Shown here: piece by piece, positions 1 through 64,000 of the stretch | Numbering within the stretch: the stretch's first letter is position 1 | How the letters are laid out: the number at the start of each line of letters is the position of its first letter | Source of the DNA: Candidatus Nomurabacteria bacterium RIFCSPLOWO2_01_FULL_39_18 | GTDB taxonomy: Bacteria; Patescibacteriota; Minisyncoccia; Phycocordibacterales; UBA9973 | Direction of reading: 5' to 3' | Assembly: GCA_001787005.1 (NCBI GenBank) | Contig: MFUV01000005.1 | Span: 2,764 to 66,763, forward strand | Length of the DNA stretch: 64,000 nt | Position numbers and translations under genes: made by a program | Notes under the pieces: model-generated | Told to the model about the DNA's origin: nothing | What the model saw: the letters and a program-made list of their open reading frames with translations, nothing else | Database searches by the model: none

Positions 1-374
1 TTGAATTTACCGAGAAAGAAAATATAAATTGGGAAAAAGAATTTGAATCTACCAAAGAACTAACTGGAATAATAGCTAATGTTGGGAAAATCAGAGCAGT
101 ATGCAAAGTAATTAATAATACAAACGAATTTATAAAATTAAATAAAGGAGATATTTTAGTCGCAAGAACTACAAATCCGGCATGGACACCGTTATTTGCT
201 ATAGCAGGCGGAGTTATTACTGAAGTCGGAGGGCTTTTATCTCACGCAGCTATTGTAGCCAGAGAATATGGAATACCTGCCATGGTCAATGTAAAAGCCG
301 CAACAAAAATTTTAAAAGACGGTGGCTTAGTAGAAATGGATGCTAACAAGGGTGTTGTAAAAATTTTAACTTAA
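1..374 (+). CDS. C-terminal fragment of a PEP-utilising-enzyme mobile-domain protein (PEP synthase / pyruvate phosphate dikinase-like); 5' end lies outside the window
   Basis: The frame is open from the window edge to TAA at 372-374. The translation ...GDILVARTTNPAWTPLFAIAGGVITEVGGLLSHAAIVAREYGIPAMVNV... matches the phospho-histidine mobile domain signature of PEP-utilising enzymes. Confidence 0.6.
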   Translation, partial: EFTEKENINWEKEFESTKELTGIIANVGKIRAVCKVINNTNEFIKLNKGDILVARTTNPAWTPLFAIAGGVITEVGGLLSHAAIVAREYGIPAMVNVKAATKILKDGGLVEMDANKGVVKILT

Positions 375-404
375 TATTTTATTAAAATCGTCGCCGAAAA
401 TCCA

Positions 405-715
405 AAAGAAGCCCGCCCGCATTCATTCCCCAGACCCCTTTCTGCGGGCGGGAAATCCGCCGAGGTTTTGCCAAATCCTTTTCCCCAGAAAATAGTTTGG
501 CAAAACCGAGTCCGTTTTGAATTCCGTCAGTTTCTCCCTTAGGAGAAACCCGACCTCGCTCTCGCCACCACCATACCGAAAAATAAAAAAGGAAATCGCG
601 CCAAATCAAAACAGAATGCGTGGTGGCGAGGCGAGGGCGGAACGGAACAGCGGTAGCGGAGAGACACTGCTTCCGCAGTGTCTCGTAGCGGACGATGTAC
701 CGTGACGGAATTCAT
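405..715. other. GC-rich island of at least five strong hairpins plus a long-range 11-bp pairing; either a structured RNA or leader, or a nest of palindromic repeat elements
   Basis: Hairpins: gcccgcccgc/gcgggcggg; ggttttgccaaa/tttggcaaaacc; tttctcc-ctta-ggagaaa; ctcgctctcgccaccacc/ggtggtggcgaggcgagg; gagacactgc-ttcc-gcagtgtctc. In addition, gaattccgtca (519-529) pairs with tgacggaattc (703-713). GC content is far above the flanking DNA. The ORFs the track calls here have no coding character. Confidence 0.4.
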
Positions 716-765
716 TACCTCACTTTGTTTTGAAAATAGGTTCTAACTTGGTACAATAGAGACAC

Positions 766-1515
766 ATGATATCAACATATGTTTATGCCTTTGTGAGTGT
801 TGTGGTAGTCAGCCTTATTTCATTTGTGGGTGTCTTTGCGCTATCTCTTAAAGAAGAAGTCTTGCGAAAATATATTTTCATTTTTATCAGCATCGCCGTG
901 GGTGCACTTTTGGGTGACGCCTTGATCCATTTAATTCCTGAAGCATTGGAAACTTCTACCAACACTGTTTTAACAAGTGTTCTGGTCATTATTGGAATTC
1001 TTTTCTTTTTCGTTTTAGAAAAATTCCTTCATTGGCATCACCATGGTGAAGACAAGGAAAAATCAGGCGTCCATCCCGTGGGGAAGCTCATTTTACTTTC
1101 AGATGGTATCCATAATTTTCTAGACGGAATGATTATTGGGACAAGTTTTATGGTTAGTATTCCTGTGGGACTCGCTACAACCCTAGCTGTGATTTTACAC
1201 GAAATCCCACAGGAAATAGGGGATTTCGCGGTACTTCTGCACTCTGGGTACACAAAGAGACGCGCCTTGTGGTTAAATTTTTTATCGGCATTTACCGCGA
1301 TCTTAGGCGTTATTGTTCTCTTTGTTATTGGTAATATCGCCGAGTTATCTTCAAAATTTTTTCTACCAATCGCCGCCGGGGGGTTTATATATATTGCGGT
1401 GGCAGATTTAATTCCCGAACTTCAAAAAACAAAAGAGGTGAAATATTCCATCCTGCAAATAATGGCAGTTATAGCCGGAGTTTTGGCTATGGTTGCTTTG
1501 ACTTTTGCGGAATGA
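766..1515 (+). CDS. ZIP-family divalent metal (zinc) transporter, ZupT-like
   Basis: 249 aa with multiple TM helices. It has a His-rich cytoplasmic loop (HWHHHGEDKEKSGVH) and the ZIP signature HEIPQEIGDFAVLLHSG. Confidence 0.85.
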   Translation: MISTYVYAFVSVVVVSLISFVGVFALSLKEEVLRKYIFIFISIAVGALLGDALIHLIPEALETSTNTVLTSVLVIIGILFFFVLEKFLHWHHHGEDKEKSGVHPVGKLILLSDGIHNFLDGMIIGTSFMVSIPVGLATTLAVILHEIPQEIGDFAVLLHSGYTKRRALWLNFLSAFTAILGVIVLFVIGNIAELSSKFFLPIAAGGFIYIAVADLIPELQKTKEVKYSILQIMAVIAGVLAMVALTFAE

Positions 1516-1677
1516 TTATAAGGACTCATTGCAGGCGTACTTTTTAGAAAGCCTTGCGCAGGAGCTTAGAAAATAAAAGTGGTAATTCACTTATTATTTT
1601 CTTGAGTGACGAGCAGAGCAATCCGCCAGCTGGCGGATATGTGTGCTTTATAAAAAGTATGTCAAAAAAGAGTCCAG

Positions 1678-2823
1678 TTACTGCTTCCAGGACCAGTCAG
1701 CTCCTGGATTTTTAGCGTTGAAAACTTCGAAGTGTAGGTGTGGCCCAGTAGAGCGGCCAGTAGAACCGATGTATCCGATCAATTCTCCTTGTGCTACTGT
1801 TGCGCCTGTAGAGGTCGCTAATTTAGACATATGGGCGTAGAGCGTCTTTGTGCCATTCGGATGCTGAATGATAACCATGTTGCCATATCCTCCGTTATAT
1901 CCGCCTCGAGCCAGAAGCACCGTTCCAGATGCGGAAGCGTAGATTGGTGTGCCGGTCGGAGCGGCTAAATCTATTCCGCGACGACCTGGACCATGCAATC
2001 CTTGACTTTTTCTTTTCAAATCAGGAACTGGATTAATGAAATACCCAGCGGCATTCTTTAGTGTGCTGGTTGCATAATACCCTCCATTTTGAGAACTAGA
2101 TTTTGAACTTGTAGTAGAACCTTCGTCTAGGAGAATGCCGTCTGGGATCATAAGTCTATCGCCAATCGCGAGTTTGGCGTCTTCCGTAATATCATTATAA
2201 ATAAGGATATCATTCACATCCACTTTATACATTTTAGCTATACTTTGCAGTGTTTGCCCCTTTAGGACAGTATGCTCAATACCAGAAATCGGAAGAATAA
2301 AAAGCACATCGCCCTCCACAAGCTTATCCTCTTTTTTCATGTCATTGGCGGCCAGAATTGTGTCCACAGAAACACCAAACATTGAGGCTATGGCAGATAT
2401 TGAATCCCCCTTTCTCACCACATAAACACTCGCTTCGTCGTCAAACGAAGCGTCAAGGACATCAATACCGCCTACGTCTCTTAAGACATTGATGGGGCCG
2501 GCTGTCGGCAAAAGAGCATTGTCGGAGACAATATTTACATCAGTAGTTGCATCAATTTCACTATCTTTTGTTTTCTGATCTTGAGAAACTGGCATGGGTG
2601 AGACATTGGCCTCTAGAAGCGCCATGGTCTGGGAATTACCGATCGATCCTATATCCGTCCGTGCCTGAGCTTCATTGCCTAAAATAGAGGAGAAAAGGGA
2701 GGCATAAACCAAAAGGGGAGAAAATAAGAAGACAAAAAAGACCCCAAAAAATAGGGAAAATACAGAAATAGAGTTTAATATTTTAAATAGAGATTTTATA
2801 AAAAAACAAACTAAATATCGCAA
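1678..2823 (-). CDS. Membrane-anchored LysM-domain M23 family metallopeptidase (peptidoglycan endopeptidase)
   Basis: N-terminal TM segment. Two LysM-like repeats (YVVRKGDSISAIASMFGVSVDTILAAN; HTVLKGQTLQSIAKMYKVDVNDIL). C-terminal M23 motifs HxxxD (GIDLAAPTGTPIYA) and HLHFEV. Confidence 0.85.
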   Translation of the reverse strand: MRYLVCFFIKSLFKILNSISVFSLFFGVFFVFLFSPLLVYASLFSSILGNEAQARTDIGSIGNSQTMALLEANVSPMPVSQDQKTKDSEIDATTDVNIVSDNALLPTAGPINVLRDVGGIDVLDASFDDEASVYVVRKGDSISAIASMFGVSVDTILAANDMKKEDKLVEGDVLFILPISGIEHTVLKGQTLQSIAKMYKVDVNDILIYNDITEDAKLAIGDRLMIPDGILLDEGSTTSSKSSSQNGGYYATSTLKNAAGYFINPVPDLKRKSQGLHGPGRRGIDLAAPTGTPIYASASGTVLLARGGYNGGYGNMVIIQHPNGTKTLYAHMSKLATSTGATVAQGELIGYIGSTGRSTGPHLHFEVFNAKNPGADWSWKQ

Positions 2824-3175
2824 GATATCCTTTTCTAGCCTTTAAAAATAAGGGTAGAATCACAGAACGACCGAAGGCCTGCCCCGTAGTGAGCTCTGCT
2901 CCACTACTGGGGTGTCTGCAAACAAAGGTTCTCACGATGGTTACTATCAGGTCTCTCATTCTGTCATCTTGTGCCGTGCCTCTCTCCAGTACTATGTTTC
3001 CAGGATAACTCAAAAAGGGGTCAAAGTCAATCGGACAAGAAACCCCTGTGGAAAACTTTTTGTAGATAAAAGCCACCAAAAAATTGACAAGAAGGTTAAA
3101 AATATGCAGAATTATAAGAGTTTTTATCAAAAGTTAGGGATTAAAAGCTAAAAGTTTTATAATGGAAATGCAATT

Positions 3176-5329
3176 ATGGAGACACAAAAAGCAAAACCGG
3201 AGTTGAAATTTCACATTCATTACAATGACACGATCTTTTATGAAGGAAAAACTTACAAGGTGGTAGAACTTCCCAGCTGGGAGAATGACAATAGATATAG
3301 GCTGACAAGCCCAGGCTTGCCGGATTTTAAGCTTAAATATACAAAATTACAAGAGGCGTTGGAAAGTGGGAAAGCTGTTTTCGTTCAAACTATTCCACCC
3401 AAAGTACAAGAAGAGGTAGAAAAATACAAAAATCCTGAAACCTTTAGGGTAAAAACCGACAGAAAGAAAACAAAACCTAAAAACGAAGTTGCAAGGTTTG
3501 TTTCGCCTGAAATAAAAAAATTAGAGGAACGTCTTAGGGTAGACAGAGTTAGGCGCATACACCTTCAAGAAGAAGCAAGAGAGGCTTTTGATAGGGGTGA
3601 CTTGTCCAAAGCAAGAAGATTAAACAGCGAAAGCCTTACTCCAATGGAGAAAGATTTGTTTAATTTCTTTGACGATAGAAAACGAGAAATTCCAGCAGAT
3701 ATACTGTCTTTAAATGAAAAATTTAGCCAGATGAGCTATCGTCTTGAATATGATCTGAAACGAAAAGAAGAAGCTTTGGCCCAAGAGCCTACGTTAGTTA
3801 CACTAGAAACAAAAATTCCATGCGCTGTCGTGGAAGATCAGATTAGGCTTGCTCTTTCGTCTCACCTTGAAAACCATGGGAAAATAGAGGAGTTAAAAGT
3901 TAAGGGTGTAGGAGATAAAATAATAATAGGAGCAACAATAATTACACGTAGCTCGATGATGACCTTTAGTCGTGAAGTAAGGGTGACACTTGAGAACAAA
4001 GATACCGGCATTGAAGTGAAAAATGAGATGGAAAAGGAAGATTTTGTTTTTTTAATTAGATCAGCCATTGAAGGTTTGAGGGAAGAGATAGCAGAGAAAG
4101 TAATGTTGGAGGGTTTAGAAATTAAAAAAATAGAGATTAGGAATGGAGAATTAGTGGTAACTTCCGGCGCGCCAGAAACATCTGCTCCTACTCCAGAAAC
4201 AGCACCTGCTCCCGTAGAGTGGACAGAGGCAGATGAAGAAGAATTGCGGAGAATTGAAAAGAAACTTAAGGAGATAGAAGAGCAAGAGATGTTGGAAACC
4301 GGAATTTTTACACCGGAGTTTGTGGGAGAGAGAGTTAAATTTATCCTAGAGTCTTATGTCTTTGGACAGGGGTCAAAAGCAGTTATAAAAGTGGAGAGTC
4401 TAGCTACTGAAGGCAAAGATAATGCAATAAAATTGACTGGAAAGTTAACAATCTCGGATCATCGGGGCAGCCCAAATCAAAATACTGTTGAAAATATTGA
4501 CACAATTCTTGTGAATAATGTTAAAAAAGGTGAAATCCCTATTGTGGCAAGCGGCGATTTGGTATTTATCCTTGGCGACAGAGGTGAAGTCGTTCCCAAT
4601 GGAATAAAAAAATATATAGAGGAAAAAGGAGGGCGAGAAGTTGAGACAATGAAGATTGAAGATGGAAAGCTGGTGGTGGAGTTTAAGGTACCTACTGGAC
4701 CTGATACTGGAGTGCAAGAGGTAGAAATTCTTACGCCACCAACAGAAACAGGAGAAGGGGTGGGGCTTGATGCCTCGATTTCTCCACCCAGCGTTCCGGC
4801 AGAAACCGCCCCATCTTCCTCGCCTGTTCCACCGCCTGTGCCGGAAGTTAAAAGGGGGCCAGAGGTAGAAATTTTTCCAACGAAGTTTATAGAAGATACA
4901 ATTAAAAAACTTCTCGCCTTTAAAAAAGACAGCAAGCTTGAAGGTGGGGGGGAAGAGGAGAAAATAAAGGTTGGAGAAGTTAAGGGTTTAGAAATTAAAG
5001 GAAAAGGTGGTGAAATAATTCTAAATGCAAAAGTTAATGTGGAGATGAAGGTACCAGGGACAGAAAAAACTGTAACCAGTGATGTTGGAATAAAAGTAGT
5101 TCTTGGAAGTAAAAATAACATTATTGTGGTAAAAAATTGCGAGATTAAAGCAAATGTTAATATGATTATTGATCGGATTCTGAACCCACTTCTGGTCCAC
5201 TTCGTCAAACCACACCTTGAAAAAATTTCAGAGACATTAAAGTCTTACATTGAAGACAACGATCCGAAAAGAAGAAAAGTTGAAAAAATGGAAATTGAGA
5301 ATGGTCAATTGAAAGTTACGTTTAAATAA
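3176..5329 (+). CDS. Hypothetical Lys/Glu-rich protein containing two copies of a ~120-aa module shared with the next gene
   Basis: 717-aa ORF starting after a TATAAT at 3158. Internal repeated module ending ...RKVEKMEIENGQLKVTFK. A Pro/Ser/Thr-rich linker. Confidence 0.6.
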   Translation: METQKAKPELKFHIHYNDTIFYEGKTYKVVELPSWENDNRYRLTSPGLPDFKLKYTKLQEALESGKAVFVQTIPPKVQEEVEKYKNPETFRVKTDRKKTKPKNEVARFVSPEIKKLEERLRVDRVRRIHLQEEAREAFDRGDLSKARRLNSESLTPMEKDLFNFFDDRKREIPADILSLNEKFSQMSYRLEYDLKRKEEALAQEPTLVTLETKIPCAVVEDQIRLALSSHLENHGKIEELKVKGVGDKIIIGATIITRSSMMTFSREVRVTLENKDTGIEVKNEMEKEDFVFLIRSAIEGLREEIAEKVMLEGLEIKKIEIRNGELVVTSGAPETSAPTPETAPAPVEWTEADEEELRRIEKKLKEIEEQEMLETGIFTPEFVGERVKFILESYVFGQGSKAVIKVESLATEGKDNAIKLTGKLTISDHRGSPNQNTVENIDTILVNNVKKGEIPIVASGDLVFILGDRGEVVPNGIKKYIEEKGGREVETMKIEDGKLVVEFKVPTGPDTGVQEVEILTPPTETGEGVGLDASISPPSVPAETAPSSSPVPPPVPEVKRGPEVEIFPTKFIEDTIKKLLAFKKDSKLEGGGEEEKIKVGEVKGLEIKGKGGEIILNAKVNVEMKVPGTEKTVTSDVGIKVVLGSKNNIIVVKNCEIKANVNMIIDRILNPLLVHFVKPHLEKISETLKSYIEDNDPKRRKVEKMEIENGQLKVTFK

Positions 5330-5341
5330 TTTTTAAAATTT

Positions 5342-7102
5342 ATGGAAGAACCACCCTTAACAAAAGAACAAATAAAAGCACTCCGGGATGCACTTCTGGC
5401 AAAAAAATTAGCGGCACAAGCTACATCTGTGCCCCCTGCACCAGATACTGCGTCACCTCCTATGGAAACGCCACCTGCGAAACCTAAAACATTCAGGGAG
5501 GAAAGACTAGCTATGTTCGACAGACAATATGATGAGGGTAATTCTGATTACACAACCCCTGTTTTAGAACCGCCCACATCACCACTAACCCCAACTCAAA
5601 ATGAATCGGGGGCTGAATCAGAACCTGAAGTATCGCCCGCAAGACCTGCAGATACAGATACTCGCAGATATTATCCAAACGGTGAATTGGCGTGGGAAGC
5701 ACTTCCTGGTGGAAGAGAAAGAATGTATAGAGAAGATAAAACATTAAAGAGAGAACGTTTGCCTGATGGCACTCGAGTATATTACCGAGAGGATGGGAAA
5801 ACAAAAGAAGTGGAGTATCGTTCTAATGGAGACACAATATATTACCGATGGGATGGGGGAAGCATAATAAGCATAAGATATAACAGTGGAATTATAGAAG
5901 AATACGACAGAGAAGGAAGAAAAACTGGACGTTTTCGTTATGATGAAGAGGGAAGGAGAGTTGATGAACCCATTGTGCCTACTCCTGCACCGAAGGCCGA
6001 AAAGGCGTCTCAGGTAGAATTTTTTTCAGCTGAATTTATAAGACAACAAATTGGGAATCTTCTTGCTTCCAATGAAAACATTAAAGAAGTTGTAAATATT
6101 AAGATTGATGGTAGGGGCAATGAGATAATGTTAAATATAAGAGTAAAAGCTGGTCCTGTGGATTCAGACATTGGTATACAAGCAGTTCTTGAAAACAAAA
6201 AAAATGCGGTAGCGGTGAAAAGTTACAAAATTGATGCAGGTTGGCTTATAAAAAGTAGCGTGGAAGGTATGATAGCGCCAAAACTCAATGAAGTTTCAGA
6301 GATGCTAAAAGAATTTATAGAAAAAGAGGATAAAAAAGGTAGGAAAGTAGAAAAAATGGAAATTGAAAATGGGCAATTGAAAGTAACTTACGGCACTTCA
6401 GGGTCTACACAAGATGTTTCAAGGACTACTTCAAGAAAAGAAGGAGCAGGAAAAATACTTGTGCCAGAGCTTGGGCCGGTTAGAAAACCAACCTTGGAAA
6501 CAAAAATCGAAAAAGCTGAAGCAGTAGCTAGACTTAGAGAAGCTGTAGCAAGCGCCCAGACCATAATTCAAGAAGAAGGTGAGAGAATGGAAAAGAGAAA
6601 ACAGGTAAGGGAAACTTTGCTTGTGGAGCTTGAATTGGTCAAAGATAAAATAAAAAATCCTTTTAAGTATTTCATAATTGACCATATGAGCCCTAAAGCT
6701 TTTATTTGTTTGTACCAGAGAAGAAAAGAGGAAGTTACCTTGAAAGATATAAATTCTGTATCCGGCAACAATATAACTGGGGAAGATGGTAAGAAGATAT
6801 GTGTTTTCACTCCTGAATTTATTTTACCGGGAAGGAATGATTCAGTGTACTTTTCTTCTAATGGATTTTCTTTACAATTATTAAATAAAGATGAAATAAC
6901 AGTTAAAAAGGAGGGTAGAAAAATTGTAATGGTAGACAGCCCCAACGCAAAATATAGGTTGGTTCATCCGAACTGGACGCATGATCCAGATGATCGTGCG
7001 TCTGATCTGGAGGGGTGGAAGAAACTCTTGGACCAAAGAGCTCAACAATATCAAGCGTGGCAGATTAGTCTTTTTGAAAAACAAAGTAAGCAAGTTAAAT
7101 AA
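5342..7102 (+). CDS. Hypothetical protein with MORN/YwqK-like repeats (YYPNGEL.., YYREDGK.., YYRWDGG..) and one copy of the shared ~120-aa module
   Basis: 586-aa ORF. The block KKGRKVEKMEIENGQLKVTYG is about 90% identical at nucleotide level to the corresponding block in the previous gene (5270-5329 vs 6335-6395). Confidence 0.6.
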   Translation: MEEPPLTKEQIKALRDALLAKKLAAQATSVPPAPDTASPPMETPPAKPKTFREERLAMFDRQYDEGNSDYTTPVLEPPTSPLTPTQNESGAESEPEVSPARPADTDTRRYYPNGELAWEALPGGRERMYREDKTLKRERLPDGTRVYYREDGKTKEVEYRSNGDTIYYRWDGGSIISIRYNSGIIEEYDREGRKTGRFRYDEEGRRVDEPIVPTPAPKAEKASQVEFFSAEFIRQQIGNLLASNENIKEVVNIKIDGRGNEIMLNIRVKAGPVDSDIGIQAVLENKKNAVAVKSYKIDAGWLIKSSVEGMIAPKLNEVSEMLKEFIEKEDKKGRKVEKMEIENGQLKVTYGTSGSTQDVSRTTSRKEGAGKILVPELGPVRKPTLETKIEKAEAVARLREAVASAQTIIQEEGERMEKRKQVRETLLVELELVKDKIKNPFKYFIIDHMSPKAFICLYQRRKEEVTLKDINSVSGNNITGEDGKKICVFTPEFILPGRNDSVYFSSNGFSLQLLNKDEITVKKEGRKIVMVDSPNAKYRLVHPNWTHDPDDRASDLEGWKKLLDQRAQQYQAWQISLFEKQSKQVK

Positions 7103-7113
7103 ATTAAAATTTT

Positions 7114-8721
7114 ATGGAGCAAGATCCACTCATTAGACAAAAGCAAATAGAAGAAGAGCTCAAAAGACTGGCTGAAGAAGACAAGCTAGGGCAGGAGAGA
7201 ATAATAAATGCTGAAAGAGTTGTGAGAGAAGCTACGGAAGCTTTGCGGGCAGCTGGTGCGAGCCCAGAAGAAGAAAGAGATGTTTTTGGTGCGCCCTTGG
7301 GGCCAGAAGAAGAAAAATCAAAAGGTCCGCGGAGAAGATTAATTTCTGGAAGAGGACGAAGATTTTTGAGAACTGCGGCATTGGCGGGTGGACTTGCGGC
7401 ATCAACTAGCTATCTTATACGTACCGGACAAAAGAAGGGTATATGGAAAGATCTTGGTACCCAAGTGGTTGCGTTGAAAAATAGAGTAACTGGAAAGAGA
7501 GAGAGGGCATCAGTTTCTCCGGCCGCAATAAGGATTGCAAAATACATTGGTCTCGATGATGTTACAAAACTTCTTTCTGACGTTGTAAATGATAAAAAAA
7601 TCGGTTTAGATCGTATTGTGAAAGGAATTATTTATAACGAGGGTGGGTCTCCAGAAGGAGTAATAAACAATCGAGGGAATATCAAATATATTGGTGCACC
7701 GGGACAAAAAAATAGTAACGTTGAAGCGGCCGACGGAGGAACATTCGCTTCCTATGACACAGAACAAGATGGGGAAAATGCTATTAGTGCATTAGTTATA
7801 GCGGCAGCTGAAAGGGGAGAGACTTTTGCATACTTTATAGGTAGATATACTGGCACTGGGGGGGGAGAAAATATCGTGAGAACAGCACGAAGCCCCGTGC
7901 CAAAAACAACAATCCCGATCCCTAGCAGGGAAGAACCTGCACAAGAAGAAGAACAAAGACCTTCACCCCTTGTGACAAGAACTCAACCTGAAAAAAGCGA
8001 CACACCAGCTACGCCTACTCCAGAACAACAGCCACCGGCTGCGCCAGACACTCAACCGGTTATAACTGAAGATACTCCACCGCCTGAGCCAGAACAGCCA
8101 TCAGCTCCACCCGAGAAACCAAAAGAAGAACAAAAAAGAAAACCGAGACTAACCACTGCGCCAGTAAGAGTAACAACGGGGACAAGAGTACAAATGGGGA
8201 CGACTGTCCACCTTGGTGGTAGTCCAGATGCTGTCGAAGCATTGAGAAAAAAAATAAAGGAACAAATGGATGCTGGAGAAGAACCGACCGGAGCTGTAGA
8301 GGTCAGTAGAGGACAAGGTGGAAGCAATATTTATTTCGATACTGGCGCAGTGGATCGTGAGATTCTAGAGCGAGCAAACAAAATACTTAAGGAACACCCT
8401 GAATTCAGAGGAAATCCTTTTTTCCTTACACCAGCAGAATTGCTAAAAGTATATGGAATTTATCAAAAAGATATAGAGAAAATGTTTGAAAACCATGATG
8501 ATGGACTGAAGGCATGGGAAGAAATGAGAAAGTTAAAAGCAAATGAATTTATGGGAAGAGAAAAATCTGATCCAAACGATCGTATAATGAGATATTTACA
8601 AAAACTTCAAGAAGTAACCAATTCAAAACCAGACAAAAAAGAAACTGTTGATCAGTATATGGCGCATGCTTTGCAAAAAGCGATGAAAGGAGGAAAAATA
8701 GATGAAGTAATAATAAAATAA
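7114..8721 (+). CDS. Hypothetical protein with a Pro/Glu-rich central linker
   Basis: 535-aa ORF, same strand and tightly spaced with the two preceding genes, so probably one operon. Confidence 0.55.
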   Translation: MEQDPLIRQKQIEEELKRLAEEDKLGQERIINAERVVREATEALRAAGASPEEERDVFGAPLGPEEEKSKGPRRRLISGRGRRFLRTAALAGGLAASTSYLIRTGQKKGIWKDLGTQVVALKNRVTGKRERASVSPAAIRIAKYIGLDDVTKLLSDVVNDKKIGLDRIVKGIIYNEGGSPEGVINNRGNIKYIGAPGQKNSNVEAADGGTFASYDTEQDGENAISALVIAAAERGETFAYFIGRYTGTGGGENIVRTARSPVPKTTIPIPSREEPAQEEEQRPSPLVTRTQPEKSDTPATPTPEQQPPAAPDTQPVITEDTPPPEPEQPSAPPEKPKEEQKRKPRLTTAPVRVTTGTRVQMGTTVHLGGSPDAVEALRKKIKEQMDAGEEPTGAVEVSRGQGGSNIYFDTGAVDREILERANKILKEHPEFRGNPFFLTPAELLKVYGIYQKDIEKMFENHDDGLKAWEEMRKLKANEFMGREKSDPNDRIMRYLQKLQEVTNSKPDKKETVDQYMAHALQKAMKGGKIDEVIIK

Positions 8722-8734
8722 AAAATTCTGTGCT

Positions 8735-8811
8735 ACCCGGCAGTAGAGCTTGGCAATACTTATAAAGTAAATTTTTATTTTAAAAAAACTTTGCCAAGTC
8801 TCACTACCGGG
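8735..8811. repeat. REP-like hairpin element (ACCCGGtAGTAGAGCTTgG...CAAGTCTCACTACCGGGT), copy 1
   Basis: Imperfect long stem with conserved termini shared with copies at 12815-12854 and 37053-37122. Termini resemble the inverted repeats that flank the IS200/RAYT-like gene at 45576/46294. Confidence 0.5.
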
Positions 8812-10845
8812 TGCTATATTTCAGATGTGACAACAGAAGCTCAACATCTAGGAGGATTAAATAACGAACAAAAAGAAGCGGCGCTTCATATGAAGGGTCC
8901 TATGCTCATTATCGCGGGCGCGGGCGCGGGAAAGACTAAAACAATAACACACCGAATTGTGAATTTGATAAAGGAGGGTATCGTCCCAGATAAAATCCTG
9001 GCTGTAACATTCACCAACAAAGCGGCTAAAGAAATGCGAGAGAGGATTATCGCAGAAATTGAGAAAAATGCGGGAGAACAAGACTCCGTACCGTTTGTCA
9101 GCACTTTCCACTCATTGGGAGTTTTTATTATAAAAGAAAATGCCAGGGTTCTGGGACTAACAAAATATTTCACCATTTTGGACGAGTCAGATTCTACGAT
9201 ATTGATCAAAGAATCATTAAAAGAATTGGGGATAGATCCAAAACAGCATGACCCGAAAAAAATAAAAAACATTATCAGCCGAGAGAAGGGGAAGTTCGTG
9301 CATTTGCCTATGTTTACAGAAGAAAGAACGGATTATGTGGGCAAAATTGTGGCGCAAGTTTGGAATTTGTATGAAAAGAAAAAGGAAAAAGAAAATTCGC
9401 TGGACTTTGATGATCTGCTTTTGAAAGCAACGAAATTATTGCAAGAACGGGAAGAAATTAGGCAAATTTATCAAGAAAAATGGGAATATATTCACATCGA
9501 TGAGTATCAGGACACAAATGAAGTGCAATATTTAATGTCAAAATTGCTTTCTGAAAAGCATAAAAACATAGCTGTGGTAGGGGATGCCGATCAGAATATA
9601 TATTCTTGGCGCGGAGCAAATTTAAAAAATATTTTGAGTTTTGAAAAAGATTACCCTGACGCAAAGATAGTCTTGCTGGAGCAGAATTATAGATCAACAA
9701 AAAACATCTTGGAAGCCGCGAACGTAATAATTAAAAAAAATAAATACCGCCCAGATAAAAATTTATTTACGAAAAACGCCATGGGTGAAAAAATTGGTTT
9801 TTATGAAGCGCTTGATGAGACCGATGAAGCGGACTTTGTGGCAACAAAGATTTTGGAAATTTTGGACAGGGCTGGTGTTGCTTTTGAGAATGGTCTGGCT
9901 GGGGGAGGGACCCAGGAATCCGAGGACCTGAGCAAAAGCAACACCAGCCCTGTCCTCTCCAACATAGCAATTCTCTATCGCGCAAATTTTCAATCTAGGG
10001 CGCTGGAAGAAGCAATGCTAAGATACAACATTCCATATCAAGTTTTAGGTGTTAAATTTTTCGAAAGAAAAGAAATCAAAGATACTTTGGCATATCTGCG
10101 CGCGGCATTAAACAGAGACAGTCTTTCGGATATAAAAAGAATTATCAATTTCCCTGCGCGAGGCATAGGGAAAGTAACTTTGGTGAAAATTTTCGCGGAT
10201 GATATAGAGAACCTGCCAGTAAAAATGAAAATAAAAATTATTAATTTTTATGAAATATTGGAGGAGATAAAAGAAAAAATAAAAAGTGAAAAGGCAAGCC
10301 AGGTGATAAAATTCGTAGTGAAAAAGTCTGGCATTGAAAACGAATTATCGAGTGGCACCGAGGAAGACATGGAAAGACTTGAAAACATAAAAGAGCTTGT
10401 AACATTGGCCCTCAAATATGACAATCTGGCGCCAGGGCTAGGCATAGAAAAGCTTTTAGAAGATGCGTCGCTTGCTTCTGATCAGGATTCTTTGATTGAA
10501 AGAGGAGAGAAGAAAGAAGTAAAAAATTCAGTAAAATTAATGACAGTTCATGCATCAAAGGGGCTTGAATTCAAATATGTTTTCATCACTGGGCTAGAAG
10601 ATGGACTCTTCCCACACGAGAAACAAAATGAAGAAACTAGTATTGATAGCGAAGAGGAGCGCAGACTTTTCTATGTAGCGGTTACCCGGGCTCGGAATAA
10701 ATTGTTTTTGTCATTTGCAAATTTTCGCACTATCTTTGGTTCACGCTCCATTAATACTCCATCAGAATTTATTTCCGATATCCCAGCTGATTTATTAGAA
10801 AAAGAAGAAGAGAAAAATTTATTGAAAACAATTTATTTAGACTAG
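8791..10845 (+). CDS. pcrA: ATP-dependent DNA helicase PcrA/UvrD (SF1)
   Basis: Walker A IIAGAGAGKTKTITHRI, DEYQDTN, QNYRST, VKLMTVHASKGLEFKYVF, LFYVAVTRAR. The true start is probably the GTG at 8827 (MTTEAQHLGGLNNEQKEA..), just after the REP-like hairpin. The gene carries an 88-nt palindromic insert at 9866-9953. Confidence 0.9.
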   Translation: MPSLTTGCYISDVTTEAQHLGGLNNEQKEAALHMKGPMLIIAGAGAGKTKTITHRIVNLIKEGIVPDKILAVTFTNKAAKEMRERIIAEIEKNAGEQDSVPFVSTFHSLGVFIIKENARVLGLTKYFTILDESDSTILIKESLKELGIDPKQHDPKKIKNIISREKGKFVHLPMFTEERTDYVGKIVAQVWNLYEKKKEKENSLDFDDLLLKATKLLQEREEIRQIYQEKWEYIHIDEYQDTNEVQYLMSKLLSEKHKNIAVVGDADQNIYSWRGANLKNILSFEKDYPDAKIVLLEQNYRSTKNILEAANVIIKKNKYRPDKNLFTKNAMGEKIGFYEALDETDEADFVATKILEILDRAGVAFENGLAGGGTQESEDLSKSNTSPVLSNIAILYRANFQSRALEEAMLRYNIPYQVLGVKFFERKEIKDTLAYLRAALNRDSLSDIKRIINFPARGIGKVTLVKIFADDIENLPVKMKIKIINFYEILEEIKEKIKSEKASQVIKFVVKKSGIENELSSGTEEDMERLENIKELVTLALKYDNLAPGLGIEKLLEDASLASDQDSLIERGEKKEVKNSVKLMTVHASKGLEFKYVFITGLEDGLFPHEKQNEETSIDSEEERRLFYVAVTRARNKLFLSFANFRTIFGSRSINTPSEFISDIPADLLEKEEEKNLLKTIYLD
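9866..9953. repeat. Intragenic palindromic element inside pcrA, with 23-bp perfect terminal inverted repeats around a 37-nt GC-rich core
   Basis: ggacagggctggtgttgcttttg ... caaaagcaacaccagccctgtcc flank the core ggtctggctgggggagggacccaggaatccgaggacc. That core is the exact reverse complement of 11225-11261 in rsmA. It is translated in frame as ..AGVAFENGLAGGGTQESEDLSKSNTSPVLS.. Confidence 0.65.
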
Positions 10846-10882
10846 TTGAAAGTTATAAAGTTCATAAAGTTATAAAGTAAAA

Positions 10883-11851
10883 ATGCAAAAAGAAAGAAAA
10901 TACAAAGCAAAAAAGTCGTTAGGGCAAAATTTTTTAAAATCAGAACTGGCTTTAAAAAAAATTATTGAAGCAGGGGAGATAAAAAGGGGTGACATAATTT
11001 TAGAAATAGGACCAGGCAGAGGAGCATTGACCGAAAAACTTCTAGAAAAAGTTTACCTTGCTGGGGCGGGGCAGGGGTTGGTCATCGCAGTTGAAAAAGA
11101 CCGCGAGCTTTTTGAATTTTTAAAAACAAAATTTAAAAAAGAAATAGAGCAACGCTCTCTTGTACTAGTATATGGAGACATATTAAAATTTGATGCAAAA
11201 AAAACTGTTTTGAAGTTTTTTTCAGGTCCTCGGATTCCTGGGTCCCTCCCCCAGCCAGACCATTCAAAAAACTCAAAATCGTCTGATTTTAAAATAATTG
11301 CCAACATCCCCTACAACATCACTGGAGCGATTTTGAAAAAATTTTTAGGAGGGTTAAACCAACCGACAGACATGGTATTGATGGTTCAGCAAGAAGTCGC
11401 GAGGAGGATAATGGCCCGAGATAGTAAAGAAAGTATTCTTTCGATTTCTGTGAAGGCTTATGGTGAACCAAAAATTGTTATGAAGGTGCCAGCGCGATAT
11501 TTCAGGCCTGTGCCGAAAGTAGATTCAGCGATAATCATTATAAAAAATATTTCTCGCAAAATTTTTTCAGTATTACCCCCTCCGCCCAGAAAGTCTAATT
11601 GGGCACCTCCCCCTTATCAAGGGGGAGGTAGTAAAGAAGTTCAAGGTAAAACCTTGAACAGCCATGAATTTGAAGAGAAATTCTGGGAAATAGTGAAAGC
11701 GGGCTTTGCCCATAAGAGAAAAAAGCTCTCCAGTAATTTAAAAAATCTAAAAGACGGAAGCAAGGCTTCCGTCTCGAGCCTGGGAGATAGGAGAGCGGAA
11801 GATTTAACACTAGAAGACTGGATTGCGTTGTGTAAAAAGTGTTATAATTAA
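10883..11851 (+). CDS. rsmA: 16S rRNA (adenine1518/1519-N6)-dimethyltransferase RsmA/KsgA
   Basis: SLGQNFL, ILEIGPGRGALTEKLL, ANIPYNITGAIL. At 322 aa it is longer than typical RsmA because of two GC-rich in-frame inserts (11221-11268 and 11598-11634). Confidence 0.9.
   Translation: MQKERKYKAKKSLGQNFLKSELALKKIIEAGEIKRGDIILEIGPGRGALTEKLLEKVYLAGAGQGLVIAVEKDRELFEFLKTKFKKEIEQRSLVLVYGDILKFDAKKTVLKFFSGPRIPGSLPQPDHSKNSKSSDFKIIANIPYNITGAILKKFLGGLNQPTDMVLMVQQEVARRIMARDSKESILSISVKAYGEPKIVMKVPARYFRPVPKVDSAIIIIKNISRKIFSVLPPPPRKSNWAPPPYQGGGSKEVQGKTLNSHEFEEKFWEIVKAGFAHKRKKLSSNLKNLKDGSKASVSSLGDRRAEDLTLEDWIALCKKCYN
11221..11268. repeat. Intragenic GC-rich element in rsmA (tcaggtcctcggattcctgggtccctcccccagccagaccattc), inverted copy of the pcrA element core
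   Basis: 37 nt identical, and about 48 nt near-identical, to the reverse complement of 9891-9927. Flanked by an A/T-rich imperfect inverted repeat. Encodes FFSGPRIPGSLPQPDHSK in RsmA. Confidence 0.65.
11598..11634. repeat. GC-rich hairpin element cctccccc-ttatcaa-gggggagg inside rsmA
   Basis: 8-bp G/C stem with loop TTATCAA. The same loop and a near-identical stem (ccccctcc-ttatcaa-ggaggggg) occur at 19463-19485 inside another gene. Translated as PPPYQGGGS. Confidence 0.55.
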
Positions 11852-12004
11852 ACCATAATTAAATCAGATTGGTTAAAATACAAAAAAAGGATTCTTTTAA
11901 TCGTTTTTGCGGTTGTTTTTATTGTTGTACTTTTTTTTCTGAAAACAACCTCTGTATTCAAAAATGAAGAAAAACAAGAAAATCTAGCAGAACAACAAGA
12001 GGGG

Positions 12005-12799
12005 TTGGTTTATAATACTGAAACGCTCGGAGATATAATAAATAAAGACACCGATGGAGACGGAATACTGGACTGGGAAGAGAGTTTGTGGGGAACCAGC
12101 CCGATGGAGAGGGAAACTACTCCCGGAATATTAGATAGTGTGGCAATAGAAGAACTAAAGGCGCAAAAAGCAGAGGAAGCAGAATTGAACGGGGAATTAG
12201 AAAGTCTAGACACAGAAAATTTGACTCAAACAGACAGATTCTCAAGAGAACTTTTCTCTACAATCAGCGCACTCTCTCAAAATGGGTCTGTGGATCAGGT
12301 GGTTATTGACGAATTGAGCACTTCTCTGGCCGAACAAATAAAGAACTCCCCAGTTCAAAAGATATTTCTATTGTCTGATCTAAAAATCATACAAGATGAT
12401 AATTTCCAGAGTATAAAAAATTACGACGATACTCTAAATATTATTCACCAAAAACACCCCGCGGAACGAACTGTAATGGATGTATTGCAAGATTTCGCAG
12501 CTGATGAAGAAAATGTTGATACTGCTGTCCTGTCGGAACTTGACCCTATAAATGCACAGGTACGAGGGATAATAGGAGACATGGTTGAAATGAATGTCCC
12601 GCAATCCCTGGCAGTTTTGCATTTGGATATCGTGAATGGGCTCCAAAGACTATCCGAAAATATAGATAATATAAAATTTTTCGACACCGATGTCATTGTT
12701 GCGCTTGGCGCCATAAGTCAATATGAAGCAAACACCGATCTATTAGCAGAAGCAACCATAAACCTCACGGACGCCATTAATCAAAAATTGAGTAATTAA
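12005..12799 (+). CDS. Hypothetical membrane-anchored protein with a DTDGDGILDWEE calcium-binding-like motif; the N-terminus probably extends to a TTG at 11868 across a homopolymer frameshift
   Basis: ORF from the track. The reading frame stays open upstream to 11876 and there encodes a classic signal-anchor (KKRILLIVFAVVFIVVLFFL). It joins the TTG at 11868 only if the A7 run at 11882-11888 is really A8. Confidence 0.55.
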   Translation: MVYNTETLGDIINKDTDGDGILDWEESLWGTSPMERETTPGILDSVAIEELKAQKAEEAELNGELESLDTENLTQTDRFSRELFSTISALSQNGSVDQVVIDELSTSLAEQIKNSPVQKIFLLSDLKIIQDDNFQSIKNYDDTLNIIHQKHPAERTVMDVLQDFAADEENVDTAVLSELDPINAQVRGIIGDMVEMNVPQSLAVLHLDIVNGLQRLSENIDNIKFFDTDVIVALGAISQYEANTDLLAEATINLTDAINQKLSN

Positions 12800-12814
12800 A
12801 TAAAAAACGATATA

Positions 12815-12854
12815 ACCCGGTAGTAGATCTTTGGTAAAAGTCTCACTACCGGGT
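12815..12854. repeat. REP-like hairpin element, copy 2 (acccggtagtagatctttggtaaaagtctcactaccgggt)
   Basis: Same termini as copies 1 and 3. It directly abuts a TATAAT and the start of the 12869 gene. Confidence 0.5.
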
Positions 12855-12868
12855 ATAATATAAGGAAA

Positions 12869-15490
12869 ATGACAGAAAAAAATAGTAGAATGGTAAAATT
12901 TATTTCCTCGCTTTTAATTATCGCAACAATAGCACCGAGTATTTTACTGTCCAAACCGAAACAAGCGGAAGCCTTCGGCGCTACATGGTTAACGGATATA
13001 TTTACTGGCGCAAATGTAGTCCCCGCTACGGTAAGCGCAGGGCAAGAAACTACTCAAACCGCATTGAAGCTTAAAGATGTCGCCAAAGAAATTTTGAAGC
13101 AAATTGTCATGACCATTCAGAGAAGACTTCTGGCGGAGATGACTAAAGGCATGGTGAACTGGATAAATAGAGGCTTCCATGGATCACCGCTTTTCCTGGA
13201 AAATCCAAAATCTTTCTTCCAGGATATTGCGAAATATGAAGTTAAAACTTTAATAGACACCTTCGGCTACGATAGCCGGAGATTTCCTTTTGGCAGAGAC
13301 TTTGCTTTAAATACAATCAATAGTTATAAAAGGCAACTGGGAGATAATGCTGAATATACTTTAAGCAGGGTGATTAACGATCCTGCTTTATTAAATAATT
13401 ATAGAAACGACTTCGACTTCGGAGGCTGGAATGGATTTTTAATAAACACACAATACCAGCAAAATAATTATATCGGGTTTCAACTACTAGCGACAGAAGA
13501 ATTAGCTGGGAGATTACAAGGCACAGTTGAAAATAATGCGCAGAAAGTACAGACTACTCTTGATCAAGGGATGGGTTTCTTGTCTCCGCAAACTTGCGCG
13601 GATAATGGCGGGAATAATGAATACAATAAAATTGTCGCAAATCAGTTTAAGCGACCAAGCTTTAAACCTGTAACAAAATTCGACCCGACTCCCATGCTAT
13701 TAGAATGTGTGGATGGTGGTCCAAACCCACCACCATATTGTGAGGCTGCATTTCAAGGATATCAAGCCGAAGTGCAACTGTACCAGGAAAGACTAGCAAA
13801 AGAAAGAGCTGCCTGGGCAACAAAAAACACTTGTAAAAACTTAGTGGCAACTACTCCTGGTTCTGTAGTAGCGAATCAAATAACGAACGCCATGGGGTCA
13901 AATTTCAGGCAGACCGAACTTGGAGCGGCTTTGGGCAACAGCATGTCTGCTATTTTTGACGCTTTACTTAACCAGTTCTTGAGTAAGGGTTTGAATGCCT
14001 TGGCAACCACAAAAAATCCTCCAAAACCACCACCGGACGATTGGTCTTATGGCGGTCTGACCCTAGGCAGTCCGACAGATGAAACTAACGAGGAATGGGA
14101 TTCCGGACCGGATGAAGTTGTCATTTTGGATGATTTCGGGAAACAATTAGTTGGAGAAATAGTTCCAGGTAATTCTGCTAGCTCAATTTGTATTATGCAA
14201 ACTGGATTGGCGCTACCGGGTTTCACGCAAGCGGCTTGTATAGCAGCAGGCGGAATATGGGTACCTGCTAATTCGGTATACGTACCCGGCGATATAGCAA
14301 ATACGCAAAAAGAATTGGCATTGATGGATAATCTGGATCCAAATAATCCTTATGTCAACGCATCTGGCGCATTTCCTCCAGGATGTACATCAAATCTAGG
14401 ATTCAACGCAACGACTGGCCTGCCATGCAATAGCGGAATAACGCAAATAATAAGCGGCACTTGGCCCAAGATCAGAGAACTCGACATGTGTCTGCCAGGT
14501 CCAGACTTTGGTTGGAAAGACAGGTTGCTGGATGAAATGGTGAGAAACAGCAAAAAACTTCAGGAAAGAGCAAGTGACAGTGACGGGCAAAAAGCTGCGG
14601 AGGCCGACCTAGTTCTTAAGGAATTAAAATTTGCCGTAAATTCTTTCAGGGATTGGATAAATAATAAAATGATAACGGAACTCCCAAATTCTATAATTTA
14701 TATGGACGCGGTAGATGAAATTGAAGACTTATATCAGCAATCAGAGGAACTCACCGACAGAAAAAGGGGAAAGACCCAGGCTTTGATACGACTTCAGGTA
14801 ATAAAAACACAATTGCTTGAATTGAAAAATCTCCTAGCTTCGCAAAATCCACCCCTCATCCAACCAGCCGCGGGATCAGCCGAAGAAAAAACTTTAATTG
14901 CGCTAAAAAAACAATACAACGCCATTCGGACTTCAATCTCGAGCCCTGTTAGCGTGGATGAAATAAAAAATGAATTATTTTTCTCGGTAGATAAATTGGC
15001 CAGACTAAATTCATTGATTACACAATGCAAGACTGAAAAATCGGCTAAACCCGCCATCTCAGAACAAAATGTATTTTGTGAGGCACCGATTAAGGGTGGT
15101 TATTCCCATGGAACATTCATTGGTCCTGACACTACAACTCCTAAATTGCCAATGGTAAATGCAAAAAAGGTGTATACGTGGAGAAGCTGGCTGGGACTGA
15201 AGGGTAATCAGGTCAACATAGATCTGAAATGTGACATTATCTACAAAGCCACTTTGGTAGATTACAAAAAGGATTTGCCAGGTTTAAATAGTGGTCTCAC
15301 GGATCCATTACCAAGTACGGGTGGTACCACACAATTTGGTTCTTGCACTTATGAAGAAACAGGTATGACACAGGATGAATGTACCGCTAGCGGAGGATCA
15401 TGGAATATCTCAACCGATATTTGTACTCGCACGGACCAAAATGTAACAGAAGAAAACTGCACCGCAAATGGAGGAACGTGGGAACAATAA
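12869..15490 (+). CDS. Large secreted Cys-rich protein (signal peptide), hypothetical; T4SS-cluster associated
   Basis: 873 aa. N-terminal signal peptide MVKFISSLLIIATIAPSILLSKPKQAEA. Many paired cysteines. C-terminal CTASGGSW / CTANGGTW repeats. Confidence 0.6.
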   Translation: MTEKNSRMVKFISSLLIIATIAPSILLSKPKQAEAFGATWLTDIFTGANVVPATVSAGQETTQTALKLKDVAKEILKQIVMTIQRRLLAEMTKGMVNWINRGFHGSPLFLENPKSFFQDIAKYEVKTLIDTFGYDSRRFPFGRDFALNTINSYKRQLGDNAEYTLSRVINDPALLNNYRNDFDFGGWNGFLINTQYQQNNYIGFQLLATEELAGRLQGTVENNAQKVQTTLDQGMGFLSPQTCADNGGNNEYNKIVANQFKRPSFKPVTKFDPTPMLLECVDGGPNPPPYCEAAFQGYQAEVQLYQERLAKERAAWATKNTCKNLVATTPGSVVANQITNAMGSNFRQTELGAALGNSMSAIFDALLNQFLSKGLNALATTKNPPKPPPDDWSYGGLTLGSPTDETNEEWDSGPDEVVILDDFGKQLVGEIVPGNSASSICIMQTGLALPGFTQAACIAAGGIWVPANSVYVPGDIANTQKELALMDNLDPNNPYVNASGAFPPGCTSNLGFNATTGLPCNSGITQIISGTWPKIRELDMCLPGPDFGWKDRLLDEMVRNSKKLQERASDSDGQKAAEADLVLKELKFAVNSFRDWINNKMITELPNSIIYMDAVDEIEDLYQQSEELTDRKRGKTQALIRLQVIKTQLLELKNLLASQNPPLIQPAAGSAEEKTLIALKKQYNAIRTSISSPVSVDEIKNELFFSVDKLARLNSLITQCKTEKSAKPAISEQNVFCEAPIKGGYSHGTFIGPDTTTPKLPMVNAKKVYTWRSWLGLKGNQVNIDLKCDIIYKATLVDYKKDLPGLNSGLTDPLPSTGGTTQFGSCTYEETGMTQDECTASGGSWNISTDICTRTDQNVTEENCTANGGTWEQ

Positions 15491-15556
15491 GAAAGTTTTA
15501 AAGTGAAAAGTTATAAAGTTTGTAAAGTAAATGAACATAAAGTAGTGAAAAAAATT

Positions 15557-15949
15557 ATGACTAAAAAAGAAATAAAAAATGCTGTAAAATATTGGAAGGA
15601 AACATCTAAAAGAGATTATGGCACCATGCTTGGGCTTTTTAAGATTAAACGCTACCCAGAAAGCCTGTTCTTTGGGCATATTGTTTTGGAAAAAACTCTT
15701 AAAGGTCTAGTTGTTCAAGAAACAGGGGAACAAGCGCCTTATATACATGATTTGCTTCGATTGGCAAAATTAGCAGAAATCAATTTAAATAAAGAGGAGT
15801 TTAACTTATTAAAAATTGTTAGTACTTTCAACATTCGAGCTAGATACCCTGAGCAAAAGTTGAAACTATATAAAATATGCACAGAAAAATATACAAAAGA
15901 TAAATTGGATAAAATTATCACATTATATAAATTATTATGTCAAAATTAG
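15557..15949 (+). CDS. HEPN-like (nucleotidyltransferase substrate-binding-like) protein, partner of the downstream MNT
   Basis: The track ORF begins at 15503, but 15503-15556 matches a leader motif shared with the rsmA upstream region. An in-frame ATG at 15557 (MTKKEIKNAVKYWKE..) is the more likely start. The gene overlaps the next ORF by 13 nt. The canonical HEPN Rx4-6H motif is not obvious. Confidence 0.45.
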   Translation: MTKKEIKNAVKYWKETSKRDYGTMLGLFKIKRYPESLFFGHIVLEKTLKGLVVQETGEQAPYIHDLLRLAKLAEINLNKEEFNLLKIVSTFNIRARYPEQKLKLYKICTEKYTKDKLDKIITLYKLLCQN

Positions 15950-16251
15950 AAGCAAAGAAAATAATTAGAAACTATGTAAGAAAACTAAGATCTGAAAAAT
16001 ACCCTGTTTCGGCGGCTTATTTGTTCGGCTCCTATGCAAAAAATACCCAGCGCAAGTGGAGTGATATTGATGTGGCAATAATTTCTCCAAAATTTAAAAT
16101 TCGTTTTGGGAAAAGTTACATGAGACTTTGGGATTTTCGTGAAGAAGTGGACAGTCGCATTGAACCACATGGCTTCACAAAGACAGATTTTAAAAATTTG
16201 GCTGATCCTTTAGTTTATGAAATTAGAAAGACTGGGATAAGAGTGATTTAA
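15937..16251 (+). CDS. Minimal nucleotidyltransferase (MNT) domain protein
   Basis: LFGSYAKNTQRKWSDIDVAI carries the GS...DxD nucleotidyltransferase signature. 104 aa. Confidence 0.75.
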   Translation: MSKLEAKKIIRNYVRKLRSEKYPVSAAYLFGSYAKNTQRKWSDIDVAIISPKFKIRFGKSYMRLWDFREEVDSRIEPHGFTKTDFKNLADPLVYEIRKTGIRVI

Positions 16252-16260
16252 TGTAAATAA

Positions 16261-18645
16261 ATGAAAACGAAGGTTAAAAAAATAATCCCGTACTGCCTGA
16301 TACTCATCATCCTGATCGGACTTCTAAGCCCGATGATTGGCGTTAGAGATGCACGGGCACAGGAACCAGTAGCCCCGATAGGAAAATGCCTTTATGGTGA
16401 TGATGTTAACGGCTACAAATCAATAAATATAACAGAAAACGCTTGTAAAAAAACCCCTTACTTTGGGACTTGGGACCCCACACCCACACCAAATCCCACT
16501 GAAAAACCAAAAACAGATGACCAAACGCCATTCGACAAAGAATTACAAGAATATCAATGCGGATTCGCCGGGATTGGGGGTACTTTCTGGCCTGGATGTG
16601 TCTTATGGGTTGTTTACGGCCTCTTTTATGCTATCCCCACGTTTTTATTTGCAGTAAGCGCCTATTTTTTCAACGTTCTGGTATCCATAACACTAAGTGG
16701 TGGATTGGTGGGCGATTCTCCTTTTGTTTCTGCGGCCTGGGCAGTAGTTCGAGACCTTTCTAACATCTTCTTCATTCTTATTCTGCTCTACATCGCAATA
16801 AAAACAATCTTGGGGATGGGGGGTTCTGAAGTTAAAAAAATGATAGCCCACGTTGTGCTGACAGCGCTACTTATAAATTTCAGCATGTTCTTTACCAAGA
16901 TTATTATTGATACTACGAACATCTTGGCTCTGGTTTTCTATAATAAAGTAAATGTTGAAACGAGGGTAGATGGACAACCGAGACCCTACAAAAGCGCGAC
17001 GGGGGAAAAAGATATTTCTGGTGGTTTATATAAGGCTTTTGATCCTACAAAATTAGTATCAGCGGATTTCTTTAAGCAGGCTAGAGAAATAGATCCGTCA
17101 ACAGAAGGTAAAGTACCACCAAGTATATTGATCTCAATGCTTATCATAACCGGAGTAATTATGGGTTACGCGGCTTATTGTTTTTTCCAAGTTGGAGTAT
17201 TTTTCTTAAGCAGACTTATTGAACTTTGGGTTTTAATTATTTTTTCACCTTATGCTTTTATGTCTTCGTCTGTGCCAGTCTTAAGCAAGTCTGAGGGCAT
17301 AGGCTGGGACGACTGGTGGCATCGGCTCCTTCAAGTGTCTTTCTTGGCGCCGATTTTCATGTTCTTTTTATACATAATATTCAAACTAATAGAAGCTAAT
17401 CCATTCACGGGCGTTCTAAACTCGAGCGACAGCATGTTTGAAACAATATTATTCATTGTACTCCCTGCGCTGGTGATTTTGATAATCCTGAAAAAGGCAA
17501 CTGAAAAAGCCAAAAAGTTGTCGGGAGAATTGGGTACTGTGGTAATGGGAGCAGTAAAAGCATTGGCTGTGATAGGTGTCGGCGCAGCAGCAGGCGGAAC
17601 AGCTCTTTTGGCAAGAACTGCTTTTGCTAGAACTGCAGCAATAGCTTCGAGGACAGAGGGTGCGAAACATTATGGGAAAGCGAGAATCGAGCACAATAAG
17701 GCTTTAGAAAAGTGGGAAGGAGAGGAAAAAAAGGCACGTGGATCTGGTGGTGTCAAACCTACCTGGGAAAAATCTAAAGCAGATTATGAATCTAAAAGCG
17801 GGAAGAAAATTTACACAAGTAATCCACTTAAGAATCCATTCATTACTTTGGGTGGAAGAATTAATGCCGCTCAATCAAGGTCGGGTGAAATAGAACGCGC
17901 AAGACAAGGAGTAGACGAGATAAAGAAGAAAGCTGGATTAGAAGGAGTGGGAGATGCATTCATCACTGGTGCACAACAGGAGAATATAGAAAAAACATTT
18001 GTTAAAGACAAGGGATCCGATATTGAAAGGGATATTAGAAGAGGTCATGACGCTAAAGGTGAAGAAATAAAAGATGAAAATGGTGCTAGGATATTAAGTC
18101 AAGACGAGTACGAGTCAGCAAATCGTAGCAGGATAGCCGCTGGTATAGAGACAGCAGCAGCACCGGGAGATGTTGATGCAAGTGGAAAATTAACAAAGCA
18201 AGGAGACAACAAAGTCGAAAATGAATTGAGAAAAGAGTTTAATGAAAAATTAAAAGGTTTTGTGCAAGAAGTAGGGAAAATAAGATTTGCAAAACTTCAG
18301 GGAGAAGCTAAGGAAAAAATAGGAATGGCAACAAGGGTAGCATCTAGAACAACAAGCGGAACTTATGACATAAGAAACTTGTCAGGACTAAAAACAGATA
18401 AAAGAGAAGGAATCGGAGCCAAAGCAACGGTTGGTCTTATCGCCGCCGTAGCAATGGGCATGAGAATGGGATTAAAACAAGGAGCTGGAGTTGAAGTTGG
18501 TTCAGGTCAAGGAAATGCCCTTAAAGACATCGGTCAAATAGTTACGGAAGCATTAAAAAATGTAAAGTTAGATGTAAAATTAGAAGATGGGGGGGGGAAT
18601 AAAACAGCACATGGTCCAGCCCCAGGCGCGAATGCTCCAAAGTAG
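16261..18645 (+). CDS. Polytopic membrane protein, VirB6/TrbL-like, with a long hydrophilic Lys/Glu/Gly-rich C-terminal tail
   Basis: Signal peptide, about 100-aa periplasmic region, then at least six TM helices, then a roughly 370-aa low-complexity C-terminal extension. Located in the cluster with VirB4. Confidence 0.5.
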   Translation: MKTKVKKIIPYCLILIILIGLLSPMIGVRDARAQEPVAPIGKCLYGDDVNGYKSINITENACKKTPYFGTWDPTPTPNPTEKPKTDDQTPFDKELQEYQCGFAGIGGTFWPGCVLWVVYGLFYAIPTFLFAVSAYFFNVLVSITLSGGLVGDSPFVSAAWAVVRDLSNIFFILILLYIAIKTILGMGGSEVKKMIAHVVLTALLINFSMFFTKIIIDTTNILALVFYNKVNVETRVDGQPRPYKSATGEKDISGGLYKAFDPTKLVSADFFKQAREIDPSTEGKVPPSILISMLIITGVIMGYAAYCFFQVGVFFLSRLIELWVLIIFSPYAFMSSSVPVLSKSEGIGWDDWWHRLLQVSFLAPIFMFFLYIIFKLIEANPFTGVLNSSDSMFETILFIVLPALVILIILKKATEKAKKLSGELGTVVMGAVKALAVIGVGAAAGGTALLARTAFARTAAIASRTEGAKHYGKARIEHNKALEKWEGEEKKARGSGGVKPTWEKSKADYESKSGKKIYTSNPLKNPFITLGGRINAAQSRSGEIERARQGVDEIKKKAGLEGVGDAFITGAQQENIEKTFVKDKGSDIERDIRRGHDAKGEEIKDENGARILSQDEYESANRSRIAAGIETAAAPGDVDASGKLTKQGDNKVENELRKEFNEKLKGFVQEVGKIRFAKLQGEAKEKIGMATRVASRTTSGTYDIRNLSGLKTDKREGIGAKATVGLIAAVAMGMRMGLKQGAGVEVGSGQGNALKDIGQIVTEALKNVKLDVKLEDGGGNKTAHGPAPGANAPK

Positions 18646-18710
18646 TAGTGAAGTGGGAAGTTGAATAAGAGAGAAAGATAGGACATCATTAGAAAATGAA
18701 TTAAAAAAAA

Positions 18711-19697
18711 ATGGATAAAGAAGAATTACAACAGAAAATAGCATTGTACTACTCAAAGCTTCCACCAAAAGCGCAAGCGGTTTTTTCCAGTATGAAATGG
18801 CTTGAGACTATAAAGAGCATAAGTGAAAAGTACGGCTTAAATGACAAACAGAAAGAGATACTCGGCACGGAAACAACTTTGGTGCTTTTGGGCATAATCG
18901 ATATAATCAAGTATGAAGAAATATTGATAGAAGAACTAGCATTATCGAAAGAGTCTGTAGATAAGATGCTTTCAGAAATAAACGATCTAATTATAAATAA
19001 TATACGACCCGAACTCATTGATGCATTCAACGCAAATAAAAATTCTCTAGAAAAAGAAAACCCAGAAATTGAACCAGTCTTAGACACACGTTTTGGGAAA
19101 TTATCACCGGATTTGGAAAAGATAATTGACGAATCCAATTATCAAGACATTCTCTATGGTATTGGCAAAGAGAAAAATTTCAGCGTTACGAAGATGGGAG
19201 CGCTTGAAAGAGCAACCACTGATCTAATAATGGGTACTATTCATCCAGATGAATTCGAGAATGTGCTAGAGAATAATTTAGAATTACCGCTAGAAAAAGT
19301 CAGAGAACTAGTAAATATTATCAACGAAAGAATTTTCAAAAAAATACGGGAAGAATTGATAAAGAATGTTGAGAGAAAAAAGATATTCGCGAACAAAAAA
19401 GCTGAAGAAAAACAGGATACGCAAGTATTGGGCGCCCACGGCATCGAGATTGTCGAGAATCCCCCCCTCCTTATCAAGGAGGGGGCGGGGGGTGGTAATT
19501 CAGAAGAGAACCACCCCGCCTCTGGCACCCCTCCTCAACAAGGAGGGGAAGAAACGCATCCCATATTAGCGCAAAAGTTATCCGGCCCTTATCAGGCTCC
19601 AGTAGTCAAGACGGACCACTCCTTGCAAAATCTTCAGCCTTCTTCTGAACAACAAAATAAGCCTGTAATTGATCCTTACCGCGAAATTCCGGAGTAG
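18711..19697 (+). CDS. Hypothetical protein (T4SS cluster) carrying a GC-rich palindromic insert near its C-terminus
   Basis: 328-aa ORF. The region 19461-19560 is GC-rich and palindromic (ccccctcc-ttatcaa-ggaggggg ...) and is translated in frame as PPLLIKEGAGGGNSEENHPASGTPPQQGGEE. Confidence 0.55.
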   Translation: MDKEELQQKIALYYSKLPPKAQAVFSSMKWLETIKSISEKYGLNDKQKEILGTETTLVLLGIIDIIKYEEILIEELALSKESVDKMLSEINDLIINNIRPELIDAFNANKNSLEKENPEIEPVLDTRFGKLSPDLEKIIDESNYQDILYGIGKEKNFSVTKMGALERATTDLIMGTIHPDEFENVLENNLELPLEKVRELVNIINERIFKKIREELIKNVERKKIFANKKAEEKQDTQVLGAHGIEIVENPPLLIKEGAGGGNSEENHPASGTPPQQGGEETHPILAQKLSGPYQAPVVKTDHSLQNLQPSSEQQNKPVIDPYREIPE

Positions 19698-19826
19698 AAT
19701 CATGCATCCCGTTAGAGATTAATTAGTTAAAAGTAATAAAAAAGTAAAAATATTATGATAAGTTTAAATAAATTATTAATGGTTATTAAAAGAACGGAAG
19801 TCTAGAGACTTCCTATCTCTAACGGG

Positions 19827-20258
19827 ATGCAATTCAAAGTTCCACAATTTTTAGATATAGAAGACAAAATTTTTGGCCCCTTTACTTTTAAGGAATTTAT
19901 TTACTTAGCAGGTGGAGCCGGTCTTTGTTTTGTGCTTTATAAACTGCTGGGTTTCTTCCTAGGCATTATCCCAATGCTTGCGATAGCTGGGCTCTCCTTA
20001 GCGCTTACTTTCTATCGACCAAACAATAAACCTTTCAGCAACATGATCGAAGCAGGATTCAACTATTTTACACAAGATAAACTTTATATTTGGAAGAGAC
20101 GTAAAAATAAAATCGACAAAAACAAGCCAGAAACGAATGGAGTGGAAGAAAGAGAAAGAGAAATGTTGGAAAATGCGGTGAGGCTGGGTAGAAATAAATT
20201 ACGGGATTTGGCTTGGAGTTTGGATGTGCTTGATTTAAGTAAACATCAAGGAAATTAA
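19827..20258 (+). CDS. Small membrane protein, VirB3/PrgI-like
   Basis: 143 aa with a hydrophobic hairpin (LAGGAGLCFVLYKLLGFFLGIIPMLAIAGLSLALTFY). Sits just upstream of the VirB4 ORFs. Its ATG directly abuts the right arm of an inverted repeat (19814-19829). Confidence 0.45.
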   Translation: MQFKVPQFLDIEDKIFGPFTFKEFIYLAGGAGLCFVLYKLLGFFLGIIPMLAIAGLSLALTFYRPNNKPFSNMIEAGFNYFTQDKLYIWKRRKNKIDKNKPETNGVEEREREMLENAVRLGRNKLRDLAWSLDVLDLSKHQGN

Positions 20259-20392
20259 CAATTAAAAATATGGTCCCGTTAGAAGTCGCGGTCGCAGTTT
20301 AAAAAATATAAATATGTTAATCAAAAAAATGAAAATTAATAGTATAATAAAGCTAAATTGCGATGAATTGACCGCGACCTGCTTCTAACGGG

Positions 20393-21040
20393 ATGGCATT
20401 AAAAGCAAAAGCAACTCAAGAGTTCGTACCGATAAAAGAAGTCCGCGATGGAGTGATCGTGCTCAAAGACGGCGGACTGCGAGCTATCATACTTGCTAAT
20501 TCAGTTAATTTATCCCTGAAGTCTGATGACGAACAGAAAGCAACAATAATTCAATTCCAAAGTTTTTTGAATACCCTCGACTTCGCTATTCAGATATCAG
20601 TGCAGTCCAGAAGGTTGGATATCAGGCCCTATCTTTTGCTTCTAGAAGACAGGATGAAAGTTCAAACTGAATCTTTGCTTAAACTGCAGACAAGAGAATA
20701 TATTGAATTCATTAGAAACTTCACCGAATCAGTAAGTATAATGACCAAAAGTTTCTTCGTGATAATACCCTACACTCACACAGTTTTAAAATCAGACTCC
20801 GGAATTTTCGGCGGAATATCAAAAATATTCAACAGAAAAAACAAAGAAGAGGTGAAAATAGCGAAACAAGAAGACTTTGAGGAAAAGAGGTCCCAGCTAG
20901 AAGAGCGGGTGGGGGTGATTAAACAAGGGCTTAATCGCTGTGGCATAAAGTCTGCCGAGCTCGGCACGGAAGAAATCGTGGAAGTATTTTATAAAGTTTT
21001 TAACCCCGGAGAAGTAGAGGGGAAAATTAAGCTGGAATAA
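20393..21040 (+). CDS. VirB4/TrbE N-terminal domain (CagE_TrbE_VirB-like) encoded as a separate ORF
   Basis: VPIKEVRDGVIVLKDGGLRAIILANSVNLSLKSDDEQKATIIQFQSFLNTL.. resembles the N-terminal domain of VirB4. It ends 7 nt before the ATPase ORF, in a different frame. Confidence 0.55.
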   Translation: MALKAKATQEFVPIKEVRDGVIVLKDGGLRAIILANSVNLSLKSDDEQKATIIQFQSFLNTLDFAIQISVQSRRLDIRPYLLLLEDRMKVQTESLLKLQTREYIEFIRNFTESVSIMTKSFFVIIPYTHTVLKSDSGIFGGISKIFNRKNKEEVKIAKQEDFEEKRSQLEERVGVIKQGLNRCGIKSAELGTEEIVEVFYKVFNPGEVEGKIKLE

Positions 21041-21047
21041 AAATATT

Positions 21048-22901
21048 ATGGGAATTTTTGATAAATTATTAAATAGGAAAAAAGATAGCTCAGCTTTGAG
21101 TAATACAAATGCTTCACTCTTGGCTGTGCTTCCAGAAGAAATATATGAAGCGGCCAATCTGGAGCTTCAGGATATCATCGCGCCATCAGCGTTAAAGATT
21201 GAATCAAAGTCAATAAACTTGGGCGATAAAATCGCTCGTACTTTTTTCATAATATCTTACCCGAGGTTTTTGACCGACAATTGGTTTTCTCCAATAATCA
21301 ACCTAGATAAAGTTTTTGATATTTCAATTTTCATTCATCCGATAGACACATCATTGATGTTACGACAATTCCAGAAAAAGGTCGCTGAAGTGCAAAGCCA
21401 GATAAATGTGCGCGAGTCAAAAGGCATGGTGCGCGACCCAATGCTCGACACCGCCTATCAAGACCTAGAAGGGCTCCGTGATAATCTGATACAAGCGCAG
21501 GAAAAGATGTTTGATGTGGGTATCTACATTACAATTTACGCCGACAATGATCTGGAGCTTTTCAAAATTGAAAATGAGATAAAATCAATCCTCGAATCAA
21601 GATTGATCTATATCAAACCAGCGCTCTTCCAGCAAGAAGAAGGTTTCAAAAGCGTTATCCCGACAAATACTGATCTTTTAAATATTCATCAAAAATTAAA
21701 TTCGGAGCCACTCTCAAGTATTTTTCCTTTTATTTCTTTTGACCTGACTTCCGACAGAGGCATTCTCTACGGCATTAACAGGCACAACTCAAGTTTAGTC
21801 ATTTTTGATCGTTTTTCGCTGGAGAATTACAACTCAGTGACCTTCGCCAAATCCGGTTCAGGAAAATCTTATGCCACAAAGCTGGAAATTCTGAGATCCC
21901 TGATGTTTGACATTGAGGTTATGGTGATAGACCCAGAGCGAGAATACGAATTCCTAGCTGAAGCGGTTGGCGGAAGATATTTTAATATTTCTCTTTCTTC
22001 AGACCACCATATGAACCCTTTTGATCTACCCATGCCACGAGAAGATGAGACAGCCGAAGATGTTTTGCGCAGTAATATTATTAATTTAGTCGGACTTTTC
22101 CGATTAATGTTGGGCGGACTGACGCCAGAAGAAGATTCAATGGTTGATCGAGCTATTTCAGAAACTTACGCGATAAAAGATATCACCCCAGAAGCGGATT
22201 TCTCAAATATCGAGCCCCCGCTTCTTTCGGACTTCGAAATGGTTCTGGGCGGGATGGACGGCAGTGATTCGCTCGTGGCTCGCTTGGCAAAATACACCAA
22301 GGGTTCATGGGCAACATTTTTAAACAGACCTTCGAACGTGGACATTGATAAAAAATTTGTCGTATTTTCTATTCGTGATATGGAAGACGAACTGAAGCCT
22401 GTGGCAATGTATATCGTCATGCATTATATCTGGAACTCAATCCGTAAAAATTTAAAGAAGCGTCTGCTCGTGGTGGATGAAGCCTGGTGGATGATGAAGT
22501 CCGAAGATACCGCGTCATTTCTCTATTCCATCGCCAAACGGGGCAGAAAATATTATCTTGGGCTCGCAACCATTACTCAAGATGCGGCAGATTTCATGAA
22601 ATCTTCCTACGGCGTGCCAATCATTACCAACTCTTCTATCCAGCTTCTCTTGAAACAATCTCCCACTACGATGGATATTTTACAGCAAACATTCAACCTT
22701 ACTGATGAGGAAAAATATTTGCTTCTAGAGTCTGGGGTGGGAGAGGGAATATTTTTCGCGGGGCTGAAGCATGTCGCTATAAAAATTATTTCTTCTTATA
22801 CAGAAGATCAGATTATCACTTCTGATCCTTCACAAATATTATCAAATAGAAAAGCCAAAGAAGAGCATGAGGCCCTGGAGCTGGCGGGAGACAAATTATA
22901 A
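21048..22901 (+). CDS. VirB4-like type IV secretion ATPase (AAA-like domain)
   Basis: Walker A FAKSGSGKSY. Walker B/DE LLVVDEAWWMM. 617 aa. Combined with the preceding ORF it is about 830 aa, the size of a full VirB4. Confidence 0.85.
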   Translation: MGIFDKLLNRKKDSSALSNTNASLLAVLPEEIYEAANLELQDIIAPSALKIESKSINLGDKIARTFFIISYPRFLTDNWFSPIINLDKVFDISIFIHPIDTSLMLRQFQKKVAEVQSQINVRESKGMVRDPMLDTAYQDLEGLRDNLIQAQEKMFDVGIYITIYADNDLELFKIENEIKSILESRLIYIKPALFQQEEGFKSVIPTNTDLLNIHQKLNSEPLSSIFPFISFDLTSDRGILYGINRHNSSLVIFDRFSLENYNSVTFAKSGSGKSYATKLEILRSLMFDIEVMVIDPEREYEFLAEAVGGRYFNISLSSDHHMNPFDLPMPREDETAEDVLRSNIINLVGLFRLMLGGLTPEEDSMVDRAISETYAIKDITPEADFSNIEPPLLSDFEMVLGGMDGSDSLVARLAKYTKGSWATFLNRPSNVDIDKKFVVFSIRDMEDELKPVAMYIVMHYIWNSIRKNLKKRLLVVDEAWWMMKSEDTASFLYSIAKRGRKYYLGLATITQDAADFMKSSYGVPIITNSSIQLLLKQSPTTMDILQQTFNLTDEEKYLLLESGVGEGIFFAGLKHVAIKIISSYTEDQIITSDPSQILSNRKAKEEHEALELAGDKL

Positions 22902-22928
22902 AGCAAGGATAAATGGTATAATCGAATT

Positions 22929-23918
22929 ATGAAATTAAAATTTTTATTACTATCTTTGATCACTATGCTTGTAATATTTATGGTGATTTCTGCGTCGGGG
23001 GTAAATGCCGCCTCATCTAGTAGCATTTCGGTTGATATGATACCTTCTAGCCCGGCTCCAGGCGAGAATGTAAGCATTACTTTGAGCAGTTACGCCAATA
23101 ATCTAGATAGTGTTTTAATAACCTGGTCTCTTGATGGAAGAACCGTTTCATCTGGGATTGGCAAAAAATCATTTTCTCTGACGGCTCCAGGCGCTGGCTC
23201 TGAAGTTGTCGTTACAGCCATTATCTCCCTGCCAGAAGGTAGTGTGGAGAAAAGAATGATAATAAGATCAAGCCTAATGGTGCTACTCTGGCAGGCGAAT
23301 GATTCTTATGTCCCGCCTTTTTATAAAGGCAAGGCAATGCCCTCCGTAGGTAGTGAGATAAAAGTGGTAGCCATGCCAGAAATAAAAGTTGGTTCGGACG
23401 GGACGGTTAACCCCAAAAGCATGACCTATTCTTGGAAAGAAGATGACACCAACAACGTAGAGGGTTCGGGTTATGGCAAAAATTCTTTTGTTTTTATAAA
23501 TGATTATTTAGAGGATTCTAACAATATAGGAGTAACGGCATCGACCATAGACCAGACATATTCATCTGAAGCCAGCATAAATGTGGGAATAGTAGAACCG
23601 AAAATATTATTTTATAAATATGATAATAGCCTCGGGATATTATGGGAGAAAATACTCCCTGACTTCCACAGAATACAAGATACAGAGATAGTGGAAGCGA
23701 CGCCTTACTTTATTTCACCGAAAGATATCCGAAATCCAACATTGATATGGAGTTGGTTTATTAATGACACGCAAATAAATACTCCAATTTTTAGGAAAAA
23801 TGTAATGCCTCTCCGGGTAGAGAGTGGAACTTCCGGGATATCACGACTGCGACTTCGAATTGAGAATCAATACAAAATTTTCCAGACAACAGATGGGGAA
23901 ATAGATTTAGAATTTTGA
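22929..23918 (+). CDS. Secreted hypothetical protein (signal peptide)
   Basis: MKLKFLLLSLITMLVIFMVISASGVNA signal peptide, then a Ser/Thr/Val-rich region suggesting beta-rich structure. Confidence 0.55.
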   Translation: MKLKFLLLSLITMLVIFMVISASGVNAASSSSISVDMIPSSPAPGENVSITLSSYANNLDSVLITWSLDGRTVSSGIGKKSFSLTAPGAGSEVVVTAIISLPEGSVEKRMIIRSSLMVLLWQANDSYVPPFYKGKAMPSVGSEIKVVAMPEIKVGSDGTVNPKSMTYSWKEDDTNNVEGSGYGKNSFVFINDYLEDSNNIGVTASTIDQTYSSEASINVGIVEPKILFYKYDNSLGILWEKILPDFHRIQDTEIVEATPYFISPKDIRNPTLIWSWFINDTQINTPIFRKNVMPLRVESGTSGISRLRLRIENQYKIFQTTDGEIDLEF

Positions 23919-23996
23919 GTGAAATTTAATGAGTGAAATGAATATAAATTTCCTCATCCCGTACTAAATTTTAGATTAAATGATATTAAAATAAAA

Positions 23997-25049
23997 ATGA
24001 TTATAAAAGATGAAAATAAATTAAGATTGAGAACTACAAGTAAAATTTTAGTACTGGGATTTATTTTTATACTCATAGGATTTTTTAGTCCGAGTCTAGA
24101 TGTAAACGCTGTGGAACAATACGGAACTTGTAATTGGGTTGAAGCTGAACAGAAAAGGAAGGAAGAAAATTATCTACAAGCAAATTGTTTAGCAAAGGGC
24201 AATACCGCAACTTGGGTAGGTTACTACTATCCCTTGGCTCCATTGCCTGGCTTGGGGAACAGGGAAGATGGAGGAATTGACACCGCGCAAATAGACAGCA
24301 CCGGAAAAAGCATTGCCTTGGGTGCATACCTAAACACAATGATAAAAATAATCATCGGAATTGCCGCAATTTTGTCTGTGGTTATGATTGTGATAGGGGG
24401 GATAGAATACATGACCTCTGAATTAATATCTAGTAAGGAAGCGGGTAAAGAAACAATAAAGAACGCGCTCTTCGGACTTCTGGTAGCTCTTGGCGCTTAT
24501 GCGCTTTTGAATACAATAAATCCGGACTTGCTGAAATCCGACCTAGACGTCCCAGGTGTGACTGTCACAGTAGATCTTGAAGCTGATGTCCCACAGACTT
24601 ATGACCCAGCAACCAGAAAATATGCCAATGGAGCTCTCTTTAACGCGCCATGGAATGACACAGTTGGGGGAATTACCCCAGCATGTACAACAGAAACTGG
24701 TACAGGATGTTTGCCAAGATCAGTTACTGCAAAACAACCAGAATGTTCTACTATTGGTCAACAAAATTGCACTTCAACAAGAGGTCTAAATACTAGTAAT
24801 TTGAGAACAATACAATATGGTTGTGGATGTAACGTATTAATCACTGGTGGAACAGAATGGTGGCTACACGGCGGGCGAAGTGGAAGTACGACCCATCAGT
24901 CTGGAAGTACGACCGTCGACCTTAGAACAACACCTGAATTGACTAGATATCTAATGGGTGGGACAACAGCTCCGGTCGCAGGACGAAGATACCCAACACC
25001 AGTTGGATCGGCATTGTTTGAAGGAAATCATTGGCACATTGGTCCATAA
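23997..25049 (+). CDS. VirB2/TrbC-pilin-like domain (two adjacent hydrophobic helices) fused to a Cys-rich extracellular C-terminal domain
   Basis: Helices KIIIGIAAILSVVMIVIGGIEYM and ALFGLLVALGAYALLNTINP, separated by a short polar loop, as in T4SS pilins. The C-terminal 150 aa have 8 Cys. Confidence 0.45.
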   Translation: MIIKDENKLRLRTTSKILVLGFIFILIGFFSPSLDVNAVEQYGTCNWVEAEQKRKEENYLQANCLAKGNTATWVGYYYPLAPLPGLGNREDGGIDTAQIDSTGKSIALGAYLNTMIKIIIGIAAILSVVMIVIGGIEYMTSELISSKEAGKETIKNALFGLLVALGAYALLNTINPDLLKSDLDVPGVTVTVDLEADVPQTYDPATRKYANGALFNAPWNDTVGGITPACTTETGTGCLPRSVTAKQPECSTIGQQNCTSTRGLNTSNLRTIQYGCGCNVLITGGTEWWLHGGRSGSTTHQSGSTTVDLRTTPELTRYLMGGTTAPVAGRRYPTPVGSALFEGNHWHIGP

Positions 25050-25130
25050 AATAATTTTACTTGTCCCGTACTAAATTTTTGATTACGGGGTATAATGATA
25101 AAAATTAATAAATAAAATTTTAGTATCGGG

Positions 25131-26495
25131 ATGTCAAAAAGAAACTTCACACTTTTAATAATAATTTTAATTCTAGGAACAGTCGGGTTTTTTGTATTTC
25201 TATATTCTCGTGGAGAGACACCTAGAGGAGAGGGAGGCGAGGGCACTAATTTCATCGCAAGGTTTAATCCATTCAGCAACAAAAAACCAGCGCCGGAAGA
25301 CACAGGGCCCACAGAGGATACCTCTTCACCTATAGAAGATCCTGAAGAAAAAATGCTGGAAGTAGAACTAAAAAAAGTTTCAAGTATGGAAATCGCTGGG
25401 TTTGGAGTATTTACGAAAGAAAGATTGAAAGAGATGAACCCCTCTCCAGCCCTCCCCTTGTCAGGGGAGGAAGAGAATCCTGCCCCCCCTGCTAAGGGGG
25501 GTTCGGGGAGTCTGAAACCCACACCGCCACCGACTGAATTTGCAACAGCAGTAAGATATGTGGCGAGAGCTACTGGGAACATTTATCAGACTTTCGCAGA
25601 CAAAATAATTGAGCGAAAGTTTTCTGGAACATTAATACCTAAAGTATACGAAGCGCATTTCGGCAATCATGGGGGATCTGTGGTGATGCGATACTTAAAG
25701 GGGGATGAAAAGACCATAGAAACTTTTTTCAGTGTCCTCCCGAAAGAATATTTGGGCGGTGATGCAACGGAAAACAATGAGATAAAAGGATCATTCTTAC
25801 CTAATAACATAAAAGATATAAGCCTTTCATCTGATACTTCTAAAATATTCTACCTTTTTGAGAGTGAAAGTAATTTAGGAGAAAGCATCATAGGCACAAC
25901 CTTGAGCTTGTTGGACAATAAAAAGGTTCAGATATTTGATTCTCCTTTTACGGAATGGCTGTCATCCTGGCCAAATAATAAAATTATCACCCTTTCCACT
26001 AAGCCTTCTGCGAACACTCCAGGATACATGTACAGCATTGATGGAGTTGGTAAAAACTTAACTAAAATCTTGGGTGATATAAATGGATTAACTACGCTCA
26101 CAAGTCCGGACGGAAAGTTGGTTCTTTACAGTGATAATAATCTAACTTCATATATTTACCATACGGATACTAAAAGTTCGGATTTATTGGGGATAAAAAC
26201 TCTGCCAGAAAAATGTGTCTGGGGGGGCGGGAGTGATATTTTTTACTGCGCTGTACCGAAATTAATTGGCGCTAGCCAATATCCAGATACTTGGTACCAG
26301 GGAGAAGAGTCATTTTCTGACCAAATTTGGAAAATAGATGTTGAAACAGGAAATGCCACCATGATCGAAGACCCGATCATGGCTCTGGGGGGAGAGGATG
26401 TTGATGGCATTAAGCTTGCTTTAGACGAAGGAGAGAGTTATCTATTTTTTGTAAACAAAAAAGATTCTTTTTTGTGGGAACTAAAGCTGAAATAA
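25131..26495 (+). CDS. Membrane-anchored protein with TolB-like beta-propeller repeats; hypothetical
   Basis: N-terminal TM helix LLIIILILGTVGFFVFLY. A GC-rich in-frame insert at 25452-25510. Repeats such as SPDGKLVLYSDNN. Confidence 0.55.
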   Translation: MSKRNFTLLIIILILGTVGFFVFLYSRGETPRGEGGEGTNFIARFNPFSNKKPAPEDTGPTEDTSSPIEDPEEKMLEVELKKVSSMEIAGFGVFTKERLKEMNPSPALPLSGEEENPAPPAKGGSGSLKPTPPPTEFATAVRYVARATGNIYQTFADKIIERKFSGTLIPKVYEAHFGNHGGSVVMRYLKGDEKTIETFFSVLPKEYLGGDATENNEIKGSFLPNNIKDISLSSDTSKIFYLFESESNLGESIIGTTLSLLDNKKVQIFDSPFTEWLSSWPNNKIITLSTKPSANTPGYMYSIDGVGKNLTKILGDINGLTTLTSPDGKLVLYSDNNLTSYIYHTDTKSSDLLGIKTLPEKCVWGGGSDIFYCAVPKLIGASQYPDTWYQGEESFSDQIWKIDVETGNATMIEDPIMALGGEDVDGIKLALDEGESYLFFVNKKDSFLWELKLK

Positions 26496-26578
26496 ATCAC
26501 CACCCCTGACCCCTCCTCGAAAAGGAGGGGAGGTCCCCTCTCCCCCTGCGAAGGGGGAGAGCTTGAAAGGCGAGGGGG
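26496..26578. terminator. Pair of GC-rich hairpins between convergent genes (cccctcc-tcgaaaa-ggagggg and ctctccccc-tgcgaa-gggggagag)
   Basis: Perfect 7- and 9-bp G/C stems immediately after the stop codons of 25131..26495(+) and jag(-). They belong to the same GC-rich palindrome family found inside genes. Confidence 0.5.
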
Positions 26579-27073
26579 TTAGATAGCGCCAATGTATTTG
26601 ATCACTACTCGGCGAGACGGTCCGAAACCAACTGATTCAGTTTTTAGATCCGTGGCATCGGACAAAAATTCATGTACCACCCGTCGTTCGAAAGCTGACA
26701 TCGGATCCACTTCTATGTTTGATTTGAAATAGCGCGCTCGCTCCGACATCATATGTGCCACGGCACGAACATTATCAACACGTTTCTTTTGGAAACCATT
26801 AATGTCAATTAGAATTTCTGGCCACATGTCGGACTTGTGGGAATCCCACAAGTCCGACATGTGGTCTCTCTTGGCTTCAATCATTCTGCGAGCAAGATGG
26901 TTTAAGGCATTGAGCGCTTCACCATCGCGAGAGATGAAAAGATGCGGTTCATTTACCTCAACTGAAAACCATGTATTAGTACCATTGTCTTCAGTAATGG
27001 TAATTTTGTTGAGCATCGTTCCAGTTTTCTCAATCAATTCTTTTATTAAATTTTGTATTGTTTCCTTGTCCAT
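26579..27073 (-). CDS. jag: Jag/KhpB RNA-binding protein (KH + R3H domains)
   Basis: R3H motif RRVVHEFLSD. Position immediately downstream of yidC in the conserved rnpA-yidC-jag arrangement. Confidence 0.85.
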   Translation of the reverse strand: MDKETIQNLIKELIEKTGTMLNKITITEDNGTNTWFSVEVNEPHLFISRDGEALNALNHLARRMIEAKRDHMSDLWDSHKSDMWPEILIDINGFQKKRVDNVRAVAHMMSERARYFKSNIEVDPMSAFERRVVHEFLSDATDLKTESVGFGPSRRVVIKYIGAI

Positions 27074-27077
27074 AAGA

Positions 27078-27815
27078 TTATTTTACTATCATTGTCGTTT
27101 CCTTTTTCTTTCTACTCACATAAATCTGCTGACCTACTGTAAATATATTATTCGTAATCCAGTATAAAGCGATAGCTCCGGAAATAGTGTAAGAAATAAA
27201 AACCACAACAAATGGAAAAATATATTTCATCTGCATGTTCATGCTTTTACTAAAACTCTCCCCGAAAGAAGGGGTGGAAGAAGTAGTGGGAGGAGGAGAG
27301 GGTGGTTTGGGCATGAAGTGGGCCTGTAAGTATTGAGATACACCGGCTAAAATTGCCAAAACAAAACTCTTTTGACTTATATCAAGAACTCCCAAGAAAA
27401 GCATGTTGATCTTTTCTGGGACATGAACGAAGGAATAAAGCAACCCTCCTTGGAAATCTATCCCTTTCAAAAAAACATAGTACAGCGCGAAAATGATTGG
27501 AATTTGAATCAAAACCAAAAGACACCCGGAAAATGGATTAGTTTTGTGTTGCTTGTAAAGTTCGAAGGTCCTCCGTGCTTGTTCTTCTTTAGAGACCCCG
27601 CTACTTTTTATCTTATTTAATTCTGGGGCAAGCACATTCATGGCGGCCTGGCTTTCGATAGATTTCTGCGAAAGAGGGAAAAGGATAATTTTGACAATAA
27701 TAGTCAGAATAATGACAGCGATACCCACATCTCCTCCGGGGACAATAGAGACTAAAAAAGCCAGAGCATTCAATAATGGCTTATATAAAAGAAAATTCCA
27801 TAAATTTGAGAGCAT
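27078..27815 (-). CDS. yidC: Membrane protein insertase YidC (short, Oxa1-like form)
   Basis: MLSNLWNFLLYKPLLNALAFL...IVKIILFPLSQKSIESQAAM..., 5 TM segments. A GC-rich loop insert at 27235-27310 is translated as PPSPPPTTSSTPSFGE. Confidence 0.9.
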   Translation of the reverse strand: MLSNLWNFLLYKPLLNALAFLVSIVPGGDVGIAVIILTIIVKIILFPLSQKSIESQAAMNVLAPELNKIKSSGVSKEEQARRTFELYKQHKTNPFSGCLLVLIQIPIIFALYYVFLKGIDFQGGLLYSFVHVPEKINMLFLGVLDISQKSFVLAILAGVSQYLQAHFMPKPPSPPPTTSSTPSFGESFSKSMNMQMKYIFPFVVVFISYTISGAIALYWITNNIFTVGQQIYVSRKKKETTMIVK

Positions 27816-27869
27816 TGTTTCATTCTATACGAAAAGAGCTGAAAATCAAAATTTTGCTATAATTAAGAT

Positions 27870-29606
27870 ATGAAACCAATTTGTCAAAATTGCAAAGGTA
27901 AATTTACTATTGAACCAGATGATTTTGGTTTTTACGAAAAAATGAAGGTTCCGACGCCAACATTCTGTCTAGAATGCAGATTTGCTCGACGCATGTCCTG
28001 GAGAAATGAACGTTCATTATATAAAAGGAAATGTGATGCTACGGGAATCGATATAATTTCTATTTTCTCGCCTAATTCGGAGTATAAAGCATATGAAGAA
28101 AAATATTGGTGGAGTGATAATTGGAATCCACTTGATTATGGTATTGAATATGATTTTTCCAAATCATTTTTCGAGCAATATCAAGAATTATTAAAGCGGG
28201 TGCCGCATTTGGCTTTATTTAACATGTTGCATGTCAACAGTGAGTATTGCAACTATGCTTCCCACAACAAAGATTGTTATCTATTTACTGGTGGTGGGTG
28301 GAATGAAAAATTATCATATGTAAATCGCTCCACAAACTCAAGAGACTCAGTTGATTGCTACATCATCGAAAAAGATGAATTTTGCTACGATTGTTTATAT
28401 TGTTATGGATGTTACAAGCTTGCGCATTCCAATAACTGTGAAAATTGTTTGGAAAGTGCCTTCTTGTACAATTGCCGAAATTGCAGTTATTGTTTTGGCT
28501 GTACAAACCTTGTCAGTAAATCATATTGTATATGGAATAAGCAGTATTCTAAAGAGGAATATGAAGTGAAAATATCGGAAATGAACCTTGGAAGTTTTAA
28601 AGCCTTAGAAAAGTTGCGTAAAACTTTTGAAGAAGTTTATCTGAAATCAATACATAAATATGCGGATCTTATTAATTGTAAAAACGTGACAGGAAATCAC
28701 GTTCGTAATGCAAGAAACTGCACTCATTGTTTTGATTTTGGAGGAGACAATACTGAGAATTGTCATTACGCCACTTGGAGTGGATTCGGGGCCAAAGACT
28801 TGTTTGATGTCGGACCAGGTTCTGGATGGGTTTCTGAACTTGTCTATGAGTGTGTGGATACTATCGATGCTTCTAATTTATTGGGTTGTATGACCATACA
28901 TAATTCAAATAATATTTCTTATAGTATAAATTGCCATAGTTCTAGTAATCTTTTTGGTTGTTGCGGAGTAAAGAAAAAATCCTATTGTATTTTAAATAAA
29001 CAATATACCAAAGAACAGTATGAAGAACTGGTCCCCAAAATTATAAAACATATGGGAGATATGCCGTATATAGATAATAATAAAAAAGTATATAAATATG
29101 GAGAATTTTTACCAAGCAATTTATCATTCTTCGCCTACAATGAAACTATTGCTCAAGAATATTTCCCCTTAGCCGAAAAAGAGGCTGAAAAACAAGGCTA
29201 TAAATGGAAAAATCGGGAAGAAAGAAACCATTCTATAGACATTAAAAACGAAAATATTCCAGACAATATAAAAGACATGAGAGAAGATATTGTTGGCAAA
29301 GTCATCGAGTGCGCACATCGGGGAACTTGTAACGAACAATGCACAGAAGCCTTTAAAATTATTTCCTCGGAACTTCAATTTTATAAAAAAATGAACTTGC
29401 CAATACCACATCTATGCCCCAACTGTAGACATTATCAAAGATTAAAGAAAAGAAACCCATTAAAACTTTGGCATAGAATATGTATGTGCGAGAAAAAAAA
29501 TCATACACATAAAGGGAAATGCCCCGTAGAGTTTGAGACTAGTTATGCACCCGAACGCCCTGAAATTATTTATTGCGAGCAGTGTTACCAACAAGAAGTT
29601 TATTGA
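27870..29606 (+). CDS. Cys-rich zinc-ribbon protein, paralog A of a two-member family (unknown function)
   Basis: 578 aa with more than 40 Cys. N-terminal ribbon CQNCKGKFTIEPDDFGFYEKMKVPTPTFCLECRF. Central tandem CxxC arrays. C-terminal block LQFYKKMNLPIPHLCPNCRHYQRLKKRNP...YCEQCYQQEVY, shared nearly verbatim with the 56367..58121 ORF. Confidence 0.6.
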   Translation: MKPICQNCKGKFTIEPDDFGFYEKMKVPTPTFCLECRFARRMSWRNERSLYKRKCDATGIDIISIFSPNSEYKAYEEKYWWSDNWNPLDYGIEYDFSKSFFEQYQELLKRVPHLALFNMLHVNSEYCNYASHNKDCYLFTGGGWNEKLSYVNRSTNSRDSVDCYIIEKDEFCYDCLYCYGCYKLAHSNNCENCLESAFLYNCRNCSYCFGCTNLVSKSYCIWNKQYSKEEYEVKISEMNLGSFKALEKLRKTFEEVYLKSIHKYADLINCKNVTGNHVRNARNCTHCFDFGGDNTENCHYATWSGFGAKDLFDVGPGSGWVSELVYECVDTIDASNLLGCMTIHNSNNISYSINCHSSSNLFGCCGVKKKSYCILNKQYTKEQYEELVPKIIKHMGDMPYIDNNKKVYKYGEFLPSNLSFFAYNETIAQEYFPLAEKEAEKQGYKWKNREERNHSIDIKNENIPDNIKDMREDIVGKVIECAHRGTCNEQCTEAFKIISSELQFYKKMNLPIPHLCPNCRHYQRLKKRNPLKLWHRICMCEKKNHTHKGKCPVEFETSYAPERPEIIYCEQCYQQEVY

Positions 29607-29612
29607 AATAAA

Positions 29613-29822
29613 TTATTTAACGGGATCAATGTGATTTTTCTGCCATGGGTGGCAACGCAAGATCCGAAAAAATCCTAGACGAATTCCGTGAACTACCCCA
29701 TATTTTTCTATAGCTTGTTTTGTATATTCTGAACAAGACGGATAAAAAACACATTTGTTTGGAAGGGACAGAAATTTTTGGTAAAAATTAATTAATTTTA
29801 TTGAGTATGTTTTTAATTTCAT
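29613..29822 (-). CDS. yidD: Membrane protein insertion efficiency factor YidD
   Basis: [33 protein letters not shown]. The start is taken as the MKLKTY Met; the longer track ORF overlaps rnpA. Confidence 0.8.
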
Positions 29823-30114
29823 TTTCAATTGTCGGAACATCCTGCTGGTTCTTTTTAAAAAGAAAAACACCGATTAGGCCACGGGGGAAGCTTCTAATAT
29901 GTTTCCGGAGCGCGTCATAGCCCCGGCGTCTGAGAGAATTTCTTAGAACAGCCAGCTTTGCTATGTTTTTAGGCGCGATGAAAGAGATGCGAGGTAAGGT
30001 CGCATCAGTGGTTAGTATAAACTTAAAGCTTAAGTCGGAAGAATTAATAGAATTCCCTTTTTTGAAAAGAAAATCAATATCTCTTTTATCAACTCTATTC
30101 TCTTTGGGAAGCAT
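29788..30114 (-). CDS. rnpA: RNase P protein component
   Basis: 108 aa, basic, [19 protein letters not shown]... Located between rpmH and yidD. Confidence 0.8.
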
Positions 30115-30126
30115 GTTTAAACAAAG

Positions 30127-30261
30127 TTAAACACTGAGCTTTTTTCTGCCTTTTTGACGTCTTCGTAGCAAAACTTTGGAACCAGTTTTGGTCCTTGATC
30201 TAACCAAGAATCCGTGGGCTCTTGCTCTTTTTCTTTTTTTAGGCTGATATGTGAATGACAT
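30127..30261 (-). CDS. rpmH: 50S ribosomal protein L34
   Basis: [44 protein letters not shown], 44 aa. The track ORF is longer, but its N-terminal extension is upstream non-coding sequence. Confidence 0.9.
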
Positions 30262-30274
30262 GCAGAAAGTATAT

Positions 30275-30300
30275 AACATTATCCACAGATTATCAACATG
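30275..30300. promoter_or_regulatory. DnaA boxes in the rpmH-dnaA intergenic region (oriC / dnaA promoter region)
   Basis: Perfect TTATCCACA at 30279-30287 and a variant TTATCAACA at 30290-30298, immediately upstream of dnaA. Confidence 0.55.
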
Positions 30301-30354
30301 GTTAATAAGTTTTTGCAAGTATTGCAAATTTGATAAATAGTATAATATGAGACC

Positions 30355-31704
30355 ATGAATACAAAACAACTCTGGGAAAATTGCCTAGCAGAAATCGGGG
30401 CGGGTATATCAAAGGCCAATTTCAGCACTTGGTTCAAAAACACTTCTATTATCAAGGAGGACGCAGGTATTATTTATATTGGAGTGCCGAATGAATTTGT
30501 CCGCGACTGGCTGATGAATAAATATCATAAACTAATCACCAAAACCATAGCTGATGCATATGAAAATATGCGCGCTGTAGAATACGCCATTTCTAAAATA
30601 GAAAACAAAAAGCAAGAAATACTAACGGCAAGCGAAACCGAGCTTTATGTAAACAAAGAGCTACCCTTAAAAGATCTTTATATAAATCCAGAAGATAATT
30701 TAAACCCACGTTATCATTTTAATTCTTTTATCGTTGGAACCTTCAATGAGTTAGCATATGCTGCATCTCAGGCAATCATTGATAACCCAGGCACCAAGTA
30801 TAATCCCTTTTTTGTTTATGGGGGCACGGGCTTAGGTAAAACTCATTTAATCCAAGCGGTGGGGAATACAATAAAAGAAAAGTACCCAAATAAAAAGATG
30901 CATTACATGACCCTGGAAAAATTCGCCACTGACTTTGTGAATTCATTGCAGAGTAATAAAGCAAACTCTTTTAAAGAAAAGTATAGAAAGTATGATCTTC
31001 TAATCATCGATGATATTCAGTTCATTGGGAAAATGGAAAAAATTCAAGAAGAGCTCTTCCATACATTCAATACTTTTCATGAAAATAACAAACAAATCAT
31101 ATTTTCTTCGGATAAGCACCCTAACTATATACCAGAATTGGCTGAACGTTTAAAATCCCGTTTTGCCGCCGGTATGATAGTGGATATTTCTGAACCCGAA
31201 TATGAGTCCCGTCTGGCAATCTTGAAAGTAAAATTAAGAGAGCAAAACATTGATTTAGACCAAGAAATTATAGAGTATGTGGCAAGTGCGGTGGAGGGGA
31301 ATATTCGTGAACTAGAAGGGAGTTTAAATATTATTGTTTGCCAATATCGTTTGAAAAATAGGTCTTTAACACTAATGGAAGTTAAAAGTTTGTTAAAGAA
31401 CAGCATGAAGCCCAAGAAAAATATCGCGATAAAAGACGTTGTCAAACTGGTAAGTGAACATTATCAGCTAGAGGAAGCTTCTATTTATGAAAAAACCAGA
31501 AAAAAAGAGATCGTGAAGGCACGACAAATAGTGATGTATCTCTTACGAGAAGATTTCAATGTATCCTACCCACTAATTGGGCAAAAGTTGGGGGGAAAAG
31601 ATCACACAACAGTCATTCATTCTTGTTTAAAGATTAAAACTGACTTGAAAAACGACCCACAACTTCTGCAAGAATTGGAACAAATAAGAATTATGTTCAA
31701 ATAG
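30355..31704 (+). CDS. dnaA: Chromosomal replication initiator DnaA
   Basis: Walker [20 protein letters not shown], and C-terminal DNA-binding helix [13 protein letters not shown]. Confidence 0.95.
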
Positions 31705-31844
31705 TTAAAAGTTATGAATAATTATTAGACCTAAATTAAAAATAAACTAATAGAAACAGTCATATAAAACAATACAAAACCAACTTATCCACTTATTAAC
31801 ACACATATTAGTACTAATAAATTAAATATACAAAATATAAACAT
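31705..31844. promoter_or_regulatory. AT-rich dnaA-dnaN intergenic region with DnaA-box-like TTATCCACT; candidate oriC/DUE
   Basis: 140-nt, almost pure A/T spacer. One-mismatch DnaA box at about 31777-31785. Typical position for a bacterial origin. Confidence 0.45.
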
Positions 31845-32942
31845 ATGAAACTAGAATGCCAGGTTGAAAAGATAAAAAATGGAATTTTACAAGTTGAAAA
31901 AATTACTGGTAAAAATTTAACTTTGCCAATTTTAAATTCAATTCTTTTGGTTGCGTCATCTAAATCTTTAAAACTTAGGTCTACAAACCTTAGTCTTGGG
32001 ATTGAGATAGAAATCCCAGCAAAAGTAGAAAAAGAAGGAATTGTTGCTGTGTCTGGATCGGTATTAGGGGGTATTTTTTCTAATGTTTTTCAAAACGAGA
32101 GTGTTTCTCTTGAGGATTTTGGTGGGAATCTGTTAATAAAAACAAAAAAAAGCCAAATAAAACTAAAATGTCAACCACACGAAGATTTCCCCACAATACC
32201 CAAAGTTGCTGGAACAATTTTTGAGATAGAATCAAAAAAATTAACAGACGGAATAAAATCTGTGTATTACAGCTCCTCTCCATCTGATATAAAACCCGAA
32301 ATTTCAAGCGTTTTTATTTATTCAGTAGAAGATAATTTGATTTTTGTTTCGACCGACTCTTTTAGGCTGGCTGAAAAGAGAGTAAAAATAAAAAGACTTG
32401 AGGAGATAAGTGGCATTCTTATCCCATTTAAAAACGTTTCTGAGATATTGAGAATTTTTGGGGAATTAACTGGTACCGTAGAAGTTTGTTTTAATAAAAA
32501 CTTAATTTCCTTTTCAACAGGAGATATTTATTTGACTTCACGGGTGATTGATGGAATTTTCCCTGATTATCGCCAGATTATTCCTAAAGATTCAGAAACC
32601 AATGCGGTGGTTCTCAAGCAAGATTTATTAAACGCGCTTAAACTTTCAAATATTTTTTCAGACAAACTTAACCAAGTCAACCTTAAAATTTTGCCGAAAG
32701 AGAAAATTTTTGAATTGTCTTCTGCCAATAATGATGTGGGCGAGAATAAAACATATTTAGATGCTGCCCTGGAGGGGGAGAGTGTCTTGCTTGGTTTTAA
32801 TTATAAATATTTTTTAGATTGTTTACAATCAATCAATACTGACAGTGTGTCTATAAAACTCTCTGGAGCGACACGGCCCATAGTTATATCTCCCGTGAGT
32901 GATTCATCATTTACTTATCTTATAATGCCAATGAATAGGTAA
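31845..32942 (+). CDS. dnaN: DNA polymerase III beta subunit (sliding clamp)
   Basis: 365 aa directly downstream of dnaA with a three-domain beta-clamp layout (..RPIVISPVSD..YLIMPM C-terminus). Confidence 0.9.
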   Translation: MKLECQVEKIKNGILQVEKITGKNLTLPILNSILLVASSKSLKLRSTNLSLGIEIEIPAKVEKEGIVAVSGSVLGGIFSNVFQNESVSLEDFGGNLLIKTKKSQIKLKCQPHEDFPTIPKVAGTIFEIESKKLTDGIKSVYYSSSPSDIKPEISSVFIYSVEDNLIFVSTDSFRLAEKRVKIKRLEEISGILIPFKNVSEILRIFGELTGTVEVCFNKNLISFSTGDIYLTSRVIDGIFPDYRQIIPKDSETNAVVLKQDLLNALKLSNIFSDKLNQVNLKILPKEKIFELSSANNDVGENKTYLDAALEGESVLLGFNYKYFLDCLQSINTDSVSIKLSGATRPIVISPVSDSSFTYLIMPMNR

Positions 32943-32952
32943 CTGGGGGGAG

Positions 32953-35472
32953 CTAATAGTCCACTTCAAAGGCCGAAGTCGTTTCTCCGCGGTTAAAGAC
33001 ATTATCATAGAAGATTATCTTCAACTCATTATTTTTTTGTAAGTTTTCCAGCTCTTTAGGGATGAAAGAGAATGAAAAGGGGGCTTCCAAAGTTTCTAGA
33101 AAAACATCATTTACAAAAACATCAACTCTCTCCAACGGGAAACGCCCTGAACTTGAAATCTCCAGCTGTATCTTCTGGTCAGGCAAATAAGTTTTTGTTC
33201 CACTAGGTTCAATAATAAAGACTTCAGGCTTTGATTGATCGGTATGCACATCGTCCACTCTGTTTGGCTTATCATTCCAAGTGGTTATTGGGTACCTTCC
33301 TTTATTTTGTGCCCACCAGTTTTGTACAGGAATTTCCCAATGGCTGAATTGCTGGTTTCCAGATGGATTTTGAGGTGGTGGCCCCAAGATGTCATTCCTA
33401 TCCACCCAAAAAAGGATCGAGTGCACATTTGTTACCACTTTTTCTTCCATGGTTTCTTTTGGGGTAAACTCTCCAGCTAGTTTCCCGGATATTTTATCTT
33501 TAAAGAAATTTTCATTACCTTGCCAGAAACCTCGCAATATTGGCTTTATTGTTTGCGGGTCAGTTTCCAGATTTGGTTCCTCAAATTTTTCATTAGGCAG
33601 AACTTTTAAAGTCTCACTTATATATTTATTCCAGATCGGCCCCGCCAGAGCTACCCCGCCTTTTTTCATTGCTTTATTATCATTATTACCCGCCCAGACA
33701 CCCACCACGATCGAAGGGGTATAACCTATCGTCCAGGCATCCTTATTATTATTTGTTGTTCCGGTTTTTACAGCTACGTCCTTTCCAGGAACAAAAAGAG
33801 CCGAATGCGCCCCAAAAGTTGGAATGCGAGATTTTTCATCCGAAAGAATGTCTGAAATAATCAAAGCAGTGTTTTTCGGCAAAACTTCCCATGAATTTGG
33901 CTTAAATTCTTCTAAAATGTTTCCGTTCAAATCTTCAATTTTTAAAATTCCAGTGTAGGGACTTCTCATCCCATCATTTGCAAAGACTCCATACGAAGAT
34001 GTCATGTCGAGAAGGGATACTTCTCCACCTCCGATAACAAGGGTCAAGCCATACCTGCCGACATCAGTTAAAGTTTTAATACCCATATCTTCTGCTGTTT
34101 TTAAAGAATCAGATAGCCCGGCTAAATAGAAAAGTTTTACAGCAGGGATGTTGATTGATTGCGCTAGGGCGTTTCTTAAGCTGACGGGGCCTCGAAATTT
34201 CCCGTCATAATTGTCAGGCTTGTAACAATCTTTTTGATTGTGACCGGGCAATGCTCTGCCATAAGCGTCACAGGTAGTCTGAAATTCCGTGGACAGATCA
34301 AAGAGCACTGTGTCGGGAGTAAAGCCCTTGTTAAAGGCTGTGGCGTAGATAAAAGGCTTAAAAGAAGATCCTGGTTGTCTCACCGCTGTCGCGATATTGA
34401 AATTGCCATCAATTGTTTTGTCGAAATAATCTCTTGAACCGATCATCGTTAGAATTTGTCCTGTTTTGGGATCGATTGCCACCAATCCAGCATTTGATCC
34501 ACCCCAATCTTTTTCATTTTGCGATGCTCCCTCCTTCACTATTTGTTCTCCCTTTTCTTGTAAATTATAATCAAGCGTTGTTGTAACTTTTAGCCCGCCC
34601 TTTTCCACCATATCACTTCCATATTTTTCTTCAAGATAATCTTTAATGAAAAAAATAAAGTGTGGAGCTTTAATCCCCGTAGTATTCTGTGGAGCAAAGA
34701 CCACGGTCTCTTTTTTGGCTGTGTTATATTCTTCCTCGCTAATAAAATTAAGCTCCAACATTCGAGAGAGCACTAAATTTTTTCTTTCTTCTAATTTATT
34801 TCTATTTTTACCATAAGGCGAGAGGAAAGTTGGGGATTGCGGGATTGATGCTAAATAAGAAGCTTCGGCCAGAGTCAGATCAAGCGCTTTTTTATTGAAA
34901 TAAGTTTTGCTTGCTTCTTCGATTCCATAAACATTCCCGCCGTAGGGGGCTTCATTTAAATAGTATTCCAAGATTTTTTCTTTCGACATGGAATTATCTA
35001 TTTTAATTGCCAAAACCCATTCCTTTATTTTTCTAGTATAAGTCTTCTTTTGTGTTAAGAGCGTGTTTTTTACTAACTGCTGGGTTATAGTCGAACCGCC
35101 TTGAGTACGGCCAGTGCCAAAAAGATTGGACAACACGGCACGAATAATAGAAGTGATTCTTATTCCGCTATGATTGTAAAATTCAGAATCTTCAATGGCA
35201 ACAGTTGCGTTTTTAATGTTTGCGCCCATGTTTCCAAAGGCAATGTCAGTTCTTTTCGTGTCTCTATGCACATCATAGAGCAAGATTTCTCCCGTACGAT
35301 CATAAATTCTGATAGAATTTTCAACCTTCCTATCTTCAAAGGAATGGAAATCCGGTATCTGGAAAGAAGATATCCAGAGCATCCCTGTTCCAGCCATAAG
35401 TATAGAAATACTTATACAAAACAGGATTAAATTCTTCCGAAAACTTTTATTTATTCTAGGCTTCTCTATCAT
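32953..35472 (-). CDS. Bifunctional penicillin-binding protein 1A (GT51 transglycosylase + transpeptidase)
   Basis: N-terminal TM segment. GT51 motifs AIEDSEFYNHSGI and TITQQLVKN. Transpeptidase motifs SSFKP, SIN and KTGTT. 839 aa. Confidence 0.9.
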   Translation of the reverse strand: MIEKPRINKSFRKNLILFCISISILMAGTGMLWISSFQIPDFHSFEDRKVENSIRIYDRTGEILLYDVHRDTKRTDIAFGNMGANIKNATVAIEDSEFYNHSGIRITSIIRAVLSNLFGTGRTQGGSTITQQLVKNTLLTQKKTYTRKIKEWVLAIKIDNSMSKEKILEYYLNEAPYGGNVYGIEEASKTYFNKKALDLTLAEASYLASIPQSPTFLSPYGKNRNKLEERKNLVLSRMLELNFISEEEYNTAKKETVVFAPQNTTGIKAPHFIFFIKDYLEEKYGSDMVEKGGLKVTTTLDYNLQEKGEQIVKEGASQNEKDWGGSNAGLVAIDPKTGQILTMIGSRDYFDKTIDGNFNIATAVRQPGSSFKPFIYATAFNKGFTPDTVLFDLSTEFQTTCDAYGRALPGHNQKDCYKPDNYDGKFRGPVSLRNALAQSINIPAVKLFYLAGLSDSLKTAEDMGIKTLTDVGRYGLTLVIGGGEVSLLDMTSSYGVFANDGMRSPYTGILKIEDLNGNILEEFKPNSWEVLPKNTALIISDILSDEKSRIPTFGAHSALFVPGKDVAVKTGTTNNNKDAWTIGYTPSIVVGVWAGNNDNKAMKKGGVALAGPIWNKYISETLKVLPNEKFEEPNLETDPQTIKPILRGFWQGNENFFKDKISGKLAGEFTPKETMEEKVVTNVHSILFWVDRNDILGPPPQNPSGNQQFSHWEIPVQNWWAQNKGRYPITTWNDKPNRVDDVHTDQSKPEVFIIEPSGTKTYLPDQKIQLEISSSGRFPLERVDVFVNDVFLETLEAPFSFSFIPKELENLQKNNELKIIFYDNVFNRGETTSAFEVDY

Positions 35473-35546
35473 TGATAGATTATAACAGAAAATAGCCTGT
35501 CCCGTAGGAATTTTGAAAATTTCCTTTAAGATGTTATTATTCGAAT

Positions 35547-36731
35547 GTGAAAGTTATAACCAATAAAGAAAAAATAGATGAACTCTTAACTCGAGGGGTT
35601 GAAAGAATTTATCCATCTCGCGAAAAACTAGAAGAAGTTCTGCTTTCCGGCAAGAAGTTGAAACTCTATCAGGGCTTTGACCCGACAGGAGACAAACTGC
35701 ACCTTGGGCATATGGTGGGTCTAAGGAAATTGGCCGAATGGCAATCATTGGGACACCATGTTATTTTTTTAATTGGTGACTACACTGCGATGATCGGAGA
35801 TCCGTCGGGAAAGTTGTCATCCAGAAAAGTACTTACTCACGAAAAGACCATGGCTAACGCGAAAAATTATAAAGAACAAGCGTCTAAAATCCTTAATTTT
35901 AATGGTGATAACCCAGCCGAAGTGCTTTTTAATGGAGACTGGTTGGGTAAGTTAAGTGCAGTGGAGTTTCTAAGAATTGCTGGGAACTTAACTTATAGTC
36001 AGGTCATTGAACGAGACATGTTTCAAGAGAGGTTAAAACAAGGGCAGGATATAAACACAACTGAATTTTTATATCCAGTTATGCAGGCCTATGACAGTGT
36101 TGTTATGGATGTGGATCTGGAGTTGGGGGGAAGAGATCAAATGTTTAATATGATGATGGGACGCAAGCTCATGCGACAAATTCTTAAGAAAGAAAAGTTT
36201 GTTATGACCACGAAACTTTTAGAAGATAGTCAGGGCGTCAAGATAGGCAAAACTGAAGGCAACGCTATCGCTCTCGATGATAAACCAGAAGATCTGTTTG
36301 GTAAAATAATGGCTTTCCCGGATGAAGTAATCGTTCCTTGCTTTGAGGCTTTAACTACAATACCGATGAGAGAGATTCCAAACAAAAATCCATTGGAAGA
36401 CAAGAAGAGACTTGCATTCGAGATTGTAAAGGATCTAAATAATAAAAAAAATGCGCAAGCCGCACAAGAAAATTGGGAAAATACTTTTCAGAAAAGAGAA
36501 ATTCCCAAAGAAATAAAAGAAATAGAGGTTAAAGATGGCGAATCCTTGAGTGGGATTTTAGTAAAAATAAAAATCCTACCCTCAAAAAGCGAGTGGCGCA
36601 GGCTTGTCTTAAGCAATGCCATTCATGACTTAGCTAAAAATAGAAACATTACGGATGTAAATTTAAAAATAAAAGGAAATTTGATTCTTAAAATAGGTAA
36701 GAAAAAGTTTATCAAGATCAGGACTAAATAA
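35547..36731 (+). CDS. tyrS: Tyrosyl-tRNA synthetase
   Basis: YQGFDPTGDKLHLGHMV (HIGH), KIGKTEGNAIAL (KMSKS-type KFGKT motif), and a C-terminal S4-like domain. Confidence 0.9.
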   Translation: MKVITNKEKIDELLTRGVERIYPSREKLEEVLLSGKKLKLYQGFDPTGDKLHLGHMVGLRKLAEWQSLGHHVIFLIGDYTAMIGDPSGKLSSRKVLTHEKTMANAKNYKEQASKILNFNGDNPAEVLFNGDWLGKLSAVEFLRIAGNLTYSQVIERDMFQERLKQGQDINTTEFLYPVMQAYDSVVMDVDLELGGRDQMFNMMMGRKLMRQILKKEKFVMTTKLLEDSQGVKIGKTEGNAIALDDKPEDLFGKIMAFPDEVIVPCFEALTTIPMREIPNKNPLEDKKRLAFEIVKDLNNKKNAQAAQENWENTFQKREIPKEIKEIEVKDGESLSGILVKIKILPSKSEWRRLVLSNAIHDLAKNRNITDVNLKIKGNLILKIGKKKFIKIRTK

Positions 36732-36740
36732 ATACAAACT

Positions 36741-36768
36741 AAAACACCCCGAGCGGGGTGTTTTAGTT
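36741..36768. terminator. Intrinsic terminator hairpin after tyrS (cacccc-gagc-ggggtg + TTTTA)
   Basis: 6-bp G/C stem with a 4-nt loop followed by a T tract. Could work in both directions. Confidence 0.7.
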
Positions 36769-37052
36769 AGGTGTATCTACTTTCTGGATCATCATCTTCT
36801 GGTTCAAAGCCGGGCATTTCTTCGAGTGGGATATTTGGGTCGAATGACTCTTCATCACCGTCCACCTTAAACCCACTACTTATTTCTTCATCTTCATCGT
36901 AACTCATATAAAATTATTTTTTTCCGCCAGGGGCGGATCCGCCTTGGGCGGAAAATTTTTTAAACGACCAAATTATATTTATTTCCCAATTTCATACTTT
37001 GTAACAAAATATAAATCGCTTGGCAATAGCAAAAAGACCAAAAGTGTGGATA

Positions 37053-37122
37053 ACCCGGTAGTAGAGCTTTGCGATATGCGAAGCATGCATCGAAGATGCG
37101 TCGCAAAGTCTCACTACCGGGT
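37053..37122. repeat. REP-like hairpin element, copy 3
   Basis: acccggtagtagagctttgcga ... tcgcaaagtctcactaccgggt with an inner GCATGC-centred hairpin. Same termini as copies 1 and 2. Confidence 0.5.
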
Positions 37123-37128
37123 AACTCC

Positions 37129-37608
37129 CTATCCTCTCATATGTGCAAAGGCAGTCAAAGCGATCGCGATCGCGTCTAGCTCATCATCTGATGTTTTAAA
37201 TTTATCTACATCAACCAAAATTTTAACCATTTTCATCATTTGTATTTTGTCTGCTCGCCCAAAGCCGGTGGTGGCTATTTTTATTTGCAAAGGAGTTGCT
37301 TCAAAAATGCGAAGTCCTGCCTGGATGGCTTCGTAGATTACCACTCCCCGCGCTTCAGCCACGCGCATCACTGTTTTTTGATTGGTGTTTAAAAATAAAG
37401 TCTCGATTGAAAGAACTTCCGGCTTGTATTTTTTTATTATTTTTCTGACTTCTCGGCCGATTAGATGCAATCTCTCCGCAAAGTCTAGCGAACTCGAAGT
37501 CTTAAAACATTCGGAAAAAATCATACATTCTTTCGCTCCATTTTCTTTCTTTTCTAATACCGAGATTCCCAATCGTTCGAACCCCGGGTCTATTCCTAAA
37601 ATTCGCAT
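37129..37608 (-). CDS. ruvC: Holliday junction resolvase RuvC
   Basis: MRILGIDPGFERLGISVLE... and DDELDAIAIALTAFAHM. Confidence 0.9.
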   Translation of the reverse strand: MRILGIDPGFERLGISVLEKKENGAKECMIFSECFKTSSSLDFAERLHLIGREVRKIIKKYKPEVLSIETLFLNTNQKTVMRVAEARGVVIYEAIQAGLRIFEATPLQIKIATTGFGRADKIQMMKMVKILVDVDKFKTSDDELDAIAIALTAFAHMRG

Positions 37609-37680
37609 AAGTTAAGTTTAACACTTTTTAATTCGTAGACACACCACATTCTCTGATAATTATGTTAAAATTAAATCATT

Positions 37681-38313
37681 GTGAAAAAACTTTTTGCTAT
37701 TTTGCCACTCTTTGGGTCTCTCGGGTTCTTTTTTGGAGCTTACGTATCTTTAGAAACAGCGAAGCTCTCCCCTTGGGCGTATATTAGCGTGGTCATGTTT
37801 GGGCTCTGCGGTCTGGCATTTCTACTCTGGGGGTTCTGGGCGCTTCTAGAGACTAAAGATGAAAGTGTATCCTACCAAGACGGACAAGCACTAAAAAATT
37901 CAGGAATAAAGCTTACAGCCAATATCATTCATCTACAGCAAGTTACCAATGTTAAAATTAATGGCCGCTCGCCCTACATCATTCATGCCAGAGGGACGAA
38001 TCCGACAACTAAAGAAGAACAAATTTTCAAGAGCTTCTGGCTTTGGAGTGATCCGTTTGCAGAGGCTACGATGGGGCGTGAGATTGATGTCTATATTGGT
38101 AAGTACAATCCGCTAAAGTATTATCTAGACGTAGAAAGCATCGGCCTGCCTTCCGAGCAAACAAAAGTTAACAAGATTGTAAGCTTGGCAATAATTATCC
38201 CGATTATCATCCTATTTGCTGGCCTCATTATAGCCCTGGTGATGTATCAGAAAAATAAAAAATATATTAACCTTTTGGAACCTGTTCAAACATCTCTTCA
38301 AGTCTTTCCTTGA
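37681..38313 (+). CDS. Hypothetical membrane protein (GTG start)
   Basis: Two N-terminal TM helices, a soluble domain, and a C-terminal TM helix. 210 aa. Confidence 0.5.
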   Translation: MKKLFAILPLFGSLGFFFGAYVSLETAKLSPWAYISVVMFGLCGLAFLLWGFWALLETKDESVSYQDGQALKNSGIKLTANIIHLQQVTNVKINGRSPYIIHARGTNPTTKEEQIFKSFWLWSDPFAEATMGREIDVYIGKYNPLKYYLDVESIGLPSEQTKVNKIVSLAIIIPIIILFAGLIIALVMYQKNKKYINLLEPVQTSLQVFP

Positions 38314-38893
38314 ATTTTTCAATATACTCCAACGAGTCTGGGGTAGAAGCGAGATGAAGTGATTTCAGATCCATCGCAACTCTGCCCAAAATTTCCACTT
38401 CTGCGCAGTTTTCCGCAAGGTGTCTGAATTTTTCAAAAAGCACCCTAAGGTTAGTTTTCTCTTCTTCAAAAACTTGCGTAAATTCTTCCACTGCTTCGTT
38501 TAAGGGTGCTTCGTCTTCATATAGTTGAGCGTAAAGCGCCATACCTCCTAATCTGATTTCGGGTTCTTTTGGCACAAGCTGAGGTCCTTGCTGTTTATTT
38601 TTTATAGCCATACGTCGCTTGTATTCTTTATATTCACTCTCTCTAAACATTTCACGGGGCGTCACTTTTTCTTTTGTTGCAAAATATTTTTTTGCTACAG
38701 ATTGAATATCTCCCAGCGAATCCAAGCATATAGACTTGACAATATCTAAGACAACCAGAATTTCCATTCTAGCTTCTGTTGTCTTCTCTTCTCTCCTTCT
38801 GTCTTCTTTACTGATACTTACAACCTTTTTCCCGCTAATTCCGTTTTCCATAAAATTAATTATAAGTTTACCCGTACACCTAGCATAAGTCAA
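38267..38893 (-). CDS. Hypothetical protein (start probably the internal MENGISGKK Met at about 38852)
   Basis: ORF on the minus strand. A CCCGTAC-type hairpin overlies the first 14 codons of the track ORF, so these are probably 5' leader. Confidence 0.45.
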   Translation of the reverse strand: MTYARCTGKLIINFMENGISGKKVVSISKEDRRREEKTTEARMEILVVLDIVKSICLDSLGDIQSVAKKYFATKEKVTPREMFRESEYKEYKRRMAIKNKQQGPQLVPKEPEIRLGGMALYAQLYEDEAPLNEAVEEFTQVFEEEKTNLRVLFEKFRHLAENCAEVEILGRVAMDLKSLHLASTPDSLEYIEKFKERLEEMFEQVPKG

Positions 38894-39002
38894 AGTTAAG
38901 TGTGCGGGTTTGATGCATTTAACGGCTTTTTCTGTTACCTTGACTTTTGTACTGATTAAACATATACTATAAAAGTATTATAAGTTAATATTATATAATC
39001 AT

Positions 39003-39224
39003 ATGTCTACAATATCTGTGCCTTTAAATCCTAAACTAGAGGCGTCATTGGATAATTTAATAAGATCTGGCTTTAGAGACAATAAAGCCGCAGTTATGCG
39101 AGAAGCTCTGTCTCGTCTTGCTGAGGAGGAGGCAATTCAAGTTGTACTTCGGGCTGAACAGGAAATATCACAAGGTAAAGGATTACGAGGAGATTTAAGA
39201 GATCTGATGAAAAAAATAAAATAA
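39003..39224 (+). CDS. ParD/RHH-like type II antitoxin
   Basis: 73 aa. N-terminal beta-strand followed by helices (..AAVMREALSRLAEEE..). Directly precedes a RelE/ParE-like ORF. Confidence 0.6.
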   Translation: MSTISVPLNPKLEASLDNLIRSGFRDNKAAVMREALSRLAEEEAIQVVLRAEQEISQGKGLRGDLRDLMKKIK

Positions 39225-39225
39225 A

Positions 39226-39486
39226 ATGCTTGAGCTCACTTATGCCCCGATCTTTATTAAAGAATTCAAAAAACCAGAAGCATTTTTACAGGAGGAGGTT
39301 AAAGAAAAAATAGAATTATTTAAAGACTCATCGAACCATAAACAATTAAGAGTTCATAAACTAAAAGGTCCCATGAAAGACAGATACAGTTTTTCTGTAA
39401 GTTACAGTTTCCGAGTTGTTTTTTCCTATGCCTCAAAAACAAGAGTCAATATTTTATCACTTGGTGACCACGACATTTATGATTAA
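39226..39486 (+). CDS. RelE/ParE-family toxin
   Basis: 86 aa with QLRVHKLKG...YSFRV...ILSLGDHDIY, a pattern typical of RelE/ParE. Starts 2 nt after the antitoxin stop. Confidence 0.7.
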   Translation: MLELTYAPIFIKEFKKPEAFLQEEVKEKIELFKDSSNHKQLRVHKLKGPMKDRYSFSVSYSFRVVFSYASKTRVNILSLGDHDIYD

Positions 39487-39507
39487 GTGGCGGAAGTTTC
39501 TGCTTGC

Positions 39508-40581
39508 CTACAAAAGCTTACTTTGTTTTTCTTTCACCTTAACCCCCAGATGTTCGTACGCCTTCTTGGTAGCCACCCGGCCGCGAGCAGTGCGCTCGAG
39601 GAGTCCAAGCTGGATTAAATATGGCTCTATTACTTCTTCCACTGTCGCTTCTTCCTCAGACATCGCTGCTCCGATAGTTTTCAATCCCACCGGTCCGCCA
39701 CCGAATTTCTTAATTAATATTTCCAGAAATTTTCTATCAGAAGGATCTAAGCCGAGTTCATCAATCGCCAGCATGGCAAGGGCACTTTTCGTTGTTTCTT
39801 TACTTATGGTTTTTTTGCCTGCCCCGTAGGAAGCAAGATTCCCTTCGGGGTGAACTTGAGCAAAGTCTCGGACTCGTTTTAAGAAATAGTTAGCCGTGCG
39901 GGGAGTGAACCTGCTTCGTTTAGCTATCTCTTCCAGAGCGCCACTGTCTAATTTTGCCTTAAGTAATTTACTAGATCTTTCTATTATTTTTTCAATCTCT
40001 TTATTTGAGTAAAATTCCAGCCTGAAAACTCCACCAGAGAATCTTGATCGTAGCGGTGAAGAAATCAAAGCTACTCGGGTGGTAGCCGCTATCAAGGTGA
40101 AAGGGGGGAGATCTAATTGAATTGTTCTGGCAGATGGTCCCTTGCCGAGGATGATATCTAGAACTCCAGACTCCATGGCAGGGTAGAGTATTTCTTCAAC
40201 CATTTTATTGAGTCGATGGATTTCATCAATGAAAAGGATATCGCCCGGGGATAAATTTGTAAGAATGGAAGCCAAGTCACCCACTTTCACGATTGCTGGT
40301 CCGGAAGTGATTTTTATTTGTCGGTTGGTTTCCTTGGCAATCAGATGAGCCAAGGTGGTTTTACCTAGACCTGGGGGACCATAGAAAAGAATGTGTTCTG
40401 GTATATGTCCGCGCTCTTTGGCAGCTTGTAAAAGAATTTTGACGTTATCCTTTATGTGTTTTTGGCCTATATACTCATCAAAACGCGTAGGACGCAAGGT
40501 CTGGTCCAAAAAAGAATCTTCAGATTTACTTGCCCCGCCCTGGCTTCTGGCGCTTGTTTCTTTGGTTATTTTGCTTGACAT
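39508..40581 (-). CDS. ruvB: Holliday junction branch-migration helicase RuvB
   Basis: ILFYGPPGLGKTTLAHLIA and DILFIDEIHRL. Carries a 30-nt GC-rich palindromic insert at 39821-39850, translated as PEGNLASYGAGKK. Confidence 0.95.
   Translation of the reverse strand: MSSKITKETSARSQGGASKSEDSFLDQTLRPTRFDEYIGQKHIKDNVKILLQAAKERGHIPEHILFYGPPGLGKTTLAHLIAKETNRQIKITSGPAIVKVGDLASILTNLSPGDILFIDEIHRLNKMVEEILYPAMESGVLDIILGKGPSARTIQLDLPPFTLIAATTRVALISSPLRSRFSGGVFRLEFYSNKEIEKIIERSSKLLKAKLDSGALEEIAKRSRFTPRTANYFLKRVRDFAQVHPEGNLASYGAGKKTISKETTKSALAMLAIDELGLDPSDRKFLEILIKKFGGGPVGLKTIGAAMSEEEATVEEVIEPYLIQLGLLERTARGRVATKKAYEHLGVKVKEKQSKLL
39821..39850. repeat. CCCCGTAGGAAGC...TTCCcTTCGGGG palindromic element inside ruvB
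   Basis: Imperfect palindrome. Same family as 53858-53889 (uvrA), 56331-56360 (intergenic), and the degenerate copies at 2877-2908 and 35497-35527. Confidence 0.6.
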
Positions 40582-40866
40582 TGATTTAATAATATGTTAT
40601 ACTACTTGTATGGTACATTTATCAACAGGGTATCAACAAGGCTATCAACATTATAGCATTTGTCGCTCTTCCCATATAGTAAAATGTATTTAGGAAGTTA
40701 TTTGATGAAAGAAGGCATTAATCTCTAAGCAATCAGCCACCGGTTATACGAGTTTGCATAGGACGTTCTGGTACTTTTATTAGTTCTCTGGCGCTATCCT
40801 ATAATAATTTGTTACTCTTCTAGCACAGCTAGGAAAGGATTGTTTAGAGATTAATGCTTTTTCTTT

Positions 40867-40980
40867 GTGAGGAATAAAATATGAAAGTTTTAGAGCACGG
40901 ATATTTTTTTGCTAAAAAATTCCTCGTGCTCGCACCGTCGTGCTCCCAAGTCTCTAAAACTTTCATATTTTATTCCTCAC
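40867..40980. mobile_element. MITE-like element with 29-bp perfect terminal inverted repeats (GTGAGGAATAAAATATGAAAGTTTTAGAG)
   Basis: Left arm 40867-40895 and right arm 40952-40980 are exact reverse complements. A 56-nt GC-richer core has its own inverted repeats. The right arm encodes the last three codons (SEE) and the stop of pilB. Confidence 0.5.
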
Positions 40981-42691
40981 TTAGATCCACCACACTTCGC
41001 ACTTCTTCGAGTGAAGTAATTCCATTTAATACTTTTACCAAACCATCCTGGCGCATTGAAAGTATCCCTTGATTGCGCGCCACTCTCTTGATTTCATGTT
41101 CACTCGGATTTTCAGGCATTATTTTCTCAACCGCTTCATTGGTTATAATCGCCTCAAAAATTCCTATTCTTCCATTGTAACCAGTTTTATTACATTTCTC
41201 ACAGCCGACTGGAGCGAAAAATTTAACAGGCGCGTCTGGGTTTATATTATAGCTTGTGAGGCTTTTGCCCTCATCTTTGATGCTATCCATCACTAGTTTT
41301 ACAGTTTTCGATTCCTCTTCAGTCGGCGTATATTCTTTCCTACAAAATGTGCAAAGAATACGCACCAAGCGCTGAGCCATGGAAAGGGACAGCGCTGAGA
41401 CCAAAATTTTTGGGTTCACTCCAAGGTCAATAAGACGCGGGATGACACCGGCGGCGTTGTTGGTGTGAAGTGTTGAGAAAACCATGTGGCCGGTCAAAGA
41501 CGACTGCACTGCGATTTCCGCTGTATCCCCGTCACGGATTTCTCCAACCATTATTACGTCTGGATCTTGCCGGAGTGCCGAGCGTAGTCCTTCAGGGAAA
41601 GTATAGCCTCTTTTCAGATTTATTTGGGTTTGAGTTATGCCAACTAAATGATACTCCACCGGATCTTCAATGGTGATTATATTTATTTCCGGTGAATAAA
41701 TTTTTCGCAAAAATGCGTAGAGAGTCGTAGTTTTACCAGAGCCCGTTGGACCCGTGACCAGAATCAAGCCGTTTGGTTTTTTGATTTGATCTTGGACGAT
41801 TTTAAAAAGGTATGGTTCAATTCCTAATTTTTCAAATTCCACCTGGATGGATTTCGGATCCAATATACGCATAACAATTGCTTCACCGTATGCACCGGGG
41901 ATTAAGGAAACACGGATATTTATTTCCTCATCTTTTTCCATAATATTGAAGCGCCCATCTTGGGCTACTTTTGAAGTTAACTTCATTCCCGAGAGGAGTT
42001 TAATGCGAGAATTAAGTAAGCGATACACATCAGATCCAAAAAAGTTTATATCCTGAAGCACCCCATCAAGCCGCAACCGCAGTCTGCTCCTGTCTTTCTC
42101 TGGTTCTATGTGCACGTCAGAAGCGCGAATCGCTATTGCTCCAGCTAAAATTATTTCGAGCAGACGAGAAATTCTATGAGTTTTATTCGCTTCCAAAGTT
42201 TCTACTACTAATTTTTCAATATCTTGGATGTGATGTATGTTCTTCGCCGTATTTGTTAAAATTTCTCCGGAAATATCTAAACCCCCGATTCTAGAACTTT
42301 CAGCCATTGAAAGCTCCTTATATCTTTCCCAGACCTTGTTTAGACTTGCGCTAGATGTCATATAGAAAGTCGGATTCAGATTTTTTCTTTCCATATCTTC
42401 TTTTAGTTTTTTAAAAAGATCCTCTGAAGGCGCGCGGACAGCTATATAGACGTTATCTCCGAACAGTTTAAAAGGTGCGACTTTCATCGCGATGGCGTCA
42501 GCCTCCGGAATCGCTCTCAAGGCTTCATTATCCACACCAATACGATGGAGATCAATATAGGGGAGACCGTATTTTGATTCGGCCAAAGTTGCTACTAGTT
42601 GCTCTTCCTCTTGTTTATGCAATTCTTCTAGTTGCCTATTTTGTTTTTCCTCATTAAAATCCTTTGCCACACATAAAGTATACCCCCACAC
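40970..42691 (-). CDS. pilB: Type IV pilus / type II secretion assembly ATPase (PilB/GspE family)
   Basis: N-terminal GspE-N domain. Walker A LVTGPTGSGKTTTLYA. Asp box. C-terminal tetra-Cys CTFCRKEY...CEKCNKTGYNGRIGIFE. The true start is probably the internal GTG (..AKDFNEE), because the track start lies inside the 23-bp palindrome. Confidence 0.85.
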   Translation of the reverse strand: MWGYTLCVAKDFNEEKQNRQLEELHKQEEEQLVATLAESKYGLPYIDLHRIGVDNEALRAIPEADAIAMKVAPFKLFGDNVYIAVRAPSEDLFKKLKEDMERKNLNPTFYMTSSASLNKVWERYKELSMAESSRIGGLDISGEILTNTAKNIHHIQDIEKLVVETLEANKTHRISRLLEIILAGAIAIRASDVHIEPEKDRSRLRLRLDGVLQDINFFGSDVYRLLNSRIKLLSGMKLTSKVAQDGRFNIMEKDEEINIRVSLIPGAYGEAIVMRILDPKSIQVEFEKLGIEPYLFKIVQDQIKKPNGLILVTGPTGSGKTTTLYAFLRKIYSPEINIITIEDPVEYHLVGITQTQINLKRGYTFPEGLRSALRQDPDVIMVGEIRDGDTAEIAVQSSLTGHMVFSTLHTNNAAGVIPRLIDLGVNPKILVSALSLSMAQRLVRILCTFCRKEYTPTEEESKTVKLVMDSIKDEGKSLTSYNINPDAPVKFFAPVGCEKCNKTGYNGRIGIFEAIITNEAVEKIMPENPSEHEIKRVARNQGILSMRQDGLVKVLNGITSLEEVRSVVDLSEE

Positions 42692-42725
42692 TTATTTTAT
42701 TCAAAATAAGTGTGGGGGTATACTT
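42676..42725. promoter_or_regulatory. Perfect palindrome with 23-bp arms and a 4-nt loop in the divergent pilB/polA promoter region
   Basis: aagtatacccccacacttatttt-attc-aaaataagtgtgggggtatactt. Immediately followed by TATAAT (42732-42737) and the polA ATG at 42745. Confidence 0.5.
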
Positions 42726-42744
42726 AAGTGGTATAATTTTCACA

Positions 42745-45135
42745 ATGAATAAAGACAAGAAAACACTGGTCCTGCTCGATGCTCACGCTATCATACATCG
42801 TGCTTATCATGCCTTGCCAGAGTTCTTGTCGTCGAAGGGCGAGCCCACTGGGGCGCTCTATGGACTCTCTACCATGCTGATGAAGATAATTGCTGATCTA
42901 AAACCCGATTACATCGTGGCTTGCTATGATTTACCGGACAAAACTTTTAGGCATGAAGCATATGATGGCTATAAAGCAGGCAGGGCGAAAACAGATGATG
43001 CGCTCATTTTGCAATTAAAAAACTCTCATCAGATTTTCGAAGCATTTAATATACCCCTCTATAATGCGCCAGGATTTGAAGCGGATGATGTGCTGGGGAC
43101 GATAGTAGAGAGATTCAAGGGGGACAAAGATCTGAACATCATCATTGCTTCTGGCGATATGGACACGATGCAGTTAGTCGATGATAAAAAAGTGCAGGTT
43201 TATACTTTGAAGAAAGGCATCAATGATACAATTTTATATGATGAAGAAAAGGTGGTGGAGAGATTTGGTTTTAAGCCCAAATTTTTGCCGGACTACAAGG
43301 GGCTACGTGGCGACCCATCGGATAACATCAAAGGCATTAAGGGAATCGGAGAAAAAACAGCGCAGACCCTGATAGTAAACTTCGGCACGATTGAAGAGAT
43401 TTATAAAAAAATAAAAAAAGATGAAAAATCTTTCACCATAGCCGGGGTTAGTCCTCGAATGATCGAGTTGGTAAAAAATAACGAAGAAGAAGCTTTATTT
43501 TCGAAAACTCTGGCGACAATCCGGACTAATGTGCCGATAGATTTTAAAATACCGGGAAAAACTTTTTGGGACAACGCTGATCTAAAAAAGATTGAACAAG
43601 TTTTCATATTATTTGAATTTCGTTCTTTATTTGCGCGTTTGAAAAGCTTTTTTAGAAAAAGTGGGAACGAAAACAGCTCTAACCAGCTTCTTTTTGTCGA
43701 AGAAAATAAGACGAACGAGAAAGATGTAGATCCGATTAAACTTCAAGAAGCTTCTATCGCGCTTTGGCTTATCAACTCGGATATCTCAAATCCAAGCTTA
43801 GAAGATATTTTACAATTTGCCAATACGGATGATTTTATTGTGGCATATGAGTATATTTTAAAAGAGCTAAAGGAGAAAAAACTAGATTTAGTATTCTCCG
43901 AAATAGAGAAACCCATTATGCACACAGTAAAAGAGATGGAAGACTACGGGATTCTGATAGATAAAAAATATTTTAAAAAATTATCTGATGAATATCATAG
44001 AGAATTAGATATATTGACGAAAAAAATTTACAAAATGGCTGGCATGGAATTTAATATAAATTCACCGAAACAATTAGGCGAAATTCTTTTCGATAAATTG
44101 GGCATGAAGTCAAGCAAAAAGAAAAACGCAAGTGGATCTTTCTCCACTAAGGTTTCTATTTTGGAAGAATTAGAAGATGAAAATGAGATCATAAAAGAGA
44201 TACTAGCCTATCGCGAACTCCAGAAATTGCTTTCTACTTACATTGATGTAATACCCAAGATGGTGGGGGAGGATGGCCGTCTACATGCGAAATTTCTGCA
44301 AAATGGGGCGACGACGGGTAGATTCTCTTCACAAGATCCAAATTTACAGAATCTGCCGATAAAAACTGAACTAGGCAGAAGGATCAGAAGCGGATTTGTA
44401 GCGACGCCTGGGCACAAACTTTGCGCTTTCGATTACAGTCAGATAGAGCTGCGGGTGGTGGCAATGCTCTCGGGAGATAAAAAGATGACGCAAATATTCC
44501 GTGAGGGGAAGGATATTCACGCGGGCGTAGCGTCTTTTGTATTCGGAGTACCTATTGAGAAGGTTGATAGTGAAATGCGCCGCAAAGCAAAAATAATAAA
44601 TTTTGGCATTATTTATGGCATGGGGATTTCTGCCCTGAAGAAGAACCTCAAAGGCACGCGCGAAGAAGCGCAAAAATTTCATAATAATTATTTTAATCAA
44701 TTCTCCGGCGTACGAGATTATTTAGAAGAGGTGAAAGCTTTCGCCCTTAAAAATCTCCACACTGAAACCCTATTCGGTCGGCGTCGATATTTCCCTAATA
44801 TAAATTCCAGAATCCCATTTTTGAAAAATATAGCAGAACGTACAGCTACCAATGCTCCGATTCAGGGCACAGCCACGGCTGACATCATTAAGCTTGCCAT
44901 TCGATATGCCGATGAAGATTTAGAGGCGGCAGGAATAAAAGATCGAGTTCATCTCATTCTCCAGATACACGATGAACTGGTATATGAAATACATGAAAGC
45001 GCGACAGAAAAAGCTTCCAAGATAATAAAAAAAGCGATGGAAGGGGTGCTGGAACGTTCATATCTTCATTTTAAAACAGACATCCCGCTAGTTGTTCATT
45101 CTAGTTCAGGGAATAATTTCGGAGAGGTGAAATAA
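42745..45135 (+). CDS. polA: DNA polymerase I (5'-3' exonuclease + polymerase domains)
   Basis: 5'-nuclease motifs in the N-terminal 250 aa. Polymerase motifs DYSQIELR, RRKAKIINFGIIYGM and QIHDELVYE. The start is taken as the MNKDKK Met; the track ORF begins upstream inside the palindrome. Confidence 0.9.
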   Translation: MNKDKKTLVLLDAHAIIHRAYHALPEFLSSKGEPTGALYGLSTMLMKIIADLKPDYIVACYDLPDKTFRHEAYDGYKAGRAKTDDALILQLKNSHQIFEAFNIPLYNAPGFEADDVLGTIVERFKGDKDLNIIIASGDMDTMQLVDDKKVQVYTLKKGINDTILYDEEKVVERFGFKPKFLPDYKGLRGDPSDNIKGIKGIGEKTAQTLIVNFGTIEEIYKKIKKDEKSFTIAGVSPRMIELVKNNEEEALFSKTLATIRTNVPIDFKIPGKTFWDNADLKKIEQVFILFEFRSLFARLKSFFRKSGNENSSNQLLFVEENKTNEKDVDPIKLQEASIALWLINSDISNPSLEDILQFANTDDFIVAYEYILKELKEKKLDLVFSEIEKPIMHTVKEMEDYGILIDKKYFKKLSDEYHRELDILTKKIYKMAGMEFNINSPKQLGEILFDKLGMKSSKKKNASGSFSTKVSILEELEDENEIIKEILAYRELQKLLSTYIDVIPKMVGEDGRLHAKFLQNGATTGRFSSQDPNLQNLPIKTELGRRIRSGFVATPGHKLCAFDYSQIELRVVAMLSGDKKMTQIFREGKDIHAGVASFVFGVPIEKVDSEMRRKAKIINFGIIYGMGISALKKNLKGTREEAQKFHNNYFNQFSGVRDYLEEVKAFALKNLHTETLFGRRRYFPNINSRIPFLKNIAERTATNAPIQGTATADIIKLAIRYADEDLEAAGIKDRVHLILQIHDELVYEIHESATEKASKIIKKAMEGVLERSYLHFKTDIPLVVHSSSGNNFGEVK

Positions 45136-45159
45136 ATATTTTTATAATATAATAAAGAA

Positions 45160-45549
45160 ATGGAAAAAGAAAATAAAAAACATGGCGTGTTATTAACAGT
45201 GTGGGTAGTTCTGATAATAATCATTAATGTTATTATCAGCGCAGGTTGGTTGTGGGAATCAATACATCCATATACGCCAGAGTCTACATCACTTTGGCTA
45301 ATATATGTTTATGTAATATCAGGATTCGTCAATGTTGTGTTTATAGTATTTTTATTCAGGTGGAAAAAATGGGCATTTTTTGCTTATTTTGGGAGTGTGG
45401 TTGTTGTTTTTATCTTGAATGTGATTAGTGGAAGGATAGAACTCATTAGTCTTCCATTTAGTCTTCCGTACGCGCTAGTTGGACCAGCCGTTCTTTATTG
45501 GATACTTCATTCCAAGACATTTTATTCTAAGTGGGACTTACTTGAATAA
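45160..45549 (+). CDS. Small integral membrane protein, hypothetical
   Basis: 129 aa with four predicted TM helices. Confidence 0.45.
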   Translation: MEKENKKHGVLLTVWVVLIIIINVIISAGWLWESIHPYTPESTSLWLIYVYVISGFVNVVFIVFLFRWKKWAFFAYFGSVVVVFILNVISGRIELISLPFSLPYALVGPAVLYWILHSKTFYSKWDLLE

Positions 45550-45575
45550 TTTTGGATAGGTAAAGTAACCAATAA

Positions 45576-46318
45576 GAGCTTTAGACTCTCACTGCGAGTT
45601 ATGATATAGTAAGATACATGCGGAAGGAACCACTAATAACGGGAGAGTATTACCATATTTATAATAGAGGCGTAGATAAGCGAGATATTTTTAATAATCT
45701 GAAAGATCTCGAGCGTTTTAAAGAAAGCATAAAACAATTTAATCAAATTGAAGGCATTGGTAGTTTAGAAATGTACAATAAATCAATAAGAGCTTTAGGC
45801 TCTCACCCCGACAGTTATCTGAAATTAAAATCAGAACCACTTGTGGCTATCATTGCTTTTTGTATCAACCCCAATCATTTTCATTTTCTTATTAAACAAC
45901 TTGTCGACGGCGGGATAGCTAAATTTTTTCAAAAACTTCAGGGTGGGTATACTTATTATTTTAATCAAAAAAACCAGAGATCGGGGGCACTACTTCAGGG
46001 GACTTTTAAATCTAAATTAATTAAAAATGATGATTATTTCAGAAAAACATTTGCATATGTAAATCAAAATTATTCTGTTCACAATATTCCTAAAAGCAAA
46101 CTTCCTTTTATTTTTGCAAGTGACACGGAATATGAAAGCGAGCTTTTTAATTTAGTGTCAAAGTCTGAAGGACAAAAGATGCTAGACATTTTTGAAGGTA
46201 AGAATAATCTTAAAAAACATTGTAAAGAAATTATATCAATTATTCGAGAAGAACGGGGGAAAACTTCCCTAGAAGAACCGGATGAATTATTTCAGTGAGA
46301 GTCTAAAGCTCTCACTGG
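45576..46318. mobile_element. IS200/IS605-type (RAYT-like) unit: Y1 HUH transposase gene flanked by 20-bp perfect inverted repeats
   Basis: Left AGAGCTTTAGACTCTCACTG (45576-45595) and right CAGTGAGAGTCTAAAGCTCT (46294-46313) are exact reverse complements. The right flank itself forms a 9-bp-stem hairpin. Confidence 0.6.
45618..46298 (+). CDS. IS200-like / REP-associated tyrosine transposase (HUH Y1 family)
   Basis: YHIYNRGVDKRDIF..ERF, HuH motif NPNHFHFLIK, and YFNQKNQRSGALLQGTFKSKLIKNDDYFRKTFAYVNQN (catalytic Tyr region). These align closely with IS200 TnpA blocks. Confidence 0.8.
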   Translation: MRKEPLITGEYYHIYNRGVDKRDIFNNLKDLERFKESIKQFNQIEGIGSLEMYNKSIRALGSHPDSYLKLKSEPLVAIIAFCINPNHFHFLIKQLVDGGIAKFFQKLQGGYTYYFNQKNQRSGALLQGTFKSKLIKNDDYFRKTFAYVNQNYSVHNIPKSKLPFIFASDTEYESELFNLVSKSEGQKMLDIFEGKNNLKKHCKEIISIIREERGKTSLEEPDELFQ

Positions 46319-46340
46319 GTGATCTTAAAGTTCTTGGGAG

Positions 46341-46835
46341 ATGTTTTTGTGGTACAATACGAAAATGGAAGTAGAAAATAAGAATCTCAATAAACACAAC
46401 ATACACAAGGTTCTGGCACATTCATACACAGCTTATTTCATCTTACTTTTAATAGGTGTTTATTTAGATTTTGTTTTCCAATTTAAAATTTTCCAAGACC
46501 CCGTAATGATACCCGTGGGCTTCCTTTTTTTAGTGTTTGCTACTGTCGTAATAATCTGGGCGCAAAAGACTGGGCGTGATTTAAGAAAAGTTGAGGAAGT
46601 AAAAACAGAGCATTTTTGCCGAGGACCATATTGTTATACCAGAACTCCGACACATTGGGGGCTCTTCTTCTTAGTATTAGGATTTGGGATTATCGCCAAT
46701 GCTCTATTCGTTATTTTATCTACGATTGTTTCTTTTATTATTTCTAAATTCATTTTTATAAAAAAACACGATGAAATTCTTGTAGAAAAATACGGGGATG
46801 CTTATTCAGAATATAAAAAGCTAGTTAAATTCTAA
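46341..46835 (+). CDS. Isoprenylcysteine carboxyl methyltransferase (ICMT/PEMT)-family membrane protein
   Basis: Four TM helices and the motif CRGPYCYTRTPTHWGLFFLVLG, resembling the ICMT signature G.Y..VRHP.Y.G. Confidence 0.55.
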   Translation: MFLWYNTKMEVENKNLNKHNIHKVLAHSYTAYFILLLIGVYLDFVFQFKIFQDPVMIPVGFLFLVFATVVIIWAQKTGRDLRKVEEVKTEHFCRGPYCYTRTPTHWGLFFLVLGFGIIANALFVILSTIVSFIISKFIFIKKHDEILVEKYGDAYSEYKKLVKF

Positions 46836-46911
46836 AATACTTGTCCCGTACTAAATTTTTGATTATGACACATGACCATTATTAATAAAAACTTAAAATT
46901 TTAGTACCGGG

Positions 46912-47607
46912 ATGATTTATCTTTTTTCTGGCGATGATGTGAAGAATAAACACCTCTCTTACGAGAAGTTTATAAAATCCCTGCCTGCGCAGGCAGGTAT
47001 TCCAGCGAATACTGAAACCTTTTTTATAAACAGAAATGATTTTAATAGGAATCAGATAGAAAGTCTTTATTCTGGGTCAGGTCTTTTTTTCGAAGATTGC
47101 GTAGTGGTATTCCAAGATGTTTTCGAGAGAGAAGAAACTCGAGAATTTGTTTTAGAGAAGTTGGATTTAATGGGCAAATCTTCCAGCTCTTTTGTTTTTC
47201 TAGAAGGTAAATTAAATAAACCGATTCTAGATGCTTTCAAGAAAATCGAGCCAAAAAAACTCCAGATTAATATTTTCGAATTACCGAAAGAAAAAAAGGA
47301 GAAATTCAATAATTTTCTTCTAGCCAATGCTTTTGGAGTTAGAGATAAATTAAATCTTTGGATTTATTTCCGGCAAGCTGTCGACCTCGGGGTGGGGATG
47401 GAGGAGTTGATCGGAGTACTTTTCTGGAAAATCAAGGATATGCTAATAAAAAAAGATTTCCGCAAATTCTCCGAAGCAGAACTTAAAAATTCCGCCTCTC
47501 GCCTCTCCTACCTTTTACCAGAAGCCCGCAAGGCTAGTCGTGACGCCGAAGCAGTCTTTGAGCAGTTTTTGCTTGAAGCTTTTTTAAAGAGTACTATAAT
47601 TAAGTAG
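46912..47607 (+). CDS. Hypothetical protein, possibly a short DNA polymerase III delta-subunit-like (HolA-like) protein
   Basis: N-terminus MIYLFSGDDVKNKHL resembles HolA starts. Contains the in-frame 18-nt palindrome CCTGCCTGCGCAGGCAGG (LPAQAG) at 46980-46997. The ATG abuts an inverted-repeat right arm. Confidence 0.35.
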   Translation: MIYLFSGDDVKNKHLSYEKFIKSLPAQAGIPANTETFFINRNDFNRNQIESLYSGSGLFFEDCVVVFQDVFEREETREFVLEKLDLMGKSSSSFVFLEGKLNKPILDAFKKIEPKKLQINIFELPKEKKEKFNNFLLANAFGVRDKLNLWIYFRQAVDLGVGMEELIGVLFWKIKDMLIKKDFRKFSEAELKNSASRLSYLLPEARKASRDAEAVFEQFLLEAFLKSTIIK

Positions 47608-47632
47608 TCGGTATCGGGGGGTGTAAAAATCA

Positions 47633-48239
47633 ATGCCTCAACTATATTTTTTGATTTACTGGGCACTTTCGGTTTTTCTGTTTTGGGTGCTTACGCAGCG
47701 GAGAAAAGGGGCTTCGACATTTTTGGTGTTTTTGTCTGCGCTTTTATTAGCGGTGTTGGGGGTGGTACAGTAAGGGAATTCTTCCTAAATGGTTTACCGG
47801 CCTACTTTATTAATTATGATTATCTGCTTGTAATATCTCTTGCTACGATTTTTACTATAGTATTTTTAGAAAGTTTGAGAAAATAAAATATTGGATATTG
47901 GTGATGGATGCGGTTGGTTTAGCAACTTTTGCTTATGTCGGTGCCGCACGGGCTATGGCAGAAAACCTAGGATTTTTGGGGGTTGTGATGTTTGCCATAA
48001 TAACTCCCGCTGGTGGTGATGCCATACGATCAGTTATATCAAGGGAAGTTCCTGCCATTATGTATCGAGACGTATATGCCACCCTGGCGATGCTGTTTGG
48101 TATCGCCTATTTTCTATTGAGGGATTTTAAAGACAATGTATGGGTAGTTTATATTTTGCTTTTAATTATTTTCATTTTGCGTTTATTGGCAATTAAATTT
48201 AATTGGCAGTTATGGGAGCCAAAGAAAAGTTATAAGTGA
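47633..48239 (+). pseudogene. TRIC/UPF0126 (YadS-like, two Gly_transporter repeats) membrane protein gene interrupted by two 1-nt frameshifts in homopolymer runs
   Basis: Three frames together encode MPQLYF|FDLLGTFGFSVLGAYAAEKRGFDIFGVFVCAFISGVGGGTVREF...ESLRK|IKYWILVMDAVGLATFAYVGAARA..GGDAIRS, which is collinear with YadS-type proteins. The frame shifts fall in the T6 run at 47647-47652 and the A4 run at 47880-47883. Confidence 0.6.
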
Positions 48240-48248
48240 TCAGAACTG

Positions 48249-48321
48249 TGCGCCCGGTTGGGATCGAACCAACGACCTTATCCTTAAAAGGGATCTGCTC
48301 TACCGACTGAGCTACGGGCGC
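48249..48321 (-). tRNA. tRNA-Lys (anticodon UUU)
   Basis: Cloverleaf: acceptor GCGCCCG/CGGGCGC; D-arm GCTC-AGTCGGTA-GAGC; anticodon loop CTTTTAA; T-arm GTTGG-TTCGATC-CCAAC. No encoded CCA. Confidence 0.9.
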
Positions 48322-48578
48322 ATGTGTTTTATTAAATTTTTAACAAATTCTCTACCCCTAAAACTTTTTAATTGTCGCTCCCTTTTTATGGCTTCAGTTC
48401 TCGTGGGGAATGCTTCTTTATGGATCAATGCCCACGGACCCCTATTTTGCAAAGTGAACTTACCTAAATGATCACCCCCGTTACTATTATGCTGTTTTAG
48501 TCTGCTATCTATATCGATAGTTTGACCTATATATATCTTATCAGAGGTCTGACTATAAATTGCATAAACTGTGAACAT
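48312..48578 (-). CDS. Small GIY-YIG nuclease-domain protein (UPF0213/YhbQ-like)
   Basis: VYAIYSQTSDKIYIGQTIDIDSRLKQHNS matches the GIY-YIG motif. 88 aa. Its last 10 nt, including the TAG stop, are nt 1-10 of tRNA-Lys. Confidence 0.75.
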   Translation of the reverse strand: MFTVYAIYSQTSDKIYIGQTIDIDSRLKQHNSNGGDHLGKFTLQNRGPWALIHKEAFPTRTEAIKRERQLKSFRGREFVKNLIKHMRP

Positions 48579-48585
48579 AAATTTT

Positions 48586-48628
48586 TCTGCTCTACCTCTG
48601 CCAGCTGGCGGATGAGCTACGGGCGCAT
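48586..48628 (-). repeat. Partial duplicate of the tRNA-Lys 5' end (nt 1-14 and 18-28), with a 17-nt palindromic insert in the D-loop position
   Basis: gatgagctacgggcgcat and tctgctctacc match the tRNA. They are interrupted by tctgccagctggcggat, which is related to the 18-bp palindrome at 1623-1640. The copy lies 7 nt upstream of the GIY-YIG ATG. Confidence 0.5.
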
Positions 48629-48829
48629 CTTGTGATAGTATAAGAAATAAGGCTAAAAATCAAGAAAAATGGTAATATATTAGTATGTTTAAGATCAGCA
48701 AAACGTTGTTGTGCTTTCTAATTTTAACGATAGTAAGTTCTTTGTTTGCTTACACTATTATAGTAAAAGCATACGAAAATGCATATCCCGACTATTTAAT
48801 CCAATAAATTTTCGTGTTAAGGTGTAACT

Positions 48830-51112
48830 ATGACTCAAGGTATTTTCAAGTTGCATAGCCCATTTAAACCAGCTGGCGATCAGCCTGTGGCTATTTTAAA
48901 GCTCCTTGATGGATTAGAGAAGGGCATGCAAAAACAAACTCTGCTCGGGGCAACTGGCACAGGCAAGACTTTTACCATGGCAAATGTGATAGTAGAATAC
49001 AATAAGCCGACATTGGTAATAGCGCACAACAAAACCCTTGCGGCTCAACTAGCTCAGGAATTCAGAGAATTTTTCCCAGATTCCGCGGTGCACTATTTTG
49101 TTTCCTACTATGATTATTACCAACCAGAAGCTTATATGCCGACAACGGACACTTATATAGAAAAGGATGCGCAGATAAACAAAGAAATAGATCGTCTTCG
49201 TCATGCTTCAACCCAAGCGCTTTTGACTAGACGAGATGTTATCATTGTCGCTTCCGTGTCTTGTATTTATGGTTTAGGTTCTCCAGAAGAATATGAAAAA
49301 GTTAATTTAAAAATTAAACTTGGTATGAAAATGGAGAGGCTGACTCTGATGAAACGTCTGATTGAAATTCATTTCGAACGCACAAATGCTGATCTTACCC
49401 CAGGGACTTTCCGATCTATCGGCTCTTGGGTAGAATTTATGCCAGTGTCAGAGACAATAATGTACCAGATTGAAATAGATGATGGGGCTGTCTCAAAAAT
49501 AACCAAAATTGATCCAATTTCTTCTCAGATAATAAAAGAAGAGAAAGATGTTTTTATTTTTCCGGCCAAGCATTTCATCACAGAAGATACGAAAAAGAAC
49601 AAAGCCCTGATTGAAATTAAGAAAGAACTCGCATTGCAATTAAAAAAGTTTCAGAAAGAAGGCAAGTTGCTTGAGGCAGAGCGGATAAAGCGCCGGACCA
49701 ATTACGATCTCGCCATGATCAAGGAAGTTGGTTATTGCAGTGGCATCGAAAATTATTCGCGACATTTATCAGGTAAACAAAAAGGCGAACCGCCAGAAAC
49801 CTTGCTCTCTTATTTCCCCCATACTGGAGATGGCGAACCTGATTTTCTTACCATCATTGATGAATCCCACGTAACTCTGCCTCAACTAGAAGGTATGTAT
49901 GCGGGCGATGCTTCACGCAAAAAAACCCTTGTAGAATATGGTTTTCGCCTGCCTTCAGCTAAGGATAACCGGCCTCTTAAATATGAGGAATTTCAGAAGC
50001 GCATCGGTCCAGTAGTTTATACCAGTGCGACGCCCGGAAAATACGAAATAGAAGAAAGTAAAAAAGAATGTGAACAAACTTGCCCCGCACGAAGTACTCT
50101 TTCGTGCGGGGTCGTAGAGCAAATAATCCGACCAACCGGGCTTGTCGATCCAGAGACAATAGTTCGACCAGTGAGTGCAAATTCTCCTCTTGAGGAGTAC
50201 CCGAAGGGGGAGGTGGATGAATTTTCCACCCCGTCTCGCAAGCGATCCACTCCTCAAGAGGGGAATAAATACCCCGGCCAGATTCAAGATTTTATAAGTG
50301 AAGCAGAGAAAACAATTAAAAAGGGTTTTCGAGTTCTAGCCACCACACTAACAAAAAAAATGGCCGAAGATCTGTCTCTTTATCTCAAAGACCTGCCTGC
50401 GCAGGCAGGCAAGAAAATAAAATCAGAGTATCTGCATAGTGATATAAAAACTTTGGAAAGAATCCAAATACTTTCAAAGTTTCGCAAAGGTGATTTTGAT
50501 GTTTTGGTGGGAGTAAACTTGCTTCGCGAAGGGCTTGATTTGCCCGAAGTGGCGTTAATTGGGATTCTCGATGCAGACAAAGAGGGATTTTTGCGCTCAG
50601 AAACATCTCTTATCCAAACCATCGGGCGTGCCGCGCGCAACAGTGAAGGGAAGGTAATTCTCTATGCAGATGTTATCACTGGCTCGATGAATAAAGCGCT
50701 AGCCGAAACTGCTCGTCGTCGGGATATTCAGCTCACCTATAATAAAAAGCACGGCATCACCCCCAAGACGATAATAAAAAAGATAAAAGATATTACCGAA
50801 GAATTCGAAAGTGAACATGGAAAAGCTGTAAATGCAGAATTAAAACTTGATGTGGAAATATTCCGTAGAGCTTACAAAAAAGAACTGACTAGACCACTTA
50901 AACCAAAAGGTTTAGGCGAATCGCATCTCTCTGATCAAGAAATAGAGGCATTAACCTATGAGAAAATAATAAAAATAAAAGAAAAAGAAATGAATCGAGC
51001 CGTGAAAGAGCTGGATTTCGAAACAGCGGCCATACTTCGTGATGAAATTAGAGTTTTGTCTCAAAAAACTGTTTACGGTACCGGCAATAAAACAAAAAAT
51101 GTAGTTCCTTGA
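48830..51112 (+). CDS. uvrB: Excinuclease ABC subunit B
   Basis: Walker A GATGTGKTFT, beta-hairpin region, helicase motifs, and a C-terminal UvrB/UvrC interaction domain (EIEALTYEKIIKIKEKEMNRAVKELDFETAAILRDEI). At 760 aa it carries about 90 aa of GC-rich in-frame inserts (50082-50116, 50176-50281, 50392-50409). Confidence 0.95.
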   Translation: MTQGIFKLHSPFKPAGDQPVAILKLLDGLEKGMQKQTLLGATGTGKTFTMANVIVEYNKPTLVIAHNKTLAAQLAQEFREFFPDSAVHYFVSYYDYYQPEAYMPTTDTYIEKDAQINKEIDRLRHASTQALLTRRDVIIVASVSCIYGLGSPEEYEKVNLKIKLGMKMERLTLMKRLIEIHFERTNADLTPGTFRSIGSWVEFMPVSETIMYQIEIDDGAVSKITKIDPISSQIIKEEKDVFIFPAKHFITEDTKKNKALIEIKKELALQLKKFQKEGKLLEAERIKRRTNYDLAMIKEVGYCSGIENYSRHLSGKQKGEPPETLLSYFPHTGDGEPDFLTIIDESHVTLPQLEGMYAGDASRKKTLVEYGFRLPSAKDNRPLKYEEFQKRIGPVVYTSATPGKYEIEESKKECEQTCPARSTLSCGVVEQIIRPTGLVDPETIVRPVSANSPLEEYPKGEVDEFSTPSRKRSTPQEGNKYPGQIQDFISEAEKTIKKGFRVLATTLTKKMAEDLSLYLKDLPAQAGKKIKSEYLHSDIKTLERIQILSKFRKGDFDVLVGVNLLREGLDLPEVALIGILDADKEGFLRSETSLIQTIGRAARNSEGKVILYADVITGSMNKALAETARRRDIQLTYNKKHGITPKTIIKKIKDITEEFESEHGKAVNAELKLDVEIFRRAYKKELTRPLKPKGLGESHLSDQEIEALTYEKIIKIKEKEMNRAVKELDFETAAILRDEIRVLSQKTVYGTGNKTKNVVP
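50082..50116. repeat. Perfect 11-bp-stem GC hairpin (ccccgcacgaa-gtactct-ttcgtgcgggg) inside uvrB
   Basis: Translated as TCPARSTLSCGV, between conserved blocks where other UvrB proteins have no such segment. Confidence 0.55.
50176..50281. repeat. About 105-nt GC-rich element with inverted terminal repeats inside uvrB
   Basis: tcctcttgaggagt (50177-50190) and actcctcaagaggg (50264-50277) are inverted copies of each other. The element encodes NSPLEEYPKGEVDEFSTPSRKRSTPQEGNKYP between the conserved IVRP and GQIQD.. blocks. Confidence 0.55.
50392..50409. repeat. 18-nt self-complementary element CCTGCCTGCGCAGGCAGG inside uvrB (LPAQAG)
   Basis: Identical 18-mer at 46980-46997 in an unrelated gene, where it also reads LPAQAG. 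Degenerate copy at 55495-55512 in uvrC (LPTQAS). Confidence 0.6.
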
Positions 51113-51798
51113 TTTTCCTTTGACTCAAACCATATCTTGCCCTGGTGTTGCTCGATGATATTTTTACTTACGTATAGTCCCAAACCAGTTCCATCAGCAT
51201 GATGATGCAACGCGCGAGACGATCTGAAAAATTTTGTAAATATTTTCCCGAATTCTTCCTTAGGGATGCCAATACCCATATCCTTGATTGAAATAACGAG
51301 CTCATGGTCATTACAAGCGACTTCCAGCTCCACCCTGTCTCCCGAGGAAGAATATTTGATAGCATTATCAAAAATATTATTTATAGCCATCTCCATTTTT
51401 TCTATATCTACATTAAGCGGAGGTAGGTCAGGGGGGATTTCAAACTTAAAAACAACCTTCTTTTCATCTCCAATATTTTTAAATGAATCCTTAAGATTTT
51501 TAAATACTGGCAAAATGGATTGTTTCTTCAAAATAACTCCGAAAGATCCCTCCGCAATCTGGCCTACATTCAGAAGATCATTCACCAAGCTGAGCATGTG
51601 GCTCGTGGCTACAGAGGCTTTAGATATAATTTGCTTCTGATCAGGGTTCAATTTACCCGCTTCTCCGGAAGAAAGAATTTCCAAAGACCATTTCAATCCA
51701 ATTAATGGGGTTCTTAACTGATGGGCGGCAATAGTGACAAATTCGGCATTTGGCAAGATTTTTCTTACTTTTTTATGAGATTTTGCCTGTTTCATCAA
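51073..51798 (-). CDS. Cytoplasmic sensor histidine kinase (HisKA + HATPase_c, no TM region)
   Basis: H-box AAHQLRTPL; N-box IFDNAIKYS; G-boxes DMGIGIPKEEFGKIF and GTGLGLYVSKNII. Overlaps the uvrB 3' end by 40 nt on the opposite strand. Confidence 0.85.
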   Translation of the reverse strand: MMKQAKSHKKVRKILPNAEFVTIAAHQLRTPLIGLKWSLEILSSGEAGKLNPDQKQIISKASVATSHMLSLVNDLLNVGQIAEGSFGVILKKQSILPVFKNLKDSFKNIGDEKKVVFKFEIPPDLPPLNVDIEKMEMAINNIFDNAIKYSSSGDRVELEVACNDHELVISIKDMGIGIPKEEFGKIFTKFFRSSRALHHHADGTGLGLYVSKNIIEQHQGKIWFESKENQGTTFFVLLPVP

Positions 51799-51904
51799 TA
51801 TTTGTAATTTTACTAAAATTTGCCAAATAAGTCCAAAATGTATTCACATTTGTGTTCATTGTATATTTGCGCATTTCCCCCACAAATGATATAATTCTAC
51901 CGTT

Positions 51905-52327
51905 ATGGCATCTGACGACAAACAAAAAACTATTGATGGACTTTCCAAGAAAAGAGTGTTGTTAGTTGAAGATGATGTTTTTCTAAGCGACATTATTGCC
52001 CGCAAACTTGTTGCTCAAGGCTGCGTTTTCCTCTACGCGCAAGATGGTGAGAAAGCGCTGCTCCTAGTGGAGAGAGAAGTACCAGATATTATTTTACTCG
52101 ACATTCTTCTTCCTGGCATTAATGGTTTTGATCTGCTTAAAAAATTCAAAGAAAATCCAAAGACTAAAGATATCCCAGTCATCATTCTTTCCAATTTAAG
52201 CCAGCCTAGTGATATAGAGAAAGGCAAAAGCCTAAAAGCTGCCCGTTTCTTAATAAAAGCTACCACCTCGACCGATGGAATAATGTTGAAACTAAAAGAA
52301 GTCCTGGAAGAGAAGAAAAAATCCTAA
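51905..52327 (+). CDS. Single-domain response regulator (CheY-like receiver)
   Basis: VLLVEDDVFL, phospho-acceptor Asp in IILLDILLPG, and the conserved Lys region. 140 aa. Divergent from the histidine kinase. Confidence 0.85.
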   Translation: MASDDKQKTIDGLSKKRVLLVEDDVFLSDIIARKLVAQGCVFLYAQDGEKALLLVEREVPDIILLDILLPGINGFDLLKKFKENPKTKDIPVIILSNLSQPSDIEKGKSLKAARFLIKATTSTDGIMLKLKEVLEEKKKS

Positions 52328-52406
52328 AAAGAAGACTTTTGTATTTTTTCTGCTATACTAAATTTATATACACCCCCTATGAATAAAGTGGGGTGCGGTT
52401 GTATTT

Positions 52407-54977
52407 ATGGCAAAACAAGAAAAAGAATCAAATAAAATAATAATAAAAGGGGCGCGAACACACAACCTTAAGAATATTACGGTTGAAATACCACGAGATA
52501 AGATGACAGTCATTACCGGAGTTTCTGGAAGTGGCAAATCTTCTCTCGCCTTCGATACAATTTTTGCCGAAGGGCAGAGGCGATACGTAGAGTCGTTGTC
52601 TTCTTATGCCCGGCAATTTCTGAATCAAATGCCCAAGCCGGACGTGGATGAAATCACGGGGCTTTCACCCGCTATTTCCATTGACCAAAAATCCCGATCG
52701 AACAATCCTCGCTCCACCGTAGCGACCATTACAGAAATTTATGATTATCTCCGGGTAATGTACGCGCGTATTGGGCACCCGCACTGCCCGGAATGCGGAG
52801 AAGAGATAAAGAAACTTTCTAATGAAGAAATTTTGAATTTTATTCAAAATAAAATCAAAACTCATTCTTCTGTTTCTATTTTTTCTCCAGTCGTTAGAGG
52901 GAGAAAAGGAGAATATTACCAGTTATTGTACGACTTGCTGGGCAAAGGTTTTTCCGAGATTCGGCTGGATGGAACGATGAAAAAGCTTCGGGAGCAAATC
53001 ACCCTCTCAAAATACAAAGCTCACAACATCGAGGTCTTGGTGGATGGTTTTTCGATTGATGGATTAAAAAAAGAAGAATTGCGCATGCGCTTGTCTGAAG
53101 CGATCGAGCGAGCTCTGATTGAATCTGACGGACTAGTCACAACTAAAATTAATGATGAAGAATTTATTATGTCTGCAAAATTTGCCTGCAAAAATGACGG
53201 CTTTTCTTTTCCAGAGATTGAGCCTCGTTTATTTTCTTTTAATTCTCCCTATGGCGCATGCCCAGCTTGTAATGGCCTTGGTTCGAAGTATTTTATGGGA
53301 GACGAACCCTGTGATGTTTGTCATGGTGCGCGCCTTCGCACCGAAGCCCTAAATGTTTTTTTGGAAACTAAAAATAAAAAAGTTAATATTTTAGATCTCG
53401 CTTCTCTCTCCATTGCCGATGCGCATGATTTTTTCAAGAACCTTAAGCTCTCAAGCCAAGAGAAAGAAATATCCATGCCAGTAGTGAGGGAGATAGAAGC
53501 GCGGCTACAATTCATGCTCGACGTTGGGCTCAACTACCTTCAGCTTTCTCGTAAAGCCAATACTCTCTCCGGCGGAGAGGCTCAGCGCATTCGCCTGGCT
53601 TCACAGCTCGGCTCCAGGCTTGTGGGAGCTCTCTATGTGCTCGATGAGCCGACGATAGGGCTTCATCAACGAGACAATGACCGTTTAATCAGAACATTGC
53701 AGAATCTGCGCGATCTAGGCAATACGATTTTAATTGTTGAACACGATGAAGACACTATTTATGCATCAGATTATATCGTAGATATTGGACCGAAGGCTGG
53801 GGTGCATGGCGGGGAAATTATTGTTTCTGGTTTTCTCGAGGATTTATTGACTGCTAACCCCGAACGAAAGCCTACGGCTTCATACGGGGCAGGGAAAAAC
53901 ACGAAGTCCAGAACACTTGGCTATTTAAGAGGTGAGTTAAAAATAGAAATTCCCAAGAAGCGTCGCGGCGGTAAAGGCGCGCTTCGCATCAGCGGGGGAA
54001 AAATTTTTAATATAAATAATTTGAATGTAGAAATTCCGCTTGGCGTCATGACCTCTATCACCGGTGTGTCCGGGAGCGGTAAAAGTTCCTTAATGTATGA
54101 AATTCTTTACAAGAATTTACAGGCGAGGTATGAACGCAAATATCGTACTGCTAAAGTTTACAATTGCTCTTCTTTTTCTGGTACTGAATACCTATCTCGA
54201 GCGATTTTAATTGACCAATCACCCATTGGTCGAACTCCGCGTTCTAATTTGGCAACTTATACGGGCGCTTTTACTCATATTCGAGACCTTTTTGCCACCA
54301 CCGAAGAGGCTCGTCTGCGTGGCTGGAAGGCAAACCGCTTTTCTTTCAACGTCAAAGGCGGCCGCTGTGAAGCTTGTGAAGGCAACGGCGAGATCGCTGT
54401 GGAAATGCACTTTTTGCCGACAGTTTACGTGACTTGCGATGTATGCAACGGCAAAAGATTTGATAAAGAAACACTTACTGTAAAATATAAGAAAAAAAAT
54501 ATTTATGAAGTGCTCCACATGACGGTCGAAGTTGGACTCTCATTCTTCAAGGACATTCCTGCGATTTCTGATCGACTGGAAACTCTGATGGATGTGGGAC
54601 TAGGGTATCTAGAGCTTGGTCAGTCGGCCACCACACTCTCTGGCGGGGAAGCGCAACGGGTAAAAATATCGAGTGAGCTATATCGTCCGCATGCAGATAT
54701 GACCATCTATCTTCTTGATGAACCTACTGTGGGGTTGCACTATGATGATGTGCATAAACTATTGGAAGTGTTAAATAAACTTGTAAGTAAAGGCAACACC
54801 GTCATTCTAATAGAGCACAATCTGGACATTATAAAGAGTTCAGACTACATAATAGATATTGGGCCAGAAGGGGGAATGAATGGGGGTAATTTAGTGGCGA
54901 AGGGCACACCAGAAGAAGTGGCGAATAATACAAAAAGCTACACTGGGAAATATTTAAAGAGGGCTTTACGCAAATGA
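52407..54977 (+). CDS. uvrA: Excinuclease ABC subunit A
   Basis: Two ABC modules ([15 protein letters not shown] and [15 protein letters not shown]), LSGGEAQR x2, and zinc-finger Cys clusters. Carries a 32-nt palindromic insert at 53858-53889 translated as [13 protein letters not shown]. Confidence 0.95.
53858..53889. repeat. CCCCGAACGAAAGC..GCTTCATACGGGG palindromic element inside uvrA, same family as the ruvB insert
   Basis: Its reverse complement, ccccgtatgaagc...ttcgttcgggg, matches the CCCCGTAGGAAGC/TTCCTTCGGGG termini. Both intragenic copies read ASYGAGK in the host frame. Confidence 0.6.
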
Positions 54978-56260
54978 AAATTGAATTAATAAAAAAAATA
55001 CCTGATAAATCTGGAGTCTACTTTTTCAAAAAAGGTAAAGAAATTCTTTACATTGGCAAAGCAACATCACTGAAAGATAGAATAAAAAGTTATTTTGGCA
55101 AGGACTTGATACAAACTAGGGGGCCACTTCTGGTGGATATGATCGTTCGTGCAAATAAAATAGATTGGCAAGAGACAGACAATGTTCTGGAGGCTATAAT
55201 TCTCGAAGCCAACTTGATTAGAAAGCACCAACCCTATTACAACACCAAAGAAAAAGACGACAAAAGTTTCAACTTCGTTTGTATCACAAGAGAAAAGTTG
55301 CCTAGAGTAATTACTGTGCGGGGGAGTAGTGTTAAACACCGAGTGTTTAACAAAATCTACGGACCATATACGAGTGGCGTACATCTTCGTGAAGCGCTCA
55401 AGATAATCAGGAAGATTTTTCCATTTTTAGATGATAAAAGTAAAAATTATATTGAATTTTATCGACAAATAAATTTAATTCCTGACCTAAATGACCTACC
55501 GACGCAGGCAAGTCGTAAACTATATTTGCAAAATATCAAAAATATCAAATTGTTTTTGGGTGGCAAGAAAAAACAAATTTTCAAAAACTTGAAAAAAGAA
55601 ATGCATGAATACGCGAAGAAGCATGAATTTGAAAAAGCCGGAGAAATTAAAAGACAGCTTTTTGCTCTACAACACATCAATGACATTGCTTTATTAAAGG
55701 CTAATAGCTTCGCAGACAGTAAAATTTTTGATCCTGCGCCCTTCTTTGGGCGCAGGATAGGGAACAAAGCGGAACCCTCGGATACAAAAATTTCATTGTC
55801 TGCTTCGCCGATTCGCATTGAGGCCTACGACATAGCTCACATGGGTGGCAAAAATATGGTAGGAGTGATGATAGTAGTTGAAGAAGGTGAACTGGTGAAA
55901 AGTGAGTATAAAAAATTCAGGATAAAAACTCAAGCTGGAGCAAATGATACTGGTGCGCTTGCGGAGATTCTAGAGAGGCGTTTGGCGCACAGAGAATGGG
56001 CATATCCTGATTTAATCGTAGTTGATGGCGGAATAGCCCAAATAAATATGGCTAAAAAAAATTTATCAAGGATTCACCTTGATATTCCCGCAGTGTCGGT
56101 TGTAAAAGACGAAAGACACAAGCCAAAAAGCATTATGGGTGAGAGAGAAATTGTGGCAAAATATAAAAGGGAGATCTTGCTTGCGAACAGCGAAGCGCAT
56201 AGATTTGCCATCGCATACCACAAAAAAATGCGTAATAAAAATTTCCTTAAAATTTATTGA
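54974..56260 (+). CDS. uvrC: Excinuclease ABC subunit C (short form lacking the C-terminal HhH region)
   Basis: N-terminal GIY-YIG (SGVYFFKKGKEILYIGKATSLKDR), UvrBC-binding region (EKAGEIKRQLFALQHI), and an RNase H-like endonuclease domain. 428 aa. Start overlaps the uvrA stop (ATGA). Confidence 0.9.
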   Translation: MKIELIKKIPDKSGVYFFKKGKEILYIGKATSLKDRIKSYFGKDLIQTRGPLLVDMIVRANKIDWQETDNVLEAIILEANLIRKHQPYYNTKEKDDKSFNFVCITREKLPRVITVRGSSVKHRVFNKIYGPYTSGVHLREALKIIRKIFPFLDDKSKNYIEFYRQINLIPDLNDLPTQASRKLYLQNIKNIKLFLGGKKKQIFKNLKKEMHEYAKKHEFEKAGEIKRQLFALQHINDIALLKANSFADSKIFDPAPFFGRRIGNKAEPSDTKISLSASPIRIEAYDIAHMGGKNMVGVMIVVEEGELVKSEYKKFRIKTQAGANDTGALAEILERRLAHREWAYPDLIVVDGGIAQINMAKKNLSRIHLDIPAVSVVKDERHKPKSIMGEREIVAKYKREILLANSEAHRFAIAYHKKMRNKNFLKIY

Positions 56261-56330
56261 TTTAAACTGCAAAAGGCATACTATATAAAAATGAAGTTCG
56301 AAACAAGAATCTGCCAGAACCCCGAAGGAA

Positions 56331-56360
56331 AGTAAAGCTTCCTACGGGGCAGGTTGCAAA
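56331..56360. repeat. Intergenic copy of the CCCCGTAGGAAGC...TTCCTTCGGGG palindromic element (reverse orientation)
   Basis: ccccgaaggaaagtaaagcttcctacgggg. Sits 7 nt upstream of the ATG of the Cys-rich paralog B. Confidence 0.55.
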
Positions 56361-56366
56361 AAAGTT

Positions 56367-58121
56367 ATGGAATATAAATCAAAAAATGTAGTGTGCCAGA
56401 ACTGTAAAAGTAGCTTCACGATAGAGTCGGAAGATTTTAATTTTTATGAAAAACTCAAAGTTCCTCCGCCAACTTGGTGCCCACATTGTAGATTTATAAG
56501 AAGATTAACATTTATTAATCATCGCTCTCTTTATAAGCGTGTTTGTGAACACTGTAATGCATCTACAATATCTATGTATCATCCCGATACACCTATTCCC
56601 GTTTGGTGTGTAAAATGCCATATTAGTGATGCTTGGGACGCTAGAGATTATGCAAAAGAATATGATTTCTCAAAACCCTTTTTTGAGCAATTCAATGATT
56701 TAAAGATTAACGTACCTCACCGGGCACTTGACCAAAATGAAAAGAATGGCACAGGATGTGAATATTCAAATTATTGCTTTGGGTCTAAGGATACCTACTT
56801 GTCTTTTAGTGTGGGTGGTTCCGAGAATGTTAAGTATTCGGCTCATGTTTTTAAGGGGAATAAAAATTGCTTTGATAGTTTGAGTGTTAAAAACAGCGAC
56901 CGAGTTTATGAACTAGTCCAATCCAGCGGTAGTTACAATTCATCTTTTTTAATAGAGAGTGATCAATGCATTGAATCACATTTCCTTTTTGATTGCTCTA
57001 ATTGCACAAATTGTTGCCTATCTTTAAATCTTAGAAACAAGAGTAATGTTTTTAGAAATAAACAGCTTTCAAAAGAAGAATATCAAAAAGCTTTTTCCAA
57101 ACTTAAGCTTGACACATACTCTGGTCAACTAAAAGCCAAAGAAGAATTTTATAAAATTGCACAAAATGCCATCCACAGAGATGCGCACATAAAAAATTCA
57201 GTGAACACGATAGGAGATTTTATTGAGAATTCAAAAAACGTTTACCATTGTTATGGTCTCATTGGTGCTGAAAATATAAAGCATATATTTTTCGCAATGA
57301 ATATGATTAAAGATTCTCAAAACATCGCGTTTTGCGGTCTCAATGAGGAATGCTATGAATTTACTTACGGCGGACGTGACGCAAATAAAGCAATTTTTGC
57401 TATAAGTTGTGGAGGAGGATGTAAAAATATTTTTTATTGCGATAGCTGTCGTGAATGTTCTGACTGCTTCGGCTGTGTTGGTCTTAGTAAAAAACAATAC
57501 TGTATTTTAAATAAACAATACTCGAAGGAAAAGTATTTTGAAATGATTAAAAAAATACAAGCTCATATGAATAATAATCCATATATAGACAGAATCAACC
57601 GAAAATACTCCTTTGGTGAATTTTTTCCTACTGAAATTTCCCCATTTGCTTACAATGAAACTGTAGCATTTGAAGAACAACCTCTTTCCCAGAAAGAAGC
57701 CATATCTCTGGGATATAAATGGCGAGAACCGGAATTAAAATCTTATAAACCGACAATAAAAGGGGATGATATTCAAGATAGCATTAATGATGTTGCTGAT
57801 TCTATATGTAACGAGATCATTGAATGTCCCAATCAAGGCAAAGTGAAAACACAATGTACTTCTGCATACAGAATATTACCTGATGAATTGTCATTTTATC
57901 GCCAGATGAATTTACCAATCCCGAGATATTGCCCCAATTGCAGATATCATGCCCGCTTGGTCTGGAAAAACCCCTTTCGTTTTTATGAGCGAGAATGTAT
58001 GTGTGAGCTGTCGAATCACGAACATCAACAAAAGTGCTCAAATAAATTTGAAACGATATACGCGCCCGATAGGCCGGAACTAATTTATTGTAAAGAATGT
58101 TATCAAAAAGAAGTGTACTAA
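56367..58121 (+). CDS. Cys-rich zinc-ribbon protein, paralog B
   Basis: 584 aa. N-terminus CQNCKSSFTIESEDFNFYEKLKVPPPTWCPHCRF and C-terminus LSFYRQMNLPIPRYCPNCRYHARL...YCKECYQKEVY are collinear with the 27870..29606 ORF throughout. Confidence 0.6.
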   Translation: MEYKSKNVVCQNCKSSFTIESEDFNFYEKLKVPPPTWCPHCRFIRRLTFINHRSLYKRVCEHCNASTISMYHPDTPIPVWCVKCHISDAWDARDYAKEYDFSKPFFEQFNDLKINVPHRALDQNEKNGTGCEYSNYCFGSKDTYLSFSVGGSENVKYSAHVFKGNKNCFDSLSVKNSDRVYELVQSSGSYNSSFLIESDQCIESHFLFDCSNCTNCCLSLNLRNKSNVFRNKQLSKEEYQKAFSKLKLDTYSGQLKAKEEFYKIAQNAIHRDAHIKNSVNTIGDFIENSKNVYHCYGLIGAENIKHIFFAMNMIKDSQNIAFCGLNEECYEFTYGGRDANKAIFAISCGGGCKNIFYCDSCRECSDCFGCVGLSKKQYCILNKQYSKEKYFEMIKKIQAHMNNNPYIDRINRKYSFGEFFPTEISPFAYNETVAFEEQPLSQKEAISLGYKWREPELKSYKPTIKGDDIQDSINDVADSICNEIIECPNQGKVKTQCTSAYRILPDELSFYRQMNLPIPRYCPNCRYHARLVWKNPFRFYERECMCELSNHEHQQKCSNKFETIYAPDRPELIYCKECYQKEVY

Positions 58122-58163
58122 TACCCATTGTCACATTCGTACGAATAGGTAAATAGATAAAAT

Positions 58164-58649
58164 ATGATTAAATCAAAAAAAGACCAAGAAAATATTTTAA
58201 TATTGCACAATATCAGAAGCGTCGAAAATGTCGGGGCGATGTTTCGCACTGCTGATGCGGCGGGGGTGGATAAAATTTATCTGACAGGCTACACACCTTG
58301 CCCACTCGACCGTTTCGGGCGGATTCGTAAAGATTTAGCAAAGTCGGCGCTCGGCGCGGAGAAGTTTGTTGGGTGGGAACAGAGGAAAAATATTATATCT
58401 TTGATCTCAAATCTAAAAAGTTCAGGGCACCAAATTATCGCCATAGAACAGGATAAAAATTCGATTGATTACAAAAAACTGAAATTAAAATCAAGGAATG
58501 CTTTCATTGTCGGCGCAGAGGTGACAGGAATACCCAAAAATGTACTGAAGAAATGTGATGTGATTGCCGAAATCCCAATGAAGGGCAAAAAAGAATCTCT
58601 AAATGTTTCTGTGGCTCTGGGGATTGCTTTGTTTGGGATATTGCGATAA
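58164..58649 (+). CDS. SpoU/TrmH-family (SPOUT) RNA 2'-O-methyltransferase, TrmL-like
   Basis: VGAMFRTADAAGV, IAIEQDKNS, NAFIVGAEVTGI, and ESLNVSVALGIALFGI (SPOUT motifs I-III). 161 aa. Confidence 0.8.
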   Translation: MIKSKKDQENILILHNIRSVENVGAMFRTADAAGVDKIYLTGYTPCPLDRFGRIRKDLAKSALGAEKFVGWEQRKNIISLISNLKSSGHQIIAIEQDKNSIDYKKLKLKSRNAFIVGAEVTGIPKNVLKKCDVIAEIPMKGKKESLNVSVALGIALFGILR

Positions 58650-58687
58650 TTTTGACAAAAATTTAGTTTTTGTAATAATACATCTAT

Positions 58688-59362
58688 ATGTCAATGGAAA
58701 CGAAAGGAACACCTCCTCTGGATCCAATGCTTGCTGGTCTGGTAGAACTTTATCGTAATAGAAACCGTAATATAAACAACGAAAAATGGTTAGCCATTCC
58801 TGACCGTAATTTGCTTAAATGTGCGATAGAATTGGATTTAGATTATAATGAAATAGAAGGGAAAAAGGTTTTAGATATCGGCTCTAGGTTGTTAAGAGAG
58901 AAATTTTCGATACAAGCTAAAAAACAATTACAAGCGGAGGTTTTTTCTGTTAATCCTGCATTGAAGGGATGGATTTATAGAAAAATACTTAAATTTAAAA
59001 ATCCTGGCTGGCAGAGAAAATCAATTGCCGCCACTGGGGGGAAGCTACCATTTATTGATAATTATTTTGATACAGCGATCTCATCATCGGAAATTACGGT
59101 TTTTTACCCAGAAGGAGAACAGCGCCTTCAAGCAATCAAAGAAATTATTAGAACTCTAAAACCAGGTGGAAGATTACACATGGCTCCGCGAGGGATAGAA
59201 AGTATTTCTGGTAATCCTGTAAGTGTGGAAAAAGTACTGGGCGAAGATTTTGTAGATTGGCTAATTGAAAATAATCACACGCTAGAAAGTGACGGAGATC
59301 CTAAAAGTGGCGGGTACGGTCCAATTATTATTAAAAAAAATCCGAACCAAACAGAGAAATAG
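58688..59362 (+). CDS. Hypothetical protein, possibly a degenerate class I SAM-methyltransferase fold
   Basis: KKVLDIGS (motif I-like) and LKPGGRLHMAP (post-II-like). Weak evidence. Confidence 0.4.
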   Translation: MSMETKGTPPLDPMLAGLVELYRNRNRNINNEKWLAIPDRNLLKCAIELDLDYNEIEGKKVLDIGSRLLREKFSIQAKKQLQAEVFSVNPALKGWIYRKILKFKNPGWQRKSIAATGGKLPFIDNYFDTAISSSEITVFYPEGEQRLQAIKEIIRTLKPGGRLHMAPRGIESISGNPVSVEKVLGEDFVDWLIENNHTLESDGDPKSGGYGPIIIKKNPNQTEK

Positions 59363-59377
59363 GATTTGTTGAAAATT

Positions 59378-60277
59378 TTATCTCTGGCAACGAGAACAAA
59401 AAATAGTTGTGCGACCACCTATAATTATTTTTTGAAGTGGTTTGCCACAGGTAATGCACATTTTGCCTGCCTTACCGTAGACTTTATGCTCTCTTGCATA
59501 ATTACCTCTCGTGTTGTCGAGAAGCCTGTAAGTAGCAACGGAAGAACCACCAACTTTAATTGCGCGTTCCATAATTCTTTTTATTGCTTTATACAGTTTT
59601 TCAATTTCTGATTTAGATAAAGAAGAGGCCCTACGGTCTGGGCGTATTCTTGCTTCAAAGAGACTTTCGTCCACATAAATATTCCCCAGCCCTGTCACTA
59701 TTTTTTGATCCATCAAAACTGATTTGATTTTTCCATTCTTTTCTTTTAGAGAGTCCCAAAAATATTTAGAAGTAAAGTTTTTTGCCAGAGGCTCTAAGCC
59801 ATAAGAAGCAAAATAATTTTCAGCATCTAACGCACCCTCATTTTTATAGTAGAGTAGATAGCCAAACATGCGTGTGTCGTTGTAGTAGAGAGTTCCTCGC
59901 TCAAGCTCGAAAATAATATGGCTGTGTTTGTTAGGTAGTTTGTATTCCGAAACCTCAATAGGGTGCCCGCCCATTACGGTTTTTCTTTTATTCTTGTCTT
60001 TATAAACAAACTGGCCGGACATCTTCAAGTGAGCCAGAATTATTTTTCCATGACTTAATTTAAAAATAAGATTTTTTGCTCTGCGTTCAACGCCGACAAA
60101 GTGCTCACCCCGTATTCCTTTTATGAATTCAACCCTCTTGGGCAGGGATGCGATGCGCTTGGTTCCTTTTCCAGAAATTAGTTTTGGTTTTTGAACTGTA
60201 ACTTTGCGAATTATTTGACCGACAATGGTGCTCATGAGTCCTAGACGCAAATTTTCAACTTCTGGTAATTCCGGCAT
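59378..60277 (-). CDS. mutM: Formamidopyrimidine-DNA glycosylase (Fpg/MutM/Nei family)
   Basis: N-terminal MPELPEVE (catalytic Pro2/Glu3), H2TH region, and a C-terminal zinc finger CITCGKPLQKIIIGGRTTIFCSRCQ. Confidence 0.9.
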   Translation of the reverse strand: MPELPEVENLRLGLMSTIVGQIIRKVTVQKPKLISGKGTKRIASLPKRVEFIKGIRGEHFVGVERRAKNLIFKLSHGKIILAHLKMSGQFVYKDKNKRKTVMGGHPIEVSEYKLPNKHSHIIFELERGTLYYNDTRMFGYLLYYKNEGALDAENYFASYGLEPLAKNFTSKYFWDSLKEKNGKIKSVLMDQKIVTGLGNIYVDESLFEARIRPDRRASSLSKSEIEKLYKAIKRIMERAIKVGGSSVATYRLLDNTRGNYAREHKVYGKAGKMCITCGKPLQKIIIGGRTTIFCSRCQR

Positions 60278-60287
60278 ATATTTAGAT

Positions 60288-60400
60288 AAACATACGAATA
60301 TGCGAATAATGCAAATCTGCGAATGGATGCGAATGAGTCTTGTTTAACATACGAATTAGCGAATAATACTAATCTACGAATGAATACGAATAATTCTAGA
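60288..60400. repeat. Two roughly 50-nt direct repeats built from reiterated (A/G)CGAAT(A/G) heptamers
   Basis: aacatacgaatatgcgaataatgcaaatctgcgaatggatgcgaatga versus aacatacgaattagcgaataatactaatctacgaatgaatacgaataa. Lies upstream of fpg and overlaps the 3' end of the GxxExxY ORF. A related cluster occurs at 60745-60775. Confidence 0.5.
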
Positions 60401-60763
60401 TGGTTTTAGATATTTATTTCGAAAATTTATCAACAAACCTAAATCCAATTTAGTTTGTTGCAAATAGTTTTGTATTTGTCTATAGTGCCCCCTGGTTAAA
60501 ACCCTTACTGCTTTTAGTTCTAATATTATTTTTTTATCTACGACAAAATCTAAAATATTTCCACCATCTCCAATACCTACTTCTCTTTCATAAGGCAAAC
60601 TAGATTCTTTTAATTTTTCTTCTATCAAGTTACCGTATTGTTTTTCCTTTGCATACGGGCCTAGTTCGTTATGAACACTAAACAATAATCCAGTAATTTG
60701 GTAGGATAATTCAGGATACAAAACTTTTTCACCAACTTTATTATTCGTAGACATTCGCATCAT
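60374..60763 (-). CDS. GxxExxY-family protein (PD-(D/E)XK-like)
   Basis: VLYPELSYQITGLLFSVHNELG...ILELKAVRVLTRGHYRQIQNYLQQTKLDLGLLINF. The start is probably the MSTNNK Met. Confidence 0.6.
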   Translation of the reverse strand: MMRMSTNNKVGEKVLYPELSYQITGLLFSVHNELGPYAKEKQYGNLIEEKLKESSLPYEREVGIGDGGNILDFVVDKKIILELKAVRVLTRGHYRQIQNYLQQTKLDLGLLINFRNKYLKPSRIIRIHS

Positions 60764-60785
60764 TCGTTACATTAGTAGTTTCGCA

Positions 60786-61364
60786 TCATTTCATTGCAAG
60801 TATTTTCAGCGCTTCACGAATTTTCGCGTTTGTGTTTCCTTCATGGGAGACCTTCTTCATTGCTTCCCGAGCTTCATTTTGAGAATAGCCCAGAGACTTC
60901 AATGCCTCTAACACATCAAGCTCTCCCTGCAGGGAACCGCCCTCCTTCTCTCCCTTCATTTTCTCCGAGATTTTGTCGCGCAATTCGAGGATAATTTTCT
61001 CTGCTGTTTTTTTGCCGATGCCGGAAATTTTCGTCAGATATGCTGTGTCACCTGTGCCCACAGCCCTCTTCAATGTTTCAATCGTCGTAACTCCCAAAAT
61101 AGCGATTGCCCCTTTTGGCCCAATGCCAGAGACATTAATCAGCATTTCAAAGAATTCCAGTTCTGGATATTCTAGGAATCCATATAAATCTAAGACATCC
61201 TCGCGGACATGGGTATGAATAAACAGAAAAATTTCGGCATCTGTTTTGTGAGTTTTAGAAAGTCCGTCAGGCAGGATACTGATTTTATATCCCACGCCCC
61301 CCGCCTCAACGATCAAGAATTTCTCCTTTTTAAGTATTATTTTCCCTCTGATACTTCCGATCAT
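60786..61364 (-). CDS. ruvA: Holliday junction DNA helicase subunit RuvA
   Basis: MIGSIRGKI..VGYKISI (OB domain), two HhH motifs (GIGPKGAIAILG and GIGKKTAEKIILEL), and a C-terminal domain III. Confidence 0.9.
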   Translation of the reverse strand: MIGSIRGKIILKKEKFLIVEAGGVGYKISILPDGLSKTHKTDAEIFLFIHTHVREDVLDLYGFLEYPELEFFEMLINVSGIGPKGAIAILGVTTIETLKRAVGTGDTAYLTKISGIGKKTAEKIILELRDKISEKMKGEKEGGSLQGELDVLEALKSLGYSQNEAREAMKKVSHEGNTNAKIREALKILAMK

Positions 61365-61437
61365 GAATTAATAATAGCATATCATGCCAAAGAACAGACA
61401 ATTTGCGTTTTATAGTTATTTTTGATATGTTTACACC

Positions 61438-61689
61438 ATGCCAATTACGCAATCAGCTAAAAAAGCAGTCAGAGGGTCTCTCCGCAAGAAGGCTTTTAAT
61501 GATGCTCGCAAGAAGTCGATGAAGGAGATAATGAAGAAAATTGAGAAATTGTCCAAAACAGACAAGGCTAAAGCAGCCGAAATGCTTCCAAGCGCATTCA
61601 AGGCGATAGATAAGGCCGCACAGAAGGGTGTGATCAAAAAGAACAATGCTGCTCGCAAGAAATCCCGCTTGTCACGAATATTGAAATAA
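61438..61689 (+). CDS. rpsT: 30S ribosomal protein S20
   Basis: MPITQSAKKAVRGSLRKKAFNDARKKSMKE...AARKKSRLSRIL. 83 aa. Confidence 0.9.
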   Translation: MPITQSAKKAVRGSLRKKAFNDARKKSMKEIMKKIEKLSKTDKAKAAEMLPSAFKAIDKAAQKGVIKKNNAARKKSRLSRILK

Positions 61690-61808
61690 TTTCCAGAGAA
61701 ATCTTTTCTAAAAGGGTACGGATTTTTTGAAGCTAAAAAAATCCTGAAGTTCTCGGCTCGTCAGCCTCGAAACCCCCTTTTAGTAAAATTTCTCTTTCAA
61801 TTAAAAAC

Positions 61809-62069
61809 ATGAGTCATTTATTAGAATTTTATGGAACCGAATGCCCGCATTGCGAGCGGATGCATGAGCTCGTGGAGAGATTAGAGAAGGAGGAGGGGGT
61901 CAAGGTGGAGAGTTTAGAAGTCTGGCATAATAAAGAAAATGAAAAGCGCCTCTTGGAACTCGACAAGGATTTCTGCGGTGGTGTGCCTTTTTTCTATAAT
62001 ACAAAAACTGACAAGTGGATTTGCGGGGAAGATAGCTACAAGGCGTTGAAGGAGTGGGCCAAGGATTAG
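61809..62069 (+). CDS. Thioredoxin-fold protein (CPHC active site), glutaredoxin/thioredoxin-like
   Basis: 86 aa. FYGTECPHCERM near the N-terminus. A downstream cis-Pro-like GGVPFF motif. Confidence 0.75.
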   Translation: MSHLLEFYGTECPHCERMHELVERLEKEEGVKVESLEVWHNKENEKRLLELDKDFCGGVPFFYNTKTDKWICGEDSYKALKEWAKD

Positions 62070-62077
62070 GCAGAAAA

Positions 62078-62110
62078 ACAAAAACACCCGATAAGGGTGT
62101 TTTTGTTTTA
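62078..62110. terminator. Intrinsic terminator (acaccc-gataa-gggtgt + TTTTGTTTT), possibly bidirectional for the thioredoxin and cspA genes
   Basis: 6-bp stem and 5-nt loop, flanked by an A tract upstream and a T tract downstream. Confidence 0.7.
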
Positions 62111-62161
62111 AGAGAATGTCCCGACTCTAGTGAGTCGTGGATCCTCGATCTTATGTCGGGA

Positions 62162-62371
62162 TTATGCTCGTTGCACGTTTACCGCATTCAATCTTTTTTC
62201 ACCGTTCTTTTCAGTTTCTTCTGTCTCAAAAGAAAGTGTATCACCTTCTTTTAATTCATCGAAGCTTACTCCAACAAGGGAATTGGTGTGAAAGAATACA
62301 TCTTTCACAAGTTCTTCTGCGGTGATGAAGCCGAAACCTTTATCAGTGAGTCTTTTTATTGTACCAGTCAT
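62162..62371 (-). CDS. cspA: Cold-shock protein (CspA family)
   Basis: MTGTIKRLTDKGFGFITAEE carries RNP1 (KGFGFI) and RNP2-like (VFFH) motifs. 69 aa. Confidence 0.9.
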   Translation of the reverse strand: MTGTIKRLTDKGFGFITAEELVKDVFFHTNSLVGVSFDELKEGDTLSFETEETEKNGEKRLNAVNVQRA

Positions 62372-62493
62372 TGATTTTGATTTTTAAATTAGATTTTTAA
62401 ATTACAAATAGATAAAATTAAGAAATCGACTCTTTTCGCACCTACTTTGTCTTTTAAGTATAGCACACTTGATGTCTTTTTGTCAAGCCTTTT

Positions 62494-63525
62494 TTATTTT
62501 TGAGATTTGGAAGAATGATCCCAAATGTATTTGAATAGCATCACAGCCATCAAGACAAGAATAAGAAGCAGAAGCCACCCCAGAAGGCTTCCTGGCAGAA
62601 AGCCAGCTCCATAGACATTTGCTCCGATGGGAGACGTTCTAGTTGTCTCTGGTTGATCCTCCACAGAATTATCTTTTTTTTCATTTTCCTCAACTGCTGT
62701 GGCAGGAGCGGGGATTTCCACTATCACAGGTTCCCGGATAATAATTGTATTTACATTTTGTTCTACAGTGCCTTCATTTGTAACAAAACTCAAAACCGAG
62801 CCATAATTTCTCCAATAAGAATTCTCTGCCACCGCGCGGAAGTAATAAATTCTCCCAGGCGTAAGCCCCAAGAGAGTATGAGCGTGTCTTACAGCTGGAA
62901 GCGATCCGACCGACATCTCCGCAGTTCTATTGCCTAGACTTGGAGTTGTGCCCCATTCAAACCACGCATTAGTAGGACTATCTACCGAACTTATAATGAG
63001 AGAATTAAGCTGTGCGCTAGTGTTCCCCACCTCTGTTGCGCCATCGGTGATAGCTGTTAAATCATCCGAAGTTATTCGCCCATCATTATTTGAATAATAG
63101 TAATCATCTTCATCATAATAAAAATTTGAATACCTGTCCGTTCTAAATGAAAGAATACTTCCGCGATCGATGCCCTCGTCATTTTCGGCAATAGCGCGGA
63201 AATAATAAGTAGTATTTTCACGAAGTCCTGTAATCCGGATGTCGAAGTTTTTTGTTCCCGAGCCAATCACTACGTCAAAGGTGGAATCATCCAGGTCTCT
63301 ATCTCTACCCCATTCAAACCAAGCGTAAGTATAAGCGCCGTTTCCATCTACTCGTCCATTCAAGACGGCGCTCTCATCGGTGACATTAGTTGCACTTCTA
63401 GTCGTTGTGTCTGGCTCATCAGCCGCTTTAGCCACTATAGGGAAAGATAAAACACCCAAAAAGGTCATAAAAAGCATGGCTGAAATAAAAAAGTTTCCGG
63501 CAGATTTAATTAGTTTACTAACCAT
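62494..63525 (-). CDS. Surface protein with an N-terminal signal/TM segment, two fibronectin-III-like repeats and a C-terminal TM anchor
   Basis: Repeats ..AWFEWGRD..TYYFRAIAEN..GSILSF and ..AWFEWGTTPSLG..IYYFRAVAEN..GSVLSF. C-terminal hydrophobic LLGWLLLLILVLMAVMLF. Confidence 0.5.
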   Translation of the reverse strand: MVSKLIKSAGNFFISAMLFMTFLGVLSFPIVAKAADEPDTTTRSATNVTDESAVLNGRVDGNGAYTYAWFEWGRDRDLDDSTFDVVIGSGTKNFDIRITGLRENTTYYFRAIAENDEGIDRGSILSFRTDRYSNFYYDEDDYYYSNNDGRITSDDLTAITDGATEVGNTSAQLNSLIISSVDSPTNAWFEWGTTPSLGNRTAEMSVGSLPAVRHAHTLLGLTPGRIYYFRAVAENSYWRNYGSVLSFVTNEGTVEQNVNTIIIREPVIVEIPAPATAVEENEKKDNSVEDQPETTRTSPIGANVYGAGFLPGSLLGWLLLLILVLMAVMLFKYIWDHSSKSQK

Positions 63526-63564
63526 TCTTGTATTATATCACCTTATGACATAAAAGTCAAATTC

Positions 63565-63640
63565 TGGTGCGCGCTGAGGGGCTCGAACCCCCGACCTTTC
63601 GCGTGTAAAGCGATTGCTCTACCAACTGAGCTAAGCGCGC
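63565..63640 (-). tRNA. tRNA-Val (anticodon UAC) with encoded CCA
   Basis: Acceptor GCGCGCT/AGCGCGC; D-arm GCTC-AGTTGGTA-GAGC; anticodon loop TTTACAC; T-arm GGGGG-TTCGAGC-CCCCT; 3' ACCA. Confidence 0.9.
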
Positions 63641-63662
63641 AGACAAATTCAAATTACCATTT

Positions 63663-63971
63663 TTACAATGATGGGTCAATTATGGGCGAGGGAGAATTTA
63701 AAATACTTTCGGATTTATTTTTTCGATCAGAAAAATATTCCAATGCTTTGTCGATTCTTTCTTTGCTGATTGTTTCAGCTTGCTTATGGGTGTTTTCGGC
63801 TGATGAGATAAACTCTTTGTTTATTTTCCTGAAAAGCAAAAAGCCAAAAACGAAAGATCCAAGGATTAAAAAGAAAGTTATTCCCTGAATGACATTCCAA
63901 TAAATACTCGGATTCGTGTGGAAGCCCCCCTTGGTGAATTTTTTCTTAATTTTAAAAATTTTTATTTCCAT
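63663..63971 (-). CDS. Small hypothetical membrane protein
   Basis: 102-aa ORF with one central TM helix (ITFFLILGSFVFGFLLF). No recognisable motif. Confidence 0.35.
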   Translation of the reverse strand: MEIKIFKIKKKFTKGGFHTNPSIYWNVIQGITFFLILGSFVFGFLLFRKINKEFISSAENTHKQAETISKERIDKALEYFSDRKNKSESILNSPSPIIDPSL

Positions 63972-64000
63972 AATTTAATTTTATTGGATAAAGTTCACAA

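Follow-up and report, generated by a model that had tools for sequence, protein, structure and literature searches.

Probable palindromic insertion elements at gene start codons in a Nomurabacteria/Paceibacteria-like CPR chromosome

Bacterial MITEs, such as the Correia elements of Neisseria, ERIC/IRU and RUP, are approximately 100-150 bp in length, possess terminal inverted repeats (TIRs) and no ORF, and generate a target-site duplication. They occur in multiple copies per genome with presence/absence variation at orthologous sites, are sited at gene junctions, are co-transcribed and have TIRs that fold into a stem, which in Correia transcripts is cut by RNase III (PMC10969869). The intervening sequences (IVS) of 23S and 16S rRNA genes, found in Coxiella, Leptospira and Salmonella and among the non-intron insertions of CPR, consist of a terminal inverted-repeat stem around either nothing or one small ORF, with ORF families that include 23S_rRNA_IVP (a four-helix bundle) and GIY-YIG; short ORF-less forms are common. 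The Coxiella IVS exhibits a 28-bp terminal stem and tandem heptamers at its end and is excised by RNase III (PMC4990558). REPIN-RAYT systems comprise many hairpin doublets and few protein-coding copies with the same repeats, the arms being more conserved than the loop and showing compensatory changes, while the palindromic elements of Rickettsia (RPE) are tolerated in or at coding regions and sometimes add peptide segments. In phage T4, translation of genes e, soc and I-TevI is controlled by a hairpin holding a late promoter, with the 5' arm upstream of the promoter and the 3' arm over the initiation region.

The DNA analysed here, referred to as the window, is a stretch of 64 kb from a Nomurabacteria/Paceibacteria-like CPR chromosome. 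A first-pass annotation had described inverted-repeat (IR) pairs in it whose right arm ends flush with a start codon, with the caveat that the arms might be the ends of an insertion element. That caveat supplied the answer, the junctions concerned being occupied or empty among relatives: the pairs very probably mark both termini of short, non-coding palindromic insertion elements of MITE-like or rRNA-IVS-like kind that have gone in exactly at the start codons of genes, rather than constituting a host regulatory module. With MITEs the elements share small size (below about 300 bp) with no transposase ORF, terminal inverted repeats, several copies per genome, variable occupancy of orthologous sites and a place at gene junctions, and they would likewise be co-transcribed; of the two classes recognised here class 1 makes a target-site duplication and class 2 none at two resolved sites. 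Unlike MITEs, the elements are flush with the start codon in 93% of copies (class 1, among the matches listed) and have a fixed orientation to the gene, and the last base of the element is the A of a rebuilt ATG; a longer partner sharing their ends codes for an 84-aa GIY-YIG domain rather than a DDE transposase, and the family, with arms kept and interiors scrambled, spans many candidate phyla. They share with rRNA IVS the terminal stem around nothing or one small ORF and the ORF families, but lie between protein-coding genes instead of in rRNA helices, and class 1 has a target duplication. No rRNA was present in the window or in 9 loci scanned, and every element copy examined was situated between protein-coding genes. 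RPE reside in frame within ORFs, whereas these elements are found at the ORF start. No description of the family was found by literature or Rfam searches; an Rfam scan of the window yielded only two tRNAs at gathering score and nothing relevant, at E up to 5, in 19600-25300.

The window contains two related families, class 1 (pairs 1 and 2; n = 2) and class 2 (pairs 3 and 4 and a copy at a pilin gene; n = 3), both sharing the ends TCCCGT... and ...CGGG(A). Class 1 has the termini CCCGTTAGA...TCTAACGGG and class 2 is characterised by CCCGTACTAAA. The elements are small, at 72-121 nt, and are without a transposase ORF. The paired arms reported by the first-pass annotation were real at all four pairs, the right arm in each ending ...CGGG with ATG directly after; a left arm at 23955-23978 that had been considered solo proved to have a partner, AAAATTTTAGTACTGGGA, at 24042-24059. 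A CCCGTAC hairpin at 38867-38915, previously taken for a relative, is a local hairpin lying upstream of a minus-strand gene's promoter of leaderless type. It does not abut a start codon and was left out of the family. Long-range IRs scoring ≥34 numbered 139 in 816 kb, while sequence randomised by a first-order-Markov (dinucleotide-frequency) model gave 2. The motif CCCGTWMNA alone was weakly enriched in the window, with 10 occurrences against an expectation of 4.6, a count of 10 being reached in 4 of 100 shuffles; the signal of such arms is their pairing and position and not the short motif alone. As a separate observation on gene starts, a -10-like hexamer was located 5-10 nt upstream of the ATG at 15 of 40 starts in the window (expected 2.1) and an SD-like motif at only 1 of 40; the organism is SD-less and leaderless-prone.

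Pair 1, at a PrgI-like gene, is a class 1 element on the plus strand at 19707-19827 (T-CCCGTTAGAGAT ... ATCTCTAACGGG-A) with perfect arms of 17 nt (19703-19719 and 19815-19831) and a predicted fold of -40.4 kcal/mol (z -8.4). Its last base, A19827, doubles as the initial A of the PrgI-like start codon. On the left flank the old start codon and the duplication (ATGCA) are preserved at 19702-19706 of the plus strand, the right copy being at 19827-19831. The orthologous site was empty in relatives L007, L019, L041 and L045 ('aattATGCAA', i.e. stop, 4 nt and ATGCAA) and contained a full cassette in L018. Pair 1 can be aligned with the GIY-YIG cassettes (276 nt) of L018, L066 and L048 if an internal deletion of approximately 165 nt is allowed for, and is a decayed, ORF-less remnant of such a cassette. 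Pair 2, a typical class 1 'P2-type' palindromic element of approximately 116 nt on the plus strand at 20274-20393, precedes a TraC-like gene and reads T-CCCGTTAGAAG-T-CGCGGTC ... GACCGCG-ACCTG-CTTCTAACGGG-A. The arms (20275-20297 and 20369-20392) comprise CCCGTTAGAAG and a GC-rich extension, the predicted fold is -42.1 kcal/mol (z -6.7), and the element's last base, A20393, at the same time opens the ATG of the TraC-like gene; the old ATGG is kept to the left at 20270-20273. Within pair 2 a 24-codon ORF (MLIKKMKINSIIKLNCDELTATCF and stop; 20314-20388, plus strand) terminates at a TAA in the right arm, 4 nt upstream of the host ATG. Orthologous copies were present in L013 and L020, while approximately 25 relatives were empty, with 1-8-nt spacers.

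In the class 2 pairs 3 and 4, CCCGTACTAAATTTT is set against AAAATTTTAGTAYCGGG with two bulges, and the reported identity of their left arms over 26 nt was confirmed. Pair 3 (25059-25130, plus strand; ACTTGT-CCCGTACTAAATTTTTGATTA ... AAAATTTTAGTATCGGG; z -2.0) is flush with the ATG at 25131; an orthologous copy was present in L018 and approximately 28 relatives were empty (e.g. 'ttttATGTCA'). Pair 4 (46839-46911, plus strand; z -4.2) is flush with the ATG of a holA-like gene at 46912. The corresponding site in L204, L205 and L207 reads stop, 1-3 nt and ATGAT(T/C)TA, and in the window stop, aat, the 73-nt element and ATGATTTAT, without duplication. Class 2 as a whole, the pilin copy included, goes in precisely between spacer and ATG without visible target duplication, none being seen at the two resolved sites. 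The third copy occupies 23951-24059 on the plus strand, with arms at 23957-23972 and 24042-24059, the right arm lying within the pilin ORF. This ORF now starts at an ATG of the loop (23997), such that the element supplies the first ~20 codons; the fold of this copy by itself was not significant (z -0.7). In most relatives the pilin junction consists of stop, 1-10 nt and ATGAAAAA..., the element being present in the window and in L007 (both pilin paralogs). Across the relatives compared, whose VirB4 is 74-92% identical, orthologous junctions were either empty (1-10 nt from stop to ATG) or occupied by IR-bounded cassettes, a variation seen at PrgI to TraC, g18711 to PrgI, pilin to g25131, PEMT to holA and g22929 to pilin.

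Scanning of GTDB with an ATG-free right-arm pattern of class 1 yielded at least 119 loci in at least 90 CPR genomes of many candidate phyla. The description of a repeated module is correct, and the family occurs widely among the ultra-small bacteria of the CPR/Patescibacteria. In 80 related loci, 16 pairs of class 1 arms turned up, spread over 12 genomes. Among the matches listed, a left partner was found for 105 of 122 right arms, ATG followed directly in 113 of the 122 copies (93%), 105 copies were mostly of 113-121 nt, and at least 21 genomes contained two or more pattern loci. The ORF opened by the downstream ATG had a median length of 221 codons and a same-strand upstream ORF usually stopped 0-30 nt ahead of the element, again among the matches listed. 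The downstream genes were unrelated and included housekeeping genes. Orientation relative to the gene was fixed, and none of the 9 exceptional copies among the 122 listed showed the flank that inversion would produce. Interior identity was 0.63 between copies within one genome and 0.60 between genomes; since sharing a genome does not make copies more alike, there is no sign of recent bursts.

The class 1 target duplication is of 4 nt (TGNN), with the old ATG retained to the left of the element. The right arm therefore ends exactly at an ATG because the terminal A of the element, which is the start codon's A, and the duplicated TG rebuild the codon, the old ATG being left behind. Among the matches listed, 62 of 109 copies had the same 4 nt at either flank, compared with 18.5 by shuffling (maximum 31 in 1000 shuffles), and an A stood ahead of the left duplication copy in 81 of 109. 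Empty orthologous sites matched the left flank of class 1. The terminal pair was T..A in 105 copies and C..G in 3 of those listed, the start in the latter being GTG or GTC.

The class 1 stem is built of two helices, of 13 bp and 7 bp, between which lies a conserved one-sided internal loop. It covaries: 98.7% of cells were paired, and 93 cells in 7 pairs were changed on both sides (among the matches listed). None of 500 shuffles reached the observed pairing changes and slid controls were only 33-42% paired. In predicted folds pairing extends as far as the A of the AUG, in line with the earlier suggestion that the stem of a read-through RNA would include it. Stem mismatches exhibited no excess of G:U over A:C (G:T against A:C, 18 against 14 and 49 against 47), and with the two nearly equal an RNA-level role of the stem stays putative. 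The right arm of class 1 holds a TAA stop 4 nt upstream of the host ATG. The loop frame in phase with this TAA was stop-free in 40 of 109 copies, the other two frames being open in 12 and 7, and an internal ORF with an ATG start was absent from about half of the copies (both among the matches listed). The retention of arms with scrambled interiors implies that the arms are under selection for more than selfish mobility alone, arm conservation being in part a matter of ascertainment, as the copies were found via their arms.

Longer copies with identical class 1 termini carry an ORF for an 84-aa GIY-YIG nuclease (PF01541) that ends at the same right-arm TAA; such cassettes, flush with ATG, were present in L018, L048, L066 and L108. 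No recognised transposase was associated with the elements, and GIY-YIG nucleases are not known as DNA transposers; this counts against the insertion-element explanation, as do the missing sign of bursts, the arms kept around scrambled interiors, the lack of a class 2 duplication and the near-equal mismatch counts. Sister cassettes contain ORFs for 23S_rRNA_IVP / TIGR02436 (23S-rRNA-IVS protein), GxxExxY nuclease or NYN, all co-directional with the host genes. One such cassette lies on the minus strand of the window at 60291-60785, where a GxxExxY / PD-(D/E)XK ORF (60374-60763) is enclosed by inverted arrays of ATTCGYA heptamers, reminiscent of those of the Coxiella IVS, and ends 13 nt ahead of the ATG of an fpg-like gene. 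The same ORF families are reported from non-intron insertions of CPR rRNA genes (PMC11270868).

The first-pass annotation had favoured a host regulatory module, comparable in geometry to the T4 hairpins: a transcript from a promoter in the loop would lack the left arm and be translatable, and the stem of a read-through transcript would hide the AUG. Stable stems that take in the A of the AUG are consistent with such a gate, as are the TATAAT-like hexamers in the window copies (e.g. TAGTATAAT at 20341-20349 and GGTATAAT at 25089-25096) and the retention of the orthologous pair 2 element across lineages with VirB4 identity of 88-92%. The proposal is nevertheless improbable. Among the matches listed, -10-like hexamers occurred on the plus strand in 90 and on the minus strand in 93 of 109 loops (178 against 209 hits; perfect TATAAT, 25 against 19), so that the supposed promoter-bearing spacers show no strand bias; in contrast to the T4 hairpins, no directed promoter was found in the loops and the structure arises by insertion. 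In the ORF-bearing forms the cassette ORF runs so close to the right arm that no room is left for a promoter, and the downstream gene must consequently be expressed from transcripts containing both arms. Furthermore, the same operon in most close relatives has 1-8-nt junctions and no module, and the same element precedes unrelated genes in at least 90 genomes. A domesticated device, which overlaps with the insertion-element explanation, is possible, if on balance unlikely. RNase III would cut at the stem base to leave a leaderless-type mRNA with its 5' end at or near the AUG, or the fold and the short ORF would restore stop-start coupling. Its attractions are the SD-less, leaderless-prone organism, the coincidence of stem base and AUG in 93% of class 1 copies (among the matches listed), the conserved arms and pairing around scrambled interiors, the TAA 4 nt ahead of the AUG with the matching frame enriched for open, and the cleavage of IVS and Correia stems by RNase III (PMC4990558; PMC10969869). 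These are offset by the missing G:U-over-A:C signal, by the ATG-started internal ORF that about half of the listed copies lack and by relatives that express the same genes without the element.

Movement as REP doublets, that is, as single-stranded hairpins mobilised by a Y1 (HUH) transposase such as that at 45618-46298, must be regarded as quite improbable. The window does contain a Y1_Tnp ORF between 26-nt IR arms, but this gene is bounded by unrelated repeats (CCAATAAGAGCTTTAGACTCTCACTG) and not by CCCGT-type arms, which bound GIY-YIG ORFs instead. HUH transposition is not known to make a target duplication, whereas class 1 makes one of 4 nt, and the elements sit at gene starts rather than gene ends. 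The likeness to REPINs lies in size, long hairpin, conserved arms with variable loop and compensatory changes (PMC3116915). Least credible, and very improbable indeed, are invertons, in which the IRs would be sites of a site-specific recombinase and a flipping promoter would phase-vary T4SS or pilin expression. The interior is asymmetric owing to the one-sided internal loop, 113 of the 122 listed copies share the same direction with no flipped flank signature, the loops, at 32-40 nt, would make a very short segment to invert, housekeeping genes are among the targets and four assemblies of the same strain were identical or near-identical and collinear; this outweighs the occurrence of IRs around short A/T-rich segments beside surface-structure genes and of the same arm at several loci.

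Under the insertion-element explanation, class 1 inserts at a start codon with a 4-nt TGNN duplication, its terminal A and the TG regenerating ATG. The GIY-YIG protein, or in sister cassettes the GxxExxY nuclease or four-helix-bundle IVS protein, is likely the putative mobilising or maintenance factor. The elements would be co-transcribed with the operon, and RNase III, to judge from rRNA IVS and Correia elements, probably cuts their stem. The stem would fold the insert out and bring the upstream stop and downstream AUG together again, and in many copies the short internal ORF, ending 4 nt ahead of the AUG, would permit termination-reinitiation. The elements may thus persist in these genomes because, with the start codon regenerated, they do little harm.

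Four pairs of inverted arms, in which a right arm ending in ...CGGG abuts an ATG, were recovered both by reading of the sequence and by a scan for inverted repeats (pair 1, 19707-19827; pair 2, 20274-20393; pair 3, 25059-25130; pair 4, 46839-46911), as the first-pass annotation had described. The arms of pair 1 (19703-19719 / 19815-19831) match perfectly over 17 nt, those of pair 2 comprise CCCGTTAGAAG with a GC-rich extension, and in pairs 3 and 4, whose left arms are indeed identical over 26 nt, CCCGTACTAAATTTT faces AAAATTTTAGTAYCGGG with two bulges. Two arm classes are present in the window, CCCGTTAGA (n = 2; class 1, pairs 1 and 2) and CCCGTACTAAA (n = 3; class 2, pairs 3 and 4 together with a copy at the pilin gene, 23951-24059). 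The last had been regarded as a solo left arm at 23955, but possesses a partner at 24042-24059, within the pilin ORF; the hairpin at 38867, previously considered related, is a local structure 5' of a leaderless-type promoter and lies outside the family. Predicted RNA folds gave z-scores of -8.4, -6.7, -2.0 and -4.2 for pairs 1 to 4 respectively and -0.7 for the pilin copy. Across 816 kb of the window and related DNA, 139 long-range inverted repeats scored 34 or more, compared with 2 in randomised sequence of preserved dinucleotide frequencies.

Eighty related loci (VirB4 identity 74-92%) were retrieved, in which the four window junctions were either 1-10 nt long or occupied by inserts of 70-670 nt bounded by inverted repeats. 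At the pair 4 site the window carries a 73-nt insert, where three relatives have a stop codon, 1-3 nt and the ATG. Each long insert contains a single small ORF, in every case running in the direction of the operon, for a four-helix-bundle protein (TIGR02436 / PF05635, the 23S rRNA intervening sequence [IVS] protein), a GIY-YIG domain protein of 84 aa, a GxxExxY / PD-(D/E)XK protein or an NYN protein. The termini of the GIY-YIG cassettes are exactly those of class 1 (CCCGTTAGAGAT ... ATCTCTAACGGG). One relative (L018) has a GIY-YIG cassette at the same site as pair 1, which, when aligned to these cassettes, displays an internal deletion of approximately 165 nt. The arm pairs are, with high probability, inserted palindromic elements; the caveat originally attached to them, that the arms might prove to be the ends of an insertion element, was borne out by orthologous junctions that are either empty or filled.

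Class-1 arms have the sequence CCCGTTAGAG. A GTDB scan using the 23-nt right arm GAYCGYGAYCTRCYTCTAACGGG, without the ATG, matched at least 119 stretches in at least 90 genomes, including Nomura-, Pacei-, Azam-, Zambryskii-, Levy-, Kaiser-, Sungii-, Terry-, Buchanan-, Lipton-, Niyogi-, Taylor-, Kerfeld-, Wildermuth- and Komeilibacteria lineages. Among the matches listed, the right arm is followed directly by ATG in 113 of 122 copies and by GTG in 2, and a left arm is present in 105 of the 122, most of these elements being 113-121 nt long. The ORF beginning at this ATG has a median length of 221 codons, and upstream the stop codon of a same-strand ORF is usually 0-30 nt away; some copies lie directly 3' of a TATAAT-N7 leaderless promoter. 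No burst signal was found among class-1 copies, interior identity being 0.63 within and 0.60 between genomes. Such diverged interiors beside persisting arms argue against an element that is purely selfish and was active recently, with the proviso that arm conservation is partly inflated by the arm-based discovery of copies.

The left flank of class-1 elements reads ATGNN-T-CCCG, where NN are the same two bases as those 3' of the downstream ATG, and agrees with empty orthologous sites. The 4-nt flanks on both sides match in 62 of 109 copies (18.5 expected from shuffles; at most 31 in any of 1000), and an A lies 5' of the left flank copy in 81 of 109. The outermost pair of the element, T..A in 105 copies, is replaced by C..G in 3; since the 'start' in these three is GTG or GTC, the element itself must supply the A of the ATG. 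The class-1 element inserts at a start codon, the old ATG staying on the left and an ATG being rebuilt at the right end. Flank duplication and the element's own terminal A account for a right arm flush with the ATG, the key observation of the first-pass annotation. The joined ends of an excised or circular element would read ...CTAACGGGA|TCCCGTTAG....

Alignment of 105 class-1 copies yielded a stem composed of a 13-bp helix, a one-sided 4-nt internal loop and a 7-bp helix, paired in 98.7% of cells and changed on both sides in 93 cells. This covariation was reached by none of 500 shuffles, and slid controls were 33-42% paired. G:T and A:C mismatches were similarly frequent in the class-1 stem (18 vs 14) and in 69 long-range inverted repeats (49 vs 47), and are uninformative as to an RNA or DNA role. 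An invariant TAA lies in the right arm 4 nt upstream of the host ATG (TAACGGGATG) and serves as the stop codon of the GIY-YIG ORF. The loop frame in phase with it is open in 40 of 109 copies, compared with 12 and 7 in the two remaining frames, the count being restricted to loops as a fixed TGA in the arm would confound it. An ATG-started ORF of 20-40 codons is present in 48 copies. The short loop ORF of the window (20314-20388) and of 108 other class-1 copies runs into the right arm and ends at the TAA; the peptides have the C-terminus ..L(T/I)A(T/I)CF, with ..KINN(I/L)K.QIRELIAICF in one subgroup. In 14 copies the old ATG frame is open through the entire element (M-x-PVRSR...).

The class-2 consensus, ACCTGTCCCGTACTAAATTTTTGATTA ... 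AAAATTTTAGTACYGGG|ATG, is common to copies preceding unrelated genes in the window and in four related loci (L010, L018, L093 and L187). At two resolved sites the point of insertion is exactly the boundary between spacer and ATG, without duplication. The ORF of the pilin gene now starts in a class-2 loop, its frame open through the right arm, and the element thus encodes the first ~20 pilin residues.

Cassettes of 417-487 nt, each encoding the four-helix-bundle IVS protein, occupy the g18711-to-PrgI and PrgI-to-TraC junctions in relatives (L012 1534-2020; L015 4492-4917; L022 361-810; L031 4456-4925; L032 899-1336; L034 2597-3040; L083 3844-4260; L017 1296-1733). Their arms are built, in inverted arrays, from 7-8-nt units repeated in tandem (TTAGGCN, AGCTNAT, AATTACG, AAAGTTCAT), which have a conserved core and one or two variable positions; the arm sequence is genome-specific yet common to several sites per genome; the Coxiella IVS likewise has tandem heptamers at its end. 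The window itself contains an intact GxxExxY / PDDEXK_3 cassette at 60291-60785 (-) (ORF 60374-60763), with arms of inverted ATTCGYA heptamer arrays, flanked by two minus-strand genes and ending 13 nt upstream of the ATG of an fpg-like gene. At 48248-48640 (-), an 88-aa GIY-YIG ORF (48312-48578) ends within the 5' end of tRNA-Lys(UUU) (48248-48321) and is preceded by a duplicate of the first ~29 nt of that tRNA (ATGCGCCCGTAGCTCA...GGTAGAGCAG), with a 16-nt palindromic insert at the D-loop position. The arrangement has the appearance of a GIY-YIG element integrated into a tRNA gene, with the tRNA restored. The acceptor-stem CCCG/CGGG of this tRNA is similar to the class-1 and class-2 termini.

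Further repeats were observed in the window. A 226-aa ORF (45618-46298) with an IS200-like Y1 transposase domain (PF01797) lies at 45569-46318 (+), flanked by a 26-nt inverted repeat (CCAATAAGAGCTTTAGACTCTCACTG); as only ~25 nt separate polA from the PEMT-like gene in L204, L205 and L207, this ORF and that at 45160-45549 are extra in the window. An inverted repeat with perfect 23-nt arms and a loop of 46 nt (9864-9886 / 9933-9955) falls within the long ORF 8791-10845. Two adjacent long-range inverted repeats (40707-40863 and 40867-40980; arms of 28 and 29 nt, loops of 103 and 56 nt), between minus-strand ORFs 39508-40581 and 40970-42691, may be ORF-less cassettes of another arm family. A perfect palindrome of ~20 nt at 26822-26864 has comparable, likewise perfect counterparts of other sequence in three relatives (L007 11756-11798; L018 11676-11716; L051 12104-12145), and these may represent a shared terminator or binding site. 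The hairpin motif ACCCGGTAGTAGAGCTTTG...CTCACTACCGGGT is repeated at 12815-12868, 37053-37122 and ~8735-8760, where it adjoins TATAAT boxes that precede several genes. The REP-like motif TAGAGCTTTR was not significantly enriched in the window when tested as a short pattern.

The window adjoins dnaA, dnaN, rnpA and yidC and contains a T4SS cluster of the CPR type (PrgI, TraC-like and VirB4-like genes and a T4SS pilin), the nearest named homologs being from Candidatus Nomurabacteria / Paceibacterota. A HEPN / nucleotidyltransferase (MNT) gene pair lies inside the T4SS-proximal operon (15503-16251, +), and junctions between operon-internal genes are A/T-rich and 1-10 nt long. Shine-Dalgarno motifs precede 1 of 40 window gene starts (2.9 expected), and a -10-like hexamer lies 5-10 nt upstream of the ATG at 15 of 40 (2.1 expected); on this basis leaderless mRNAs are probably common in the organism.

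The elements had originally been read as gates, in which a promoter in the loop would yield a translatable transcript lacking the left arm while read-through would hide the AUG. This reading is not supported: loops with -10-like hexamers number 90 for the plus strand and 93 for the minus strand, without bias, and the ORF-bearing cassettes have no space for a promoter. An inverton was rejected since the orientation is fixed. In anatomy the elements are akin to MITEs and to IVSs, but they lie outside rRNA, and no rRNA link was found in nine loci scanned, including those without an ATG after the element; a single tRNA was the only hit in the nine. Their population structure resembles that of REPIN-RAYT systems, except that a GIY-YIG gene replaces the Y1 transposase; no Y1 gene with these arms was found, however, and a target duplication is present. 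An analogy to integron attC sites (GTTRRRY / RYYYAAC) was also rejected, on sequence alone, the motif order being reversed, the second half-site absent and a target duplication present. Searches of Rfam returned nothing relevant at gathering score, nor in the region when E values as high as 5 were admitted.

For the inserted palindromic elements we infer a mobilising enzyme and consequences at the RNA level. The Coxiella IVS, with its 28-bp terminal stem and tandem heptamers, is excised by RNase III (PMC4990558), Correia elements are cleaved at their TIR stems (PMC10969869), and CPR rRNA genes contain non-intron insertions with the same ORF families, suggested by the authors to be probable IVSs that RNase III cleaves (PMC11270868). 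By analogy, the element stems may be cleaved by RNase III. A tentative and rather speculative proposal is that Patescibacteria harbour mobile cassettes with a small nuclease or IVS protein, and ORF-less miniatures, that home to gene starts, fold out of the mRNA and seed rRNA IVSs. The cargo would be structure-specific nucleases (GIY-YIG, PD-(D/E)XK GxxExxY, NYN) or the four-helix-bundle IVS protein, and both the units bounded by inverted repeats and their miniatures would rebuild the start codon on homing. Harm would be limited by the regenerated start codon and by a stem base that rejoins the old junction, with an internal ORF ending at TAA 4 nt before the ATG as a further such design feature. 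Folding out of the mRNA would render the units translationally invisible; an RNase III cut could leave a leaderless-type downstream cistron, or the internal mini-ORF could permit termination-reinitiation. The long-sought origin of rRNA intervening sequences might then lie in these same elements.

Literature searches returned no description of CPR MITEs, of palindromic elements flush with start codons, or of junctions between protein genes that contain IVS-protein or GIY-YIG cassettes; inserted palindromic elements of this kind in CPR were not found described. A speculative regulatory reading gives way to a genome feature that is both concrete and widespread, an element family defined by sequence and present in at least 90 CPR genomes of many candidate phyla. 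The family marks true start codons with 93% precision, which is useful for start-site annotation without Shine-Dalgarno signals. Through common ORFs (IVS protein and GIY-YIG) and anatomy, inserts at protein-gene junctions are tied to the unexplained rRNA IVSs, offering a tractable system for how IVSs move and for the role of their small proteins, together with testable predictions on leaderless or coupled translation in ultra-small bacteria.

Follow-up and report, generated by a model that had tools for sequence, protein, structure and literature searches.

Two open reading frames in the 64-kb window (the whole stretch of DNA analyzed), here called A and B, encode full-length paralogs belonging to a protein family that is new both as a family and in its core fold; the fingers at its termini belong to a type already catalogued. 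The architecture is a double duplication, with zinc modules at both ends and two homologous narrow β-solenoids between them, and a conserved hub joins the solenoids to the C-terminal module (Table 1). The family is bigger, more multicopy, and more widespread within the candidate phyla radiation (CPR) than a two-gene view suggests. We tentatively regard it as a Patescibacteria-specific group of soluble, cytoplasmic, rod-like proteins, predicted to be stabilized by zinc, in which A and B are ancient paralogs.

Table 1. Features of paralogs A and B and of the spacer preceding B (positions counted from the first nucleotide of the window)
Feature	Position	Strand	Remarks
Paralog A, complete ORF including stop	27870..29606	+	578 aa, 39 Cys; P0001 100% identical
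A aa 1-54, N-terminal zf_Tbcl-like treble clef	27870..28031	+	C5, C8, C33, C36; basic helix CRxxRRxxxRNER
A aa 55-82, degenerate second finger at the zf_Tbcl_2 position	28032..28115	+	only C55 left
A aa 118-225, solenoid 1	28221..28544	+	~9 coils of 12 residues
A aa 271-378, solenoid 2, homologous to solenoid 1	28680..29003	+	conserved C355/C364/C373
A aa 379-478, helix and conserved hub	29004..29303	+	YGEFFPxELSPFAYNETIAQEYFP...GYxW; conservation profile
A aa 479-578, C-terminal double zinc module	29304..29603	+	
Imperfect hairpin CCCCGAAGGAA..TTCCTACGGGG	56320..56349	+	uvrC-B spacer, upstream of B; not part of the protein
Paralog B, complete ORF including stop	56367..58121	+	584 aa, 37 Cys
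B aa 1-88, intact N-terminal double zinc module	56367..56630	+	PF13451 E 7e-4, PF23477 E 4e-3, both sub-gathering
B aa 123-233, solenoid 1	56733..57065	+	Cys-poor; keeps only C201, C210, C213, C216, C217
B aa 279-384, solenoid 2	57201..57518	+	Cys-lined coil C361/C364/C367/C370, plus C358, C379
B aa 385-484, helix and conserved hub	57519..57818	+	
B aa 485-584, C-terminal double zinc module	57819..58118	+	C487, C497, C522, C525; C544, C557, C575, C578

The A/B pair and database searches

Both reading frames lie where the sequence-only reading had placed them, and its claim of full-length paralogy holds: A and B share 236 identities over 579 positions (41%; 7 gaps; BLASTP E value, 8e-151) in an alignment that is collinear from A4/B9 through the final residue, a similarity far above chance expectation. 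A tblastn search of the window returned no third copy besides these two. The GenBank start of B is 69 codons too late (P0121, 515 aa), as judged from its orthologs, which cover residues 1 to 584. The N- and C-terminal motifs described in that reading were found in both proteins, its figure of more than 40 cysteines in each was an overcount (39 in A and 37 in B), and the dense array FCYDCLYCYGCYK..NCENC..NCRNCSYCFGC that it gave as an example is present in the first solenoid of A and missing from that of B. The dense array of B, CDSCRECSDCFGC (B358-370), lies in the second solenoid. Signal peptides and transmembrane segments are absent from both sequences, and the overall pI of the proteins is neutral (~7 to 8).

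The family had not been recognized from the sequence, and a confident match to a characterized family had been named as the finding that would remove its novelty. No such match to A or B was obtained in Pfam, NCBIfam, PHROGs, PADLOC, PDB sequences, or PDB folds. Neither sequence nor fold searches retrieved anything for the central ~380 aa from Pfam, NCBIfam, PHROGs, PADLOC, or PDB, and neither the anti-phage defense models of PADLOC nor the phage families of PHROGs gave an HMM match. Of the candidates proposed, no known zinc-ribbon family that binds nucleic acid was matched, and radical SAM/SPASM proteins were rejected, as neither A nor B nor any of 56 relatives matched them at E values of up to 1 or 0.1. 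Family sequences are already present in the databases as hypothetical proteins, and some distant members carry the NCBI name "zinc-ribbon domain containing protein."

Terminal modules, solenoids, and hub

The earlier prediction of zinc-binding modules at both termini is supported and can be made more specific: the modules are divergent treble clefs of the PF13451 (zf_Tbcl) plus PF23477 (zf_Tbcl_2)/TIGR04272 type. The N and C modules align with each other at an E value of 1.7e-24 (hhalign), and in both of them Arg/Lys is conserved in the helix that follows each second CxxC. The first finger resembles PF13451 ("probable treble clef domain") in its CxxC-x24-CxxC spacing followed by an Arg-rich helix and in the FY between the knuckles; both the two-knuckle spacing and the treble-clef fold are found at the N terminus of the family. 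The four N-terminal cysteines of A are retained as Cys at ≥98% in an alignment of 378 sequences. The gathering cut-off of 24 bits was not reached by the N terminus of A (13.7 bits; E value, 0.062) or B (19.9 bits), and PF13451 matches were obtained in 11 of 33 distant members (best E value, 3.7e-6) and are precomputed in many relatives. In contrast to PF13451 itself, the domain makes up only ~9% of a ~580-aa protein, is present twice, and has a split first knuckle in its C-terminal copy.

The second finger of each module is like zf_Tbcl_2 in ending with ..F.(T/P).Y.P.RPE.VYCxxCY, and a C-terminal finger ending with RPE(I/L)IYCxxCY is common to A and B. The PF23477/TIGR04272 spacing is found in B as C60-x2-C63-x17-C81-x2-C84, and in the same module the zf_Tbcl finger is formed by C10, C13, C38, and C41. 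Scores remained below the PF23477 cut-off of 27 bits (17.3 bits for B 53-85 and 13.5 bits for the C terminus of B); among the 33 distant members, 23 matched PF23477 (E values up to 2e-6) and 14 matched TIGR04272 (up to 8e-6). Unlike PF23477, the N-terminal copy is degenerate in about half of the family, including the A type (192 of 378 members retain all four cysteines, C55/58/76/79), and the C-terminal copy has an insertion of ~10 residues in the first knuckle. The C-terminal module of A consists of a zf_Tbcl-like finger (C481, C491, C516, and C519) and a zf_Tbcl_2-like finger (C538, C551, C569, and C572). Foldseek retrieved phage "putative zinc-ribbon domain" proteins that superimpose at 0.6 to 0.7 Å rmsd over 43 to 44 residues (probability, 0.96 to 1.0). 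From the pattern of cysteines, four Zn sites are predicted in A-type and five in B-type proteins (N1, (N2), solenoid-1 cap, C1, and C2).

A ribbon assignment is rejected for the central CxxC arrays: they are the every-third small-residue core of a solenoid with 12-residue coils. Spectra of the family alignment have a period of 3.0 for small residues and of ~12 for hydrophobic residues, a small residue, often Cys, occupies each third position of the 12-residue coils, and the 12-residue strand pattern recurs (DSSP) in an AF2 model of B with a pLDDT of 86 and a pTM of 0.88. The two solenoid halves align with a probability of 99.9% and an E value of 2.3e-37 (hhalign). Solenoid 1 of A carries at its C-terminal end a conserved cluster, C193/C202/C205/C208 (≥91%). 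Across the 378-sequence alignment, 16 cysteines are conserved at ≥91%, with C55 at 88% and C355 at 83%. Because most central cysteines interchange with Ser, their role is assigned to core packing rather than to zinc ribbons.

The cysteine content, 22 to 44 per protein with a median of 35, together with the presence of CutA1 beside the family in a few loci, is what a metal or redox buffer (a metallothionein-like zinc store or a thiol sink) might be expected to show. That explanation is highly improbable given that only ~18 of the cysteines are conserved and the others swap with Ser, and that neither the length, nor the non-Cys hub, nor the at least eight distinct ancient paralogs would be expected of a buffer.

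The solenoid has two points of comparison among known folds. With the antifreeze protein TmAFP of Tenebrio molitor (PDB 1EZG) it shares a 12-residue coil with C/S/A at every third position, as found by spectral analysis of both; searches gave neither a sequence match in PDB nor a Foldseek match to 1EZG. TmAFP is secreted and disulfide bonded and has a TxT ice-binding face, whereas the family is cytoplasmic, has Asn/Asp-Cys/Ser-x-Tyr/Phe ladders, and lacks both TxT and a signal peptide. The resemblance is best described as a geometric analogy, not homology. Left-handed β-helix (LbH) proteins such as LpxD, GlmU, and γ-carbonic anhydrase have a similar solenoid topology and were the sole PDB folds retrieved, weakly, with the model of A. 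An LbH identity was rejected: the matches had E values of 0.008 to 0.1 and a TM score of ~0.1 and were gone with the better model of B. The coil is of 12 residues in the family and 18 in hexapeptide LbH proteins, and no Pfam Hexapep repeats were matched in A or B.

The hub is the best-conserved region apart from the zinc sites and is confidently modeled (pLDDT, 85 to 98 in the B model). An enzyme with its active site in the hub (GEFFPxELSPFAYNETxAQEYFP) or, as in the LbH acyltransferases, on the solenoid could account for this conservation and for the fact that all weak matches of the A model were LbH enzymes. We consider an enzyme very unlikely, in view of the quality and loss of those matches, the coil length, and the absence of any catalytic Pfam domain or recognizable nucleotide-binding or catalytic motif. 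The conservation profile is high at both ends and drops in the variable middle; the solenoid surface is poorly conserved and differs between paralogs.

Distribution and gene neighborhoods

The family comprises 4,815 cluster representatives at 50% identity. Phyletic mapping, which the sequence-only reading had advised, placed all named members in the Patescibacteria (CPR), and none were found in phage, plasmid, or IMG/VR viral-contig collections. Copies frequently stand in codirectional tandem arrays, and at least eight of them occupy ~2% of the DNA of one 672-kb genome. Neighboring copies within genomes are ~45% identical, near-identical copies are absent, and 97% of copies have their nearest relative in a different genome. 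Judged by these sequence relationships, the copies are ancient orthologous subfamilies, not recent duplicates, and the family is under strong purifying selection.

According to Pfam annotation, A (+) is divergent from yidC-jag (-) across a 54-bp spacer and convergent with yidD-rnpA-rpmH (-), adjoined by dnaA, and B lies downstream of uvrB..uvrA-uvrC and upstream of a SpoU methylase; the contexts first read from the sequence (A divergent from yidC in the origin region, B after uvrC) were thus confirmed. The palindrome reported before B is present as an imperfect hairpin with two sister copies in the window, three related hairpins in all. Orthologs of B in two other genomes retain the order uvrA-uvrC-B-spoU, and the linkage to uvrC is absent for an ortholog with 62% identity. 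The B-uvrC linkage may reflect no more than the gene order that close relatives have in common.

A conserved genome context across relatives had also been suggested as a check. Neighborhoods proved to be mostly not conserved, with unique upstream neighbors in 60 of 119 family blocks, and context therefore gives little functional constraint. Copies occur within housekeeping operons (uvrABC, dnaJ, ftsW-murG, scpAB, and yidC/rnpA). Such placement within otherwise conserved operons, between yidD and yidC or between ftsW and murG, might point to a selfish or mobile gene family, the more so as treble clefs occur in HNH-type nucleases, to which weak BFVD matches were obtained. This is extremely improbable for a family with the copy divergence and the absence from mobile-element collections given above; no nuclease or transposase domain was detected, and a search for terminal repeats found none.

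The commonest neighbor is a TrwB/TraG/HerA-type DNA-translocase-like ATPase (matches to TrwB_AAD_bind, TraG-D_C, and DUF87), found at 28 of the 84 loci. Its gene immediately precedes 15 of 119 blocks, in the same orientation and with gaps of 1 to 83 bp, and immediately follows 10. A zf_Tbcl_2 finger is also appended to this neighboring ATPase (PF23477; E value, 3.6e-11) and aligns with the family finger at an E value of 2.9e-5 (hhalign). The family might thus be a partner, adaptor, or substrate of the T4CP/HerA-like ATPase, acting in DNA uptake or transfer or as type-IV-like export cargo in episymbiosis, and its multicopy tandem arrays do resemble effector families. We nevertheless regard this role as quite unlikely: no such ATPase gene is found near A or B within the window, ~79% of blocks are without one as immediate neighbor, purifying selection and ancient subfamilies are unlike fast-evolving effectors, the many predicted Zn(Cys)4 sites argue for an intracellular protein, and there is no signal peptide.

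Chaperone genes are a further recurrent association: of 84 loci, 15 encode DnaJ, 8 encode DnaK, and 4 encode GrpE. In one case a family copy begins 1 bp after dnaJ. Treble-clef and DnaJ-type Cys-rich fingers commonly mediate protein contacts. The proteins could accordingly be protein-protein adaptors or assembly/chaperone cofactors, with the modules and hub docking on a common machine, the solenoids binding clients, and each paralog serving its own operon; conserved ends with a variable middle, and copies inside the ftsW-murG, scpAB, and uvrABC operons, would suit such a role. Both the docking role and the pairing of each paralog with its operon are rather unlikely in our estimate. Chaperone linkage is seen in a minority of loci and may itself be synteny (a T4CP-dnaJ block), no match was found to DnaJ_CXXCXGXG or any chaperone family, and no partner is conserved across loci.

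Proposed function and significance

Our preferred, still tentative, proposal is a rigid bivalent nucleic-acid-binding scaffold in which the solenoid surface sets paralog specificity. Each of the two homologous terminal modules would expose its conserved Arg-rich helix, which comes immediately after the second CxxC, and nucleic acid, either RNA or DNA, would be bound at the resulting two sites. The rigid twin solenoid would set a constant spacing between these sites, and targets or partners would differ from copy to copy according to the paralog-specific solenoid surface. The family would then be a set of target-specific nucleic-acid-binding organizers or regulators. The proposal is supported because the zf_Tbcl_2 finger is shared with the DNA-translocase-like ATPase that is the commonest neighbor, and because the residues after the second CxxC are conserved as Arg/Lys and the terminal modules are mildly basic. 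Counting against it are a pI that is not strongly basic, the lack of a match to any known DNA- or RNA-binding family, and the fact that treble-clef fingers mediate protein-protein contacts too.

A bolder and distinctly doubtful extension is that the family forms a new class of bacterial structural protein, a rigid rod from which at least eight paralogs per cell would build a CPR-specific nucleoid- or envelope-organizing scaffold. Each rod would consist of two 12-residue-coil β-helices with a narrow, Cys-lined core holding internal metal sites, the homologous zinc-finger modules at its ends would attach either to nucleic acid or to each other, and the assembly would replace missing conventional regulators or cytoskeletal factors.

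Patescibacteria have genomes of ~0.6 to 1 Mb and are thought to discard every dispensable gene. Despite this reduction, a 672-kb genome holds at least eight diverged copies of a ~580-aa protein, and the family, with its thousands of sequence clusters, is still unnamed, its core having neither a Pfam or NCBIfam model nor a structural relative. The family could add a new Cys-lined, possibly metal-filled β-helix to the structural repertoire. Knowing what the family does would explain what the orphan zf_Tbcl and CxxC-x17-CxxC fingers are for and would shed light on a large and conserved part of the biology specific to the CPR.

Architecture of proteins A and B

Both open reading frames called in the sequence-only reading, A and B (see the table), were found with exactly the start and end that it gave them, and their proposed collinearity holds, since BLASTP aligned the two proteins end to end with an E of 8e-151 (41% identity, 59% positives, and 7 gaps). 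By tblastn, A and B are the only copies of the family in the 64-kb window, whose GC content is 38.7%. The terminal motifs had been quoted correctly, while the estimate of more than 40 Cys residues in each protein was slightly high (39 were counted in A and 37 in B), and the dense CxxC array that it quoted is that of A, in the first central half; in B the dense array falls in the second half. Signal peptides and hydrophobic segments are absent from both proteins, which have a pI of approximately 7 to 8. Candidatus Nomurabacteria bacterium RIFCSPLOWO2_01_FULL_39_18 has a protein 100% identical to B. The start in the public record of B (A3A95_00425, 515 aa) lies 69 codons too far downstream, and the shortened protein loses the conserved N-terminal zinc module; because orthologs align from residue 1, we take the 584-aa ORF to be the real gene.

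Profile-profile comparison revealed two nested duplications in the family protein. The N-terminal module (A residues 8 to 81) is homologous to the C-terminal module (491 to 574; probability, 99.6%; E, 1.7e-24), and central half 1 (120 to 238) is homologous to half 2 (269 to 391; probability, 99.9%; E, 2.3e-37). In spectral analysis of both halves, Cys and small residues recur with a period of exactly 3.0 and hydrophobic residues with one of approximately 12, and in the AlphaFold2 model of B, built on a 127-sequence alignment (pLDDT, 86; pTM, 0.88), the strand pattern repeats every 12 residues. The reading that best fits this periodicity and strand pattern is that each half forms a narrow solenoid, with approximately nine coils of 12 residues and a small residue facing inward at every third position. 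The same periodic signature is seen in the Tenebrio antifreeze beta-helix (1EZG), which has no sequence or fold similarity to the family, so the likeness is an analogy only. A left-handed beta-helix was considered and rejected, as the matches of model A to the PDB in Foldseek were weak (E of 0.008 or worse, TM of approximately 0.1) and had the wrong coil length; the better model, that of B, had no match in the PDB (best E, 4.6).

Conservation of Cys was measured in a 378-sequence alignment (A numbering). At least 91% conserved are Cys 5, 8, 33, and 36 at the N terminus; 193, 202, 205, and 208 in solenoid 1; 364 and 373 in solenoid 2, where Cys 355 reaches 83%; and 481, 491, 516, 519, 538, 551, 569, and 572 at the C terminus. 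The second N-terminal finger (Cys 55, 58, 76, and 79) is intact in 192 of the 378 members, including B, and degenerate in the rest, including A. From this pattern we infer four to five structural zinc sites, one of them predicted to be formed by the four inward-facing Cys that end solenoid 1; the predicted content is four zinc ions for A and five for B. The remaining central Cys are 20 to 65% conserved and mostly interchange with Ser, as would be expected of small residues in a core rather than of metal ligands; a role of the family as a metal or redox buffer, which the high Cys content might suggest, is poorly supported. Cys-rich coils favor either solenoid 1 or solenoid 2 and not both (A residues 172 to 181 versus 355 to 364; odds ratio, 0.08 to 0.31, confounded by subfamily structure), and the same either/or placement is seen between A and B; given this confounding, Cys co-occurrence was discarded as evidence for metal sites.

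The sequence-only reading had regarded the family as uncharacterized, and A and B indeed have no above-threshold match in Pfam, NCBIfam, PHROGs, PADLOC, or PDB sequences. It had also allowed that they might prove to be radical-SAM/SPASM proteins or another known family; the searches gave no match of the radical-SAM/SPASM, Hexapep, or DnaJ type, so this did not occur. The central ~380 aa matched nothing in the same databases in single-sequence and profile searches, and a Foldseek search of BFVD matched the terminal fingers only; the family core is without a characterized or structural relative. The terminal modules of A and B gave subthreshold matches to PF13451 (zf_Tbcl) and PF23477 (zf_Tbcl_2). 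Among 33 more distant members, zf_Tbcl_2 is clear in 23 (best E, 2e-6), TIGR04272 (CxxC-x17-CxxC) in 14 (8e-6), and zf_Tbcl in 11 (3.7e-6), and many relatives carry a precomputed PF13451 match and are listed by NCBI as "zinc-ribbon domain containing protein." The terminal fingers also superpose on viral models of phage "putative zinc-ribbon domain" proteins at 0.6 to 0.7 Å rmsd (Foldseek). Both zf_Tbcl and zf_Tbcl_2/TIGR04272 are catalogued but functionless domain families.

Distribution and paralogy

The family is very large, restricted to the CPR, and present in multiple copies. When A, B, and a distant member were used as queries in word-seeded searches, each yielded more than 6,000 clusters (90% identity; E ≤ 1e-3) from the 8,000 candidates scored; nearly all matches were 540 to 610 aa long, and almost all of those with names were labeled "hypothetical protein." A profile search run exhaustively over 1.84 billion representatives (50% identity) returned 4,815 matches at E ≤ 1e-3, 3,646 at 1e-10, and 2,168 at 1e-30, the best 150 of the 4,815 being mostly full length, with a few truncated ORFs among them. 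At least 556 family loci occur in GTDB species representatives. Every named member derives from Patescibacteria, including Nomura-, Staskawicz-, Giovannoni-, Lipton-, Sungii-, Niyogi-, Jorgensen-, Falkow-, Kerfeld-, and Uhrbacteria, Peregrinibacteria, and Gracilibacteria. Two records labeled otherwise, a Burkholderiales MAG (locus L041; JAMPXW010000002.1, a 268-kb contig) and a Gammaproteobacteria MAG (locus L046), were rejected, as both are AT rich (30 to 35% GC) and the former also has Paceibacteria synteny; they are misbinned CPR contigs, possibly through host-symbiont cobinning.

The 84 fetched loci contain 183 family ORFs, and in 52 of these loci, two to four full-length copies, plus fragments, lie inside approximately 6 kb. 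Clustered copies are almost always codirectional, with a median gap of approximately 20 bp. Neighboring copies are only about 45% identical, and for 97% of them a closer relative (median, 62%) was found in another genome, which argues that the arrays are ancient retained paralogs and not recent amplifications. At least eight copies occur in GCA_028718635.1, a single 672-kb contig (see the table). No relatives were found in phages or plasmids by tblastn or in a scan of IMG/VR, and HMMs for each module detected no family modules in other architectures among all ORFs of the 84 CPR loci and the window. The rival reading of the family as a selfish element is poorly supported.

Genomic context

As previously proposed, A is divergent from yidC near the origin region: Pfam searches placed jag-yidC on the minus strand and, on the other flank of A, yidD-rnpA-rpmH on the minus strand with dnaA adjoining. 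This widely conserved cluster is interrupted by A on the opposite strand. Proteins closely related to A (81% and 60% identity) are encoded elsewhere, in unrelated contexts. A TATAAT hexamer lies in the yidC-A spacer, where no obvious Shine-Dalgarno sequence was found; A may be transcribed without a leader or with a very short one.

The placement of B after uvrC was likewise borne out by Pfam (uvrB ... uvrA-uvrC-B-SpoU methylase-methyltransferase). The order uvrA-uvrC-B-spoU is kept for orthologs at 69 to 70% identity and is not kept for a 62% ortholog. The "ASYGAGK-family palindrome" reported before B probably refers to the imperfect hairpin between uvrC and B, whose RNA fold has an energy of −19.2 kcal/mol (z, −2.8); an exact repeat was not recovered, as a scan around A and B for exact inverted repeats (seed, ≥6) found none. 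The window contains 14 matches to the hairpin half-sites versus 5.3 expected, and the hairpin family probably represents a terminator or REP-like element.

Positions of features in the window and at other family loci
Feature	Sequence	Position	Strand	Remark
A	window	27870-29606	+	578 aa
B	window	56367-58121	+	584 aa
Segment of B missing from public record	window	56367-56573	+	69 codons
Region with A inside the rpmH-rnpA-yidD-yidC-jag cluster	window	26579-30369		beside dnaA
yidC-A spacer	window	27816-27869		54 bp
TATAAT hexamer	window	27858-27863		6 nt before ATG of A
Imperfect hairpin, CCCCG(W)AGGAAG-loop-CTTCC(W)ACGGGG	window	39822-39850		first copy
Imperfect hairpin, same family	window	53858-53889		second copy
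Imperfect hairpin, same family	window	56320-56349		third copy
Soluble TrwB/TraG/HerA-like ATPase	Paceibacteria locus L034	3886-5889		
Soluble TrwB/TraG/HerA-like ATPase	Paceibacteria locus L020	551-2737		
Soluble TrwB/TraG/HerA-like ATPase	Paceibacteria locus L090	3314-5458		
One family copy	GCA_028718635.1			after uvrC
Three family copies	GCA_028718635.1			tandem, after scpB
One family copy	GCA_028718635.1			ftsW-murG interval
One family copy	GCA_028718635.1			flanked by two T4CP-like ATPase genes
One family copy	GCA_028718635.1			start 1 bp past dnaJ
One more family copy	GCA_028718635.1			

Most neighbors are unique housekeeping genes, and neighborhood clustering revealed no universal partner. 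The sole recurrent neighbor is a TrwB/TraG/HerA-type ATPase (28 of the 84 loci), found directly upstream on the same strand in 15 of 119 family blocks (gaps of 1 to 83 bp) and directly downstream in 10. Of the 40 ORFs in the ATPase cluster, 15 are of a longer form with a bona fide zf_Tbcl_2 finger (E, 3.6e-11), which aligns with the C-terminal finger of the family (E, 2.9e-5). A rival explanation is that the family is a partner or substrate of this T4CP-like ATPase; another, bearing on the rarer neighbors DnaJ, DnaK, and GrpE, is a protein-protein adaptor or chaperone cofactor. None of these four genes is found near A or B in the window. The finger of the longer ATPase form is C terminal, and a second, shorter ATPase paralog lies directly upstream of dnaJ. 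Where the region upstream of the ATPase was examined, it encodes a conserved membrane protein of 460 aa and a HARE-HTH/sigma70_r4 protein.

Possible function and significance

Sequence conservation is highest at the ends, in the solenoid caps (..CFGCxNLRNKxYCIxNKQYxKEEY), and in the hub preceding the C-terminal module (YGEFFPxELSPFAYNETIAQEYFP), and variability is highest in the solenoid bodies. In a rival reading, the family would be an enzyme that uses this conserved hub. The most likely function, which we put forward tentatively, is that of a rigid bivalent binder. A conserved Arg-rich helix follows each of the two homologous treble-clef modules; it is through these modules that the protein would contact nucleic acid, and the variable solenoid surface would set the specificity of each ancient paralog.

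Literature searches returned nothing specific on Cys-rich CPR families, zinc ribbons of Parcubacteria, or the Pfam identifiers; Parcubacteria-enriched families are mostly hypothetical (Meheust 2019, PMC6744442). The sequences were already public as hypothetical proteins and the terminal fingers belong to catalogued families; what is new is the core and the doubly duplicated zinc-finger/twin-solenoid architecture, neither described nor modeled in the sources searched. With its abundance and conservation, and with the genomic cost that it imposes on minimal genomes, this family is a worthwhile target.

Follow-up and report, generated by a model that had tools for sequence, protein, structure and literature searches.

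A 64,000-nt stretch from the genome of an ultra-small Nomurabacteria (CPR) bacterium, referred to here as the window, contains six copies of one family of short, GC-rich hairpins, five of them clear and one partial. Three of these copies lie in the repair genes ruvB, uvrA, and uvrB, and the remaining ones are located upstream of genes. The window also encodes a RAYT-like Y1 transposase (Table 1).

Table 1. Hairpin copies, their host genes, and the Y1 transposase gene of the window
Feature	Position	Strand	Description
Copy A	39818-39850	-	33 nt, in frame (phase 2) within ruvB, sense; covariance model 49.9 bits
Copy B	53858-53893	+	36 nt, in frame (phase 2) within uvrA, sense; covariance model 43.9 bits
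Copy C	56320-56353	+	34 nt, between uvrC and ORF 56367-58121; covariance model 53.4 bits
Copy D	2878-2912	-	35 nt, diverged; covariance model 22.4 bits, E = 1e-4
Copy E	50079-50111	-	33 nt, antisense within uvrB (+); covariance model 21.2 bits, E = 3e-4
Partial copy F	35496-35526	-	covariance model 8.9 bits, E = 1.6 (weak)
ruvB	39508-40581	-	host gene of copy A
uvrA	52407-54977	+	host gene of copy B
uvrB	48830-51112	+	carries copy E plus two palindromic inserts that belong to other families
RAYT-like Y1 (HUH) transposase gene	45618-46298	+	Pfam Y1_Tnp 3e-7; NCBIfam REP-associated tyrosine transposase 6e-7, below cutoff

The consensus comprises an outer stem (CCCCG), an A·A mismatch, an AGG:CCT stem, a bulged A, a variable stem-loop, and an unpaired CAGG tail, in the order CCCCG-A-AGG-A-(variable stem-loop)-CCT-A-CGGGG-CAGG, and copies are 33 to 42 nt long. 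In sense orientation, the element reads CCCCGAA, the loop, and TACGGGGCAGG. GTAG is found only inside the stem, on the antisense strand; the tail reads CCTG on the other strand. A sequence-only reading of the window had proposed a palindromic family, and the statistics bear this out. The 13-mer CCCCGTAKGAAGC has three exact matches in the window and five with up to two mismatches (1.0 expected; five were reached in 0/100 shuffles), and CCCCG-N10-40-CGGGG has four matches (0.33 expected). A covariance model was seeded with copies from other genomes and with window copies A and C, leaving out copy B; it scored copies A, B, and C at 44 to 53 bits (E = 1e-11 to 1e-13), with A and C matching partly by construction. 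Of the termini first assigned to the family, CCCCGTA(G/T)GAAGC...TTC(C/G)TTCGGGG, the 3′ one does not match copy A, which ends in TCCCTTCGGGG.

Copies A and B share an identical phase and an identical orientation relative to their host genes, as the sequence-only reading had it. Copy A encodes the peptide PEGNLASYGAG (translated context, HPEGNLASYGAGKKT), and copy B belongs to a sub-family with a C·A mismatch at pair 8. Copy C had been placed at 56331-56360, 7 nt from a start codon; by its true boundaries, 13 nt separate its end from the ATG that begins at 56367. Its position is kept at five orthologous loci (L048, L061, L078, L082, and L089), and its flanks reconstitute a duplicate of the CQNCK segment of the downstream gene. 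Two degenerate relatives had also been suspected. The one at 2877-2908 is copy D, located upstream of a LysM/M23-like gene (1678-2823, minus strand), in which the stem is maintained via different base pairs (DNA fold, -9.6 kcal/mol; z = -3.7). The one at 35497-35527, partial copy F, retains 14/15 nt of the element's 3′ half but is missing the 5′ CCCCG arm; it consists of TTCCTACGGGACAGG and a local AT-rich hairpin (z = -1.3), 23 nt upstream of the start of a PBP gene (32953-35472, minus strand). The uvrB hairpin, reported at 50082-50116 as related and translated, is likewise a member, copy E, and is translated as ...TCPARSTLSCG..., but it is an antisense member, because the model matches the minus strand. 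It is a perfected 11-bp palindrome with the tail CAAG, in which C6-G24 and C8-G22 replace the A·A mismatch and a G-C pair (fold z = -5.9). No two window copies are identical, so the window gives no sign of recent activity. Minus-strand copies lie left of 50.1 kb and plus-strand copies right of 53.8 kb, a pattern compatible with chance. An Rfam 15 scan of the window returned only two tRNAs at the gathering threshold, and no match near copy C with E ≤ 10 was of relevance.

The arms of the element must pair within one strand. The paired state was found in 98.4% of pair cells, with changes on both sides at 6/11 pairs, a result reached in 0/500 shuffles; the inner stem covaries, and the A·A mismatch and bulged A are conserved. 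The outer stem, the mismatch, the bulge, and the CAGG tail do not differ even between CPR classes that are very distant. Sub-families exist, such as the C·A variant at at least 10 loci, and tetraloop-like loops are present among the copies. One inverted, REPIN-like doublet, with copies 52 nt apart, lies in tgt of locus L058; nearly all other copies are singletons. 16S helix 14 (CCTACGGG), SRP RNA, and group II intron domain V show a partial likeness without the defining features and were set aside as candidates.

A pattern scan of species-representative genomes yielded at least 120 loci, nearly all in Patescibacteria (the CPR). Seven matches (L006, L009, L036, L037, L041, L068, and L118), in GC-rich non-CPR genomes and one viral contig, have no hairpin and look like chance. 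The sole IMG/VR match was of this kind, and phage carriage is not supported. Origin-proximal clustering of the parS type is not supported either: none of the census loci contains dnaA, and dnaN is present only in those with ruvB. Among the loci listed, 74 host ORFs match 123 Pfam families, unrelated genes carry identical 33-mers, and the copies sit in linkers and loops of housekeeping proteins. A notable share of the hosts are DNA repair or replication proteins, with uvrA, uvrC, ruvB, and polA over-represented among the loci listed. Away from seeded sites, the density is about one copy per 50 kb; the per-genome number, tens rather than hundreds, is an extrapolation from a sample that includes no whole genome. 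DNA uptake sequences are short motifs that function as double-stranded DNA and occur about once per kb. The lower density of the element, together with covarying arms that imply intrastrand pairing, set this candidate aside. Literature searches found no prior description of the element in CPR. Because the same element occurs in unrelated genes across the group, it represents a relative, not described before, of palindromic repeats that occur inside genes of Rickettsia and proteobacteria.

Comparison of orthologs and structures supports the earlier proposal that unrelated genes acquired the element separately. RuvB is empty or holds an unrelated loop in 52/117 classified homologues, and UvrA is empty in 86/115 close homologues. 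At ruvB, the empty site GTN CAY AAA AAA corresponds to the filled site GTN CA(33 nt)Y AAA AAA, so that exactly 33 nt have been added within an A-run that codes for Lys-Lys, and at uvrA, LLTAKKNT corresponds to LLTAN(PEG..GAG)KNT; neither site has a target-site duplication. Among the copies listed, the target approximates A^YAAA, with A at position -1 in 66%, C or T at +1 in 85%, and A-rich sequence from +2. When mapped onto PDB structures, the inserts fall in gaps, being absent from RuvB (1ixs), UvrA (9gxk), and UvrB (2fdc). An AlphaFold2 model of RuvB was of low confidence (mean pLDDT, 52), with the insert as coil (pLDDT, <50), and adds little beyond the PDB alignment. The ruvB and uvrA insertions are old: other species share them, and they did not arise recently in this genome. 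The insert is an ancestral feature only in the sense of being inherited within a sub-clade; relative to sister lineages, it is derived. A neighbor-joining tree of RuvB, built to count gains, was too star-like for that purpose. Many copies are altered or partly deleted, and remnants such as TAPEGKNTKSR are found: old copies decay, or slippage between AGGA repeats trims them. An apparent inner-stem swap between two 99.7%-identical RuvB proteins (P0016 and P0032) looks like allelic recombination, not re-insertion; in the equivalent DNA pair (L207 and L208), synonymous differences cluster beside the element.

Copies were counted over the loci listed (at least 120) plus extra covariance-model matches. 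Among these, 77 are in sense orientation within ORFs, 8 are antisense, and 50 are intergenic. Sense copies are distributed 48/24/5 over all three frames, so the "same frame" of copies A and B is only the commonest case. The lengths of 71/77 coding copies but only 30/50 intergenic ones, among those listed, are multiples of 3 (Fisher p = 2e-5). The three sense frames encode unrelated peptides (PEG..YGAG, PKES..PTGQ, and PRRK..LRGR) and are all open and hydrophilic (GRAVY, -1.3 to -1.7), whereas the antisense frames have a stop codon or GRAVY values of -0.6 or +0.7. An example of a predicted peptide that would include the element is PEGKQASYGAGK. Lengths divisible by 3 are in excess and the frames stay open, which points to ordinary translation rather than ribosome bypassing. 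Surviving genic copies are almost always sense and a multiple of 3, and the copies seen are survivors of selection for open, hydrophilic, frame-neutral inserts, in agreement with the sequence-only reading. Orientation tracks the host gene, not the local majority strand (8 to 2), leaving a replication-strand cause unsupported where the two are separable. The bias is weak for intergenic copies between co-directional genes (17 to 8; p = 0.11). An asymmetry of 2-3 to 1 in the target motif and the antisense stop codon explain only part of the sense bias of about 15 to 1.

The nucleotides of the element are themselves conserved. At orthologous ruvB sites, synonymous diversity is 0.036 inside the element and 0.561 in the flanks (p < 1e-5), and the element uses rare GC-ending codons there. 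In four host genes with GKD-PEGK copies, 8/8 codons with an invariant amino acid have the same third base, although these loci were chosen by exact nucleotide pattern. Copies also keep a position 13 to 16 nt upstream of start codons.

The Y1 gene of the window is a candidate for the enzyme that would act in trans on the element. It is flanked by inverted hairpins of its own that are unrelated to the element, and the same is true of its homologues: among eight Y1/RAYT-like genes (that of the window and seven in other loci), none is flanked by the element and each has different hairpins. The link between the element and Y1 is therefore one that we infer. Between inverted or direct pairs of copies, no transposase was found; the genes there all have housekeeping roles and encode transketolase, S2, CysRS, Nramp, TGT, and DnaX.

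Several known systems resemble the element in part. REPs of the super-families tagged GTAG and CGTC, with the REP/REPIN-RAYT system, have copies inside genes, often in uvrA/B/C, polA, and recBCD, and some REP families lack a dedicated transposase or come with RAYT genes whose flanking repeats are unrelated (Di Nocera et al. 2013, PMC3733652). Like the element, REPs are 20- to 40-nt imperfect palindromes that bear an unpaired tag on one side and form sub-families whose stems change in a compensatory way, and their genic copies encode short peptides, many in uvrA, uvrB, uvrC, polA, and other replication or repair genes. In REPINs the replicating unit is an inverted doublet, an arrangement of which the element has one clear case, that in L058. 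They differ in that their unpaired tag is GTAG or CGTC rather than CAGG, in being mainly extragenic, whereas more than half of the element copies listed are intragenic, and in often exceeding 100 per genome, compared to tens by extrapolation. Moreover, the outer stem of the element is the same across the superphylum, and none of the eight Y1/RAYT-like genes compared corresponds to the single-copy RAYT gene that lies between inverted copies of its own REP; a cognate gene could lie elsewhere. The Rickettsia palindromic elements (RPEs) are selfish-looking palindromic DNA found in frame in unrelated housekeeping genes, where the protein fold tolerates them (PMC10969869). They share with the element in-frame, translated insertion into unrelated genes of a small-genome bacterium, but RPE-1 is about 100 to 150 bp, with one conserved peptide in a single frame, while the element is 33 to 42 nt, uses three frames, and belongs to a different phylum; size, frames, and lineage set its description apart. 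MITEs, which derive from DDE transposases, combine terminal inverted repeats with target-site duplications, whereas insertion at the ruvB and uvrA sites is clean and leaves no duplication. IS608 and ISDra2, of the IS200/IS605 type, carry strand-specific imperfect hairpins that are processed by a Y1 HUH transposase. Unpaired conserved bases, insertion by a short specific sequence, the lack of target-site duplication, and the presence of a Y1 gene make these a working analogy only; the element is a single hairpin rather than distinct left and right ends, has no transposase between its copies, and follows gene orientation, not the replication strand, in the informative cases. Mobilization of the hairpin-bearing strand by an IS200/IS605-like Y1 HUH enzyme would fit these circumstantial likenesses. 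Yeast mitochondrial genomes carry GC clusters and "byp" elements, the latter bypassed by the ribosome. Organellar GC clusters resemble the element as short GC-rich hairpins in an AT-rich reduced genome, some in coding sequence, but they are organellar and unrelated in sequence, and byp is bypassed whereas the lengths and frames of the element indicate translation. GC-rich palindromic clusters and hairpins, including copies within protein-coding genes, have been described from AT-rich organelle genomes (PMC2800124, PMC6649704).

The best reading is a palindromic element of the REP/RPE type that was inserted and then sieved by selection, so that the copies kept are open, hydrophilic, and neutral to the frame, and we think it probable that the CPR harbor a non-autonomous family of 33- to 42-nt palindromes of the same kind as REPs and RPEs. 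Each copy is inserted as a discrete unit at an A-rich site, approximately A^YAAA and typically a Lys-Lys A-run, without target-site duplication. It may spread on single-stranded DNA through a hairpin-recognizing enzyme acting in trans, most likely an HUH/Y1 transposase such as the RAYT-like enzyme of the window, and the nucleotide conservation of retained copies could reflect co-option, as for E. coli REPs, or maintenance by recognition or conversion. Several observations count against this reading. The synonymous sites of ruvB are frozen, although drift would be expected of an insert that is purely selfish and passed on vertically; the density is low, unlike that of classical REPs; among the genes examined, neither a transposase nor any other gene was found flanked by the element; the window has no identical pair of copies; the outer stem, mismatch, bulge, and tail are invariant across classes; and the sense bias is only partly explained. 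The synonymous sites, frozen inside the element and saturated in the flanks, also speak for an alternative that we regard as possible but not probable, in which the hairpin is a host cis-acting element, an RNA or single-stranded DNA structure bound by a conserved CPR protein and kept by purifying selection, with its insertional origin secondary. Such a structure might, for example, affect how mRNA is processed or how stable it is, make translation pause at domain boundaries, or mark a set of repair and housekeeping genes. Because of the frozen sites, the invariant mismatch, bulge, and tail across many CPR classes, and the conserved placement 13 to 16 nt before start codons, a CPR-wide, sequence-specific hairpin signal in repair, replication, and housekeeping coding sequence, read on RNA or single-stranded DNA, merits a minority share of belief; if it is true, insertional spread is the means of distributing a regulatory or processing mark. 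The shared third bases of the GKD-PEGK genes (8/8, in loci picked by exact pattern), the orientation following transcription, and the over-representation of uvrA, uvrC, ruvB, and polA among the loci listed agree with such a signal. However, many ruvB and uvrA orthologues do without the element, many copies are altered or partly deleted, its hosts range over very diverse genes, copies occur in each of the three frames and sometimes antisense, the intergenic orientation bias is weak, and no Rfam family matches.

An RNA intermediate, in which one of the reverse transcriptases that are common among CPR would copy a small structured RNA into A-rich sites by SINE-like target priming, is improbable. 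Insertion at runs of A that continue into A-rich sequence on the 3′ side, the sense-strand bias, the tetraloop-like loops, and a diversity-generating (DGR) reverse transcriptase with bAvd adjoining ruvB in L207 would fit it, but empty sites already have the A-run, which is therefore target rather than tail; the copies show neither target-site duplications nor a 5′ truncation series, no reverse transcriptase was found associated with them, and the L207/L208 difference is explained by allelic recombination. It is still harder to see the ASYGAGK segments as an ancestral or convergently selected functional loop, with DNA similarity as a by-product. The insert is inherited at the same site in many Nomurabacteria and Paceibacteria RuvB and UvrA proteins, but the same DNA occurs between genes, antisense, and in three frames with unrelated peptides; nucleotides rather than amino acids are conserved, and the loop is absent from sister lineages and all solved structures. 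That the similarity arose by chance, or from low complexity in GC-rich hairpins or terminators, looks right for the few hairpinless matches in GC-rich non-CPR genomes and the viral contig, but is next to negligible for the family itself given the shuffle controls, the window covariance-model E values down to 1e-13, and the covariation controls.

As a probable REP/RPE-like insert, the element bears on a group, the CPR or Patescibacteria, whose genomes are tiny and streamlined and whose mobile DNA is little known. A hairpin that lies mostly within essential genes, and whose conservation spans the radiation, means that CPR genomes carry persistent repeats, and a distant phylum now shares the tendency of REP-type sequences toward uvrABC, polA, and genes of recombination. 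Many CPR proteins have loops that derive from the element, and these loops both give rise to artefacts in annotation and alignment and provide lineage markers. Pairs of empty and filled sites, together with the frozen synonymous sites, offer testable handles on how REP-like elements move and on whether they are parasites or co-opted signals.

The sequence-only reading had described one palindromic element recurring inside ruvB, inside uvrA and between genes, and this observation was borne out by direct reading of the coordinates, by chance controls and by a covariance model. In the sense orientation, the element reads CCCCGAA, a loop and GCTTCMTACGGGGCAGG, and the hairpin fold is present in all window copies. 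The repeats far exceed chance expectation in a window with a GC content of ∼39%, and, at five clear copies in 64 kb, they are relatively dense here. Copies A, B, and C scored 44 to 53 bits against the covariance model, the match of A and C being partly by construction and B lying outside the seed alignment, which consisted of 33-nt copies from other genomes plus A and C. Copy C had been placed slightly off, with a spacing of 7 nt to the start codon, and its position is corrected in the table. It is very likely that the copies are inserted members of a single palindromic element family.

Copies of the palindromic element in the window, with their gene context and individual covariance-model scores
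Copy	Position	Strand	Context	Covariance model
A	39818-39850	minus	inside ruvB; translated HPEGNLASYGAGKKT	
B	53858-53893	plus	inside uvrA; translated	
C	56320-56353		intergenic; 13 nt between copy end and ATG at 56367	
D	2878-2912	minus		22 bits, E 1e-4
E (uvrB hairpin)	50079-50111	minus	antisense to uvrB	21 bits, E 3e-4
F (partial copy only)	35496-35526			E 1.6

An identical RuvB protein is present on JGI and ENA groundwater contigs, and the nearest homologues of RuvB and UvrA are labelled Candidatus Nomurabacteria, Paceibacterota or Parcubacteria. Alignment with solved structures leaves a 10-residue gap in RuvB that coincides with HPEGNLASYG and separates the AAA-lid domain from the winged-helix domain, a 14-residue gap in UvrA at the copy B peptide, and three gaps in UvrB, including the antisense copy E. 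Among the 120 best RuvB homologues (∼80 to 88% identical; 117 classified and 3 unclassifiable), the copy A site holds an intact-looking PEG..YGAG insert in 30/117 and an altered insert in 35/117, and it is empty (AQVH-KKSLDQ) or occupied by an unrelated K/N-rich loop in 52/117. Empty UvrA sites (LLTAKKNTNNSRTL) were found in 86 homologues, intact inserts in 17, and altered inserts or remnants in ∼12; one remnant, TAPEGKNTKSR, is the product expected of slippage between the element's two AGGA repeats. At the DNA level, across 78 ruvB loci, empty sites read GTN CAY AAA AAA and filled sites GTN CA[CCCCGAAGG...CAGG]Y AAA AAA; filled sites thus differ from empty ones by precisely 33 inserted nt, and the target is not duplicated. 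Copy B is located within an A-run of Lys-Lys codons. In the flanks of 113 copies among the matches listed, position −1 is A in 66% and position +1 is C or T in 85%, with A-rich sequence beyond, which gives an approximate target of A^YAAA. In another locus (L140), the ruvB insertion site is taken up by a different palindrome (CCTGCCAGCGCAGGC), and the loop at this site is evidently permissive.

Contigs representing one genome per species were searched with a pattern that required both element ends, and more than 120 stretches matched among the matches listed. Going by record titles, the great majority belong to Patescibacteria and are spread over many classes, including Nomura-, Kaiser-, Wolfe-, Giovannoni-, Brenner-, Gribaldo-, Zambryski-, Nealson-, Yanofsky-, Falkow-, Sungii-, and Tagabacteria, CPR3, and many MAGs labelled Saccharibacteria. 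A small number of low-GC contigs with the labels Omnitrophota, Elusimicrobia or Gammaproteobacteria, which may be mis-binned, also carry genuine-looking copies. A handful of GC-rich matches outside Patescibacteria have no hairpin and look like chance. The outer CCCCG/CGGGG, the A.A mismatch, AGG/CCT, the bulged A, and the tail CAGG are constant across the family; the inner stem-loop varies by subfamily through compensatory changes (for example, AAG-CAAG-CTT, GTCGC-TTC-GCGAC, TCCCG-ACAAGG-CGGGA, and GAAC-AAG-GTTC). In 115 model-aligned copies among the matches listed, 98.4% of pair cells are paired and 6/11 pairs have changes on both sides, with shuffled and slid controls all far below the observed pairing and covariation; since the alignment follows the model and the search pattern dictated the outer motif, it is chiefly the inner pairs and the diverged extra copies whose covariation is informative. 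Off the seeded sites, the density is ∼1 copy/50 kb (6 copies over 435 kb of ruvB-seeded loci; 14 extra copies over 688 kb of census loci). In the tgt gene of one locus (L058, 1753 to 1873), two inverted copies 52 nt apart, both translated, form a REPIN-like doublet, and in the antisense copy a compensatory ACC/GGT replaces AGG/CCT.

Gene context was tallied on a simple ORF map for the census matches listed, the pattern-fitting window copies, and the extra covariance-model hits. By this count, long ORFs contain 77 copies in sense; 8 copies are antisense (including the chance hits L068 and L118), and 50 are intergenic. All three sense phases are used (PEG..YGAG, 48; PKES..PTGQ, 24; PRRK..LRGR, 5), and each is open and strongly hydrophilic (GRAVY, −1.3 to −1.7); in antisense, the frames yield a stop or a GRAVY of −0.6 or +0.7. 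Lengths are a multiple of three in 71/77 coding copies versus 30/50 intergenic ones (Fisher p = 2e-5). In the window's genes, the sense strand itself carries the A-rich target motif 2 to 3 times as often as the other strand. Where host gene and local majority orientation conflict, the element follows the gene in 8 cases and the majority in 2, and therefore transcription or translation, not replication direction, sets the orientation bias. Host proteins are diverse (123 Pfam families in 74 ORFs, matches listed), with RuvB, SMC/RecN-type ATPases, UvrA, UvrC, PolA, DnaX, and DnaJ recurring. In ∼110 census loci of ≤8 kb each, uvrA was counted 8 times, ruvB 6, uvrC 5, and polA 4, against an expectation of ∼1 each, counts that are inflated by orthologous sites; uvrA alone has at least three distinct insertion sites. 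The earlier proposal of a mobile element biased or selected for frame-preserving, hydrophilic insertions is essentially right, with the amendments that the family is not confined to the one phase shared by ruvB and uvrA, that the insertions are ancient, and that the uvrB hairpin, taken as a related translated palindrome, is an antisense member.

In eight ruvB orthologues selected by protein similarity only, third-position diversity at amino-acid-invariant codons was 0.036 in the element versus 0.561 in the flanks (99 codons; permutation p < 1e-5). Nucleotide-level constraint thus acts on the retained copies, which is unexpected for a passive relic. The conserved element codons are GC-ending, unusual for the AT-rich genome, and the base directly after CAGG varies as much as the flanks, marking the element's 3′ boundary there. 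Co-option of the hairpin for a host function is a less probable but serious alternative; the orientation bias of intergenic copies between co-directional genes is weak (17 to 8), which points to peptide-level filtering over RNA function. Two near-identical RuvB proteins, P0016 and P0032, differ in their inner stems. At the DNA level, the corresponding loci L207 and L208 have synonymous differences clustered beside the element; allelic recombination is the best explanation of the difference, in preference to re-insertion. Directly downstream of ruvB in L207, one strain carries a reverse transcriptase (RVT_1) and bAvd (1287 to 2661), the hallmark pair of a diversity-generating retroelement; L208, with a 97% identical ruvB, has ruvC in their place (6056 to 6547).

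Copies ending 13 to 16 nt before a start codon occur in the window (56291 to 56410) and in loci L018, L022, L048, L078, L082, and L089. At these places, the 5′ coding end of the gene is duplicated as a short, degenerate tandem; the element lies in the first duplicate, and the second duplicate has no element and supplies the real start. In L082, the duplicates share 15/15 nt across the junction (p = 0.002); L018 has MSKDYYKN ahead of the dnaJ start MAKDYYNI. These copies are mostly 34 nt and would break the frame.

Other repeats accompany the element in the window. The uvrB gene (48830 to 51112) contains two further in-frame palindromic inserts, both absent from PDB UvrB: a 77-nt nested hairpin at ∼50186 to 50262 (CCTCTTGAGGAGT...ACTCCTCAAGAGG; RNA MFE, −39.6 kcal/mol; z, −4.1) and an 18-nt perfect palindrome at ∼50396 to 50413 (CCTGCCTGCGCAGGCAGG, translated LPAQAG), which recurs in the same frame at 46984 to 47001, in the ORF at 46912 to 47607, and further in loci L028 and L126. 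GC-rich hairpins of the type CC(C/T)CCTTATCAAGG(G/A)GG at 11605 to 11629 and 19461 to 19487, inside two ORFs (ksgA-like, 10883 to 11851, and 18711 to 19697), may be a further intragenic palindrome family. A ∼75-nt intergenic unit bounded by inverted repeats (TCCCGTACTAAATTTT ... AAAATTTTAGTACCGGGA) has three copies (23951 to 24060, 25058 to 25132, and 46838 to 46913), each ending at the next gene's start codon, and could be an operator, a leader or another repeat family. An intergenic tandem duplication at 60289 to 60397 (52- to 57-nt unit, 83% identical, rich in CGAAT/GCGAAT) lies between minus-strand ORFs at 59378 to 60277 and 60374 to 60763. UvrA (52407 to 54977) is without ∼115 residues of solved UvrA structures (9gxk residues ∼306 to 420) and appears to be missing a whole inserted domain of the canonical protein. 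Adjoining ruvB, two small ORFs (39003 to 39486; 73 and 86 aa) look like a putative antitoxin/toxin pair, judged by their N-terminal sequences.

The window also encodes a 226-aa RAYT-like Y1 (HUH) transposase (45618 to 46298), whose top NCBIfam match, below cutoff, is REP-associated tyrosine transposase. Across 45570 to 46330, inverted 19-mers belonging to another hairpin (GAGCTTTAGACTCTCACTG and CAGTGAGAGTCTAAAGCTC) lie on both sides of this gene, the element never flanks seven Y1 homologues in other Nomurabacteria loci, each with its own hairpins, and only housekeeping genes lie between paired copies. A third, near-identical 19-mer lies inside the Y1 gene itself (∼45787 to 45805). By analogy, the element could move by single-strand HUH transposition, which it resembles in leaving the target unduplicated, in its imperfect, strand-specific hairpin, and in the sequence bias of its flank, but this step, taken alone, is possible rather than probable.

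The classical case of palindromic inserts in frame is that of the Rickettsia palindromic elements (PMC10969869). RAYT genes with unrelated flanking repeats and REP families lacking a dedicated transposase were described by Di Nocera et al. (PMC3733652). The REP features described there are all common to the element of Patescibacteria (CPR), which differs in its tag, CAGG, its mostly intragenic location, its low copy number, its sequence conservation across the radiation, and its frozen synonymous sites. No prior description of the element was found in the searchable literature. The full explanation, in which selection would filter the insertions of an element mobilized as a single strand in a hairpin-dependent manner, is moderately probable.
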